Assembly: GCA_025594325.1 (NCBI GenBank)
Contig: JANHCV010000006.1
Coordinates: 744,001-808,000 of the forward strand
Origin: Blastocladiella emersonii ATCC 22665
Lineage: Eukaryota; Fungi; Blastocladiomycota
Length of the DNA stretch: 64,000 nt
Reading direction: 5' to 3'
Of the stretch, positions 1 through 64,000 are shown one piece after another; the first letter of the stretch is position 1, and every line of letters begins with the position of its first letter. A model generated the notes under the pieces. The model did no database searches. It was not told where the DNA came from and saw nothing but the letters and a program-made list of their open reading frames with translations. The translations under genes and the position numbers were made by a program.

Positions 1-1013
1 GACGTCATGCGCAGGTAGAACGAGTCCGGCGCGTCGGTGAGCACGGCGGGCACCTTGTGCGCCGCAATAAACGATGGGAAAACATGAAGCAATATGAAGT
101 TTGACATCGTAGAAGCCATCGTCAGAGTCGTGGCCGCGGACGGCATCCCCCTGGTCTCGGTTTGTCTGACGTCTTCTCCGAGTCTTCCGTTGCGCGAAGT
201 ATCAAACATCAAGGATATAGCCGTTTGCTACCTGTTGCGGTTGGCAGATGATGCTTTACACTTGTATGACGTTGACATCGATGCTGTGCCAACGCAAGAC
301 TGTTTGCAGCGCGAGCCACGCCGCGGGGGTTCCATTCCGCATTCAAGGCTCGCGCTTTGAAGTCGGCTCGATGACGTGAATCGTTGCGTGCGCACGTCTG
401 AATCTTGACCGATAGAGTGGGGGTACATATGGCAGGACCGAGTGGCCAAACCGGCAAACCAAGAAACCAAGCAACCAAGCGCGCGCCGCCCCAGCCCACC
501 GCCCCGCCGCAAAGGCCAGTGCTGCCTCGCCCGCTCCCCTTCTCGCTCCCTTCCTCGCTCCCCTCGCTCCCCCTTCGCTAATAAATTAATAACCATGCAA
601 TCTCGAATGTCGACGAACGCAGCCTACATCAGCGATGAGGATCTATACGCGCTCTATCGCACGCTCAGCACGCAGGCCGCCGTGTGCCAGAAGCTCCAGT
701 CTCGCTCGATTCTTCACTGATGTCAAACGTTGATCAACTTTCGACAGAGAGGCATCCCGACTCAACGCACTCGTGGAGCCCCCAACTCACTGATTCTGGC
801 GCACGCTGGACGCCGTCGCGTCCCGGACTCGATGGGCGCCTCACACATTCCGGGCACACTTTAAGACTGGGCGCTTGGGTTCGGGATTTGCAATTATGTT
901 ACGTTGCACCAAGTCGCTTGCAGTCTTTTAGGGTCGGGGCCCGTCAGAAACCGTTCGAAACGCGAAAGAACGCGAAGTGGCTCAAGCGTCACGTGTGTGG
1001 CGCGTCGCGTCGC

Positions 1014-1032
1014 GCAACGCGTTACGCGTTGC
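1014..1032. promoter_or_regulatory. Perfect palindrome GCAACGCGT-T-ACGCGTTGC with two ACGCGT (MCB-like) cores upstream of the IR gene
   Basis: Read directly at 1014-1032, ~100 bp upstream of ATG 1129; mirrored at 28674-28692. Function inferred from the ACGCGT MluI-box core. Confidence 0.45.
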
Positions 1033-1128
1033 AACGCTAGTTCCGTTGCAATCCACCGCCAATCACCATGCTCTCGATACCCAGAGGTTCTACGCAGGGG
1101 TGAACCACGGCAATCATGACGCAACGCG

Positions 1129-3411
1129 ATGCTGAAGCTCATGAAACGCGCAGCGCTCAGCCGTCGTCGCGAACGCGGCCTCCCAACTTGGTTGACGGAC
1201 CCCGAAGAGTGCGATTCAGACTTCAACAAGCAGTCGCAGTCGTCGGCGCGGTCCACCGTGTCGCCCAAGCCGGCAGCCAAGAAGTCGTCGCTGTTCTCAT
1301 CGTCGTCGCGCGCGCCCAAGGTCCCGCTCGCTGCCGTCCATACCCATACCCTCAACGTGGCTGCTGGCTCGGCCACGGCGGCGGCGGGCGCGGGCCCCGC
1401 GAAGCAGCGGTCGCCCATGGACCGCCTCGCGGCGTGCATCAAGACGGCGTTCGGTCGACTCGTCCCCGGCCGCAAGCGCGCGGCCAAGGCGGCCAAGATG
1501 GCCAAGACGGCGGCGGCTCAGGCTTCGGCTCCTGCTCGTTCGGCGTCCCCGGCCACCTCCATGGCCCGCCTCGCCAAGCAGCAGTCGACGTCGCAGCACC
1601 TGTCGGTCAAAAACTTGTACGTTGCACCGAGTTGTCACTGCTCTCGATACAGCGAATCCGACTGACACACATTCCTTCCCTCGCGTAGCACTACCTCCGC
1701 TACCACCACCTTCGGCTCGCGGCGCAGCAGCTGACGTGACAGCAGCAGTCTCGCGCTCGACGACGTCGAGGTGGTGGCGGCGGCGGCTCCAAGCCCAGCC
1801 GTCGCGTCGGTCTCGACGCCGCCGGCTGGCACAGCTTCCGAGGTCGGTACCAGTACCAGCGCCAGCTCCACGACGGCTGCGCAGGCCGACGGCGCTGGTA
1901 CCGATTTCGAGGACGAGGGGCTCGCCACCGAGTCGCTCGTGGCCACGGACCCGACGACCGAGATCCCGCTCCCGATCTCGTCGTCGCTCACGCCGGAGGC
2001 CGAGCCCAAGATCCAGGCGGTCGACCCGATCGCCATTATCGTCGAGGAGGATATTATGGAGGACGGCCCCGTCGAGGCCGTCGAGCGGGAGCGCCGCGAC
2101 TCGGGCGTCGCCGAGGACATTGCCCAAGGTGTCGCTGCGGCGCTCGCCGCCCAGCAGCAGCTCTCGGTCGAGCACCAGCAGGAGCAGTCGGCGGTCCAGC
2201 TGCAGCACCCGGTCGAACAGCAGGACGATTCGGTCCAGCAGCTCGAGGCGCTCATCGCGCCTACCACGACCGCGGTCTCGGAGCCCGAGCAGCTCGCCGC
2301 GGTCCCGTCGGTGCTCGCGCCGGCGCAGATCTCGGTCGTTGTCGACTCGGCGCCCGTGGCATCGCCGGCCGTCGCCGCGACCGAGATCCCCACCGCCGCC
2401 ACGTCGTCAGCCATCAGCCATGTCGTCCACGTCGAGGCGCCCATCGCGCCCACTACGTCCGCGGTCCCGAAGCCCGAGCTCGCCGCGGTCCCGTCGGTGC
2501 TCGCGCCCGTCCAGGTCTCGGTCGTCGTCAACTCGGCGCCCGCGGCATCGCCAGTCGTCGCCACGACCTAGATTCACGCCGGCGCCGCGCCGGCAATTAA
2601 CCAGGTCGTCGAGGTCGAGGACGGTCCGCTCGCGCAGTCGCCGGCCGTGGCGCGCCTGGCACACGCCATGCTCACGTTGCTCCGCGTGTTCCCGGCCACG
2701 GCGTCGCTCGCCCGCGCTCAGGCCAAGAACATCGCGACGCACCTCGCGCCGTCGCACCTCGCCGTCGACCTGTACAAGTACGCGTGGTCGAGCTCGGCCG
2801 CGCGCAAGTGCGGCACGTCGGGCCAGGTCATGCTCGCGACGCCCGTCAGCGTGTCGCGCACCCTGTGCCCGGTCGAGTTCGTGTGGTGGGGGTCGCGCCC
2901 GATCCCCGTGGCGCTGCTCCGTGGCACGACCGATGCCGAGAAGATGGCCGATACGACCAAGGTGACGATCGGCCAGCTGTACCAGTTCGTCGCGGCAGCG
3001 CTGCCCGACGACGAGCTCGAGCGGCTCGCGGTGCTCGACGAGGTGGCCGCCGCGTACCCGGCCCAGCTCAAGCCGCTCGCGCTCGTGCTCGGGTTCATGT
3101 TCCTCAAGGCCGGCAGCAAGCTTGCCGACGCCGTCACCAAGCTGCTCGCGCTGTGGTGGTTCGACGGCCGCACGCACCCCACCGTGGCACCGGGTGCGCT
3201 CGACACGGTCGGTGGCGAGCAGGCGTCCGACAAGATCAAGGCCGTGTGGCGCGAGCTGCTGGCGGCGGGCGCGCGCGAGTACCGCGACACGATCCGGACA
3301 GACTTCCTGACGCCGGCCGAGTTCATGCACGACAAGCGCACCGCGGACGACCCCGCGCTCGTCCGCGCAATGGCCAAGGCCAAGGAGACAAAGAAACCGG
3401 CCGAGCAGTGA
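1129..3411 (+). pseudogene. Two-exon gene of unknown function inside the left IR arm, interrupted by two in-frame stops
   Basis: Exon 1 1129-1616, intron 1617-1688 (GTACGT...CTGAC...TAG), exon 2 1689-3411 in one frame with TGA 1732-1734 and TAG 2569-2571. The three ORF-track pieces (1129, 1771, 2647) share this frame. Basic N-terminus, acidic A/P/V/T-rich middle, globular-looking C-terminus. Confidence 0.75.
2254..2574 (+). repeat. Two-copy internal tandem repeat (period ~186-189 nt) in the IR gene
   Basis: IAPTTTAVSEPEQLAAVPSVLAPAQISVVVDSAPVASPAVAATEI vs IAPTTSAVPKPE-LAAVPSVLAPVQVSVVVNSAPAASPVVATT*I. Confidence 0.9.
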
Positions 3412-3975
3412 TTGAATGAGTGGTGTCGATGATTTGTAAGCCCATTTTCCTAGTTTTGTTCGCCCATCCCATTCATTGTTGTCCGCATAGGTTGTTGTTT
3501 CGTTGGGCATCGGGGGCCATGGCCGTGGCGACGCCCGCCAGGCGACCGAGTAGTTTGTCCCTCACGTGCTGTACCATTCATAGTAGTAATCCAACTGTTC
3601 TTACGTTTCTCATGCTGCTCATGACCACCTTGAACTCGTGACTGCCGCGCGTCAATCCACACTCGGTTCAAAGCGAGAGGGAGAGATGGAGGCCAAGCCG
3701 CCGTTGACGCGGTTCGTGATGGCTCTGACCAGTCCGCCATCGTCAAGTAGCCCGTTCAGGGACTCTTCCTCGTCGGATGGCGGCTCAGCGCGCCCGAGGT
3801 GGGAGCAGGAATGCGTCACGGCAAGCCTGCGGACTCAACCGTGTCCGGTTGAGTCAACGGGGGTCGCGCGCCGCCACACGCACGCGACCCGTTTCGTCCC
3901 GCCACACTATAAAAGTCTCCACGCCGCCCGCTCCTCCCTCCCCGATCCCCACACAGTGCAACGTAATCAACAACC

Positions 3976-6483
3976 ATGGCCGACTCGCAAGTCCCTGCAA
4001 CTGCACCGGCTGCTGCCCCAGCACCCGCGCCGGGCACCGCCGCACCACCACCACCATCCGCCTCGGCGGCCAAGACGCCCCGCCCGCGTCCGCCGCCCAA
4101 GTGTCGCTTCTTCGCGCAGGGCAACTGCCGCGACGGCGAAAACTGCCGGTTCCGCCACGTTCTGCCCAAGCCCAAGCCGGCTGCTGTCGATGCCGCGGCG
4201 AACGGCGTGTCGGGCGCAACCGCCGGCGAGGCTGGATCGGCCGAACCCAAGTCGGCGGCACGCCGTCGTGCGCCCCGCAAGAAGGCTGATGCTGCGCCCG
4301 CGGCGACGGCAGAGTCGGGCGACGCGCAGCCTGCCGAGGGCCAGTTGGCCGATGCGCCCGCGCCGGCGTCAGCGAAGGCGCCGCGGAAGCGCGCGCCACG
4401 GTCGGCCAAGGGCAAGAACGCCGCGGGTGCACCCGCTGACGGCGCGGCGCCCACCTCCGACGCCGCTGCTGCTGCCAATGGTGACGCTGCGCCGGCGCCT
4501 AAGATCAAGAAGCGCAACCGGGTGCGCAAGGCCAAGGGCCCGTCCACCTCCGACGCCGCCACCCCACCGCCGCCGCCCCCGACGACGCCGCGCGAGATCG
4601 AGATCGCGGACCTGTTCGCGCGGTTCCCCAAATCGAAGCGCGTGACGGCGACGCGGATCCACGCCGTGTTCGCTCCGTCGGACCCGGACTTCCCGTGGCC
4701 GCTGCCCGAGATCGAGGTCGGGCTGACGGTCCCGCTCAACTACCCGGCGGGGCTCGGGTGCTCGCTCGAGGTGCTGACCGAGGACATCCCCGAGCACCTG
4801 CGCGACACGGTGGCGCGCGGCGTGGCGCAGCGGCTTGCGCAGCGCCCGCCGCTCACGCTGGCGCAGGTCGTCATGTGGATCGACAAGAACCTCGAGGCGC
4901 TGCTCTCGGGCAAGCTCGCGACACCCGCATCGACACTCGTGTTTGTCCGTCCCGGCGCAGCGAACCGCGAGGCGCAGGCGCGGCCCACGGGTCCCGCGGC
5001 CGGCCGCGACACGGAGGTGCGCGCGCTCGAGCGCCGGTTCCGGTCGTCGTGGGTGCAGCTCGACCAGACCGAGTTCCAGTTCACGCTCGTCCCGACGGAC
5101 CCGGACCTGCCCTACGCCGTCGAGCTGCACCTCGCCGTCACGGTCCCCACGGCGTACCCGGCGCCCGACGCCCGCGGCGAGTGGCGCCTCCTCAACACGG
5201 ACGTGTCGCCGCTCCTCGCCGCCCGCGTCCAGGACGCGCTCCGCGAGCAGAACTCGGCGCTCACGCTCCTCGCGACCGCCAACTGGCTCGACCGCAACCT
5301 CCTGGCGATGATCCAGACGCTCGAGGCCGAGCAGGAGGCCGCTCTCGAGGCTGCGTCGGCCGAGTCCGAGTCCGAGTCCGAGTCCGAGTCTGACGACGAC
5401 GAGTCGGGTTCGTCGACGGACGAGGGCGAGCATGTCCACGACGGCGAGTGCGACCACGACCACGCCGAGGACGACGACGAGGCGACGACGGGCACGCCAT
5501 CGTCCGCGCAGCTCGAGGTGCCCAAGTCGGGCGCGACGCAGATCCGGCTTCCCGACCTGCAGCTGTCGAACGTGGGCGTGGTCGAGTGCACGTCGCTGTC
5601 GGTGCTGGTCCGGTGCGTGCGGTGCAAGCACGGGACCGAGTTCCTGGACGTGGCGCCGGTGCCCAAGGGCCAGTCGCTCGAGTGGCAGCTGGGCGCGTCG
5701 TCGGGGGTCCGTCCGTGCGGCAACTGCGCGGCGCCGCTCGGGGTGCGGTGGGTGCCGACGCTGATGCACGCGAGCCACCCGCTGGTCGGGTACGCGAGCC
5801 TGCTCAACGGCACGCTGCTCGACCTGCTGCCGAGCTCGTTCGCCGTGACGTGCGGCAACTGCTCAACGGGGTCGGCCGACTCGGCGTTCCGGCGCGTCGC
5901 GCGGTCGGCCACCCCCGCGCGCCACAACTGCCGCAAGTGCCACAAGGCGGTCAGCATGACGGTCGACGGGGTCCGGTTCCTGCGCGTCGGCAGCGGCGGG
6001 CTGGTCACGGGCGGGGCGCCGCTCGCCATCGCCAAGAAGAAGCGGCGGTCGCCCGCCGACGAGGGGATCGTGCCGGGGCAGCCCCTGCCGCGCAGCGGGC
6101 GGTGCGCGCACTACTCCAAGTCGTACCGGTGGTTCCGGTTCCCGTGCTGCGGGCGCGCGTACCCGTGCGACGTGTGCCACGAGAACGAGAAGCCCGACGA
6201 CCACGCCATGGTCCGCGCCAACCGCATGGTGTGCGGCCACTGCTCCAAGGAACAGCCCTTCTCGCAGGCCCCCTGCGCCTTCTGCCACGCGTCGCTCGTC
6301 GCCAAGCCCAGCAGCGGGTTCTGGGAGGGCGGCAAGGGCACCCGCGACACGTCGCGCATGTCGACCAAGGAGAAGAAGAAGCATGCGGGCCGCAACAAGA
6401 CGGTCTCCGCCAAGGCCGAGCGCGTCGGCGCTGCGGGCGCGGCTAAGCGCAAGAAGAAGGCTGATGGGAGCGATTCGTCGTGA
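3976..6483 (+). CDS. CCCH zinc finger / tandem RWD(UBC)-like / CHY zinc finger protein, 835 aa
   Basis: CRFFAQGNCRDGENCRFRH (CCCH); two DPD[FL]P[WY]...TVPxxYP RWD-like units; several CxxC pairs; C-terminal CAHYSKSYRWFRFPCCGRAYPCDVCH...CGHCSKEQ (CHY). TATAAAA at 3908-3914. Confidence 0.85.
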   Translation: MADSQVPATAPAAAPAPAPGTAAPPPPSASAAKTPRPRPPPKCRFFAQGNCRDGENCRFRHVLPKPKPAAVDAAANGVSGATAGEAGSAEPKSAARRRAPRKKADAAPAATAESGDAQPAEGQLADAPAPASAKAPRKRAPRSAKGKNAAGAPADGAAPTSDAAAAANGDAAPAPKIKKRNRVRKAKGPSTSDAATPPPPPPTTPREIEIADLFARFPKSKRVTATRIHAVFAPSDPDFPWPLPEIEVGLTVPLNYPAGLGCSLEVLTEDIPEHLRDTVARGVAQRLAQRPPLTLAQVVMWIDKNLEALLSGKLATPASTLVFVRPGAANREAQARPTGPAAGRDTEVRALERRFRSSWVQLDQTEFQFTLVPTDPDLPYAVELHLAVTVPTAYPAPDARGEWRLLNTDVSPLLAARVQDALREQNSALTLLATANWLDRNLLAMIQTLEAEQEAALEAASAESESESESESDDDESGSSTDEGEHVHDGECDHDHAEDDDEATTGTPSSAQLEVPKSGATQIRLPDLQLSNVGVVECTSLSVLVRCVRCKHGTEFLDVAPVPKGQSLEWQLGASSGVRPCGNCAAPLGVRWVPTLMHASHPLVGYASLLNGTLLDLLPSSFAVTCGNCSTGSADSAFRRVARSATPARHNCRKCHKAVSMTVDGVRFLRVGSGGLVTGGAPLAIAKKKRRSPADEGIVPGQPLPRSGRCAHYSKSYRWFRFPCCGRAYPCDVCHENEKPDDHAMVRANRMVCGHCSKEQPFSQAPCAFCHASLVAKPSSGFWEGGKGTRDTSRMSTKEKKKHAGRNKTVSAKAERVGAAGAAKRKKKADGSDSS

Positions 6484-6759
6484 TGATCTGATCTAATACA
6501 GTCGTGTGTATTCCTGTCCAATTCTCGGCTTTCTTGATGGCGAAGCGATAGGGATGGAGGGGAGGAGTCGACGCGTGCCGCGTTGCTCACGCGATCGCCG
6601 GCCCGCGCGGATCAGCGGGCCGGAGCGCCGCGCGCAGCGAGACCTCAAAACGCGCGACTCGCCCCGCCCGCCATCCGCGCTCTCCCCAGCTGCCTGCACA
6701 GTAATACACGCCGTATCATCCTGCAGCCAGCAACCGCAACAACCCCACGCATCAACACC

Positions 6760-8413
6760 ATGCTCCGCACCGCGCTCGGGTCCGCCCTGCTGGCGGTCCT
6801 CGTCGCGACGCTCGCCAGCGCGTCCCCGCTCGACCCCGCGGCCGAGTCGCCGCTCCTCTCGGCGCAGACGGCCAAGCCCATCCCCGGCCACTACATGGTC
6901 GTGCTGCGCGACGACGCCGACGCCGCCCACGTCGCCGACCACCACAACTGGCTGTCGTCGTTCCTCGCCACCCCCGGCTCGCTCCGCGCCTCGTCCAAGG
7001 CCAACCGCATCAAGCACGTCTACGACCTGCCCGGCGTCAAGGGCTACGCCGGCGTGTTTGACGACGAGGCCGTCGCGGCCATTCGCCGCGCCAAGCACGT
7101 ACGACTTTCGTGTGTCTCGGATGGGATGACGCGTTGGTCACCGCGCCGCCGCCGCCGCGTGTTTCACCGTTCCGCTCACTCATCCCCAACCCTCATCCTC
7201 CGGACCCGTTCAGGTCGCCTACGTCGAGCAGGACCAGATCGTCACCATCGCCGCTGACTACCACACGGCCAAGCGCAAGTACGTGACGCAGCGCGACGCG
7301 CCGTGGGGCCTGTCGCGCATCTCGCACCGCACGCGGCCCTCGGCGGCGCACTACAAGGAGTACCCGCACGCGGCCCTGGCGGGCGCCGGCGTCTCGGTCT
7401 ACGTCATCGACACGGGCATCAACATTGCGCACCGCGACTTCGAGGGCCGCGCCCGGTGGGGCGCCACGATCCCCGAGAACGACGAGGACGAGGACGGCAA
7501 CGGCCACGGCACCCACTGCGCCGGCACCATCGCCGGCAAGCGGTTCGGCGTCGCCAAGCACGCGTCGCCCGTCGCCGTCAAGGTGCTCGCCAGCAACGGC
7601 GCCGGGTCCATGTCCGACGTGGTCAAGGGCGTCGAGTGGGCGGTCCAGGACCACAAGCGCCGCACCAAGAAGGACAAGAACGCCAAGTCGGTTGCGTCCA
7701 TGTCGCTTGGCGGCGGCAAATCCGCCACGCTCGACCGCGTCGTCAACGCCGCCGTCGACGCGGGTATCCCCTTCAGCGTAGCCGCGGGCAACGAGTCGCA
7801 GAACGCGTGCAACGTGTCGCCGGCGGCCACCGAGAAGGCCGTGACGGTTGGGGCGAGCACCATCGACGACAAAATGGCCTCCTTCAGCAACCACGGCAAG
7901 TGCGTTGACGTGTTCGCGCCCGGCAAGGACATTCTCAGCACGTGGATCGGCTCGGACGTGGCCACCAACATCATCTCGGGCACGTCCATGGCCGCGCCGC
8001 ACGTTGCCGGTCTCCTCGCCACCCTCGCGTCCGAGTCGGCCGAGCCCGTCGCGCCCAAGGAGCTCAAGGACCGCCTCATCGCCCTCTCGACCAAGGACGT
8101 GCTCTCGGGCCTCCCCAAGCCCGGCCAGGGCGGCGGCGGCATCGCCAAGCCCCCCGGATGGCCGTTCCCCTGGCCGTTCCCCGGCGGCGCCAACCCCAAC
8201 GAGGGCACCACGCCCAACCGCCTCGTCTTCTCGGGCGTCAAGTCCAAGGCTGACGACAAGGAGGGCGAGCAGGGCGAGGAGGAGGAGGACACGCTCCGCA
8301 TCTACCCGATCGCCGCCGACGACGAGGACGAGATCGCCGCGCCCCACGCGTCCATCGTCTGGATCCGCCACACCATGCACCGCGTCCGCGGCCGCATCAC
8401 GGGCTTCTTCTGA
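6760..8413 (+). CDS. Subtilisin-like serine protease (S8A, proteinase B/K type) with signal peptide and I9 propeptide
   Basis: Signal peptide MLRTALGSALLAVLVATLASA; intron 7099-7213; catalytic motifs VYVIDTG, DGNGHGTHCAG, AAGNE, ISGTSMAAPHVAG. Confidence 0.95.
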
Positions 8414-8557
8414 GGGTGACGGAGTTGGTGTTGAGTTTGTGTATCGTCAATCTGTATCATCATACACGTGAATATCATTTGACTTTGGTCCGCTCCGCGG
8501 TCGCTGGACGAGCGAGGATGAAGTGAGATCACGACTCGCTGCGGCGCCGCCACGGAA

Positions 8558-8578
8558 TCGACGCGTTGCGCCACACCG
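8558..8578. repeat. 21-bp non-coding element TCGACGCGTTGCGCCACACCG, exact second copy at 11143-11163
   Basis: Identical 21-mers ~80-110 bp beyond the stop codons of both tandem F-box-like paralogs. Confidence 0.8.
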
Positions 8579-8660
8579 ACTCGCCATCACAGCTCGCAAC
8601 AATAGAGAGTTTATGCGCGAGTCAACAGTATAACAAGTCACACGAAACACCAGTTCGCGT

Positions 8661-11041
8661 TCAGCGGAGCTCGCAATACGCGAGGAGGTACTCGTCCGTG
8701 CTGCTCTTCACGAGCGAAAGCCGCCGCATCTGCGCTGCGCCCGCGTGATCGCCGACGCGCTCGTACGCGACCGTCAGCTGGGCGAGCCACCTCGGATGGA
8801 CGACGGGCCGATCAAATGCAGCGCGAGGCAGCAGCTCCAGGATCGCGAGCGGGATCCGGCCGCGCGTGTACGTCAGCACCTCGACCACGTCAACGACTTT
8901 GAACTCGAGAAACGTCCGCCAGAGCTCGAGCTCGGGGAACGCGACGTGCTGGGTGCCGCACGACGAGGCGATCCGCGTCCGCAGGCGGAGCTCGAGCGCG
9001 TCGTGGCCCATCCCGTCGCATCCGCTGTTCCCGAGCGAAGCAAGCAGCTTGTCGCGGACGGACTTCGGAATCGGCGCGTTCTGTGTGCAGAGGCGGTGAA
9101 GCTCGGACACGGCCACGAACCATGCCGGTTGGGTCGAGGGTGCGCACGCGCCGCATGTCCGTTCCGCGAAGCTCAACTCGAGCGCGTAGCGCCCAACACG
9201 ATCGTTGAGTTGAGCGCGGATCATGAGGTTAAGCAAGTCCAGCGCGGTCCCCGAGTCAGTCAGGTGCTGGAGCGCGTTCGGCCGCAGCGATGAGTCCGCC
9301 AGGACCGCGACCGGGATCCACTCGAGCCCGGCGAACACAGATTCGGTCCGAAGTTCGGCGCGGAACCGCTTGATTGCTGCAGTGAAGAGGAGGAACACCG
9401 GCCATGCGTCGATGGTGGGCTGGAACGCGAACCGGCTCGCGAGAAAGTCCCACATGCTGGTTCCGTCGAGCTGGTGCAGCAGCTGGCTATGGATGTGGAC
9501 GTCCCGACTCGGAGTGACCTCGAAACAAGTGAGATTCAGGGGCGGATTCGCATAGCGACTGGCGCATTCTTCCATCGCAGTTGAGAGCACCGCGGCCAAC
9601 AAGGTGGGGAAGTAGTCGGACGCGAAGCGGATGACGTAGAGCGCTCGATCCCACGACTTGAAGCTGAGCCGGAATGCTGGAAATCGGTGGAGGAGCGGCA
9701 TGGTTAGTGCTTGTCCGCGTGCAAGGATGTGCGGAGATGCGTACCCTGCGTCAGGACCTGCGTCAGACCGTTCGAGTCAAAGTTGCGATGAATCTCGGTC
9801 GCGAACGCAAGCGCCGTATCCTCGTCGAGGTGAAGCAGCGAGGGAAGAAAGTGGGTCGAGACACCTTCGATTTCCCCGATGACGCGCAACATCTTGACTG
9901 GATCGGGAGGGCTCGAGTGTGCTAGCGCATCGAAAATAGTCATGGCGTGGAACGCGACTGACATTCGAGCCATGGCGGCCGTTCCGTGACGATCCAAGAT
10001 ACGGGTGAACATGTCCTTACATGTAGTCAGAGGACTAGAATCGGTCGGCGGCGGCTCGTTGGAGTCGTTGGTCGCCCACCCGTGGTCGAAGAGCCATTGC
10101 ATCGAATCAAACACGCGGCCGAGCGCGGAGTGATCCGATGGGAGCGCACGCAACATGGCGCCGGCCACGGCGGGTGTCGAGGCGATGACCGCGAGCCAGC
10201 GGGCGCTTGCGTCGGGACGCAGACTCGCAAGAACTCGATAGATGTTGACATCCCATCGAGAGAGCGCGATGTAGCACAATGCGAGGTGAAGAGTAATGGG
10301 TGACCCGGCTGGCAGGAAATCGAGCGAGAAAATCGTTGGCTCGACGCAGCACGACTTCCACTCGCTGACCGGGAGCGCCAAGTAGAGAATTGCGGGCGAG
10401 CGCGACGAAACAGCTGCGAGCAGCCGAGCAAGACTTGCATGGTCGCCTCGATTGACAAGATAGAGTAGGACCTGGACGAGCGAGAACAAGGGTGTCGCGA
10501 GACAGGTGGCCCTGCTGGGAAAAGGAGGCTTCCAAGCGTCGGGGACGGTGGTCGGGATAACATAAAAACTGGCCGAGTACGACAGCGGGAGCTGGATCAG
10601 CTCCGTGGCGATCAATTGCGAGGCGCGGGCGCCAAGCTTGCGGACGACGAGTACCGAGTGGTCGAGAAACACTTCGCCAAGCGCTACGAAGAAGGCATTC
10701 GACTGCCGCTCGTCGGTTGCCAGTGGAACATCAAGTCGATGCTCCAGGTACGGTCCCAGCATCAAGACCCAGAGATCGTTCAGGCGCAACGGATAAAATC
10801 CGTAGTGGTACGAAGGGATCCACTTGGCGGCGCATTTGCTGGAAAAGAACGTTTTCAATCGAGCTTCGAAGACTGATGGAAGGTGAGCCCAGAGGACGCG
10901 CCGGTCTGCGACAAGGGCGCTCAACTCGCGCGAGGACGTGAACACGGCCGACCGCCGCTCGGCCAGCTGGACGACCGCGGTCCATAATTCGCAAGGTAGC
11001 GGAGAATTCATGAGTACAAAGTGTTGCAATAAGTCATTCAT
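8661..11041 (-). CDS. Lineage-specific protein (~770 aa) with N-terminal F-box-like motif; paralog A
   Basis: ORFs 9704-11041 and 8661-9701 join in frame via intron 9677-9744 (GTACGC...CTAAC...CAG, phase 1). N-terminus LPCELWTAVVQLAERR..VFTSSRELSALVADRRVLW fits the F-box pattern LPxE(L/I)W...SRxLxxL..D..LW. Confidence 0.75.
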
Positions 11042-11271
11042 GGTCTATGAGTGCATTTTTGCTTCGTTTTGGAGAGGCAGAGAACGCGGGAGCGACGTTC
11101 TCCTTGTCGCGTCTCCCACGCGGGTCTCAGCTGACAAGCGCGTCGACGCGTTGCGCCACACCGCGCCAAAATCACCACGATCACGACCACGACCATCATC
11201 ACGAAAATCAAACCAAATCTATGGAAAAATCAATGAAACAACAATCAGAACAAAAAGAATCAAGTTTGTGC

Positions 11272-13930
11272 TCAATGGAGCTGACCGTACGTGATCAAGT
11301 AGCAGTCCGACCTGAGAATGGCTGGTGCAAGGCGCTTGACCTCCGCGACGCCTGCGCGGTCAGACGCGCGCTTGTCCGTCAACACCAACTGGGCCACCCA
11401 CCTCGGATCAAGGGCGGCCAAGTCGAAGGCAGCGGCAGGGAAGAGCTCCAGGATCGCAAGCGGAATCCGACCACGAGTGTCAGTCAGTAGTTGAGCAACA
11501 CCAGCGGCATCAACCGCAATAAAACTGCGCCAGAGCTCGAGGTCAGGGAACGGAACGTGCTTGTCGCAGCAAGAGGAAGCAACCCGCGTCCGCAGGCGGA
11601 GTTCAATCCCGTAGTATCCCGTCTCGCTGCTATAGCGACTTGTGAGGGAGTCGAGTAGATTTGATCGAAGCGTTGCAGGGATTGACGAAAGTGGCGCGCA
11701 AAGTCGGGCAAGTTTAGTAACGGCCGTGAACCACGCCTGTTGGGTTGAGAGAATGCAAGCACCACAGGTTCTGAAGGTCTCGCTCGACTGGAGAGCGTAG
11801 CGCTTGACAAGTCCGGCAAGTTGGACGCTGACCAAGACATCAAGGATAGCGGGCGCCGACTTGGAGACTGTCATGACTCGGAGGGCGTTGGCCTGCAGTG
11901 CGGGGTTCGCAAGAACGGCAACCGGGACCCACTCCAGTCCGGCAAGCGCCGAGCGGAAGTCGTGCGGCATGGTTATGCAAGTTCAGTTGAACAGAAGGAA
12001 AAGCGCCCACAAATCAATGGCTTCATGGTAAGGGAAGTGGCTCGCCATGGATCGCAGCGGCCCACGCAGGTCGAGTCGACCTCGCAAGAAACGGTGGAAG
12101 AGGTTGACCGCATTGGGCAGCACATCGTTGACATTGTCAAACGGGGTGAGTCCCAGGCTTGACTCGGTAGGGTGCATAAAGAGCCGCCGCATAGATTGAA
12201 TCAGCGCGGGAACCAGCACCGGAAAGTGCGTGTCCGTAAACCGGATGGTATAGAGAAGAAGGTTTGGCGATTCGACGCACGTAATGGCAGCTAGTGCGAA
12301 GGGATCGCCATGCGCGCAGTATTAGCAGATGCGTGGTGAGAATGTGGTAAGTTTGTCGCGTACCATGTTTGAGAATCTGACACTGCTGGTACGAGCCGAA
12401 TTTGCGACGGAGCTCATTTGCAAAAGTGTGAGCCGCGGTAGCATAAGACAAGTAAGGAAGAAAGCGAGCCCAAGCGCCTTCGCGCCGGCCAAGGATGCGC
12501 AGGGCATTGGCAATTTGGGCACTGTCCGAGGATGCAATACAGTCGAGAGCAAACGTGGCACGGAACGCGTCTGGGATTCGCGCCACGACAGCCGGTCGGT
12601 GCTGAGCAATGGCCCAGAAAATCAGTTCGCTGCTTGAAGACGGGCAGCCAGGATTGGTCTGGGGCTCGTTGGAATTTGCAGTTGTCCACCCGTTGTCCAA
12701 AAGCCAGCGCATTGAGTCAAAGACCCGACGGAGTGTCGAGTGGTCGGACGGGAGGGCATGGAACATTGCGCTTGCCACGGCAGGCTCCGAGGCGAGGGCC
12801 GCGAGCCGACGAGGGCCATTTTCAGGGTGAATGGTTGAGAGAACTCGAAATAGGTTGCTTTTCCAGCGCGAGAGTCCGATGTAGCATAAAGCAAGTCGAA
12901 AGGGGATGACCGGGCCGGGTTCCTCGATAACAAGAAGGAAAACAGTTGGCTCGACACAGCAAACTTGCCACTTGGTTACTGGGAGCAATAAATCCAGAAC
13001 GCTGGGAGCTCGTGACTGCACAACTGTGAGAATCCGCTGCAGAATCAGATAGTTGCCACGAGACGCAAGATGAAGGAGAACTTGGACGAGAGAAAACAGG
13101 GGAGCTGCTAGGAACGTGCTTAGACCATCGAGAAGCCGCGAAGTCTCCATCGGGAGAGCTGGGGCAGCCGGAAGCCACTCGCGGTGCTGGAGCACGAGTC
13201 CCGGGCCGGATCGAATTTCTTCGTCGGAAAGAATGGTGGCCTCGACGCAGCAGTCCTGCCAGTCCTTGACGGGCATGTCCTAATCAAGCAGTGCCGGAGC
13301 TTGCAACTGCACCATCTCGATCATTTGGCGTAACGTTGCGGAGTCGCCGCGGCAGGCTGCGTGGAAGAGGAGCTCGGCGAGTGACAGTGGCGGCGAGCGA
13401 AGATACAAGCGGGCTGCATCGACGGGCAGTGGATGCCGTTCCCGAATAAAACAGGATGTTGCGCGTGCTTGGTCCCGCATATTGCGCAGGTCTGCAAGTA
13501 AGTTGTCAGAGACCCGGGAGCCGTGTGATCGGATAGCGGGTAACGCGCGGCCGAGGAAGGCCTTGGTCAGCGCGACAAGAAAGGCATTGGACAGTTCTTC
13601 GCCTGGTGACAAAGAAATGCTAAACCTGTACTCCAAGTAGGGTCCCATGAGGATGGCGCGAAAGTTGCTCAAAAGCGGATCAGCACGAGCGAGCTGAAGG
13701 GACTTGATCCAACGGCGCCCGCATGGACTATCAAGTAAGCGAATCAATTGCGCGTTGATGATCGCCGGGAGGTGAGCCCACAAGACGTGACGGTCATCGA
13801 GAAAAGCGCTCAGCTCGCGCGAGGATGTGAACACGAGCGGCCGTCGCTGGGCCGACTGTAAAACCGTGGTCCATAACTCGCAAGGCAACAATGTATACAT
13901 GTTTTGAGGGTTTTGCATCAGGTGATCCAT
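11272..13930 (-). pseudogene. Paralog B of the F-box-like gene, with internal module duplication and two in-frame stops
   Basis: Colinear with paralog A (LPCELWT, RG[DN]..L, PVxxWxxCCVE, AGLEW[IV]PVAVL, IELRLRTR[IV]ASSC). Same phase-1 intron (12291-12363). In-frame TAG 13280-13282 and TGA 11983-11985; no frameshift seen. Confidence 0.8.
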
Positions 13931-14288
13931 GATGGTTATCGATTCATGTCGAGCCGGTGGAGGACGAGGGAGAGCGGATCGCACGCGGGCTGCCTTCTCC
14001 GCCGACTTGGCACCTCCCTCCGCACTCACCCGCTGTCTCACGGCCTGTCTCACGGCTGCTCTATCCTCGTGTATTGGATCTGATCCTGCTTGGGCAGGGA
14101 AAGCAGGAGACGAAGGCAGGAGACAAAAACCAGCGTTCCGCACGCTCGGGGTGGCTCGGGACGCGCCGTCAAGCGCCACGTGATGGTGCATCGCGACATC
14201 GCGACGCGACGAGCCCGCCAAGGTTGCGCTCCCCACCCTCGACGCATCTGCAACGTATCGACACCACGACTTGCCGCATCTTGCTGTT

Positions 14289-15957
14289 ATGGTCTTCTCG
14301 TTCATGGAGCGCGAGCTCCCGTCGCTCATCGGCGTCGCGGTAGCGGTCGTGGGGAACCTCGCCATCTCGGCCGCCCTCAACATCCAAAAGTATGCCCACA
14401 TGGAGGCCTCGGCCATCGAAACGTCCGCGGCAACAGCTGCGTCGTTACATGCGCCTGTCGGTCTCCCGCACCACGCCGAGCACCCGTCAGCCGAACCGAT
14501 CGGATCTCAACCAGTCGCGAGCAGCGAGTCGAACCACTTTACGCAGAAGCCGATATGGTGGCTAGGCGTCATCCTTATGCTCATCGGTAAGCCTGGTAGC
14601 AGGTGCTGTTGACTCGAAGCTGACCGCTGCGCGCCAACGTCTAGGCGAGACGGGTAACTTTATGGCGTACGGCTTCGCGCCAGCATCAGGTCCGCTGGTT
14701 TACATGCCGCCCGTTGAATCGGCAACCTGACGCGACCCTGTGTATATAGTCATTGCTCCACTCGGCACCGTCGCCCTCGTGTCCAACGCCATCATCGCGC
14801 CAACGTGTCTGGGCGAGACCTTCCGCCGCCGAGACGCGGTCGGTGTGATCGCCGCTATCATCGGCACCGTGGTGATTGTCGCGAACGGAAAGTCGTCCGA
14901 GGCGCTGCTCGACACGGCCTCGCTCCTCGCCGCTGTTCTCTCGCTCCGCTTCGCCATTTACATGGCCGTGTGTATCGGGCTCTTCATGTTCCTGCGCGTC
15001 GTGTACGACTCGTACCACACCAAGACCGTCTTCATCGACCTCTCCCTCGTCGCCCTGTTCGGTGGGTGGACCGTGCTCTCGACCAAGGCCATCTCGACGC
15101 TGCTCGGCGGCAACTGGCTCAGGATCTTCACGTTCCCCATCTTCTACCCGCTGCTCGTCATCATGATCGGGACGGGCATCCTCCAGATCCGGTACGCTGC
15201 TCACTCGCGTGCACTCCATACGCCGTCACTCACGTGTTCCGCCTCTTGTAGCTTTCTCAACGTCGCGCTGAGCTTGTTTGACTCCACGGTCGTCATCCCG
15301 ACGCAGTTTGTGCTCTTCACCATCTCCGCCATCACTGGCTCGTCGATCCTCTACAACGACTTTGACGAGCAGTCGGCGGGATCCATTGCGTGGTTCTTGT
15401 TCGGCTGCGCCCTGACGTTTGCCGCCGTGTACGTGATCGGCTCCGAGCGCCCGTCGACCCACGACCGCACCGTGCTTCCAACAGCCGTCACGCCGTCGCC
15501 CTGCCCGAACCGACCCAACTCGGTCCTCTCGAGCGTCAGCTACGGCCTCAACCACGACGAGCACGACCGGCTGCTCCCACCCGCTGCCGTCGAGCACACC
15601 GGGTCCGATGCGAACCCATGGCGGGGCTCGCTGCCATCGTCCCCACTGCTCGGGCACGGCTCGCCGGGTGTCGGGCGCATCTCGTACAAGTCGCCTGGGC
15701 GCAGCCGGTCGCGGCTCGGCGACGACTCGGCGCCGCACTACCGCGGCCCCAGCGGCGGTCGGCAGTACCTGCCGACGGTGGCGACGCGCGTCCCGCTCGC
15801 GGCCTACTCGGCCGGCCTCTACAACAGCTGGTCGTCGCGGAACCAGCTCGCCACGTCGTACGACCCGAGCAACGACTCGACGCACGCGCTCTCGCAGCCC
15901 GAGATCGAATCGTTACCGAGCACCGAGCGGGTCGACGCGTCGTCGTCGCGCGGGTGA
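14289..15957 (+). CDS. NIPA-family (DUF803) magnesium transporter
   Basis: [52 protein letters not shown] motifs; introns 14587-14644, 14690-14749, 15192-15251. Confidence 0.93.
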
Positions 15958-16058
15958 GATCCGCAAGAGTTTTGCGCGCACTTTGGCTCGATCGGCAAAT
16001 GTATACCCACACTTGAATGAATGAAATAACGGCAAATCTATCAGCAGCAAGACTGGGC

Positions 16059-19000
16059 TCAATCGTCGCCATCCTCGTCGTCTCCCGCCTCGTCGTCCTC
16101 GCCATCGTCCTCGTTGCTCGAGGCGAGCTGGGCGCGGCGGCGAGCCTGCACCGCCTTGTTGCGCAGGTCGAGCGACACGATCAGCCACGCGTACACGGTC
16201 TGCGCCGGGAGACTGCCGCGCTTCTTGACATCGCCGTGCGGAATCGCTACACAGCAGACGGGTCGGGTCAGCGCCGGTTCAGGACAAGGCAGGGAGCGAG
16301 GTCGCGCCTACTGTTGAGGACGCGGCGGATGCGGACAAATTTGCCCTTCTTCTGCACGGCCGTCGGGTCGTAGGCAACCATCTGGCGCAGGAGGTCCATG
16401 TTGATGAACTACAGGGACGAGAACAAGCGTGAGCTGGGCGCGCCGCCGCCTCCGCGAGCGACGGAATCGCGTACCTTGAGCGTGTCGCTCCACTTCTTGA
16501 CCTGCTTGGGCGTCTTGCCGAACAGGTAGCACAGGCACTTGAGGACCTTGTGGATGGTGAGGGGCGGCTGCTTGTACGACTTGAGCTCGGCGATGGCCGA
16601 CGAGTCGAGCTTGCTGATCGAGTCGCGGATCGTGTCGAGCATGAACTTAGCGAAGATGAGCTCGCCCTCGTCGTCGAGCTGCTCGGCCTCGAGCTCGGCC
16701 TTTCGCGGCTTCTGCTTACGCACGTTGCCGAGCGCGTTCCCGAGCACCTCAGCCACCTTGTTGACCTCCTCCATGTCCTCCTCCTGCATCGCGCCGCCGG
16801 CCTGCGCGAGCGACGTGACGACCATGACGGCGACCACGAGCCCGTTGTCCTGGACGGGGACCGCGGTCGCCTGGCCGCGGATCGACGTGGACCGCGACTC
16901 GGCCGCGCTGAAGATGAAGTCGGTATCGGACGTGCGCTCGACGCGCATCAGCTGGTGGCGCAGCGGGCGCATGAACCGGCACGGGTGCTGGTTCATGCGC
17001 TCGAGCTGCTCCTCGCTCAGCGTCTTCTCGACCGAGTTGGCCTCCTCGTTGGCGAAGTACATCTCGGCGCCCTCGACGACGTAAAACCGCGTGCTGGCCG
17101 AAGCCTGCTCGCGGATGAACGACGCCGAACTCTCGGCGATCGTCACCGTCTTGTTGATGCGCTCGAGCACCGCCACAGCCTTGGCGAGCGACTCGGCCAT
17201 GCGGCGCAGAATGTCAATGTCGCGGTCGGTGAACATGTCGACGTCGCGCGTCGTCGCCAGCGACTTGGTCAGCGCCATGGACTGCAGCGCGTCGACGTGG
17301 ATGCACCCGAGCACCTCGCCGACCGCCGTCTTGACGGGGACCACGACCGCGTGTCCGACGTGGAACTCGTTGACCATGGGCATCGCTGTCGTTGTCGTGG
17401 CCGCCGGTCCGTCGCTCCCGTCGGACCCGTCGCCGCCCGCGCTGTTGCCCGACGCGTTGAGCCCGTGGTGCGGGTCGCGCTGCGCCTTAAGGTCCTGCTC
17501 GGCGCGCGCGCGGGCTGCCTCGGACAGCTCGTCGAGTGCGCCGTCGACGGCCTCGAGGGCGACGCACGACACCTCCTCGCCGGCCTGCGCGACGGCGCCG
17601 AACACGTCGCCCTGGAGCGTGTCGCCGACGAGGATCGCGTCCGACGATGCCATGACGGTGAAAGCGCGGTCGAAGAGGGCGACGTTGAGGCGAAAGTGCC
17701 CGTGGGTCATCTTGAGCAGCTCCATGGCGGGGCGCACGAGCTTGCTGCACAGGACCTGGTAGTCGAAGAAGACGGTGGTCGCGACCTTCTCGATATCGGC
17801 GAGCAGCTTCGCCTCGCTCTCCTTGGGCCCGCGGGTTGCGGACGCTTCGGGCGCCGATGACGCGGTGCGCGCGCGGTGCTGGTCGCTGAGTGTACGCAGG
17901 ACGAGCCCGAAGTCGGCGTCGTTGAGGTGCGAGATCTTGCGGAACACGTAGTCGACAAAGTAGTCGCCGCGCACGACGTGCGTCGCGAGGTTGAGGACGG
18001 GGATCGCGAACTTGAGCTGGACCACCGTGTTGGCGAGATCCGCGCGGTCGATGGCGCGCGCCGACGCCGTGAACAGCGAGTTGAGCTCGCGCGCCAGGAT
18101 CGCGCCCGTCGCCTCCGGGTCGAGCTGGTCGAACAGGCCCTTGATCTTCTGCTTGCGCACCAGGCTCATGTCGATGACCTCCTCCTCCTCCTTTTCGGCG
18201 TCCTCGGTCCCGGCCGGTGCCGCGGCGATGAGGTCCTTGGCGTCGTTGTTGGCCGACTTCTGCAGCATCGTCACGAGGTCGCCGATGCTCATGACGGTGC
18301 GACCCGCGACCTTCTTGAGCATGGCGCCGAGCGACTCGTCCGACGCCTTGGTCAAGTTCATGCCGCGCATCTCCTTGAACAGCTCGTCGTCGCCGCCCTC
18401 GCCACCGGCACCGCCGAACAGACCCGCGAACCCGCTTGCCGCCGCGGCGGCGGGGTCGGCCGGAAATAGCTGGTCGAACGACGTGAGCCCCTTGGCGCGC
18501 AGGACCTGGATGAGGTCCGCGACCTGCCGGTCCTCCTCGGCGCGCGCCTCGCCGTCCATCCACAGCGTGATCTCGGTTAGGAACGCCTCGAAGTCGGCGG
18601 GCGTCCACTTGGACAGGAGGTCCGAGACGCGCTCGATCAGGGCGGCGGGGTCCTGGTCTGCTGCACCGTCGCCTCCGGCGGCAGGTGCCGCCGACTCCTC
18701 GCGCTGGCTCAGGTCCATGAGCGACTGGCTGAGCTCGGCCATGGACGCGGTGAGTGACGCGTTGATGCTGACGGCGGGCGACTGGCCGACCTTTTGGAGG
18801 ACCGAGAGCTACAGGAGCGGCTCATTGTCAGCGATACGTTGCGAGATTCAGCGGCCCGGTCGCGCGTACCAGGTACTTGAGGTTGATGGGCTCGTCCTTG
18901 CGGCCGAGCGCCATGAGCCGCCGGAACACGGCCGACGTGAGCTCCTTGGTCGTCTTCTTCTTCTCCTCGTTGGCGAGTTGCTATTCGACAAGCAAATGTC

Positions 19001-19828
19001 AGTCTCCTTCAACGCAACCCCGAAACGAGAGCGTACCTTGATCAACCTGCGGTGCTCCCGATCGCGGTCACGCGCAGCGCGCTCGGCCTTGAGCTGCCCG
19101 ATGCGCAGCTCCTGCAGCTTGGCGAAGCGGTTGCTCAGGGAGCCCGAGATGTTCTGCAGGTTGCGCGCGTACGCCGACGACTGGCCGAGCGCCGAGTACT
19201 TTGGGTTGTGGCGGAACATGAACTGCGCGAGCCACACGAGCGGGTCGAAGGGGACCGGGAGATGGTCTTGCTGCACGACGCGCGACGTGCCCGCGCGGCT
19301 CGGCGGCGGCCGCGACGCGGACGCGGGTGGTGGTGGCGCGTCGCCGGGCGTGCCGGGTGGACCCGTGGCCGCGGCAGCTGCTGAAGCGGGGTCAGCGGGC
19401 GGCTCGAGGATGCGTTTCCGCTCGACCTCCTTGAGCAGCCGCTCGAGTCCGAGGACGACGGTCGGGAGCGTGGATCCGACGAGGTACGCGCGCGCCTCAA
19501 GCGACGCGCCCGGGTCCTGCGAGAACTGGAGGAACTCGTTGACGAGCGCGTCGACCGACACGGCGCGCGCCTGCTGGTCCGTCAGCGTGGCGACGCTGGG
19601 CTCGCGCATCGTGAGCGAGTGGGTCCGCGACATGGACGCCGCGGCGACAGCGTGGACGTCGCGGTCCATGAGCGCGCCAGGGCTCGCGCTCTTGGCGCGC
19701 AGCTGGAACCGGTCTTTGGACGGGCTCGACTTGAGCGGGGCCGCGTCGCCGAGCGCGCTGCGGAGGGCCGTTCGGGCCGGCGACGGGCTTCCCGGCGGCC
19801 TTGCGGGTGGTGCATCATCCGATATCAT
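16059..19828 (-). CDS. EFCAB5: EF-hand calcium-binding domain-containing protein 5-like (EF-hand-like plus GAF-like regions; flagellum-associated family)
   Basis: N-terminal LPTVVLGLERLLKEVE...FDPLVWLAQFMFRHNP; GAF-like VVVPVKTAVGEVLGCIHVD; C-terminal AIAELKSYKQPPLTIHKVL...W. Four GT-AG introns restore a single frame. Confidence 0.8.
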
Positions 19829-20051
19829 GGCGAGGGTTCCGTTAGGTGCATGGTTTTGTGCGGGCAAGCAGGCTTCAGCGCGGACGACCGAACGCGTCAG
19901 TGTGGCGCGTCGCGTGGTCACGTTTCGGGAGACAGTCTCCGGTTGAAGCCGACATTGACGACAGCGTGATACGTTGCCATGCTCAAGAAACCACATGCAG
20001 ATCCCTCGACAAGAGATCGACTAGACGCAAGCTGATCAGAAGTGCTAATGG

Positions 20052-22500
20052 ATGGAGAACCGGGTCCTTGTATTATACAAACCGCAACTATCGAGCGAAC
20101 GAGCGACTCGCTGACCTCGATCGGTCGTCTAGGTGGCGATCAGGGTGCGCCCGATGGGCACCGTGCAGGAACGCTACGTCGCGACCGTCCACGACGAACG
20201 TGTACGCGACAACACGAACGGCTGCCTCGGAACCACCCTCACGCACGCGATCTCGTCACTTGTTTAGACTCTCAAGCTCTACAACCCGTTCGACGAAGAT
20301 GACGTGCTGCGCCAGAACCGGGCGCGGGAGAAGCTGTTCGCGTTCGACCGCGTCTTCGACGACGGCGTGACGCAGCAGGGCGTGTTCGAGCAGACCGCCG
20401 CGCTGCTGATCGAGGATGTGGTTAACGGGACCAACGCGACCGTGTTCGCGTACGGCGCAACGGGCTCGGGCAAGACGTACACGATGCACGGCACCGAGGC
20501 GTGCCCGGGGATCGTGCCGCAGACGCTGTCCGCGCTGTTCCAGCGGCTCGCGGCGTCACCGGAGCGGCTGACGGTCGCCATGAGCTACATCGAGATCTAC
20601 AACGAAAACGTGCGCGACCTGCTCAGCGCGACGCGCACCGAGTACCTCGAGGTCCGCGACGACCCCATCAAGGGCACCGTGATCGCGGGTATGCGGCAGA
20701 TCGAGTCGGACTCGGTCGACGTGCTCCTCGGCCAGCTCAAGGCCGGCAACCGGCACCGGATCACCGAGTCGACGGCGGCCAACTCGGTCTCGTCGCGGTC
20801 ACACGCCGTGGTCCAGGTACGCATGCGTCGCGTTGGCGACGCGGCTCAGACACTGACTTTGTTGCATGTAGCTCGCCCTGACCAAGACCCACGCCGAGTC
20901 CAAGAAGCGCACGCTGATCAGCAAGCTCTCGCTCATCGGTACGCTCGATTTTACTTTCTCGCAACTCAAGACCTCACCACGACCTCGCGTAGACCTTGCC
21001 GGGTCCGAGCGCGCCGCCGCGACGCAAAATGCGGGCCTGCGGATGCTCGAGGGCAGCATGATCAACCGTTCCCTCCTCGCGCTGGGCAACTGCATCAACG
21101 CACTCTCCTCGCGCGTCGCGCCCGCGTACGTCAACTACCGCGACTCGAAGCTGACGCGGATCCTCAAGGACTCGCTGGGCGGCGGGCTGACGGCGTGCCG
21201 GACCGTGATGATCGCCAACATCAGCCCGGGCTCGACGTCGTTCGACGAGACGTGGAACACGATCAAGTACGCGGCGCGCGCCAAGACGATCAAGGTCAAG
21301 ATCGACGTGCGCGTGACGAGCGACCCGGACGGCGCCGCTGCGGAGGTGCGCACGCTCGGGTCGCGCGGCAGCGGGAGCCACCGGTCCAACCGGTCCGCGT
21401 CCGGGTCGCTGTCCAAAGTCGCGGTCCCGGCGGCGGCGAGCACGGCCAAGCGGAAAGGCCTGTCGCAGCTCCTCGGCGGCCGCGCGTCCAAAGAGCCCGC
21501 GCCAGCTCCCAAGGAGCTGCGGCCGCCCAAGACCCCGAAGCCCGGCCCGCACCAGCACCCGCCGCTCATGCCGCTGCGCCGCACCGAGAGCGACCCGACG
21601 AGCAAGATCCCGCACCCGCACGGTATGCGCCCGCCCGCGACGCCGGGGCACGCCGCGAGCACGGGCGCCATGGCCACCTCGCGGCACTCGAGCGGCGGGA
21701 CCGTTCGCGGCGGATCAACTCTGCTCGGGCTCAGCAGCAACGGGGCCGTCGGCGGCGCGACGCGGCAGATGGCGCTCAAGAAGAAGCTGCACAAGCTTTT
21801 CCAGTCGCACCTCGACACGAAGCGGCGGCTGCTAGACCTCGACGAGCTCGCCGCCGAGCGCGCAGCGCTGCTGACCCAGCGACACGCCGAGCTCGCTGCT
21901 GCGCGGGCCGCGCCTGACGGAAACGACCCGACGGCGCTCGCTGCGCTCGAGGCCGAGATCCACGAGCTCGAGTCGCGCGACGCCGAGGCCGCGCTGACCC
22001 GCACGTCGCTGGCCGCGCAGCTCGCGGGAATCTCGGCTCGCGTGATCGCCGTCGAGGACGAGGTCCAGGGCAAGCTGTCGCTGGTCGACACCGAGTTCCT
22101 GCGTGCGCTGGTCGCGCACCACGCGCTGGCGCTCGACAACATGGACCTCGAGAGCACGGCGGTCGTCACGGCGGCCGTGGTCAAGCGCAAGGAGGACCAG
22201 GTGCGGTTGCTCGAGGCGCGCGTCGCGCGGTACCACCGGCTCGCTGAGATGCTGTACGCGGCGGTGCCGATCGACGCGATGCCGGCTGAGGCGAGCGCGA
22301 TGTACCTGCAGCTGCGCGAGGAGGCGGTGCGGAGCGACGCCGGCGCGCGGCTCGGGTCGGCGGTGAGGGTGCTGCCGGCCATCGAGCCGGCGCTACCGCT
22401 CCTCGCGCGTGCATCGCCAAGGGCGCGACGAGCCGCCCAGAGTCCCACGACGGCGCCGGTGCTGGACGCCGGCCCGCTGCCACCCATTCCACCCGAATAG
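20052..22500 (+). CDS. Kinesin-8 family motor (Kip3/KIF18/KIF19-like)
   Basis: MENRVL|VAIRVRP; P-loop [13 protein letters not shown]; [10 protein letters not shown]; LSLI|DLAGSER; [15 protein letters not shown]; [16 protein letters not shown]; C-terminal coiled coil. First intron 20070-20132 plus three further introns. Confidence 0.93.
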
Positions 22501-22558
22501 ACAGACACGAAAGATGTATCACACAAGAGAAGAGTCTGTATTACACAGGCACGGCCGC

Positions 22559-24628
<2,070 letters not shown>

Positions 24629-24800
24629 TCATTGCAGGGAGAGACGAAGGTGGCCGCGACCGCCCCGCGGCGACTCCGACCGCCCCGCATGGAGCGCGAG
24701 GGGAGCGGTGCGTGAGGCGCACACTTTCATGCCGATCCGTGGGCGATCGAGCGGGTCGGCGGTCGGGCAGCTTCAGATTCATCCGGCGCGCTGACGGAAG

Positions 24801-24831
24801 GCGCAACGCGTCGTGAGAGCGCGCAACGCGT
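24801..24831. promoter_or_regulatory. Two direct copies of GCGCAACGCGT, 20 bp apart, in the carB/XPA divergent promoter
   Basis: 24801-24811 and 24821-24831 read directly; ACGCGT core; ~130-160 bp upstream of the XPA ATG. Confidence 0.5.
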
Positions 24832-24959
24832 GATCGTGATGCCTCACGTGCCCCTGCGAGACACTCGCCGATTTCCGCGCCGGCCCGCTCGCTGACTCGA
24901 TCGCCCCGTTCTCCGCTCCCCGCTCCCCGCTCTTCCTCAGAGAATAAAGCACCACTAAC

Positions 24960-26047
24960 ATGTCATCAACACCCAATGCAAACACTGGCGGGCCGTCCGC
25001 AACGAGCGGCGCTGCGGGAGCCGCGCCGCGGCGGCAGCCGAACCTGCTCGCGTCGGTCCGCAGCTACCCGGCACCACCACCACCGCCCGAGGCTGGTGCG
25101 AGTAGCAGCAGCGGGACTCGGGCTGCTCGCCCTCAGCAGAATACCAACGCGCCGAGTGGACCGGGCATCGCGCCCGGCGGGAACGGACCAGCGGGCGCAG
25201 CGCCGAACCCGAAGAAGCGCTCGTGGGTCTCCAACTACTACGAGTACAACTTCACCGAGATGCAGGACTCGCGCGCCGGCTTCCTCGTCAATGAGGGCGG
25301 CGACGACGATGCTTCCGCTGCACGCCTCGCGGCCGAGGCGGAACGGGCCGCGAAACGGCAGCGCCGTGTTTACAATGATGCTCGTACGTCACCGCACTCA
25401 TCTCGTCCGCGCTGCGAACCGACGTTCGCTGATTTTGGATCGTGATAGCCGTCCCACTCGACCCCGACTTTGCGCCCAAGTGCGTCGAGTGCAGCTCGCT
25501 CGACCTCGACAAGCGCTACGTCGAGCACTTTGACGTCAACGTGTGCTGGGCGTGCAAGGAGAAACTGCCCGAGAAGTACGCGCTGCTCACCAAGACCGAG
25601 GCCCGCCAGGTGCGCCTCGCCCGTGCTCACCCCATCCTCCCACGGATCGCTAACTCGATCCTCGCGTAGGACTACCTGCTGACCGAGGAGGAGCTGACCG
25701 TGGTCGGCAACTTCAAGGCGTGGCGCAAGCCGAACCCGCGCAAGAACACGTACCACGACATGTACCTGTACCTGCGCGGCGAGATCGAAAAGTACGCCAT
25801 CGAGAAGTGGGGCAGCCTCGACGCCATGGACGCCGAGTACGCGCGCCGCGAGGACGACAAGGTCAAGCGCAAGGAGGCCAAGTTCAAGAAGAAGCTCGCC
25901 CAGCTGCGCAACGCGACCCGCACGTCGCTGTGGGCCGAGCAGGAGGAGGCCCACGTCCACGTCTTCAAGCCCGCCGAGGACAAGGAGGGGTTCGACGTGT
26001 GCGAGGGGTGTGGGATGCAGGTCGAGGTCAATATCATCGAGCTTTGA
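24960..26047 (+). CDS. XPA: Nucleotide excision repair damage-recognition protein XPA/Rad14
   Basis: CVEC...CWAC zinc finger; KYALLTKTEARQ|DYLLT; KPNPR..Y.DMYLY; IEKWGS; C-terminal HVHVF...CEGCG. Introns 25384-25448 and 25610-25669. Confidence 0.95.
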
Positions 26048-26116
26048 GCCTTTGACTGACGCTGAGCGAGATGAGAGAACAGACGAGTCGATCAGAGGAA
26101 CGCAAAAAAAGATGAT

Positions 26117-28997
26117 TTACAACTATGAATGGTACAGAACATGAAGGACAAACTACTCGGTCGCCTGGCGGGCGTCGCCACGGCCATGGCCCCCGATGCC
26201 CAACGAAACAACAACCTATGCGGACAACAATGAATGGGATGGGCGAACAAAACTAGGAAAATGGGCTTACAAATCATCGACACCACTCATTCAATCACTG
26301 CTCGGCCGGTTTCTTTGTCTCCTTGGCCTTGGCCATTGCGCGGACGAGCGCGGGGTCGTCCGCGGTGCGCTTGTCGTGCATGAACTCGGCCGGCGTCAGG
26401 AAGTCTGTCCGGATCGTGTCGCGGTACTCGCGCGCGCCCGCCGCCAGCAGCTCGCGCCACACGGCCTTGATCTTGTCGGACGCCTGCTCGCCACCGACCG
26501 TGTCGAGCGCACCCGGTGCCACGGTGGGGTGCGTGCGGCCGTCGAACCACCACAGCGCGAGCAGCTTGGTGACGGCGTCGGCAAGCTTGCTGCCGGCCTT
26601 GAGGAACATGAACCCGAGCACGAGCGCGAGCGGCTTGAGCTGGGCCGGGTACGCGGCGGCCACCTCGTCGAGCACCGCGAGCCGCTCGAGCTCGTCGTCG
26701 GGCAGCGCTGCCGCGACGAACTGGTACAGCTGGCCGATCGTCACCTTGGTCGTATCGGCCATCTTCTCGGCATCGGTCGTGCCACGGAGCAGCGCCACGG
26801 GGATCGGGCGCGACCCCCACCACACGAACTCGACCGGGCACAGGGTGCGCGACACGCTGACGGGCGTCGCGAGCATGACCTGGCCCGACGTGCCGCACTT
26901 GCGCGCGGCCGAGCTCGACCACGCGTACTTGTACAGGTCGACGGCGAGGTGCGACGGCGCGAGGTGCGTCGCGATGTTCTTGGCCTGAGCGCGGGCGAGC
27001 GACGCCGTGGCCGGGAACACGCGGAGCAACGTGAGCATGGCGTGTGCCAGGCGCGCCACGGCCGGCGACTGCGCGAGCGGACCGTCCTCGACCTCGACGA
27101 CCTGGTTAATTGCCGGCGCGGCGCCGGCGTGAATCTAGGTCGTGGCGACGACTGGCGATGCCGCGGGCGCCGAGTTGACGACGACCGAGACCTGGACGGG
27201 CGCGAGCACCGACGGGACCGCGGCGAGCTCGGGCTTCGGGACCGCGGACGTAGTGGGCGCGATGGGCGCCTCGACGTGGACGACATGGCTGATGGCTGAC
27301 GACGTGGCGGCGGTGGGGATCTCGGTCGCGGCGACGGCCGGCGATGCCACGGGCGCCGAGTCGACAACGACCGAGATCTGCGCCGGCGCGAGCACCGACG
27401 GGACCGCGGCGAGCTGCTCGGGCTCCGAGACCGCGGTCGTGGTAGGCGCGATGAGCGCCTCGAGCTGCTGGACCGAATCGTCCTGCTGTTCGACCGGGTG
27501 CTGCAGCTGGACCGCCGACTGCTCCTGCTGGTGCTCGACCGAGAGCTGCTGCTGGGCGGCGAGCGCCGCAGCGACACCTTGGGCAATGTCCTCGGCGACG
27601 CCCGAGTCGCGGCGCTCCCGCTCGACGGCCTCGACGGGGCCGTCCTCCATAATATCCTCCTCGACGATAATGGCGATCGGGTCGACCGCCTGGATCTTGG
27701 GCTCGGCCTCCGGCGTGAGCGACGACGAGATCGGGAGCGGGATCTCGGTCGTCGGGTCCGTGGCCACGAGCGACTCGGTGGCGAGCCCCTCGTCCTCGAA
27801 ATCGGTACCAGCGCCGTCGGCCTGCGCAGCCGTCGTGGAGCTGGCGCTGGTACTGGTACCGACCTCGGAAGCTGTGCCAGCCGGCGGCGTCGAGACCGAC
27901 GCGACGGCTGGGCTTGGAGCCGCCGCCGCCACCACCTCGACGTCGTCGAGCGCGAGACTGCTGCTGTCACGTCAGCTGCTGCGCCGCGAGCCGAAGGTGG
28001 TGGTAGCGGAGGTAGTGCTACGCGAGGGAAGGAATGTGTGTCAGTCGGATTCGCTGTATCGAGAGCAGTGACAACTCGGTGCAACGTACAAGTTTTTGAC
28101 CGACAGGTGCTGCGACGTCGACTGCTGCTTGGCGAGGCGGGCCATGGAGGTGGCCGGGGACGCCGAACGAGCAGGAGCCGAAGCCTGAGCCGCCGCCGTC
28201 TTGGCCATCTTGGCCGCCTTGGCCGCGCGCTTGCGGCCGGGGACGAGTCGACCGAACGCCGTCTTGATGCACGCCGCGAGGCGGTCCATGGGCGACCGCT
28301 GCTTCGCGGGGCCCGCGCCCGCCGCCGCCGTGGCCGAGCCAGCAGCCACGTTGAGGGTATGGGTATGGACGGCAGCGAGCGGGACCTTGGGCGCGCGCGA
28401 CGACGATGAGAACAGCGACGACTTCTTGGCTGCCGGCTTGGGCGACACGGTGGACCGCGCCGACGACTGCGACTGCTTGTTGAAGTCTGAATCGCACTCT
28501 TCGGGGTCCGTCAACCAAGTTGGGAGGCCGCGTTCGCGACGACGGCTGAGCGCTGCGCGTTTCATGAGCTTCAGCATCGCGTTGCGTCATGATTGCCGTG
28601 GTTCACCCCTGCGTAGAACCTCTGGGTATCGAGAGCATGGTGATTGGCGGTGGATTGCAACGGAACTAGCGTTGCAACGCGTAACGCGTTGCGCGACGCG
28701 ACGCGCCACACACGTGACGCTTGAGCCACTTCGCGTTCTTTCGCGTTTCGAACGGTTTCTGACGGGCCCCGACCCTAAAAGACTGCAAGCGACTTGGTGC
28801 AACGTAACATAATTGCAAATCCCGAACCCAAGCGCCCAGTCTTAAAGTGTGCCCGGAATGTGTGAGGCGCCCATCGAGTCCGGGACGCGACGGCGTCCAG
28901 CGTGCGCCAGAATCAGTGAGTTGGGGGCTCCACGAGTGCGTTGAGTCGGGATGCCTCTCTGTCGAAAGTTCGTCTACGGTTGACATCAGTGAAGAAT
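26117..28997 (-). repeat. Right arm of the ~2.9-kb inverted repeat
   Basis: Reverse complement of 709-3589. Confidence 0.97.
26295..28577 (-). pseudogene. Second copy of the stop-interrupted IR gene
   Basis: Mirror of 1129-3411; same TGA (27972-27974) and TAG (27135-27137). Confidence 0.75.
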
Positions 28998-29032
28998 TAA
29001 GAAATACATTGAGGATCAAGTCCTGTTCTGCG

Positions 29033-29736
29033 TCACGAGTGTTGCCAGCCTCGCTGCTCCTGGTAGTAGCAGGGAGGGTAGTTGGCAATGCCCGTCCTGC
29101 GAGCACGCATTTCAGCAAAGTCACAGCCGGCCGAGACGATAGCTTGATCTGCTTGCTCGACGCATTCAAAGAGTTTGTCAAAGGGGGTCCCAACGATTCG
29201 TTTAAGATCTGCCGCCTCGCCAAGAAGCGTGATAGCGCCTGCAATCGTGGCGAATGGCGAGAGGAAGCCGTGGTCCGTGAACTCACCTCCGAGCTTGGCG
29301 GCCGAGGCGTTGACGAGGTCCAGAACCTCCCCCCCCCCCCCCCCCGCACGCGCCAAGAAGGCGTAAAGGTCGATGAGGCGCGGCTCAAGCTGAGCGAGGA
29401 CGACATGTTACTTGCTCGGACGGCGCGTGATTGCGTTGCAGACTCGAGCCGAGAGATTGATTGCTCTTTGAAGCTTCTGTACCGCCGACGTGACTCAAGA
29501 GTGCGCCGCCTCGTTTGTGCTTTTCAGCAGGCGCGAAACCTCGAGGACATCGTACATGCGGTCCCGAGAAGCCTCCACGACTTCCCCAAGGGTTAGCTCT
29601 GAAGCGGGCACGCGCACGCACGAAACGATGGCGCCAACGAGAGCTGGCCAGCAGCAGCACGGCGCGCGGCCCACTCCAAGTACCGAGGGCCGTGGACGTG
29701 GTCTGCAGGAGGCTCCCGTTCATCCGAGGTTGACAT
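29033..29736 (-). pseudogene. Degenerate two-exon gene of unknown family abutting the outer end of the right IR arm
   Basis: MSTSDEREPP...LAPSF, 41-nt intron 29581-29621 (GTGCGT...CTAAC...AAG), then LVEASRDRMYDVLEV... in one frame with TGA 29495-29497 and TAA 29408-29410; an in-frame G17 tract; protein-like text to 29033. Confidence 0.55.
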
Positions 29737-31360
29737 TGTGATGGACCGAGGTCGCCGACCGTCGGTACGGTGGACGAGGGAGAGTGAGTGCATACCGTGA
29801 CCGTGCCCCGCAACCCGGATGCCACGTCACGTTGAAAACTTTGACGTTCAAGCCGCCCCGTGCATTCCAAAGTCCACGTGCCACCACACATGCACGACCG
29901 TTGTAATGCGACGGCAAGTGTTGTTGTGCCAGCGTGTCTTGCGGGACGCAGCGACGAAACTGTTCCTTGCCGCCGAAGCAACGCGTCCGACGCGATGCGC
30001 CACTCACCTGATCGCTGCGCCACCTCGAGCGCGTCGAGTTCCTTCGCCGCCTCGGCACTTTTCACCCCTCCGAAGGGTCCATGAGAGCATGAAGAGTCAG
30101 CACAACCTGATGCAATGCATAAATTGGATCGCAATGAGGCATCGCCCGTGTTACCGATGCACAACTCGATGCGATCCGGCCGGTTAGCTCGGCCCTCGTG
30201 CCGGAGCATACGGAGCCCACGATCGCGGTCGTCTCGGCAGTGATTCTTCGACATAGAATGGTTCTTTGCGACCTTCGCTGCGACCTTCGCCGCGACCACT
30301 CCCGATCTCGCAGCCGTTCGTCTTCTGCATCTCATCTCGACCTCATCCCGGCTGAATCCTCTCGATCAAAATGTCTGTGCCGAGGCGCTAGCTTCGGTCT
30401 TGGCGGCGACCTCCCCCACCTTCACGATGTCGGGAGATGGTGCTCGCCGCGTGGGCACGCGTATCCGCGCGCGCGCGCTGGGAGATTTCATTGCCCGGAG
30501 GCACGGCCAATCGGCGTCGCCGACGACGACGGAGCAGCAGTTGGCCCCATGCTCGCCCTTTATCACCAAGATCCTGCGCGGCGTCGATCCCATCATCCTC
30601 GGCAGGACACCGGGTCGCGTGATTCTGTAAACTTCCCGCGTGTCGATTATTCGACTTTTCACGCTGCCGCTGCCGCAGCCCTTGTCCTTGTCGACCTTGT
30701 GAATCCAAGAACACGGCAGGCACTGCGCCACTTGCGTCACGGCAGCGTTGCAACGCGACTTGGGTGTGGGTGGGGCGCGCGGATCGCGGCGGCGGGCGAC
30801 GCGCAAACCCGCCGACCTGACTGTCCGCGTCGACCACTCAGCGTCGCCCTTCTTCCTCGCCATCTTTCAGCGCGGATCTGCTTCTGCCCCACGCGCGGCG
30901 ACCTCGGGCAATCACGCGGCCACGGTCTTCGAGACAAGGCGAAAGGGCAGGTGGCTCCGCGCCCCTCGGATGCTCCCGCATGGGCCACCTCGCCGTCGCC
31001 ATCACCGACGCTGCGGCCCGCGCCACACCGACCTTCTCCTCGTCCTTCCTCTTGCCTCTGGCTGGCTCCGGCCAGCATGGCCTCTTGCGCGCGCGTAGGC
31101 CTGCAGGTCGCCGCCGCGGCTATAACTAGCACCGCGTCCCGCCGCCCCTTCTCTCCCTGATCGTAAACCGTTCGTCTCCTCCCTCCCCTCTCTCGTTCGC
31201 GTAGATACCTGGCGTACCCGATCGCGTGTGTCGCTGGTCGACTCGCGCCGCAGCTCCGCCACTGTTTGCATTTTGATGTACGCCACACGCCCGCCGACGC
31301 GCGTTGATCAGGCCGCTGATCTTGTCTCTTCCGCCACCTAGATCTTATCTGCCCTTCGCC

Positions 31361-32596
31361 ATGACCTTGTCCTCCGCGTCTCCAACCTCATCCCTCGCGG
31401 TCCCAACCAAGCCGCCGGCGACCGCGCAGCCGCTGCACGACCGCGACTCGGCCATCTACGCGTCGTCGGCTTCGCTGTCGCTGGCCGGCGCGCCGCGGGA
31501 CAGCTACCTCGACGATGCGCCGCTGCAGCGGCAGACCATCCCAGCCCGCCGGCTCGGCGTGGCGGGGCTCGCCGTGCACCGGTCGTCGAGCACGTCGTCA
31601 GTGAGCAGCACGCTGAGCCGGCGCTCCTCCTCGGGCGGCAGCGGGGGCGGGATGTTCTTTGCCCCGCCGCCCGTGGCGCGCACGTCCATCTACCAGCTGC
31701 GCGACGAGGCGCCGCTGATCCCGGGGTACGCGGTGCTGCCCGACGGCCGCGTCGCCGACACCACGTCGCCGCCTCCCTCGCCGCCGCGGCCCGCGTCGCG
31801 CCGACTGAGCCTGCTGTACGCGCCCGTCGAGTCCCCATCCACCTCTCCCTCTCCCGCCGCCGCGGTCCTGTCCGAGGGCGTGCCGCTGGACCGGCTACCC
31901 GAGTGCTGGCAGACGTCGCTGATCGCGCTGGCGCCGTCGGCGACCGCCGCCGAGCACCTGCACGTCCTGCTCGCTTCGTTCGTCCCTGGCGACGAGGCCG
32001 CGCGCGCGCGGCTGTTCCTGCACCCCGACGACGAGACGGTCATGTACGCGCTGCGGATTCCGGGTCGCGCGCCGGCCACGGACGCGGCCGCGGTTAGCCG
32101 CAACGGCGAGTCGTGCCCGATGCCCCGCTCGTGCTGCCCGACGACGTCGCACCGCGCGATCCCGCTCGTCTCCTCGCAGCCCACGGCCGACAACGACGTC
32201 CCGCTCTCCGCGCTCGCGCCCGTCCCGCCCCCTGCCGCCGAGGACGATAACGACGAGGACACGGACCGGTACCTGCTCGCGGCCTTCATCCTGCGGAGCG
32301 ACCTGCACGCGGTATGCTTCCCACACGGCGCGCCGGTCTTTCTTGACCACCGCGCGACCCCCGCGTCAGCGTTTCCTCGCACCTCGCCGCCACCCGGATG
32401 CACGTTCGCGAACCGCGCGCGCGACCTGCACGTGTGGCTGCGCGTCGCGGTGCAGGGCATGAAGCAGAACGGGACGTGGGGGCGGCACGCGCCGCGGGGC
32501 GTGGACGTGACGGGGAAGCTGTCGTCGAGTGGGACAGCGGGTGGGGAGAGGAGGGCGTGGCGGAACAGTACCGCGGGGTGTTGCGTGGTCATGTAA
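31361..32596 (+). CDS. Unknown Ser/Pro-rich protein ending in a CaaX box (GCCVVM*)
   Basis: Long ORF with GC3-biased codons; C-terminal CVVM with an adjacent Cys; RRxS motifs. Confidence 0.7.
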   Translation: MTLSSASPTSSLAVPTKPPATAQPLHDRDSAIYASSASLSLAGAPRDSYLDDAPLQRQTIPARRLGVAGLAVHRSSSTSSVSSTLSRRSSSGGSGGGMFFAPPPVARTSIYQLRDEAPLIPGYAVLPDGRVADTTSPPPSPPRPASRRLSLLYAPVESPSTSPSPAAAVLSEGVPLDRLPECWQTSLIALAPSATAAEHLHVLLASFVPGDEAARARLFLHPDDETVMYALRIPGRAPATDAAAVSRNGESCPMPRSCCPTTSHRAIPLVSSQPTADNDVPLSALAPVPPPAAEDDNDEDTDRYLLAAFILRSDLHAVCFPHGAPVFLDHRATPASAFPRTSPPPGCTFANRARDLHVWLRVAVQGMKQNGTWGRHAPRGVDVTGKLSSSGTAGGERRAWRNSTAGCCVVM

Positions 32597-32636
32597 TATA
32601 GTATATTAGCTATCTGTGTGTGATTCGATTGTACAA

Positions 32637-34403
32637 CTAGCGACGGGAAGCAGCGAGGCGGCGCAGGCCCAGCAGCACCAGGACCGCAGCGAGCGCGCGG
32701 GAACCCGTCGCGTTTCGCACGAGCCAGCGCAGGAGCGGGAGCATCCACGCGCGCGCGCCGTAGAACCGCGCGACCGCGTCCTCCTTGGTGTCGGGCTTGG
32801 GGACGGCGCGGGGCACGGCGGCGGTTGCGGCGGGAGGCGCGACGGGCCGCTGGGTGCGCGGGCGGCCACGCGTCGACTCGGTCTTCTTCGGGGCAGCGAC
32901 GGGAGCCGCAGCGGCCGGCACGACAGCCTCGTCGTCGTCGGTGACGGGCGACGCCGACCCCGCGACCGTGGTCCCGTCATCCACCTCGTCCGCGTCCGCG
33001 TCGCTGAGATCCGCGACGCCGCTATCGCGCTGCGGGCTCGCGGGCACTTTCTTGCCGACACCGTGGTGCTCGAACCCGCGCACCGTGATGGACTCGGCCT
33101 CGAGCATCGCTGTGAGCCACTGGCCGTAGACCTCGGTCGACCACCGCTTCGGCTTGACCCCCGTGAAATGGCCGATATGCCCGCCGAGCCGCGTGGTGCC
33201 GATCATGACAAACGGGTTCCGGTCCGCCGCCGCGAACGGGATGGCGCGGAGCGGGGAGATCGGGTCGTCGAGTGCGTTGAGGCAGAAGAGCGGGACGCGG
33301 ACTCGGTCGACGTAGTTGCACGACGAGGCCGCGCGGTAGTAGTCCTCGACCGTGTGGTAGCCGAACAGGACGCGGGTGACGCGGTCGTCAAACTCCCACA
33401 CGTGCTTTGCGGCCATGACGCGGTCGTGGCGGATCTGCGGGTGCGTGCTGATGACGTGCGCGTGGCGGGCGTACGCCTTCTTGAGATTCTCGGCGAGCGC
33501 CTTCGAGTACACGCGCGAGATGGGCGTCGACAGGATTTCTTCCGCCGACAGCAGGAAATCGAACGGGTTGCACACGCTCGCGGCCGCGGCGAACGGCGCG
33601 TTCTCGCCCTCCTCGCCGAGGTACTTGACGAGCACGTTGCTCCCGAGCGAGAACCCGATCGCGCCCAGCTTCGCGCGCGGGATCACGCCGCGGACGTGGC
33701 GCAGCGCGAACCGGAAGTCGTCCGTGTACGCGCCGTTGTACAGCTGCGGGGTGCGGAGCTCCGAGTCGGCGCACCCGCGGAAGTTGACGACGACGCACCG
33801 GTACCCGCGGGTCGGCGACATCAGGTAGTGCACGAGGTCCTGTACGTAGCTCTCGTGCGACCCGCCCGTCAGGCCGTGCAGGACGACGACCGTCGTCGTA
33901 TCCTCGCGGTACGCGGGCGCGCCGCGCGGCGGCTTCGACCAGTCGACCGCGATCTGCCCGCCGTCGGGCGTGTCGAGCAGCTCGCGGTAGTACTCGGCGC
34001 GCCCGTCGATGGTCCCGAGCGACGCGTACCACGTCTGCAGGTGGCCGAGCGCCAGGAAGAAGGTCGGCGTGAACGGGACGCTGAAGGACGGGCACGCGAC
34101 CGATAAATACTCGCGCAGGGACCACACCGAGACGTGGCGGGCATCGGTCTCGTCGCCATCGGCGGTGCCCGAGCGGCGGCGCCGGCCAGAGACGACCGTC
34201 ACGTCGTTGCTCACGCCGTGCAGGACGAGCGGGCACGCGGCGTTGTAGTTGAGGTACGCGAGCGCGAGCACGGCGATCGAGGCGGCCGCCGCGAGCGCGG
34301 CGAGGGACAGGCTCACGAACGTGTCCCACGCGGGCAGCCGCGCGGCGGCGGTGGCGAGCGCGGCGCGCAGCGGGGCGGGGAGGAGCGCTTCTAGTTGTTC
34401 CAT
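32637..34403 (-). CDS. AB-hydrolase family 4 esterase/acyltransferase (Eht1/Eeb1/ABHD1-3/YheT-like), 588 aa
   Basis: LGHLQT, TPDGGQIAVDW, HGLTGGSHESY, nucleophile GFSLG, NALDDP, GGHIG; N-terminal hydrophobic anchor. Confidence 0.92.
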   Translation of the reverse strand: MEQLEALLPAPLRAALATAAARLPAWDTFVSLSLAALAAAASIAVLALAYLNYNAACPLVLHGVSNDVTVVSGRRRRSGTADGDETDARHVSVWSLREYLSVACPSFSVPFTPTFFLALGHLQTWYASLGTIDGRAEYYRELLDTPDGGQIAVDWSKPPRGAPAYREDTTTVVVLHGLTGGSHESYVQDLVHYLMSPTRGYRCVVVNFRGCADSELRTPQLYNGAYTDDFRFALRHVRGVIPRAKLGAIGFSLGSNVLVKYLGEEGENAPFAAAASVCNPFDFLLSAEEILSTPISRVYSKALAENLKKAYARHAHVISTHPQIRHDRVMAAKHVWEFDDRVTRVLFGYHTVEDYYRAASSCNYVDRVRVPLFCLNALDDPISPLRAIPFAAADRNPFVMIGTTRLGGHIGHFTGVKPKRWSTEVYGQWLTAMLEAESITVRGFEHHGVGKKVPASPQRDSGVADLSDADADEVDDGTTVAGSASPVTDDDEAVVPAAAAPVAAPKKTESTRGRPRTQRPVAPPAATAAVPRAVPKPDTKEDAVARFYGARAWMLPLLRWLVRNATGSRALAAVLVLLGLRRLAASRR

Positions 34404-34575
34404 GGTTACTGCTGGTGGTGATACATGAGATGAATATTACGTGAGGTGCAAGGGAGAGAGAGCGGAAGCGCCGGCCGTTCCTTCCGCGACTCAGCGCGGC
34501 TCGGCTCGCTCGGAAACGGGGGGTGACATCACTCAAGCCAGCCACTATATTATCATACAAAACTGTCTCACACCC

Positions 34576-37319
34576 TCACGCGCGGCGCCCGAAATCCCAG
34601 ACGTGCACGACGCCGTCCTCGCGCGCACACACGATGCGCGTGTCGGACCCCGTCACGACGCCCGCGGACCCGCCGACCGTGTAGGAGCGGATGCGGTCGC
34701 CCGAGTCCTGGTCCCACAGGTGCACGAGCCCGTCGGTGCCGCACGACAGGATGCGCAGCGAGTCGAACCACACGCTGGTGACGGGCGCGCCGTGGTTGCG
34801 CGACAGGATGGGCGCCACGACGACGGGCGAGCTCGAGGATGGCACGTTGGCGGCCGCGGCCGCCGTCGCGTTGTACAGGTGCAGGCGGCCGTCGGCGGAC
34901 CCCGTCAGCACGTACACGGCGTGGCCGCCGTTGACGTGCACGTTGGCGACGTGGAGCCCCGTGATGGCGGGCGCGGTGCCGGGGACCGGGTCGGCGGCCT
35001 CGGGCGCGAACGTGCGGATGCACCCGCGCGTGTTGAGGTCCCACATTCGCACGACGCCGTCCTCGCCGGCCGAGTACAGGTACCCCTTGCACAGGACGAC
35101 GCGGGTCACGGGGCACATGTTGCCGTGGCACAGCGAGAAGCAAGACTTGGCCTCGAAGTCCCACACGCGGATGAGCGACGCCGCGTCGGCCGACGCGAGC
35201 ACGCCGCCGTCAAAGTGGAGCGCGGTCACGGGCACCGCGTGCCCACCCGACAGCGACCGGACGCACGCGCCCGTCGAGTAGTTCCAGATCTTGACGGTGC
35301 CGTCCATGCCGCCCGACAGCGCGAGGCACTTGGACTCGTCAAAGTGGACGCAGGTGACGGCGCCGCGGTGGCCGGCCAGCGTCTGCACGCAGGTCCGCGT
35401 CTCGAGGTTCCACAGCCGCACGAGCCCGTCCATGGCCGACGTCATCAGGTACGGCTCGTCGAGGTGGCACGCCGTGATGCGCGGCTGCAGCGACGCCGTC
35501 GGCGGCACCAGCGGGAACACGACGCAGTTGTTCTGCCGCCAGTTGCGACCGACGATCAGCCGCTCCGCGTACACGCCCTTCCAGTTGCGCCGCGACCGAC
35601 GCGACAGCGGGTCGTTGAGGTCGAGCAGCAGGTCCGTCGACACGGACGAGGAGGAGGCGGGCGCGCCCGCGGGGCCGGGCGTCGTGCCGCGCACCGCCGT
35701 GCTGGCGACCGAGGACGCGCGCGCGAGCTGGCGTGCCGCGGCGGCGGGGGCGGCCGGGACAGCAGCGCCGGCGGCCTGCGCGGACGAGGGCTTGAACCGC
35801 TTGGCGGCCGGGTGGTACGCCGAGCCGTCCTCGCTCTCGGCGCCGTCGTCCGACAGGTCGCCGGCCGACGACGGGTTGAGCAGGGCCGAGACGGGGATCG
35901 ACGAGATGACGGGCATCTGGCCGGCGCACGACGCGGGCGTGGCGGCGACGGACCGGGCGGATCCCGTGGGGAGGTTGGACACGGCGGGGGCGGCGGTCGC
36001 GGCCGGGGCGACAGACCCCTCGCGGCGGCGCTGCTCGACGGACGCGAGGGCCGAAGCCGCAGCAGCCGCCGAGGCGCCGGCGGGGTCCGAAACGCAGCGG
36101 CGCTTGCGCTTGCGGGTGAGCAGCGGCAGGCCCCATCCGCATTTGGAGCACTTCTTGTCGATGTGCTGGAGACACATTCGGTGCCACACCTCGTCGGCGT
36201 TGGCGAGGCGGGCCCAGGCGTGCGAGACCTGGGCGGCGCGGCACAGGCTGCGTGCGTCGAGGTACTGCAGCACGCGCAGGGACAGCTCGACGGGCAGCAT
36301 GCCGACAATGTCCATGCGCATGTTGGGGGCGATGGCGCGGTGCACCGTGGTCAGCTGGCGCATGCAGCACGAGTCGAGGATGCCGAGCAGCATCGCGTCG
36401 CGCGCCGCCGACGACGCGTGCGAGAAGTCGGACCACATGCGCGTCACCACGGCCTGCGCGTCGGCCGGCAGCTGGTCGAGGATCTATTTGCGGCGAGGGG
36501 AGATCAGGGAGTTAATCATGGGTTCATGCTTCAGGGGTGCGAGGAAAAAGCCGGAGCGCGAGTGGAGCTGGGATGGGATGGGATCCGGGCGAGACCGGAA
36601 CCGCGCAGCGATCACGACGATCACGTCGGTCGGCTAAACTGCGAGAGAGAGCGGCGTACCAGCGAGAAATCGGGGCGCGACTCCTGCGCGCGCACCTCGG
36701 GGCGGTGGCGGTAGCAAACGGCCGGCGGTGGTGGTGGTGGCACCGCCACGACGGCAGCGAGGGCAGCGTCGGCCTCGGGCGACGAGAAGCGCGGCACACC
36801 CCCGGCACCGCGGTGGCGGTGGTGGCTCAGGCCGAGCGACGGCGACGTGGACCCGCGCTGGTCCTGGTACTGGTACCGGTCGTGGTGGCGCGTCTGCGTG
36901 TTGGTGTGCGTGTACTCGTAGTGCTGGTGGTCGTGGTCGTGGTCGTGGACCAGCGCCGAGATGGGCGCGCCGCCCGTGCTCGCGTGCCGTGGCGGGACGG
37001 GCGCGGGCGAGCGGCGGGTGGCCGTGGGCGACGTGGATGGGGCCGCGGCCGCGGCGACCATGGAGGCGGTGGTGTAGTAGGCCGCGGCGGGACCGGCAGC
37101 AACGACGGCGGCGGCCGACAGCGACGCCATGGACGAGGAGGGCATGGCCGGCAGCGGGGCGTAGTAGCGGTGGGGCGAGGTCGAGAGCATGGTGGGCGCA
37201 GATGAGGAGGCAGCAGCCGAGGATGGATGAGCAGCAGCGGAAGAGGCAGATGTGGAGGCGGCGGGAGAGAGAGCGCGCGAGACGGCGTCTTGCAGGTGGG
37301 CGCTGGCGAGCGGGGTCAT
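34576..37319 (-). CDS. MET30: F-box/WD40 protein of the Met30/SconB/Scon-2 type (sulfur regulator)
   Basis: Exon 1 ends with CYRHRPE; exon 2 ILDQLPADAQAVVTRMWSDFS...LLGILDSCC; F-box LPVELSLRVLQYLDARSLCRAAQVS; signature CLQHIDKKCSKCGWGLPLL; WK.VYAERLIVGRNW; multiple WD40 repeats. Start codon approximate. Confidence 0.85.
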
Positions 37320-38540
37320 GGCGGGCGCTGGTATCGTTGTCGTTGTCGCTGCGCTGCTGAGCCGGGTCGAGTCGTCGCAGATGGATGCTGCTGTGTCGTT
37401 GCTGGGAGAGGCGGGAGTCGTCGAGGCGAAACGAGCGGGGTGGAGGTGGAGAGGAGGGAGGTGAGCCCGGCGGGCGGCTGGCCAACCAGCGGCCGCCGCG
37501 AAGGCGCAACCGTCACGTGCGGTGGCCTCACCGACCGCGAAGTCGGCGCCATCGCGTCGCGTCGCGCGTCGCCTCCGCCGCCCGTCGCGTCCGGTCGCGT
37601 CACCGCCGCCACGCCGCCGCCGCACCCGAACCCTCGGCCGTGTGGTCGACAACGGCCACCCGCGTTGCCGCCCGCGTTGCGTCGCTCCCTGGGACCCGGC
37701 CCGACCATGGCGCCATCGCCGCCGCTGGCCGCGGTCACCAGGTCCGTGCCCGGTGGCTCAGCTGATGCGGATTCTCACCCGTGTGGCGGTGGCACCGCGC
37801 CATCGGCGTGACGTGTGCGCGAGAGAGACGAACAAGGCAAGCGTGGTGCGGCGGCCATGGCGCCATCGGGCTGCGCGGGTGACCGAGTCGGCCATCGTGC
37901 GAGTGCTGGCCAGCGACCGCGGACGGCAGACCAGGACGTGCTCAGGGACGTGCTGCGCCACCGCGATCGAGTCGAAGGGAGAAACGGTTGAGGTGCCACG
38001 TCAGGCATGGAGCTCGGTGCACGAGTTGCAACGTTCCTATCGTACCGTATCGAAGTGGCTCAGCCGTGATGGAGTGCTGATCGGAGGACGGCAGTGAGTC
38101 GGTTGGATCGGCCGCGGGCAAGGGGAGAGGGGACCGCGCTGGGGACCGCGACCGCCTCGCGAACCCATGGGCAACGCGGGTCTCTCGAGTCGTGCCGGCG
38201 ATGGCCGCGAGGAAGCTCAGAACGCGAGTTGAAACGTGGCCGTCGCAGGCGGCTAGCGACGGGTCAGCCGGTCCCACGTGACTGGCTCAACTTACCTCGA
38301 CGCCCTGCGCCCGCGTCGCCACCGCCCACGCGCTGCCCGCCGAAGCCACGCGTCGACCACCAACCCGAAGAAACGGTGACGAGCTGAATTTGACGGACTG
38401 CCACTAGCTGCACTCCCACGCATCTCTACGCAATCGACGTCACGCACGCGCGCCCGACCGCGAGCTCCCCGCCACTCGCCCGTCCACCACCACCCGCGTA
38501 ACGGCGCCCCCGCCCTCGACACGCACCTACCGCCGCCACC

Positions 38541-39323
38541 ATGCCCCAGAACGAGTACATTGAGGAGGCCATCAAGCGCTACGGTCGCCGCTTCGACCAC
38601 GATGAGCGCAAGCGCAAGCGCGAGGCGCGTGCCGTGCACAAGAACTCGGCCGTGGCCCAGAAGCTGCACGGCCTCAAGGCCAAGCTGCACAACAAGAAGC
38701 GCCACACGGAGAAGATCGAGATGAAGAAGACCATCAAGGCCCACGAGGAGAAGAACGCCAAGACCACAGCCCCGCCCGAGCAGCAGGGCGGCGCCGTGCC
38801 CGCCTACCTCCTCGACCGTTCGTCGCAGAACAACGCCAAGGTCCTCTCCAACATGGTCAAGCAGAAGCGCAAGGAGAAGGCCGGCAAGTGGAACGTGCCC
38901 CTGCCCAAGGTCCGCGGCATCGCCGAGGACGAGATGTTCAAGGTGCTCAAGACGGGCAAGCGCCAGACCAAGCAGTGGAAGCGCATGGTCACCAAGATGA
39001 CCTTTGTCGGCGACGGCTTCACCCGCAAGCCGCCAAAATACGAGCGCTTCATCCGCCCCATGGCCCTGCGCACCAAGAAGGCCAACGTCACCCACCCGGA
39101 GCTCGCCGCCACCTTCCAGCTGCCCATCCTCGGCATCAAGAAGAACCCCAACTCGCCCCTCTACACCCAGCTCGGCGTCATCACCAAGGGTACCATCATC
39201 GAGGTCAACGTCTCGGAGCTCGGCCTCGTCACCACCACGGGCAAGGTCGTCTGGGGAAAGTACGCTCAGGTCACCAACAACCCCGAGAACGACGGCGTCG
39301 TCAACTGCGTCCTCCTCGTGTAA
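38541..39323 (+). CDS. NSA2: Ribosome biogenesis protein Nsa2 (60S), 260 aa, intronless
   Basis: MPQNEYIEE...; [28 protein letters not shown]; [17 protein letters not shown]; [21 protein letters not shown]. Confidence 0.98.
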
Positions 39324-39597
39324 ACCTTCGCTGTCTCCTCCCCTTCCCTCCCTTAGCTTTTGTAAATTATACGGGCTCGTGTGCCCTTGATATTCCATAT
39401 CTCGAATCGCTCGTAGCCGTCAGAGTGAGTAAATGAACGACTTTCTCGAAGCGACTTACGCGCGGCCAAAAATTGTGATACGAGCGATCACATGATTGAT
39501 CGTCGCGTCTCGCAGGTTGTCTCGCGGGTTGCCACTCCGGTCGACCTATGCACACAAGAGCTAGAATTTATTGGATATCGACACCATAGCAGACAAC

Positions 39598-40950
39598 TTA
39601 CAGCTTGAGGAACACGCGGCGGTCGAGCACCGCGTACCGCAGCACCAACACGAGCGCGCCGCCCACGACCATGGTGAGCCCCGCGAACGCGATCGCCGGC
39701 GCAAACTGCGCGCTCGGCAGGGACCCTCGGGTACCGCTGATCAGCGCCGTGGCCACGGGTGTCCCGAGCACGTTGCCGAGCAGGTTGCTGGTTGAAATGA
39801 GGCCCATGGTCGAGGCGAGCGTCGCGACGCCAAACAGCTGCGCCACGCAGCCCGGCGTGATGCTGAGGAACCCGCCGCTCAGGAAACCGTACAGGCCCGC
39901 AAAGATGACCAGGCACGCCTGCGACGCGCCGCCGAACAGCCACAGGGTGAGAGTGAGGATGCCCGAGCCGGCAAGCGAGATTCCAAGGGAAGTGACGTTG
40001 CCCGCGCGGTCGGCAAAGTAGCCCATGGACACGCGGCCGAAGATCGAGACGGCGTTGAACACGGTCAGGAGCAGACTACCAAAGGGGGCAGAGTAGGGTG
40101 TCGCCTGAGCGACGTACGTGGGCAGCAGGAACGTCGGGACGAGGAAGCCGAACGCGAAAAGTGCGAGGCCGAGGTAGAGCAGCAGGAACCGCGGGTCGCG
40201 GAACAGCGAAAGGTCGAGCTTGGGCCGCGCGTTCGCCGTCGCCTCGCTGTGCTTCTTGGGCGCAACGCGTGGCCGCGCGAGCACCGCGCTGAGCCCGAAC
40301 AACACAATGTTGATGGCAGCGAGCACGCGGAGCGTCCACGCGAACCCGACCGACGGCATGATGGCCTGGATGATGTTGACGTAGATGAGCCCGCCGACGC
40401 TCGATCCCGCGACGGCGATTCCGACGGCCGTCGAGCGGCTCTTGACCCACCACTGCGCGACGAGAGCGAGACCCGTGTTGATGCCGAGCGAGCCCGCCGC
40501 GCCGTAGACCACGCCCTGCAAAAGAATCAGGTGCCAGATTTGAGTCGCGAAACTCGCGAAAAGCAGCGACGCGCCCGAGACCACGGCGCCGAGGATGAGC
40601 GCGTTGCGGAATCCCCACGCCTCGGCGAGGCGGCCGGTGAAGGGACCGGCGGCTGCGAGCGCAGCGGGCATCAGCGCACCGATCAGCGAGATGGACGAGA
40701 GCGAGGCCGACGGGAAGTCGACGGTCTTGTACTGCGCGGTGAAGAGGCCGAAGCTGTTGAGGTTTGAGAACACGGCGAAGTAGGTCAGGAAGCTGACGGC
40801 GACCTGGGACCACGCGGTGAAGCCGCCGTCGAGCTTGTCGGTCATGGCGAGCTCGACGTCGTCGTCGTAACGTTTGCCGGATTCGAGTGCGGTCGTCGCG
40901 TCATAGTCGATGACCGAGTCGGGGCTCTTGAGCTGGTCATTGAATGTCAT
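39598..40950 (-). CDS. MFS transporter, monocarboxylate porter (Mch-like)
   Basis: DGGFTAWSQV; ~12 hydrophobic segments; QWWVKSRSTAVGIAVAGSSVGG; GRVSMGYFADRAG. Confidence 0.92.
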   Translation of the reverse strand: MTFNDQLKSPDSVIDYDATTALESGKRYDDDVELAMTDKLDGGFTAWSQVAVSFLTYFAVFSNLNSFGLFTAQYKTVDFPSASLSSISLIGALMPAALAAAGPFTGRLAEAWGFRNALILGAVVSGASLLFASFATQIWHLILLQGVVYGAAGSLGINTGLALVAQWWVKSRSTAVGIAVAGSSVGGLIYVNIIQAIMPSVGFAWTLRVLAAINIVLFGLSAVLARPRVAPKKHSEATANARPKLDLSLFRDPRFLLLYLGLALFAFGFLVPTFLLPTYVAQATPYSAPFGSLLLTVFNAVSIFGRVSMGYFADRAGNVTSLGISLAGSGILTLTLWLFGGASQACLVIFAGLYGFLSGGFLSITPGCVAQLFGVATLASTMGLISTSNLLGNVLGTPVATALISGTRGSLPSAQFAPAIAFAGLTMVVGGALVLVLRYAVLDRRVFLKL

Positions 40951-41745
40951 TGCCGGATCCGTTGCGTTGTTGCGTTTGAAGGAGAGAGTAAGGTGCACGG
41001 CGGCTCGCCCGTTTATCACCGCTCCAGCGCGCCGACCCATCGTTCGCACAAGGGACCAACGTCAAGCACGGCAGTGCGGATCTCAGTTGATTGTGAACAT
41101 CAGGATAATCGGGTACGCGGGGAGAAGAGGACGCGGAACTCCATGCCTCCAGTGCAACCGTCTCGTTGCTCGTCAAGTTTCAGCCGCGGGAAGCCACCGT
41201 TGTCGTGGCGATCCCGTCGGCTTCTCGCACGCAACAACTTCGCTGCGAATCGCAACACGGAGGTGCGATGGCGAGTGAGCGCAGTTCCGCGTTGCCCGCG
41301 GGTACGCGGTCAATTCTGAGACGCGGAGCCACGTGCAGGGTGGCGCAGCCGCGCGAGACGGCCGTGCGAGACGCGCCGGATTGCCGCGCCACTACGACAT
41401 CACACGTCTCACGAAAGCTTGCAGCCGAATATGCGAGCATTTTGTGCGCAGAACAACGCGTGGGAGAGATGCTGTCCCACGCGGGCCAAACGAGCAAGGC
41501 GGTGCGCGTGTCGCGCCGTGTCCCCCGTTCCGCAGCCGAGTGAAGCGGACCGCAGCGGCGATGCAGCGGCCCGCTGCCGAATCCACTGGGCGACAGCGGT
41601 ACGGGCGGAAGCGGCGCACCGCGCGCCGGTGCGGTCCGTCGCGCGAGCAGCAGCGGGGGAGCGGCGTGCGGTCAAGGCCCGGGTGATCCGAAACGCGCTA
41701 ATTTTGGCGACGCGTCGCTCACGTCGCCGTGCCGTTCGCCGCCGG

Positions 41746-41752
41746 TATAAAG
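41746..41752 (+). promoter_or_regulatory. TATA box (TATAAAG) of the QS-repeat gene
   Basis: Isolated TATAAA in GC-rich context ~118 bp upstream of ATG 41864, followed by a CA-rich leader. Confidence 0.55.
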
Positions 41753-41863
41753 ACTCGCACGCCCCCGCCGTCCTCTCAAGTTTGCTCGACACCAGCAATC
41801 GCAACGAAGCACATCGCATCGCACACCTGCTCAACCACCACCAACCAACCAACCACCTTCAAG

Positions 41864-42637
41864 ATGACCCACTGCGCCCCGATCCACGTCCCCGCCGTCC
41901 AGACCCAGTCGCAGTCGCAGTCGCAGGCCCAGTGGGGCGGCAACGGCGCCCAGTCGCAGTCGCAGTCGCAGTCGCAGTCGCAGTGGGGCAACCACGGCGA
42001 TGCCGCGCAGCAGCAGTCGCAGTCGCAGTTCCAGGGCAACTGGGGCAACCACCACTCGGTTGACCAGGCCCAGTCGCAGTCGCAGACCCAGTGGGGCCAC
42101 GGCAATGGCGCGCAGCAGCAGTCCCAGTCGCAGTCGCAGTGGAGCAACGGCCACGGTGACGCCGCCCAGTCGCAGTCGCAGTCGCAGTTCCAGGGCAACT
42201 GGGGCAACCACGGCGACGCCGCGCAGCAGCAGTCGCAGTCGCAGTTCCAGGGCAACTGGGGCAACCACCACTCGGTTGACCAGGCTCAGTCGCAGTCGCA
42301 GGCCCAGTGGGGCGGCCACGGCGCTCAGTCCCAGTCGCAGTCCCAGTCGCAGTCGCAGTGGGGCCACGGCCACGGTGACGCCGCGCAGCAGCAGTCGCAG
42401 TCGCAGGGCCAGTGGTCCAACGGCCACGGCGACGCCTTCCAGTCGCAGTCGCAGTCGCAGTCGCAGTTCCAGGGCCACCACTCGGCCGACGGCTTTGTCG
42501 GCGGCAACCCGGCCACCTGGGGTCCCTCGGGCGACTGCGGCAACGGCGGCGACTTCCACATTCTCCCGATCAACAACCACGGCGACTGCGGCAGCGACGT
42601 CGTGACCATCCTGCCCATCAACCACGGCTGCTGCTAA
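41864..42637 (+). CDS. Low-complexity (QS)n/W/G/H/N repeat protein, ~257 aa, no signal peptide
   Basis: CA-rich leader, AAGATG start and TATA box; strongly biased CAG/TCG codons; repeats such as QSQSQSQWGNHGDAA and QSQSQFQGNWGNHH; C-terminus ILPINNHGDC...ILPINHGCC*. Confidence 0.85.
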   Translation: MTHCAPIHVPAVQTQSQSQSQAQWGGNGAQSQSQSQSQSQWGNHGDAAQQQSQSQFQGNWGNHHSVDQAQSQSQTQWGHGNGAQQQSQSQSQWSNGHGDAAQSQSQSQFQGNWGNHGDAAQQQSQSQFQGNWGNHHSVDQAQSQSQAQWGGHGAQSQSQSQSQSQWGHGHGDAAQQQSQSQGQWSNGHGDAFQSQSQSQSQFQGHHSADGFVGGNPATWGPSGDCGNGGDFHILPINNHGDCGSDVVTILPINHGCC

Positions 42638-43383
42638 GCGAGCGGACGCCTACACTAGATGTTTGTCAATATCCCCTACTCCATCATCCTTATGTAAATG
42701 TTTTCTTGCTCAAACAACCTTGCTTCTCGTGCAATCGGCACTTGCTCGTACATGGAGAGGAGTAGCCGCGAGTGAACGAGCTGGACAGGATCGAGCCTGG
42801 ACCATTGTTTCATTGCCTCCGCTTCTCGCTTCCTTGTCGTTTGTTAATCGATCGATGCCTCTGATGCTTGAAATTGAACATGAATCGATGGGCGTGCCGC
42901 TTCTTCCTGAGAGTGCGACAGATTCGCAGCGCCAAGAACCAAGCTGTGGCGCTACGCGGTCAGCTGAGCTTCGACGACCGCGATGCGCCACGACTCTGCG
43001 TCGAACGCTCATGAGGTGTTGAGCTTGTCAAATAGACGCGCAAGCACTGTTTTTCCAGCTTGCGCGTCGCGAGAGCAGCGTACGACTTGCTCGCTCCAGA
43101 TCGTCGTGTGGCAGGTCGCCGTGTGGCAGGGAGAGCTGTGCTGCTTCACGAGTTTGTTTGTTTGCGGGGCTTTCAGGTACCGACGTTAACCCAAACTACG
43201 TCGGAACACGGATTCGCGCGGGCAGCGACACGTCGTACAGCGCCGCATGATCCTCGGCGTGATGTGGCGCCGCACACTCGAACGATGATCACCAACGCGA
43301 CCGTCGCTGGCCGTCTTCAACATCCTTGCCCTCACTAAACAGCCGCTTGGATCACGTCACTCGCCATGTAGCTTGCTGCTCAC

Positions 43384-44241
43384 TTGCTGAACTATGTCGC
43401 TGCACCTGATACGATCAGTCGCCCAGCAGCCGATGCCCAACCGCATGCAGCGCTGCTCTTCACGGCTCCGAGCTCGAGACCTGCAAGACTCCCTGGTCTA
43501 TGTCGGCGGCTGGCAAGAACGCAAGTGTGGGCTATTGGTGCACCCGTAGATTTGCGGATGCTCGCTGCACGGACCCACATTAGTGCTCGTCGCTTGCGAG
43601 TATTGGTTGGCAAAGGGCACTGCCTCCGGTGGGGGTACCACTATGGCGGGGTCACATTCGACAGTGTCGCCCCAGACTTTAGCCCAGGAGAATTAATGCA
43701 ACAAATCACCCAGAAAATCAACTCGCTGCATCTTCGCGCAAAGTGATATCAAGGCGATCAAGTAGGTCTTCGATGATGTTCGAGTTGCTTCACCCGCGGT
43801 TGCACCAGTCAACAGCGGGTGGAATACCTGTCCTAAGCTACAGTCTTTCGACCCGGTCCCGCACGCCAACTCGTCGTTACACGCAATTTCTCGACCGTTC
43901 CGCATCGCGCTGTTTGGGCCGCACCCGCGCGAGCGCCGTGAAAAGGCCGCGCCGCCCGCGCGGGTGTGGCCCTCAAGTACCTTACACGTCGCAGCGCAGT
44001 GCGAAGCGGTTGATCGAGGATTAAGTTCGAAACGCAGGCCCGGATCAAGGTCGCGCGACGTGTCGAACGCTGGTCGTTGCAAGAGGGCTGTCTGGAATAC
44101 ATGAAGCGTTGTAATCCCAGATGTGGTTTGAAGCGAAGCAGTGGAGAGCTTGAGTCGCGATTGACAACGCTGCGCACCGTCCAGGATCTGCTCGCGCATC
44201 GCGTGAGACGCAGGAGTGGACGAGGTGTTGGCCGATTGTGA
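43384..44241 (+). pseudogene. Possible degenerate coding remnant, paralogous to 45089-45373
   Basis: In one frame VPHRAVWAAPARAP*KGRAARAGVAL aligns to VPHRAARATSARAPWKARVARAGVAL (TGA opposite TGG). Five in-frame stops, so the evidence is weak. Confidence 0.3.
43916..43972. repeat. 57-nt hairpin-forming element within a ~100-bp diverged direct repeat (second copy 45123-45179)
   Basis: GGGCCGCACCCGCGCGAGCG...CGCCCGCGCGGGTGTGGCCC and GGGCCACGTCCGCGCGGGCG...CGCCCGCGCGGGTGTGGCCC; flanks also similar (CATCGCGCTG upstream, TCAA(G)TAC downstream). Confidence 0.8.
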
Positions 44242-45521
44242 TCGCAGCTCCGTCATGGCCGCCGGCTTACGATTCGCCGGACATGTGTCGCATTCTTGTG
44301 CAGCCAACGCGCTACAACTCATGCTATAGGCCGAATTGGCTATCGTGGGTCTCGCTGGTTGACTGTCACTGCAGTCCGTGACGTGCTCGCGGCGAGGTGA
44401 CAGCGCGAGCAACGCGTTTCTCATCTCGGCGTGCCGACCAGCGGCGTGGCCAGCCGCTTGTCGCAGAGCAGTCTCGCCCTCGCCCTCGCTCCCGCATCCT
44501 CGCATATCCTACACTTCCATGAAGCGACACTTGATGCAACCTAGCGATTAGGCTCAGAAGAAGACTACCTTGCGACGCAAACCGGGCTGCGAGCGAAACG
44601 GTGCTGTTGGAACGCATCACGCGGCAAACCTGAGCTTATGCTCGCGCTTGTGCGAGCCTGTGCAACCGTGCATCGCTTATGGCGAGAACGCCTCGTCCCC
44701 CGGCGCCGAGCGGCGCTGAGTTCGTCAAGGCGGCGGTTACCGCACCACGGGTTTGTCGTTATTGTCGCACTCCGTGAGTGTAGTTGAACATTTGCGGACC
44801 AGTCACCCTAACCCACGCGCTCAATTTATCACTCGGCGAGCTAGAGAAAGTTCTTTCGGACAATTATTCAGACTTGAACGCCGGCCAACTACTCACCATT
44901 CGGGTCTGGTCCAAGCGTGTGGCCTCTCGGGTTGCCTGGCGCTATGATCGGGAACTGCTTTAAATATCGATCGGGCATGGCTAGTCGAAAGCTGGCTGCG
45001 AATTCACTTGGAATCACTCGCTTTTCCGCGACAAGTCTCACGCGCTGCGCCATAGGCCGTTGCTCATGTCCACCACGATCGGTGTTGTTTGAAACTCGCC
45101 GCTGTCCCTCATCGCGCTGCAAGGGCCACGTCCGCGCGGGCGCCGTGGAAAGCGCGCGTCGCCCGCGCGGGTGTGGCCCTCAATACTTCTACGTTTGCGG
45201 CGCGGAGCGGCATAGCCGCACGGGACTCGAGGGCGTGCGTCGCTGGCCATGGCCGCGGCGGCAGCAAGCGAGCGAGTGCTGATCGCTTGCCGCGAATCTG
45301 GCCACCGCGTATGAATACATTGCCCATTTTCGTCCTCAATCCCACAGCAAGTAACTTCCAACCGTGGTCGTAGCTTACACGACCGCGACCATCATCGCGA
45401 TCGCATGCTCCTCGCGAAGTCGCGCGCGGCGGCCACGGATCGTTCACCGAATCACGCGCGCGAACGAACGATCCAGTTGAGCAAAAACTAGTAGCTATAC
45501 ATAACAAAACTCTCCCTGATC

Positions 45522-48500
45522 TTACATCAAAGTCTCTGCCGACGCGTGCGCCGCCGGCCCACCCTGCTCCTGCTGCTGACCTTGACCTTGGACTCCTCCC
45601 GCACCGCCCGCAGCCGACAGCCCGAACGCGGGCAATCCGAGCATCGCGTCGAGCCCCGCGAACGGCCGCTGCTGCGCGTCCTGCTGCTGCTGGAAGTACG
45701 CCGCGTTCGGCGGCGCGACCATGACCGCGGCCGCCGCGGCGCCCGTGACGGCGGGGTGCAGGAGATTCGCCCACCCACCGCCGGCGCCCATGGCGAGGAG
45801 CAGCTCGGACGGCGGCTGGTGGAACGCGGGCGCCACGGTGATGGGCGGGAGGTACGTGCCGCCCGCGGCGACGGGGTTGTGGAACCCGTTGGTCGAAGTG
45901 GCGAGGTACCCGCCGCCGCCGCCGTTGCCGCCGCTACCGTTCGCGTCGTTATATCCGCCGGCCGCCGCAACGTTCGCGAGCTGCGCGCCGACGGCGCCGA
46001 GCATCGACGACGACGACGACGGGTTGTGCGTCCCGTTGCCCATGAACATGCCGCCGGGCCCGCCTACGCCCATGCCGATGCCCATGCCCATCATCATCTG
46101 GCCCGCGGGCACCTGCATCTGCGCGTCGGACGGCGCGAGCCCGTGCTCGACGAGGTTCGCCATCTCGCGCGTCAGGAACTCGGACGGGAACTGCGGCAGC
46201 GACATGGGCTGGGTCAGGGCGTCGGTGAAGGACGCGTGTGCGTGCGATGGCGCGGTGAGCGGGGTCGTGGTGGTGTAGGCCGAAGGCGGCGACGAGCCGA
46301 GGCTGAGCGGCGGCGTCGTGGTTGTTGTGGTGGGCGCCGAACCGAACGGCGGGATCGTGTGGTTGCTGATGGCGGGGCCCGCGGGGAACCCGTTGGCGAG
46401 GAACTGGTTGTTCGGCTGCTGCACGGGCTGGATGAGGATCGGGTTCGCCGAGGATGCGGCGGCGGCCGCGGCGGCGGCAAGCGCGAGCGGCGCGGTCCCG
46501 TCGAGCGCGGTGGCGGCTGCGCCGCGAGGCAGGAGCTCGCGGGCCATTTCGGCGGCGAGGGCGGCCATGGAGACCTCGGCCTCGGCCTTTTCGCGGTACA
46601 TGTCCGTTGTCGACGCGACCATGCACTGCTCAGCGACGACGAGGAGCTCGGTGAGGCGGAACATTTCGCGCTCGAGGTCCGAGATATCGGGTTCGGGCGA
46701 TCCGTCGACGAGGCAGATGAACTCGGCGCACAAAATACGCAAGACGGCCACGTACTCGGCGCAGTACTGCGAGATGGACTCGAGGACGCGCGAGCACAAG
46801 TGCAGCACCTCGAGCACCTTGTGCCTGCGGTCGGCGGTGCGCGACTCCTCGAGGATCGCCAGGCACCCCGCGAACACGTACACGATGAACTGCGACGCGT
46901 CGAACGGGTACAAGCCCGCGTTCTCCTTGTGCCGCAGGTGGATGGTCGGGATCGCCGTGATGCACTGCTCGACGATCGCCAGGTACCGCTCCTGCAGGGG
47001 CCCGTCGTTGCGCAGCCGCCGTGACGACAGGAACGGGCGGTACAGGGCGAGGACCGTCGAGTAGTACATGATGTTGAGGTACGCGACCTGCAGCGACGGC
47101 AGCGGCGCGGTCGGCGAAAAGTCGTAGGCGAGTTTTGGCGGCAGCGAGGTCTGGAACTGCTGCAGCATGCCATGCAGCTCGGGGAGCGTGTGCTGCAGCT
47201 GTACGGTCGGAACGTGTCAGCACGAGCGAGGAGGAGCGATCCAACGAAAGAAAAACGTACGTTCTTGCGCAGGTGGTAGTTGTTGACGGTGCGCACGACT
47301 TTGCCCATGATATCCGAGACCTTGACGAACCAGACAAAGTACGAGTCCTCGGGCTCGAGCTCGTTGTCGGGGAACCGGGCGCGGTTCTCGGGGGTGTCGA
47401 GGAACAGGTCAAAGTTGAGGGTGCAGTCGTCGCCGTTGAGGATCGAGGGGCGGCCGTACGCCATGGACACGGACTGCTCGAGGGCGTAGGTGGCGGCCCA
47501 CACGCGCGAGTACGTGACGACGTGTTCGGGGACGGGCAGGACGTAGCCGGACGCGCCTTTCGAGTAGAGCGTCATCACGTTGTGGAGGCCCAGTTCGGTC
47601 GCCAACCGCATCGCCATGCCCGAGAGCAGCCACGGGTTGCCCGAGACGCACGGCATGTCGGCGATCTCGAGGAACAGGCACGCCTGGACGCTCTCGATAC
47701 ACGTCAAAAACGACTCGTAGACGCCCGTGAGCTGCTGTTTCGCGCGGTGCGCGAAGGCGCGGCTCGCGGGGAACAGCGGGCCGCCGGGCGACGCGCCCGA
47801 GTGCTTCTCGGTGAGGCGGTAGTTGCGCTCGAACATGGCGGCGGCGTAGTAGAAGAAGCTGTTGAGCAGCAAAAAGTTGGGCACGGGCACGGTGACGCCG
47901 TCGTCGCCGACGAGCGGCTTGTAGAGGGTCGCGGCGCCCGACGTCGCGTTGCGCTGGAGGTGCGCGTCGAGCCGGTCCATCTGCTCGATTAGCTGGGCGC
48001 GCGGCAGCATGGGCAGCCACGCGTGCAGGGTGTCGTAGTAGAAGCCGACGAGCATGTCGAGCAGGGCGCGGTTGGTCGGCCACATGAAGAGCAGGCGGTC
48101 GAGGTTGCGCGGGACCGCGAGCCGGTCGATGATGCGGTACAGCTTGTTGATGTACCCGCCGTCGGCGCCGCCCATGGCGCGCGAGCTGATCTTGTGGAAC
48201 AGGTGCACGCCCGACGTCTCACCCATGGTATACACGCCGCAGGTCCGGCCCTGGTCGTCGAGCGCCACGTGGATGGCCAGGTTCTCGGCGAGCTCGTCGA
48301 CCTCGTCGCGCGACAGCGTGCGCGTCGGCGTCATGGACGCGGCGGGGGCGAGCCCACTGCGCGGGTTGAACCCCGGGTACGCGGTGCCTGCGGTGGCGTC
48401 GGCAGCACCCGGGAGGGAGGGTGCGGGCGACGCCGAGGAGCCGGGCGTAGACCGCGTCGAGGCGGTGTCACCGTTGGCCGTGAGCAGCGATGCGGGGTTT

Positions 48501-48841
48501 TTCGGCGCGCGCTTGCTACCGAGCTTGGGCCCGCGCTTCTTGGCGCCGGTGAAGTAGCAGTCGCCGGGGGCGGCGGCGCACTGGTCGCACGGCGAGGTGC
48601 CGCCGCACTTGATCTTCTTCTTGCGGCACGGCTCGCACGCCTGCGTGATGCGCGACCGCGGGCGCTTCGCGGCTTCGTCGGTGGCGGCCGCGGCCGTGGC
48701 GCGTTTCCCGCGCGACGCGGCGTCCGAGTCGCCGGCACCGGTCATCATCGGGTCCATGGCGTTGGCGTGGTGTGGTTGAGGGCTGGGCGTGGTCGAGCGG
48801 CGGGCCGTGGCGTTCCCAGCGAGGCCTCGCAGCGGGTCCAT
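45522..48841 (-). CDS. Zn(II)2Cys6 fungal transcription factor with middle homology region
   Basis: ACEPCRKKKIKCGGTSPCDQCAAAPGDC; MHR motifs SGMAMRLATELGLH and RVWAATYALEQSVSMAYGRP; intron 47199-47260. Start codon uncertain. Confidence 0.92.
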
Positions 48842-49264
48842 TCACGGGCGGGCGAGCGGTCGGGGTGGGAGGGCAACGGTGCGCAATGTATTCCGGTCGG
48901 GCGGGCAGGCAGTGCCTAGTGTTCCATGAGCTGCGTGGGGGTGATTAATTGTCCGGGCAGGGGGGAGGGGAGAGGAAGAGAAGCGGGCGCCCACGCTGGC
49001 AGCCAGGGGACGGCCCCAGATGGCGCAACGGAGGGCCGCTGCTGCTGCCGCTGCTGCCTGGGCTTCTTCCGCGGCTGAGTCACAAGCCACCGGCACCACC
49101 GATCAGCAAACACGCGCGCCAAAACCGCGGGTTTCCGCGCCACGTGCTTCCAGCTGACAAGGTTTTGCGCGGCAGCGCCACAGTGAGGCGCCACACGGCC
49201 GGAGACAAGGTTCCCTCTCCCCGCTCTCCTCCCTCTCCCCTCCGCTCAACAGCAACGGATCAAC

Positions 49265-51055
49265 ATGGCATCAACACCCCCAGCGAACCCGCCATCCGCC
49301 CCGCTCACGCCGCCGGCGCTCCGCCCGCCCGCGTACTCGACGCCGCCGACGCGGTTTGGCCGGTTCCTGACGTGGTGTCTGCCGCTGCTGCTCGCGACGG
49401 CCGGGTGGTGGGCCGTGAGCGACCGCGTCCCGCAACCGTACATGGACGAGCCGTTCCACGTGCCGCAGGCCCAGGCGTACTGCGCCGGCGACTGGGACGC
49501 CTGGGACCCGAAGCTGACCACGCCGCCCGGCCTGTACGCCGTGGCCGTGGTCCTGCTGCGCGCTGCGGCGGCTGCGAGCGACGTGCTGCCGCCTGCTGTC
49601 ACGGGGGCGGTCGGCGAGGTGTGGCGCGCCGCGTTCCCGACGGGCGCCGCGGCCGCCTCGACGCACCCCGCCGTCGGCGAGATCGTGGTCCCGCCGCTCT
49701 TCTGCTCGGTCGCGGCGCTGCGCCTGACGTCGCTCGTCCTCTCGTTCCTGCTGCTGGCGCTGATCGCGGCGACGGTGCGCGACGTGGCGCGCGAGCAGGC
49801 CGTGGACGATGCGCTGGCGCGGATCGCGAAGTCCGACCCCGCGACGCGCAAGCGCATGACGCCCGACGCGCTCAAGTACGCCATGGCGACGGCGCCGCCG
49901 CGCGACCGGTCCGCGGGCGTGCTCGCGTGGAACGCGCTCAACGCGTGGCTGAACCCAATAGCCGTGACGTTCTACTGGTTGTTCTACACGGAGACGGCGA
50001 GTGGGGTTGCGGTCCTCGGGACGTACCTCCTCGCGCGGCGCCGGTGGTACTGGCTCAGCGGCATCGTACGTTTTCGCGCACGTCGCAATGCTCTTCCTCG
50101 CTAACCTCCCCCCTTCAACCGCTAGCTCGGCCTCTTCTCGATCCTGGTGCGCCAGACCAACGCCGTGTGGCTATGCTTTGCAGCAGGCACCACGCTCGTC
50201 GCGCGCATCCGCCACGCCGAGGCGCGCCGCGTCCTGCTCACCTCTTCCCCTCTCCCGGCCTGGACCCTCGGCACTTGCCCCGAGTACACGTTCGCGAGCT
50301 GGGTCGCCGACCACGCCGCCATGGCCCACGCGACGCTGCACCGGTACCGCGCCAAGACCGTCCGGGTGCTCGCTCCCGCAACTCTCGCGCTCGCGGGCGC
50401 CGTGGCCCTGGCGCGCGCCAACGGCGGGCTCCTCGCCGGCGATAAAGACAACCACGTCGTGTCGCTGCACCTGCCGCAGGTCATGTACTGCACTCTGGTC
50501 GTCGCGGCGCTCGTCGCGCCCATCATCGTGACGCTGGCCGACCTGTCGGCGTACGTGGTGTTCACGCTGCGCAAGCTGCGCTCGCCGCGCGGGTTCGCCG
50601 TCATGACCCTCGTGTTTGGGGGAATGCTCGCGGCGGTGCACTGGACCACGCTCGAGCACCCGTTCCTGCTCGCGGATAACCGGCACCTGACGTTCTACGT
50701 GTGGAAGGCCGTGTTCCGCACCTCGCCAGCGTACCGGTACCTCGCGATCCCGGGCTACTTCATGTCCGGGTGGTTCCTGTACCGCAAGCTCGGCGAGCAC
50801 CAGGGGTCGCTGTTCATCTCCGTGTACGCGTTGGCCGTCGCGCTGATGCTGGTGCCCGCGCCGCTCATCGAGATGCGGTACTTTATCCTCCCCGCGCTCG
50901 CGTACCGCGTGCACGTCGTCGAGCACAGGAAGTGGAAGCTCGCCCTCGAGACGGCCGTGTTGGTGGGAGTGAACGCCGCCGTCACGTACGTGTTCCTGAC
51001 GCGCACGTTTGCGTGGCCTGGGCACCCGGGCGAGGTGATGCGGTTCACGTGGTAA
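49265..51055 (+). CDS. ALG10: Dol-P-Glc alpha-1,2-glucosyltransferase Alg10/Die2
   Basis: PYMDEPFHVPQAQAYC, WDPKLTTPPGLY, RQTNAVW, HPFLLADNRHLTFYVW, IEMRYF, RFTW*; one intron near 50067-50124. Confidence 0.95.
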
Positions 51056-51179
51056 CGAATATAGTCAAACTCGGTGTATTTAGCGATCCATCGGTTGCGC
51101 GAGACGTGGTTGGTTGTACAGGAGGGTGGGGGTGTTGCGGGGGGTACATGGCTTGGGTTGCAGAGGTCTTGGTGAAAGG

Positions 51180-51737
51180 TCAAAAGTCGCGCGGCCGCTT
51201 GCGCGACGGCTCCGCGTCCATGGCCATCCACGGGAACACGGGTGTTGGTGGTGCGGCGGGCTTGTGCGCGTCCTCTTCGTGAGCAGCGTGTGGTGGTGGT
51301 CCCGTGAGCAGACTCGCGATCGGCGTCGCGAGATGGCTACTGCTGCTACTCTGCGCCGTTGGCGCCACGACCACTGGCACCGCAGACTCCACATCCCCCT
51401 CAGCCGCATCCGACGCCGCCGCCGCTGCCGCCACGAGGTGGCGCACGAGGTCGAGCGGGACATAGACGCGCCCGTTGGTGTGGACGGCGAGCGGGTGGTC
51501 GGGCAGCGAGTCGAGCAAGGCGGCCACGTCGCGCAGCGCCGTCTGGTACCCGCGGTGGTGCACGCGGCGCGGCGCCGTCACCGATTGGCGGTACAGCTGC
51601 GCCAGCGCGTTGGCCGCCGTCTTGAAGTGCGCGTGCGGGTCGTCGTCCGGGTTGGTGATGGGGGGAGCGAGGGGTGGGGCGGTCGCGGGGCGCGACGACG
51701 GGCCCGCGGGCGGCGCGTAGTTGGTGTTTGTGTTCAT
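51180..51737 (-). CDS. Small protein resembling the HAPSTR1/C16orf72 (UPF0472)-like family
   Basis: FKTAANALAQLYRQS......HHRGYQTALRDV matches the family pattern FxxAAxxvtxLY...GYxxALxD; C-terminal basic SRKRPR. Confidence 0.65.
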   Translation of the reverse strand: MNTNTNYAPPAGPSSRPATAPPLAPPITNPDDDPHAHFKTAANALAQLYRQSVTAPRRVHHRGYQTALRDVAALLDSLPDHPLAVHTNGRVYVPLDLVRHLVAAAAAASDAAEGDVESAVPVVVAPTAQSSSSSHLATPIASLLTGPPPHAAHEEDAHKPAAPPTPVFPWMAMDAEPSRKRPRDF

Positions 51738-51951
51738 GGTGGGGCAGGTTGCGCGGAGTTGATGCGTTGCAGGCGTCCTCGAGTGGACGATCGGGGTTGA
51801 GAGCGGGGAGCGCGAGGAGAGCGAGGGCGGAGGAAGAGGCGGAGACGAAGGCAGCACTTTGATTCACGCTGGCATCACGTTGGCGGCGCGCGCTGACTCG
51901 ACCCGCTTCACCTCCCTGCTTTGTCATCCCCGCTCTCTCCCTCTCAACGAA

Positions 51952-52991
51952 ATGACCAACGATAATACAATGGAACAACCACCGCAGAAACCCGAGGACG
52001 CGCCCGAGCACTGCCCCGGCGTCGAGTCGGCCGACGCGGGCAAGTCGTCGGCGTGCGACGGGTGCCCGAACCAGCAGATCTGCGCGTCGGGCGAGGCCGC
52101 GGGCCCGGACCCCGCCATTGCCGACATTGCGCGTCGTCTCGCGGGCGTGCGCCGCAAGGTGCTCATTCTCTCCGGGAAGGGCGGCGTCGGGAAGTCGACA
52201 ACGGCCGGTACGGTTACGTTGTGATGGTTGAGAAGTGAGCGAGACTGACCTGGCCGTGGTGTCTAGCGAACCTCGCGTTTGCGCTGTCGCACGACGAGAA
52301 CACGTCGGTCGGCGTGCTGGACGTCGACATCACGGGTCCGTCGATCCCGCTGCTGCTGGGCGTCGCCGACGACCGCGTGCACCAGACGAGTTCCGGGTGG
52401 ACGCCCGTCGCCGTCGACGAGACGCTGTCGTGTATGTCGATCGCGTTCATGCTCCCCTCGAAAGACGACGCCGTCATCTGGCGCGGACCGAAGAAGAACG
52501 GCATGATCAAGCAGTTTCTGCGCGACGTCGACTGGGGCGACCAGCTCGACTGGATGCTCGTCGACACGCCGCCCGGCACCTCGGACGAGCACCTCTCGGT
52601 CGTCACCTACCTCAAGGACGCGGGGATCGACGGCGCCGTCCTCGTCACCACGCCCCAGGAGGTCGCCCTGCAGGACGTGCGCAAGGAGATCTCCTTCTGC
52701 CGCAAGGTCGGCGTCCCGATTTTGGGGGTGGTCGAGAACATGGCCGGGTTCGTGTGCCCCGGGTGCAAGCACACGAGCGACATCTTCCGCCCGACGACCG
52801 GCGGCGCCCGCGCCATGTGCGCCGCCCTCGACGTGCCGTTCCTGGGCTCGATCCCGCTCGACCCGCGCATCATGCGGTCCGCCGACTCGGGCGTCAGCTT
52901 CATGGACGAGTTCCCCGACTCGCCCGCGACTATCGCGTACCAGGCCGTCGTCGACCACCTCGAGTCCGTCTTCTCCTCTTCCTCCGAATAG
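51952..52991 (+). CDS. NBP35: Cytosolic Fe-S cluster assembly scaffold Nbp35/NUBP1
   Basis: N-terminal CX13CX2CX5C (HCPG...[10 protein letters not shown]); [10 protein letters not shown]; VIWRGPKK; [11 protein letters not shown]; [11 protein letters not shown]; intron 52208-52266. Confidence 0.96.
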
Positions 52992-53038
52992 CCATCCTGT
53001 TACTGTACATAAAAACACACACTTCTCTCGCTCACCCC

Positions 53039-55565
53039 CTAAACCTCTTCGAGCCCGTGCACCACGACCTTGGTAACCGACGACGCCTGCGACGCCCAGG
53101 GCAGGATCTCAAGCATCCCCTCGCGCGCGAGCTGCACCGCGCGCTTCCACGCGAGCCCGCGACGTCCTTCAAACTCGGCTGCCTGGCGCACCCGCTGCGC
53201 CTCGGTCTGCTCCTCGGTCTGCCGCGGCTGCCCGCGCCCGTACGCCGCGCGCTCCTTGGCGGCCGGCGCGTCGGCCTCGGGCACCACGACCGTCGCGGGC
53301 TCGAGCGCCGCGTTCCCCGTCGCAATCGAGTTCACGATCCCGTCCAGCTTGTACGTCCGCCCGCGGTCGCGCACGCGAAGCACCATGGCGTGGATCCCGC
53401 GCAGGAGCTCCCGGTCGGCGGGCTCGGCGAGCGCCGACTGGATTTCGGGGAGCGAGAGCCCCGTGAACGCGCGGACCAGGTCGCGCGGGGACATGCTCGC
53501 GACCGAGAACACGGCCGCGGCCGGGTCCGGCGCCAGCGCGAACTTGAGCACCCCCGCGGCCTGCTGGTTGAACAGCGGGAGGACGGGGACCGGCGCGGCG
53601 AGATCCGCCGGGTCCATGAGCTCGCCGAGATGCACGCGGCGCACCGTCGTCACGACCGTCCGCTCGGCGCCGCGCCGCGACCGGACGACGGATTCGTCGG
53701 GCAGCGCCTCGGCGTCGTCCATGTACAGCTCCAGCACGCCCGTCGCCACGAGCCGCGTCACGACCGCCTCGGCCACCGGGTGCGTCAGGTCCGGGTACGG
53801 GTTGAGCCATGGGCGAAGGTGCGCCAGGTTGCGCGACACGTACGCGAGCAGGGCCGGGACGCGGTAGTGCTCGCGCGCGCGGTACACTTTCGCAAGTGTC
53901 GTGTGCATGTCCGCAAAGTCGAGCGACGCCAGGATATCGCTGAGCGGCGGCGCCGGCGGCGGCGTCGGCCGTTCCGAACGCGGCGTGTGGATCAGCTCGG
54001 GGGCGGGGGCAAGGGCGGGGGCTGCGGGCTCGGCGACGGGCGACGGCGACTTGCGCTTCTTCTTCTTCTCCTCAGAGATGTCGTGCTCGACGACCTCGCG
54101 CGGATCGTCCTCGTCCTCGTCGCTGCTGAGATCGTCATCGCCGAGCCCCGGCTGCTCCTCGAGGAACGGCTCGTTCTCGGGAAACTCCATGTTCTCGGTC
54201 GCGAGCCACGCCGCCTCGGCGAGACGGAGACTCTCCTCCTCGGACATCGCGGGAGGTGGCGGGGTCCCGCGACCGGCCTTGCCCTTGGCGCCCTTGGCGG
54301 TCTTGCCGTTCGCCGGCGCGGGTGTCGGTGACGCGGGCTTGGCCGCCGCCGCCGCCGTCGCCGCCGCGTCGGCCGCGAACATGCGCTTGTACACGCCGCG
54401 CGCCTTATCCTCGCGCTTGTCGAGCTCGGCGACGAGCGCGTCGAACGTGGCCTTGGCGGCGGGGAACGCCGCGGCCGCCTCGCCCGCGACGCGGCGCACG
54501 TCGGCCTCCTTGCCCTGCGCGTCGAGCGCACGCGCGAGCCGGAACGCCGCCTTCTCGAGCGACGCGAGGGGTACCGGCCCGCGGACCTGGTGCGGCTCGT
54601 TGAGCATTTTTTCGAGGGAAGGCGCGCCGGTCAGGCTGGTGGTGGAATCGGCGAGCAAGAACACGGCGCGCGCATGGCGCTCGGCCCACGCGGGCTCCTG
54701 CAGGTGCAGGTACGCGAGGGCGAGGTTCAGGTGGCACGCGGCGGCGAGGTGTGCGGCCGCGGCGGGGTCGAGGTTGGCGGCATGGGCGAGCGCGGTCGTC
54801 GCCTGGTCAGCCAGCGCAAAGTACAGCTTGACGGCGGTCACGCGGTCGGCGCCCGACGTCAGCAGCGCGTTCGCGGCCGACTTGGTGGACTCGGCGCGCG
54901 CGAGCCATGCGGACGCGGGTTCCGAGTACGGCTACGTCAGGGGAGGGAGAGGGGTGTGTGAGGTGGGGAGGCGTGTGAGATGGAGGGAGGAAGAGAGCGT
55001 ACCCGCCACGGCAGCGCGAGGATCTCGACTTGCACGTCGACGAACGGCTCGGCGAGGTCGACAGCCACGGTCGGGTGGCGCGGGGTCACTACAGAGCGAG
55101 TAGTGAGCCGAGGATCAGCGTGAGACGCGAGCAATGGACGCGTACTCGCGTCCCCCGCAACCCGGAAGGTCGCGCGGTCGCCGCACCGCATGCCGACGAT
55201 GGCGGCGTCGAGGCCCTGGACGATGCCTACACGCTCTCGCGACGCGTTAGATCGCGGTCTTCGCACCGTGCAGTAGACCAGCGTACCCTTGCCCGGGACA
55301 TGGAGGTGCGGGACGTGCGGGTAGCTCGCGTGCGACGCGGCGATCACGGACCCGTCGGGCCGCGTCATGTAGTAGCTCACTGTTCGTCAACAGTCGTCAG
55401 TTTCTGGCGGACTCATCGCGTCCAACGCGACGACGTACTGTGTACCGGATCCCCCTCGGCCACGACGTGTTCCGCGAGCCGCGGCGGCCCGGCCCACGGC
55501 GTGCGCGACAGCACCGTGACGCCGTCGGGCACGCTGCCGGTGTGGTCAAGTTCATCCGTAGTCAT
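53039..55565 (-). CDS. FKBP-type PPIase-like domain + TPR immunophilin with a long unassigned C-terminal region
   Basis: After splicing: GDPVHMSYYMTRPDGSVIAAS...VPGKGIVQGLDAAIVGMRCGDRATF (FKBP fold); TPR helices CHLNLALAYLHL, KAAFRLARAL; post-TPR KARGVYKRMF typical of FKBP51/52-type proteins. Four GTACG-type introns. Confidence 0.82.
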
Positions 55566-55742
55566 CGCAGTGGTGCAGCACTTGGAGCTGGGGGGAGAGA
55601 GGGAGGGGAGCGCGAAGGTCGGTGGCCTCGAAACAGCAGGCGGACACGACGGCCATGCGCTGTCCGACTTGTCACGTTCCCCTCCCCTCCCACGCCTGCA
55701 TTTTGGGAAGAGTATCACGGGCACTCCCTGCAACGTATTCGC

Positions 55743-56897
55743 ATGTCATCCATTGGGCCCGAGCTGCCGCCGCACCTGCGCAAAAAGCGCGAGGAGGCCA
55801 AGCGCCGCGAGGTCGCTGCACCACCACCACCGGCGGCCGAGGAGGAGGTTGCGGTTGGACCGGCGCTGCCGCCGCATCTTCGGCGCCGCAAGCCGGAGCC
55901 CGCGGCCGGCGAGGATGACGATGAAGTGGGCCCGGCACTACCGCCAACAGTGGGTCCGATGCGGCCACCCGTCGCTGGTCCATCACGCCCGCCCACCGTC
56001 GGCCCGTCGCGCCCATCGCCCACCGTCGGTCCCGCTCGCCCACCCTCCTCCTCCATCCCGTCGCGCCCGCCACCCGCCGACGACAGCGACAGCGACGACG
56101 ACCTCGTCGGCCCTTTGCCGCCCTCGACCGCGGTCCTGGCGCAGCTGCGCGACCCCGAGTACCTGCGCGCCCTGCAGCAGCAGGAGGCCGAGGAGCGCAT
56201 CGCGCAGGCCGAGAAGGCGCGCGCCGACGCCGAGGCCGAGGAGCGCGAGCGCGCGGCGCGCGGACCGCAGCGCGGCGAGTGGATGATCGTCCCACCCACG
56301 GCCAAGCCGATCGGGTTGCCGGGACCCGGGCCCGCGCGGTCCCGCCAGTTTGCGACGCGCGAGGCCAACCATGAGATCGACCGCGCGTGGGTCGAGACGC
56401 CGCAGCAGCGCGCCGAGCGGCTCGCGAAGATTGCTGCGGCGGAGGCGGTGGGTGGGGGTTCCGCGACGAAGAAGGTACGACCAGACAGCGCGTGAGCTGT
56501 GGCCTCAGGGTACTGACATTCGCAACTCGTTTGTAGCGCAAGGCACGCGACGAGCCCAAGCCCATGTCCGAGCGCGACCGCCAGCTCGCTGCTGCCGTCG
56601 CCGACTTTAACGTGCGCTCACCCTCCCCCCGCTTCCCACTCACCTCTCGCTGACACTTCTGCCTCGCACTAGGCCGCCCACCGCCCCGCCTCGCTCCTCG
56701 AAGCCTATGACGCGGGCCTCGACAACGCCAAGCGCCGCCGCACCGACGCGTCCGACGACCCGACCAAGCGCGGCTTCGACCGCGACCGCGACGTGCTCTC
56801 CCGCGCGCCCATCGACGGCCGCGCCCGCGCCAAGATGGTCGCCGAGGCCAAGACCATGGACTCGCGCTTCTCGCACGGCTCCAGCGCGTTCTTGTAA
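55743..56897 (+). CDS. GPALPP1: GPALPP motifs-containing protein 1-like (DUF3752)
   Basis: MSSIGPELPPHL, repeated GPALPP, RGEWMIVPP, WVETPQQ, RPASLLE, FDRDRD; two introns. Confidence 0.85.
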
Positions 56898-56945
56898 ATT
56901 GAATGGATCGTGTATCTATAACTGCTCACAAGGATTATGTACATC

Positions 56946-58904
56946 TCACGCCATGAACAGCAGCCCAGCGCCAACCACGGCCGCGACCGTGAACCCCGCA
57001 CTGCCACGAACGGCCGCCGCGCTCGACGCCTCGACGCCGTTCGCACCAATCGCGCTCGCCGCAATACTCCCCGCGTCGTACGCGTTGCCCGACCCGGCAA
57101 TCACGGGCACCGGCTCGCCGTTATCGCCCGCCGACGCCGTGTTCAGCACCGCGGCGGCATTCGGCGTCGCGGAGGGAGCCGGCGCCGACTGCGTCTCAGG
57201 CTCGACGGCCAGCGTGAACGCGGAGGCCTCGGTCGTCGCGGCCGCGGCCGCGGGGTCCGCAGCAAACGTGAAGCTCGGCATCGACTCCATGTTCTCGGTC
57301 GCGTCAGCCGCGGCGGCGGCGGCGGGGGTCGCGCGGCCGGCGCTCGACGTGCACGGCGTCGTAGTGGTCACGGCGGCGGGCGAAGCGTAGTTCTCGGCGG
57401 CGGGCGCAGCCGCAGGGGCCTCGTACCCGCCCGCAGGCGACTCAGCAGGAGCCTCGGCACCGCGCGCGTACGCCTCGTTGTCATCCTGCGCGAGCGACGC
57501 CGGCGCCTGGTACTCGGGGACCGCGGGGGCGGCCGCCGCGGCGGGAGCGGGGTCGCGCACGTACGACACGTTGGGGACCTGCGGGCGCGCGGCGGGAGCC
57601 TCGTACGCCGGCTGCTGCGGGCGCACGACGACGGGCGCAGGCTGCTGTGGGCGAGGGCGGCGAGCAGGGGCGGGCGCGTGGACCGGCTCGCGCACCGGGA
57701 CCTGGGTTACGCGGACGACACGCACGATGGTCGTTGTCACCGCGGGAGCGGCCGTGGTCGTGGCGAGGACCGGCTTCGGCTTGGGCTTCGACGGGCGCGC
57801 AGCGACTGGGGCCTGCGTCGCGCGCGCGGCGGGCGTCGACGCACGAACGACCGAGGTGGCGGTGGAGGTCGAGACGGGCGAGGACGAGGTACTGGTCGAC
57901 GCGACGGCAGCAGCCGAAGTTGAGGTCACGGAGGTTGAGGAAGGGACCGTCGGAACAGCCGTCAATGAGGTTGCCGCGGTGGCCGTCGTCGAGGCGCTCG
58001 AGCTCGCCGCAGCGGGAGCCGTCGGGCGCGGCGGCCGCGTCGTAGCCGATGTAGTCGCGCTCGAACTCGCCGCCGTCGAAGAGGTAGAAGCACTCGTGGC
58101 GGCCGGCGCCGAGGGCACAGGGACCGGCGCATCGGGAACCGCAGGCGTCGCGACGGGGATCGGAACCGACGAACTCGAGGTCGCCGCCGCCGCGGTGCCG
58201 CCCGTGTGCGTCGCAATCGGGACCGGCGGCTCGTTGACGGGCGCCGAATTCCCGGGCATGCTGTTGCGCGACGGGTGGATGGCCGGCGGCGCGGGCGCAC
58301 CGTCGTTGGGCGTCGTGTCCTGGATGCTCTTGTGCGACCCGCCGTTCTCGACGGGAGCGGGGGCAGCGACCGCAGCGGGCTTGCGCGGCGGCTCGGCCGC
58401 GGCGACGGGCTCCTTGGCCGCGGGGGAAGCCGGAGCGGAGTCCTTGACCACGGGGGCGGCGGGAGCAGGCTCCTGGACTGCAGGCGCGGCGGGAGCAGGG
58501 GCCGGGTCGGCGCGGACGGGTTCCGGCGCGGGCGCAGGGGCAGGAGCCGGGGCACGCGAGCGCGGCGGCTCGGGCGTCTCCTCAACGACCTCGACCGGCG
58601 CCGGCTTGGGCTCCTGCCTCTGCTGCTTGGGCGGAGCCTCGGGCTCAGGAGCAGGGGCCGGGGCGGGAGCCGGGGCGGGAGCAGGCGCCGGCTCAGGCGC
58701 ACGGGGAACCGCGGGCTCCGGCCGAGCGGGCTCGGGAGCGGGGGCGACGGGGACCGGCGGCTGCGCGCCGCCGAGGTTCAGGTCGATGAGCGGGGCCTGC
58801 GGGACGGGCGGCTCCGCGTCCTGCGGGCGCGGGTGCGGCGCGGCCGACACGGCAGCGCTCGCCAGGAGCGCCGAGGCGATGAGAATCTGGGCCGTGATGC
58901 GCAT
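56946..58904 (-). CDS. Secreted Pro/Ala/Thr/Ser-rich mucin-like cell-surface protein, probably GPI-anchored
   Basis: Signal peptide MRITAQILIASALLASAAVSA; (PA)n and S/T tracts; C-terminal SSAAAVRGSAG plus hydrophobic tail FTVAAVVGAGLLFMA*. Confidence 0.85.
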   Translation of the reverse strand: MRITAQILIASALLASAAVSAAPHPRPQDAEPPVPQAPLIDLNLGGAQPPVPVAPAPEPARPEPAVPRAPEPAPAPAPAPAPAPAPEPEAPPKQQRQEPKPAPVEVVEETPEPPRSRAPAPAPAPAPEPVRADPAPAPAAPAVQEPAPAAPVVKDSAPASPAAKEPVAAAEPPRKPAAVAAPAPVENGGSHKSIQDTTPNDGAPAPPAIHPSRNSMPGNSAPVNEPPVPIATHTGGTAAAATSSSSVPIPVATPAVPDAPVPVPSAPAATSASTSSTAASSSATTSATTRPPRPTAPAAASSSASTTATAATSLTAVPTVPSSTSVTSTSAAAVASTSTSSSPVSTSTATSVVRASTPAARATQAPVAARPSKPKPKPVLATTTAAPAVTTTIVRVVRVTQVPVREPVHAPAPARRPRPQQPAPVVVRPQQPAYEAPAARPQVPNVSYVRDPAPAAAAAPAVPEYQAPASLAQDDNEAYARGAEAPAESPAGGYEAPAAAPAAENYASPAAVTTTTPCTSSAGRATPAAAAAADATENMESMPSFTFAADPAAAAATTEASAFTLAVEPETQSAPAPSATPNAAAVLNTASAGDNGEPVPVIAGSGNAYDAGSIAASAIGANGVEASSAAAVRGSAGFTVAAVVGAGLLFMA

Positions 58905-59603
58905 GTTGGTGGAGCGCGTGGAGTTTGAGAGGGGAGGAAGGGGTGTGATGGGGAGAGTGATATACAAGGAGGTTCCGACGGGTCTACCGCGGGGAATGAA
59001 CGGTCTAGGGAGGCGCGAGGACTGTACAAAGTCGAGGGCGAAGCGTGCTCGACACGCTGCGGAGACTCGGGGAAGAGTTAGGGGATGGGTGAAGCGTTAG
59101 GCGGGGAGCTCAGTACAGGACGGGGGCCACGGAGCTTTTGAAGGCAGCGCATTCCTTGCTGCCCGCGCGCACGCGCTTCCAACGATTCCGCAGCGGAGCG
59201 CGCTTCAAATGAAATTTCCTTGTGTGCAAACAAGGTGCCATCGAGCCTCGCGGCTTGACCGGCGGTGATGCAAGCCTGATCGAATTTTTGATCAGGTCAC
59301 GCGGACGTGAACAGTCGCGCCGCTCAGCCACCGCGATTTCTCCGCGCCCAAGTTCTTCGCTAGGGCGCTTCCTTCACGACCAAGAATCGAAAAGGGAGCC
59401 TGGCGTAAGAAACGCACAACGTGTAAAAGGGTCACCGCCTTTGCCTAGACCCAGTCCATGGGTGTGCAACCGTGCGCGCCGCGGCTCAGTTGTCTTGGAG
59501 CAACGCGACTCGATTTCATGCCCACACAGTAAGTCGCTTTCGCTTTAGCGAGGCGGGCCGCCCATTGCCACTACGCTTCTCGCACATCGTGGCTCGCAGA
59601 AGA

Positions 59604-61067
59604 TTATGAGCCGCCGAGACCACACGGGTAGCTTGCACCGACATCAACATCGTTTATTGCATTGAAGAGACTGTCGTGCCAGGTGATTGTCTGATCGTCG
59701 GGATCGTACACGGCCGTCACGAGCTGGCGGCCTGGCCCCGGGAACGCGAGGAAACTAAGCACGCGACCGCAAAGTTTCTCGCGCAAAGTGTCCATGACGA
59801 TTCGACGCTGCTCGTCGTCGCCGTAGTCTTGCGACATCAGGTACCGCGTCGTGAACGAGAACATGAAGACGGTGTGGTCGACGAGCGCGGGACCGCGCGG
59901 CTGCATTTCGAGGTAGAACATCGCCGTCATCTTAGGAGAGAAGGACGGGGTGCCAGGAAAGCCATAGCCGAGGAACTCGGTCAGGATCGAGATCAGCGAG
60001 GGAGAGTCCGGGTCGCCTGCCAGTCGAGTTGACGGTCCCTTGGCCGCCGCGCTCCTCTTCAAGCTTGGCGAGCTACATGAATGATCAGTCGGGTTAGCCG
60101 CGAGACGCGGGGCTCGATGAGAATGCGAACGTACGCTGGCCTTGACAGCGCGCATGACATGGTCGTCCTCGAGCTCCTGTCCATTCCAACCAGGATTAAA
60201 TTCGCGAGCGTAAAAGCGAAGGGCGTTTTTCTACGTGGGACGACGGCGGTGAGCGCGCGGAACGGGATCGAGTAGAAAAAGCGAGCGAGCCCCTCGTACA
60301 TAGGTGCAGCGCAGGAGCTCGTTGCGGCGGTTCTCAGGACCATTCCTGCCTCGGGACAGCACTTCGGGATTTGCGAGCAGCGGGAAGAAATCGTCCACTT
60401 CCGCGGCCGCGACGCCCTTCTTGCGCAGTGTCTCGCGGACAAACAGCTCCATGGCGTAGAGCGCAAAGAAGAAGTCCTCGTCGTCGTCGTTGATTTGGCG
60501 GAAGCGTTGCTGGGAGACGACGCGGCGGATCTCGGAGCCGACTCCAAACAGATCGCGCAACGAGCCCGCGAGACACTCGTGCTCGGCCACATATCCCGCG
60601 GCGTTATAGAAGCTATCGTGCCAGGTGATGGTGTGCTCGTCGGGGTCGTACACGGCGGAGACGAACTGGCGGCTCGCCTCGGGGAAGACGAGGAACGCAA
60701 GCACGCGACTGTGGAGGATTTTGCGGAGTGCGTCCATGACGACCTCGCGCTGCTGCTCGTCACCGTAGTCCTGCCGCATCAGGTACGACGAGGTGGCCGA
60801 GGACATGAAGACGGCGTGGTCAGCAAGCTCAAACCGGCGCGGGTGGATCTCGAGGTAGTACAGCGCGAGTTGCTCGGGGCGCGGCTGCTGGGTGAAATCA
60901 AAGGTAGCCATCTCGCGCATAACGCCCGCCATAAATTCTTGCGGTGGGTTCAGAGCTTGGACACGTTTCGCCACGGTGCCCTTGATAAAGCGCGCCTTGG
61001 CGAACGCCTTGGCGACCATGGGCGGCGGCGGCCCGCTGGGCTTCATTGGTTTACGTTTGCCTCCCAT
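59604..61067 (-). CDS. Tandem pair of Ulp1/C48-peptidase-like domains lacking catalytic His/Cys; downstream copy truncated and out of frame
   Basis: FLVFPEASRQFVSAVYDPDEHTITWHDS...RQINDDDEDFFF and FLAFPGPGRQLVTAVYDPDDQTITWHDS; introns 60231-60299 and 60073-60134. Confidence 0.55.
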
Positions 61068-61304
61068 TGCGATAAGTGTCAACGTTCAGGACTTGTGCAT
61101 TTTGACGCGGGTAGGGAGCGCAGACTTGCGTGGAGCGCGAGCAGCGAGGGTGAGCGTGCTGATCGGTGCAACAATTCTCTTGATCACATGATAGGTTGTC
61201 GCGCTTTTTTGTCTCGCGACCTTGAGACACGTCAGGAGGGCCTCAAGACGCGCGGCGATGAGAGACACGATGAAGAACATCTTACATGTATTGAGCATCT
61301 CGCG

Positions 61305-63470
61305 TCATACGAGCGCGACCGCGTCCCACGGGCCCGGCGGCGTCCGATGTCCTGCCGTCGACACGTCGCGCTCGTACGTCGGCGACTCTTCCTCTTCGTC
61401 CTCATCCTCTTCATCACTTGTCCGCGGTGTTGCCAGTATCTCGATCGGCGCAGGCGGCGGCGGCGGCGGAACCAGCAACGCGCGCGCGGCACCGAGCGCG
61501 GCGAGAACCCACGCGACGCCGAGCACCGGCTGCGTCGCCGCACTCGCCGCATGCACCGGGTCAACACCGCGGCGGAGCAGCGCAACGGGCTCGTCGCGCG
61601 GCGTGTTCCCGAACCCGCCAATCGCCATGCGGTCCGCGCCGCGGACGACCTGGCGGCGGAGGAGCGCGGCGATCGCCGCGTGCCACGTCGCGCGCCACTG
61701 TCGCTCGCGGACGGGCGCGACGGCGGCGGTGGTCGGCAACCCCAGGACCTGCGCGAGCCCGAGCGTCGCAGCCGCGAGCTCGCCCGTCGAGTACGCGCCG
61801 GCGTCGCGCACGCCGAGCTGCGAGAAGAAGCCCGCGGCGCCGTCGGCCGCGAGCTCGTCCCAGATCTGCTGCACTGTCGCGGCGAGCGCCGGCGGGAGCG
61901 GCAGGTGCTGGCCGAGCGACGTGAGCCGCGTCGCGAGCGCGAGGCGCGCGGGCAGCTGGCCCTGCTCGGCGTGCGGGCTCGACGCGGGTTGCGCGAGCCA
62001 TGCCGCAAGGTGTCGCGCCGCGCACGCGTGGATGCGCGAGGATAGCGTGACGGCGCCGGCTGGGTCGGCTGGGTGCGCGACGGGGGATGACGGCGGGGTC
62101 AGCGAGGTGGTGACCGACGCGTAGTGCGCGAGGGCGACAAGTGCGTCGAGGACGGCGAGCAGGTCGACCGGGTCCTGCGCCGGGTCGACGGTGGCCGCAG
62201 CGGCGGTGGTGCGCGGGCGCGGGGCGATGGCGGTGGCGATGCTGAAGGGCTGGAACGGGACGGGACTCGCGCGCGCACCGACGCCGACGCCGACGCCCGC
62301 GACAGGGCTCACGCGGTTCGGGTACGCGTGCTGCGCGGCGGTGAGCGACAGGCGGTGCATGGCGTGGGTCGCCGCGTCCCACCACCCGGGCGCGCCACTG
62401 CCGTTCCCGTTCGTCTGCGTCGTCGGCGTCGGCTGCGGGGCAGAAAGCGGCGCGTGCTGCCAGTAGACGGCCAGCCACGGTCCGCGCTGGACGGGCGACC
62501 GGTGGATCGCGGCGTGGGCGGGCGGGATGTCCATGTGCAGGACGAGGGCCTGGGCGAGGCCGTGGATGAGGCTGTCGACGTGCACGGCGTCGTCGAGGTC
62601 CGTCAGGTAGGCCGAGTCTTGGTGGTGGTGCCGCGGCAGCTTCTGGCGGAACACGAGGAGCGACTCTAGCAGCGCGCCGACCGCAGCGACCGAGCACGGT
62701 TCCTGCAGGCCGCGCTCGTCGAGGATGAGCGCCGGGTGGAGGCGCACGGTCGATGGGGTCGAAGGCAGCGCGACGAGCAGCGGGGTGTAGCTCGAGAGCA
62801 GGGCGCGGACCGTCATGTTGAACTGGTGCGCGAGGCGCGCGTCGTGTGGTGGGAGGTCGCGGAAGCTCTGCTGCAGCAGCGCGAGGGACTGGAGCTCTAC
62901 ACGTTCACGATCAGGGTGCGGATCAGCAACGGTGGTCATCTCACTGACCCTCCAAAACAGAAGCGTACCAGCGGCAGCATCGCGGCGCAAGATCCGGCCC
63001 GTGGACGCATTGGACTGGCCGCGCACCACGGCCGGGCGGTACTCGTGGTAGAGGCGGCGCGTGTGCGGGTTGACGGCGGTGCCGATGGCCCACTGTTGGG
63101 CGAGCGCGACCGAGGCGTCAATGTGCTCGACGAGCTCGGCCGTCGACTGCGGGCCGAGCGGGGGCAGCACGGCCGAAACGGCGGGTTCCGGATCGAGCGC
63201 GAGCGTGCCGCGGACCGGCGGCTGGATGGGGTGATCGGCGGGCGCCGGGGTCCCGACCGCGGCCCGCGATGCGGTCGGCGCGAGCTGCGCGAGGGTCACG
63301 GGCCCGCGGAACGAGGAGGCGGAGACGGAGGAAGTGGAATGCATCGACTTGATCGAGTGCGCGTGCGCGTGCGCGTGGGTGTGCGCAGATCGGGAAGGAA
63401 TGGGCGCCGGATGGACGGCGGCGCTCGCGGTGGGCCCGCGCAGGCGGAGGGAGGCGGCACTGGACAGCAT
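61305..63470 (-). CDS. Large hypothetical protein (~700 aa), helical-looking, family not recognised
   Basis: Long GC3-biased ORF; probable in-frame 72-nt intron 62897-62968 (GTACGC...TAG); TATAAAT ~70 bp upstream. Confidence 0.7.
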   Translation of the reverse strand: MLSSAASLRLRGPTASAAVHPAPIPSRSAHTHAHAHAHSIKSMHSTSSVSASSFRGPVTLAQLAPTASRAAVGTPAPADHPIQPPVRGTLALDPEPAVSAVLPPLGPQSTAELVEHIDASVALAQQWAIGTAVNPHTRRLYHEYRPAVVRGQSNASTGRILRRDAAAGTLLFWRVSEMTTVADPHPDRERVELQSLALLQQSFRDLPPHDARLAHQFNMTVRALLSSYTPLLVALPSTPSTVRLHPALILDERGLQEPCSVAAVGALLESLLVFRQKLPRHHHQDSAYLTDLDDAVHVDSLIHGLAQALVLHMDIPPAHAAIHRSPVQRGPWLAVYWQHAPLSAPQPTPTTQTNGNGSGAPGWWDAATHAMHRLSLTAAQHAYPNRVSPVAGVGVGVGARASPVPFQPFSIATAIAPRPRTTAAAATVDPAQDPVDLLAVLDALVALAHYASVTTSLTPPSSPVAHPADPAGAVTLSSRIHACAARHLAAWLAQPASSPHAEQGQLPARLALATRLTSLGQHLPLPPALAATVQQIWDELAADGAAGFFSQLGVRDAGAYSTGELAAATLGLAQVLGLPTTAAVAPVRERQWRATWHAAIAALLRRQVVRGADRMAIGGFGNTPRDEPVALLRRGVDPVHAASAATQPVLGVAWVLAALGAARALLVPPPPPPAPIEILATPRTSDEEDEDEEEESPTYERDVSTAGHRTPPGPWDAVALV

Positions 63471-64000
63471 GGGTGGACTTTTTTGGAATTGCTGAGCCAC
63501 CCGTGCTGCGCGGCGGCGGCGGCGGGGGAGGCGCAGCCATTTTATACGGCCGGTGGCCGACCGACCTCGTCGCCAGCGCGAGCACGCACTCGCCGCGCGC
63601 AAACGCGCAAGGAGCGTGCTCCCGGCGGGCAGGTGTCAAGCCACCCGCACGCTGGGAGCATCGCGCTCGCGGATCATGGAGGGACGAGGCTCGCGGGCCA
63701 GAGATAGCAGACACGCCGCGATGGCGTCGTCTGCGTCTCCCGGCCGCGCCACGGTCGAGTCAGCGAGGGGATGGCAGCGGGACTGCCGCGCCAGCAATCA
63801 CGCACGGCTGCAGGGTGCCGCCCCTTGCAGCCGGCCAAGTCACCATCGTCGCGGCCGCTGACGGGATGCGGGCAGGGGTGCACGGCAGCGTGCGTGCGTG
63901 CGCGGGCGTTTCGCGGCGGCGAGCAGCAGCGCGCAGCGGAACGCGTTGCGCCATGCGAGACGCGTGTGGCGTGATCCGCGAGAGGCGTGGCGGGCGCTCA

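Follow-up and report, generated by a model that had tools for sequence, protein, structure and literature searches.

The window analysed here is a 64,000-nt stretch of the Blastocladiella emersonii ATCC 22665 genome (contig JANHCV010000006.1, positions 744001-808000, from a PacBio HiFi assembly) that contains no N. A repeat search located two inverted arms within it, 2903 nt each, 99% complementary to one another and 22,483 nt apart. They enclose a block of ordinary genes, and each carries one copy of what we call the arm gene. The features are listed below by window position; C3 denotes a third copy of the region elsewhere in the genome.

58-93, plus strand: one copy of a 36-bp perfect direct repeat, its partner lying 1.5 kb before the window start
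709-3611, plus strand: left arm, with an identical core (736-3560) and diverged edges (709-735 and 3561-3611)
1129-3411, plus strand: arm gene, left copy, one reading frame, GC3 0.88-0.95
3612-26094, no strand: interior, 22.5 kb of ordinary, complete genes (Pfam and annotation, as for the genes that follow)
3976-6483, plus strand: zf-CCCH/zf-CHY gene
about 6583-8413, plus strand: subtilase with I9 and S8 domains
8661-14416, minus strand: unknown ORFs (ORFs and annotation)
about 14289-15957, plus strand: NIPA
from about 16059, minus strand: EFCAB5-like gene (EFCAB5_C/GAF)
about 20304-22500, plus strand: kinesin
up to about 24400, minus strand: carB-like amine oxidase
24960-26047, plus strand: XPA (XPA_C)
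25660-26080, plus strand: XPA 3' end, next to the inner edge of the right arm at a distance of 15 nt
26095-28997, minus strand: right arm, with its core at 26146-28970, collinear with C3 across both arm boundaries
26295-28577, minus strand: arm gene, right copy, with frame and stops as in the left copy
29073-29751, minus strand: R, a coding sequence that precedes the right arm gene and shares its strand; it contains two in-frame stops and a poly-G run

Comparing the arms base by base, with each position i paired with 29706-i, we found no mismatch across the 2,825-bp core (736-3560), in agreement with the identity described in an earlier note on this DNA. The edges are less well conserved: 4 of the 27 nt in the outer edge (709-735; 23/27 matching) and 11 of the 51 nt in the inner edge (3561-3611; 40/51 matching) differ between the arms. 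Edge identity is thus 78-85%, and past the edges similarity is at the random level. The earlier note had drawn the arms at 709-3589 and 26117-28997. These are indeed inverted copies, but the inner limits fall 22 nt short and really lie at 3611 and 26095. Two negative statements in the same note held: there is no target-site duplication, as the bases immediately outside 709 differ from those outside 28997, and there is no transposase, the arm gene having no Pfam domain. Its list of interior genes was likewise upheld by Pfam matches and annotated genes, with the minus-strand ORFs at 8661-14416 classed as unknown.

The sequences bordering the arms have relatives just beyond the window. At 3.6-4.1 kb ahead of the window, the XPA 3' end recurs in inverted form at 93.8% similarity, within a chimeric XPA_C/HAUS6_N gene model. 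A homologue of R, designated R', is an open ORF of 289 aa situated 2.0-2.7 kb ahead of the window, and the two can be aligned as coding sequences that keep a single frame. Between R' and the left arm lies a 2.7-kb stretch that is missing from both the right copy and C3, and within which the 36-bp repeat copy at 58-93 falls. Pfam gave no match for the ORFs on the outer side of the left arm, and Rfam and tRNA scans of the window were both empty. The locus sits at 744 kb of a 2.02-Mb contig, flanked by an unannotated stretch and by a gene with stops; no telomere, rRNA or tRNA was found beside the arms, and centromeres are undefined in this species.

The arm gene belongs to an orphan family seen in B. 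emersonii only, and is probably decaying. Its left copy contains in-frame stops at 1663 (TGA), 1732 (TGA) and 2569 (TAG), and the second of these corresponds to a TGC (Cys) codon in C3. The annotation bypasses the stops with introns, giving a 695-aa protein at 1141-3411 for the left copy; the annotated model of the right copy (682 aa) extends to 29723 in the outer flank.

The third copy, C3 (L003 7978-12927), lies 200 kb away and is collinear with the window from 29788 down to 25444, at 86-92% identity. This collinearity identifies the ancestral unit as the R gene, the arm gene and a convergent XPA 3' end. Similarities among the copies of this unit are discordant. R is 86.3% alike to its C3 counterpart and 72.6% alike to R', which in turn is 73.7% alike to C3; the arms match C3 at 88-97%. 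R therefore pairs the right copy with C3, whereas the arm pairs left with right, and such discordance is a mark of gene conversion. The arms are also more similar than either the adjoining homologous sequence or the paralogues, with 100% identity in the core against 78-85% at the edges and 72.6% between R and R'. At contig positions 1761180-1765914 and 1814108-1818842, the gene family forms another inverted pair with a like pattern, its 4,735-bp arms differing by 2 mismatches and lying next to an older block at 78.6%, in favour of a conversion model.

On these sequence comparisons, we consider it very probable that the locus is an old inverted segmental duplication whose 2.8-kb core was recently overwritten by arm-to-arm gene conversion. 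The ancestral unit is intact on the right side and in C3, while the left copy would be a fragment of it whose breakpoints coincide with the two ends of the inverted repeat. The arms would then have recombined homologously, probably by transfer from right to left, and 736-3560 would have been replaced, leaving the arms identical and the edges and neighbouring R gene still diverged. Non-allelic homologous recombination (NAHR) between palindrome arms yields both conversion and inversion of the spacer (PMC8327919). The crossover outcome here would invert the 22.5-kb block, presumably as a passive and rare event. Such an inversion would be locally silent, because no interior gene would be parted from its promoter and the inner edges, which are diverged, would move along with the interior.

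The data show two real copies, an identical core with decayed edges and discordant similarity between segments; which arm was the donor, and that inversions occur, we infer. The donor and the age are weakly supported by the alignments, since the edges are short and the left arm is not clearly older (67/78 edge matches to C3, compared with 70/78 for the right arm). Strong and weak differences between arm and C3, counted with no outgroup, numbered 60 and 45 (p = 0.17). This GC bias is not significant, so recurrent biased conversion is unsupported and one recent event would suffice. The left-side position of the XPA fragment is permuted, an arrangement for which the conversion model does not account; a circular intermediate or a tandem duplication was considered as a possible origin of the permuted left copy (X'-R'-A).

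The identical core shows that the arms recombine with each other, and a crossover between them would thus invert the block, making inversion mechanically possible. An unregulated inversion polymorphism, in which mitotic crossover would maintain both orientations in the ATCC 22665 culture (above about 1%), draws on this same evidence of recombining arms. It also has precedent in the spacer inversions of mammalian palindromes, which are common, with figures of about 50% for comparisons between species and 18% for a single human polymorphism (PMC8327919). Short arms (2.8 kb) and asexual propagation nevertheless predict a low share of the inverted form, and we regard a polymorphism at that level as unlikely.

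Far less probable is a genome-wide extension, in which B. emersonii would keep dozens of blocks between homogenised inverted repeats, flipping appreciably during the life cycle. If this were true, a culture would be a mosaic of chromosome structures, and orientation at this locus would alter the expression of genes at the block edges, for example XPA and carB or the CHY zinc-finger gene.

Were the 2.9-kb arms a very young inverted duplication untouched by gene conversion, a core with no mismatches would follow directly. However, such a duplication should stop abruptly, and the core is instead flanked by edges of 27 and 51 nt at 78-85% identity; beyond the 2.7-kb insertion, moreover, a 73% homologue of the neighbouring gene continues collinearly. 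The homologous edges and the collinear order of R and R' led us to reject this highly improbable origin.

The earlier note had proposed a flip-flop segment. Its description of the structure holds, and the identical core shows recombination between the arms, but no evidence favours a flip-flop system. In a programmed system like that of Ogataea polymorpha MAT, regulated recombination between the arms would invert the block and alter expression of the end genes by position effect. The geometry is yeast-like, about 20 kb being enclosed by kb-scale inverted repeats that are identical, and the core shows that the arms interact. Against this, the interior ends in a CHY zinc-finger gene and XPA (by Pfam) rather than in alternative regulator cassettes, and no HMG, homeodomain, alpha-box or other MAT-type domain was found by Pfam in the interior ORFs scanned. 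Nor is there a recognisable silencer, centromere or telomere at this contig position. The arm gene carries nonsense codons common to both arms, the HiFi assembly returned a single contiguous orientation, and other inverted pairs in the genome make a general duplication process likelier than a dedicated device. We therefore give a programmed switch very little credence. The genes at the two interior ends are unrelated, the arm gene is an orphan, and the genome holds many comparable inverted pairs; the locus therefore looks less like a purpose-built switch than like a side effect of duplication and gene conversion.

Assemblers classically go wrong at near-perfect repeats, and the authors of this assembly removed duplicated contigs by hand (PMC9730499), so we weighed whether one arm had been duplicated by the assembler. 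Public-run evidence came from Logan 31-mer contigs of four runs of one sample, which inform on copy number and on junctions whose words are identical in both orientations of the block. Word depth in the core was about 2-2.7x that of the flanks; in run X1 (probably HiFi) it was 273-393 in core contigs and 146-157 in flank contigs. The run contigs break off at 765 (735+30) and start again at 3531 (3561-30), which is where 31-mers would place the limits of a core common to both arms. These contigs include the outer junction of each arm and the inner junction of the left arm, and one X3 contig spans the outer junction of the right arm with all four edge differences. The edges themselves differ between the arms, and the HiFi reads from which the assembly was built, SRR19593111 at about 186x, have a mean length of 10.5 kb, long enough to span an arm (PMC9730499). 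The elevated depth and exact contig breaks indicate that both copies exist, and together with the junctions they exclude the duplicated arm that the earlier note had named as a refutation, leaving an artefact the least credible of the explanations considered.

Element-type readings were discarded: a composite transposon or TIR element has neither transposase nor target-site duplication here, and the collinearity of the right arm with C3 on both sides means that the arm ends are not the ends of a transposon-bounded element. For a site-specific inversion system of Hin/Gin or FLP type, no recombinase or integrase domain was present in the ORFs scanned in or beside the locus.

As a single locus, this region matters little beyond offering a clean case, from an early-diverging fungus, of inverted paralogues evolving in concert. 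The genome-wide set of kb-scale, near-perfect inverted duplications, several of them embedded in older diverged ones, may deserve attention; the pattern suggests that inverted duplication and intrachromosomal gene conversion are unusually active in an organism for which no sexual cycle is known.

Among known systems, the yeast flip/flop loci of Ogataea and Komagataella share with this locus a region of about 20 kb bounded by identical inverted repeats, each about 2-3 kb long, and homologous recombination between the repeats as the route of inversion. They differ in carrying MATa and MATalpha cassettes at their two ends, in the silencing of the cassette nearest a centromere or telomere, and in induction by nitrogen starvation, features for which no counterpart was found here. 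Yeast loci of this type also occur in both orientations, in a ratio that depends on conditions, and the assembly here gave one. A further comparison is with human inverted segmental duplications (such as FLNA-EMD, and factor VIII int22h, cited in PMC8327919), which undergo recurrent neutral or pathogenic inversions. Like the arms described here, these are kb-scale inverted paralogous repeats, homogenised by conversion, that act as NAHR substrates without regulatory purpose; the organism is a different one, and inversion has been demonstrated in the human repeats and is proposed here.

Mammalian sex-chromosome palindromes (human Y P1-P8 and those of the primate X; PMC8327919, PMC8600007) have arms of tens to hundreds of kb, compared with 2.9 kb here, where the spacer is eight times the arm. 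Unlike them, our locus belongs to a zoosporic fungus that is propagated asexually, it is not part of a sex chromosome, its arm gene looks decayed rather than preserved, and GC-biased conversion was undetected. The shared features are inverted arms that carry a gene family around a unique spacer, arm identity raised far above surrounding or paralogous sequence through intrachromosomal gene conversion, and NAHR between arms that can invert the spacer, as it presumably could here. The locus is best described as a small palindrome with a 22.5-kb spacer, an ordinary case of a known kind.

A repeat search of the window placed two inverted arms of 2,903 nt each at 709-3611 and 26095-28997, with 22,483 nt between them. 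Comparing the arms base by base, with each position i paired with 29706-i, we found no mismatches across 736-3560, a core of 2,825 bp, and a few at the edges (4 in 709-735 and 11 in 3561-3611). Outside the pairing of 709-3611, identity is at the random level, and no N occurs in the window. Chance cannot account for a perfect 2.8-kb match. The kilobase-scale inverted repeat with an identical 2825-bp core described in an earlier note is thereby confirmed, with arms slightly longer than it gave.

By exact protein match, the window falls at 744001-808000 of the 2.02-Mb contig JANHCV010000006.1 (GCA_025594325.1). PacBio HiFi reads (mean 10.5 kb, 6.4 Gb), followed by Illumina polishing, underlie this assembly of B. 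emersonii ATCC 22665 (PMC9730499). Reads of that mean length cover a 2.9-kb arm and reach unique sequence to either side, which means that the order assembled around each arm is no guess. Copy number was checked by placing Logan k-mer contigs of four public runs on window 1-6000; runs and assembly share one sample, and the runs therefore represent no independent isolate. In run X1, flank contigs (64-457, 490-765, 3531-5348 and 5404-6000) had a word depth of 146-157 and core contigs (1230-1608, 1685-1955, 2478-2763 and 2734-3500) one of 273-393, or 1.9-2.7 times flank depth. Depth above twofold plausibly reflects words common to a third copy of the arm, which is 97% alike in 2801-3560. The contig end at 765 (735+30) and the contig start at 3531 (3561-30) fall exactly where 31-mers lose uniqueness, as the core ends predict. 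From a second run, X3, comes a contig that runs into the arm out of the right-hand outer flank: its loose end matches, in reverse complement, the bases that follow 28997, and all four edge differences are present in it. Core depth, contig breaks and this right-hand junction show two copies, and we reject the possibility, raised in the earlier note, that one arm is an assembly duplication.

Both arms carry the same gene:

1129-3411, + strand: left arm gene, a single reading frame
28577-26295, - strand: right arm gene, mirror of the left frame

Its third-position GC is 0.88-0.95, and three in-frame stops interrupt it (1663, 1732 and 2569). Public annotation renders the left gene as a 695-aa protein (1141-3411) with introns placed over the stops, and the right gene as a 682-aa protein extending out to 29723. 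The arm gene matched no Pfam family, and the C-terminal 254 residues of its protein, compared with 1.84 billion representative proteins, had four matches, all from B. emersonii; the family is therefore an orphan. At the codon at position 1732 both arms have TGA where the closest paralogue has TGC (Cys), and arm-paralogue differences fall about equally on the three codon positions (68, 60 and 67), so that the arm gene looks like a decaying copy, with identical lesions in both arms. Nonsense codons without frameshifts interrupt both the arm gene and the coding sequence upstream of the right arm gene (R; 29073-29751, - strand), and third-position GC is still high; the stops fall within introns of the public gene models. 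Within the arm gene, 2291-2595 (mirror 27111-27415) contains a 119-nt direct repeat (85% alike, spacing 186 nt), with the stop at 2569 in its second copy. Elsewhere in the window, 41887-42472 holds a tandem-like direct repeat family of six overlapping ~160-nt copies, at spacings that are multiples of ~51-57 nt.

The closest paralogue, P0001 (KAI9178983.1), lies ~200 kb onward on the same contig, with a convergent XPA_C fragment gene after it. In a blastn comparison, this third copy (L003 7978-12927) runs collinearly with the window from 29788 down to 25444, and identity is 86.3% across R, 87.9-92.3% across the arm and 92.3% across the 3' end of XPA, which indicates an ancestral unit of R gene, arm gene and convergent XPA 3' part. 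The right arm lies within a complete unit running on into the full XPA gene (24960-26047), and both inverted-repeat limits are breakpoints in the left copy only. A homologue of R (R') occupies a stretch 2.0-2.7 kb ahead of the window's first base, collinear in order and orientation; the 2.7 kb that separate it from the left arm have no counterpart in the right or third copy. The two sequences align as coding in a single frame, which is open in R' but holds two stops and a poly-G run in R. In the same region, a perfect 36-bp direct repeat (L001:4453-4488 and window 58-93, spacing 1,630 bp) brackets a 521-aa minus-strand ORF with no Pfam domain at E up to 0.01.

R' is 72.6% identical to R and 73.7% to the third copy, and R is 86.3% identical to the third copy. 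Within the arm, the left and right copies do not differ at all, leaving the third copy as the outlier; across the short edges all three are mutually 78-93% alike. Zero differences in 2,825 bp are incompatible with ~80% edges and a 73% neighbour in one young inverted duplication, which, as the sole event, we reject. Gene conversion of an old inverted duplication is the simplest account: the duplication would have come first, its core being overwritten later by recent conversion. Similarity of the core to the third copy is 90-97%, nearer the right-hand values than the 73% of R', and the right arm was thus probably the donor, although this inference is weak, as the edges give no clear sign of the left copy being the more distant.

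The 3' end of XPA (window 25660-26080) has an inverted 421-nt copy, 93.8% alike, at 3.6-4.1 kb ahead of the window (L001:1964-2377, window -4061 to -3648), where a chimeric XPA_C/HAUS6_N gene model contains it. This copy starts at the equivalent of 26080, 15 nt off the arm's inner limit. Since this fragment (X') lies left of R', the left unit is cyclically permuted, X'-R'-A rather than R'-A-X' (A, arm), and its three parts have very different identities. Such a permutation would be expected if the unit had passed through a tandem duplication or a circular intermediate.

P0002 and P0005, of the same orphan family, form a further inverted pair on JANHCV010000006.1, with 4,735-bp arms, 2 mismatches and no gaps:

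L004:9995-14729 (contig 1814108-1818842): one arm
L005:10226-14960 (contig 1761180-1765914): other arm

Their genes (KAI9179263.1 and KAI9179244.1) point outward from a 48.2-kb spacer, and beside the arm is an older homologous block (78.6%), displaced ~4.9 kb in one copy. The inverted pair at 709-28997 is one of a class in the B. emersonii genome.

A single recombination can resolve either as conversion or as crossover. Both have been seen at palindrome arms elsewhere (PMC8327919), and occasional inversion of 3612-26094 would therefore be expected. The interior would then carry its diverged inner edges along, leaving the outer edges in place, so that all junction words are shared between the two orientations and k-mer contigs cannot tell them apart. 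Locally, inversion would change nothing, since each gene in the interior is equipped with an upstream region of its own, and the arm against which XPA then ended would be identical to the present one.

The earlier note had proposed a flip-flop; the inverted-repeat structure stands, whereas a programmed switch is unsupported and unlikely. The switch of Ogataea polymorpha has a pair of identical 2-kb repeats around a 19-kb region, whose two ends carry MATa and MATalpha; a centromere keeps the proximal cassette silent, and flipping is induced by nitrogen starvation (PMC5720833). The B. emersonii interior, in contrast, ends in unrelated genes rather than a cassette pair, a Pfam scan found no mating-type domain in any interior ORF scanned, and neither arm has a recognisable silencer next to it. 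Nor did the Pfam scan of ORFs and comparison of flanking bases reveal a recombinase, transposase or target-site duplication at the locus, the latter two as the earlier note had reported. The two systems thus have only their geometry in common. For B. emersonii, the mechanism with the best support is an inverted segmental duplication undergoing concerted evolution, and passive inversion is possible.
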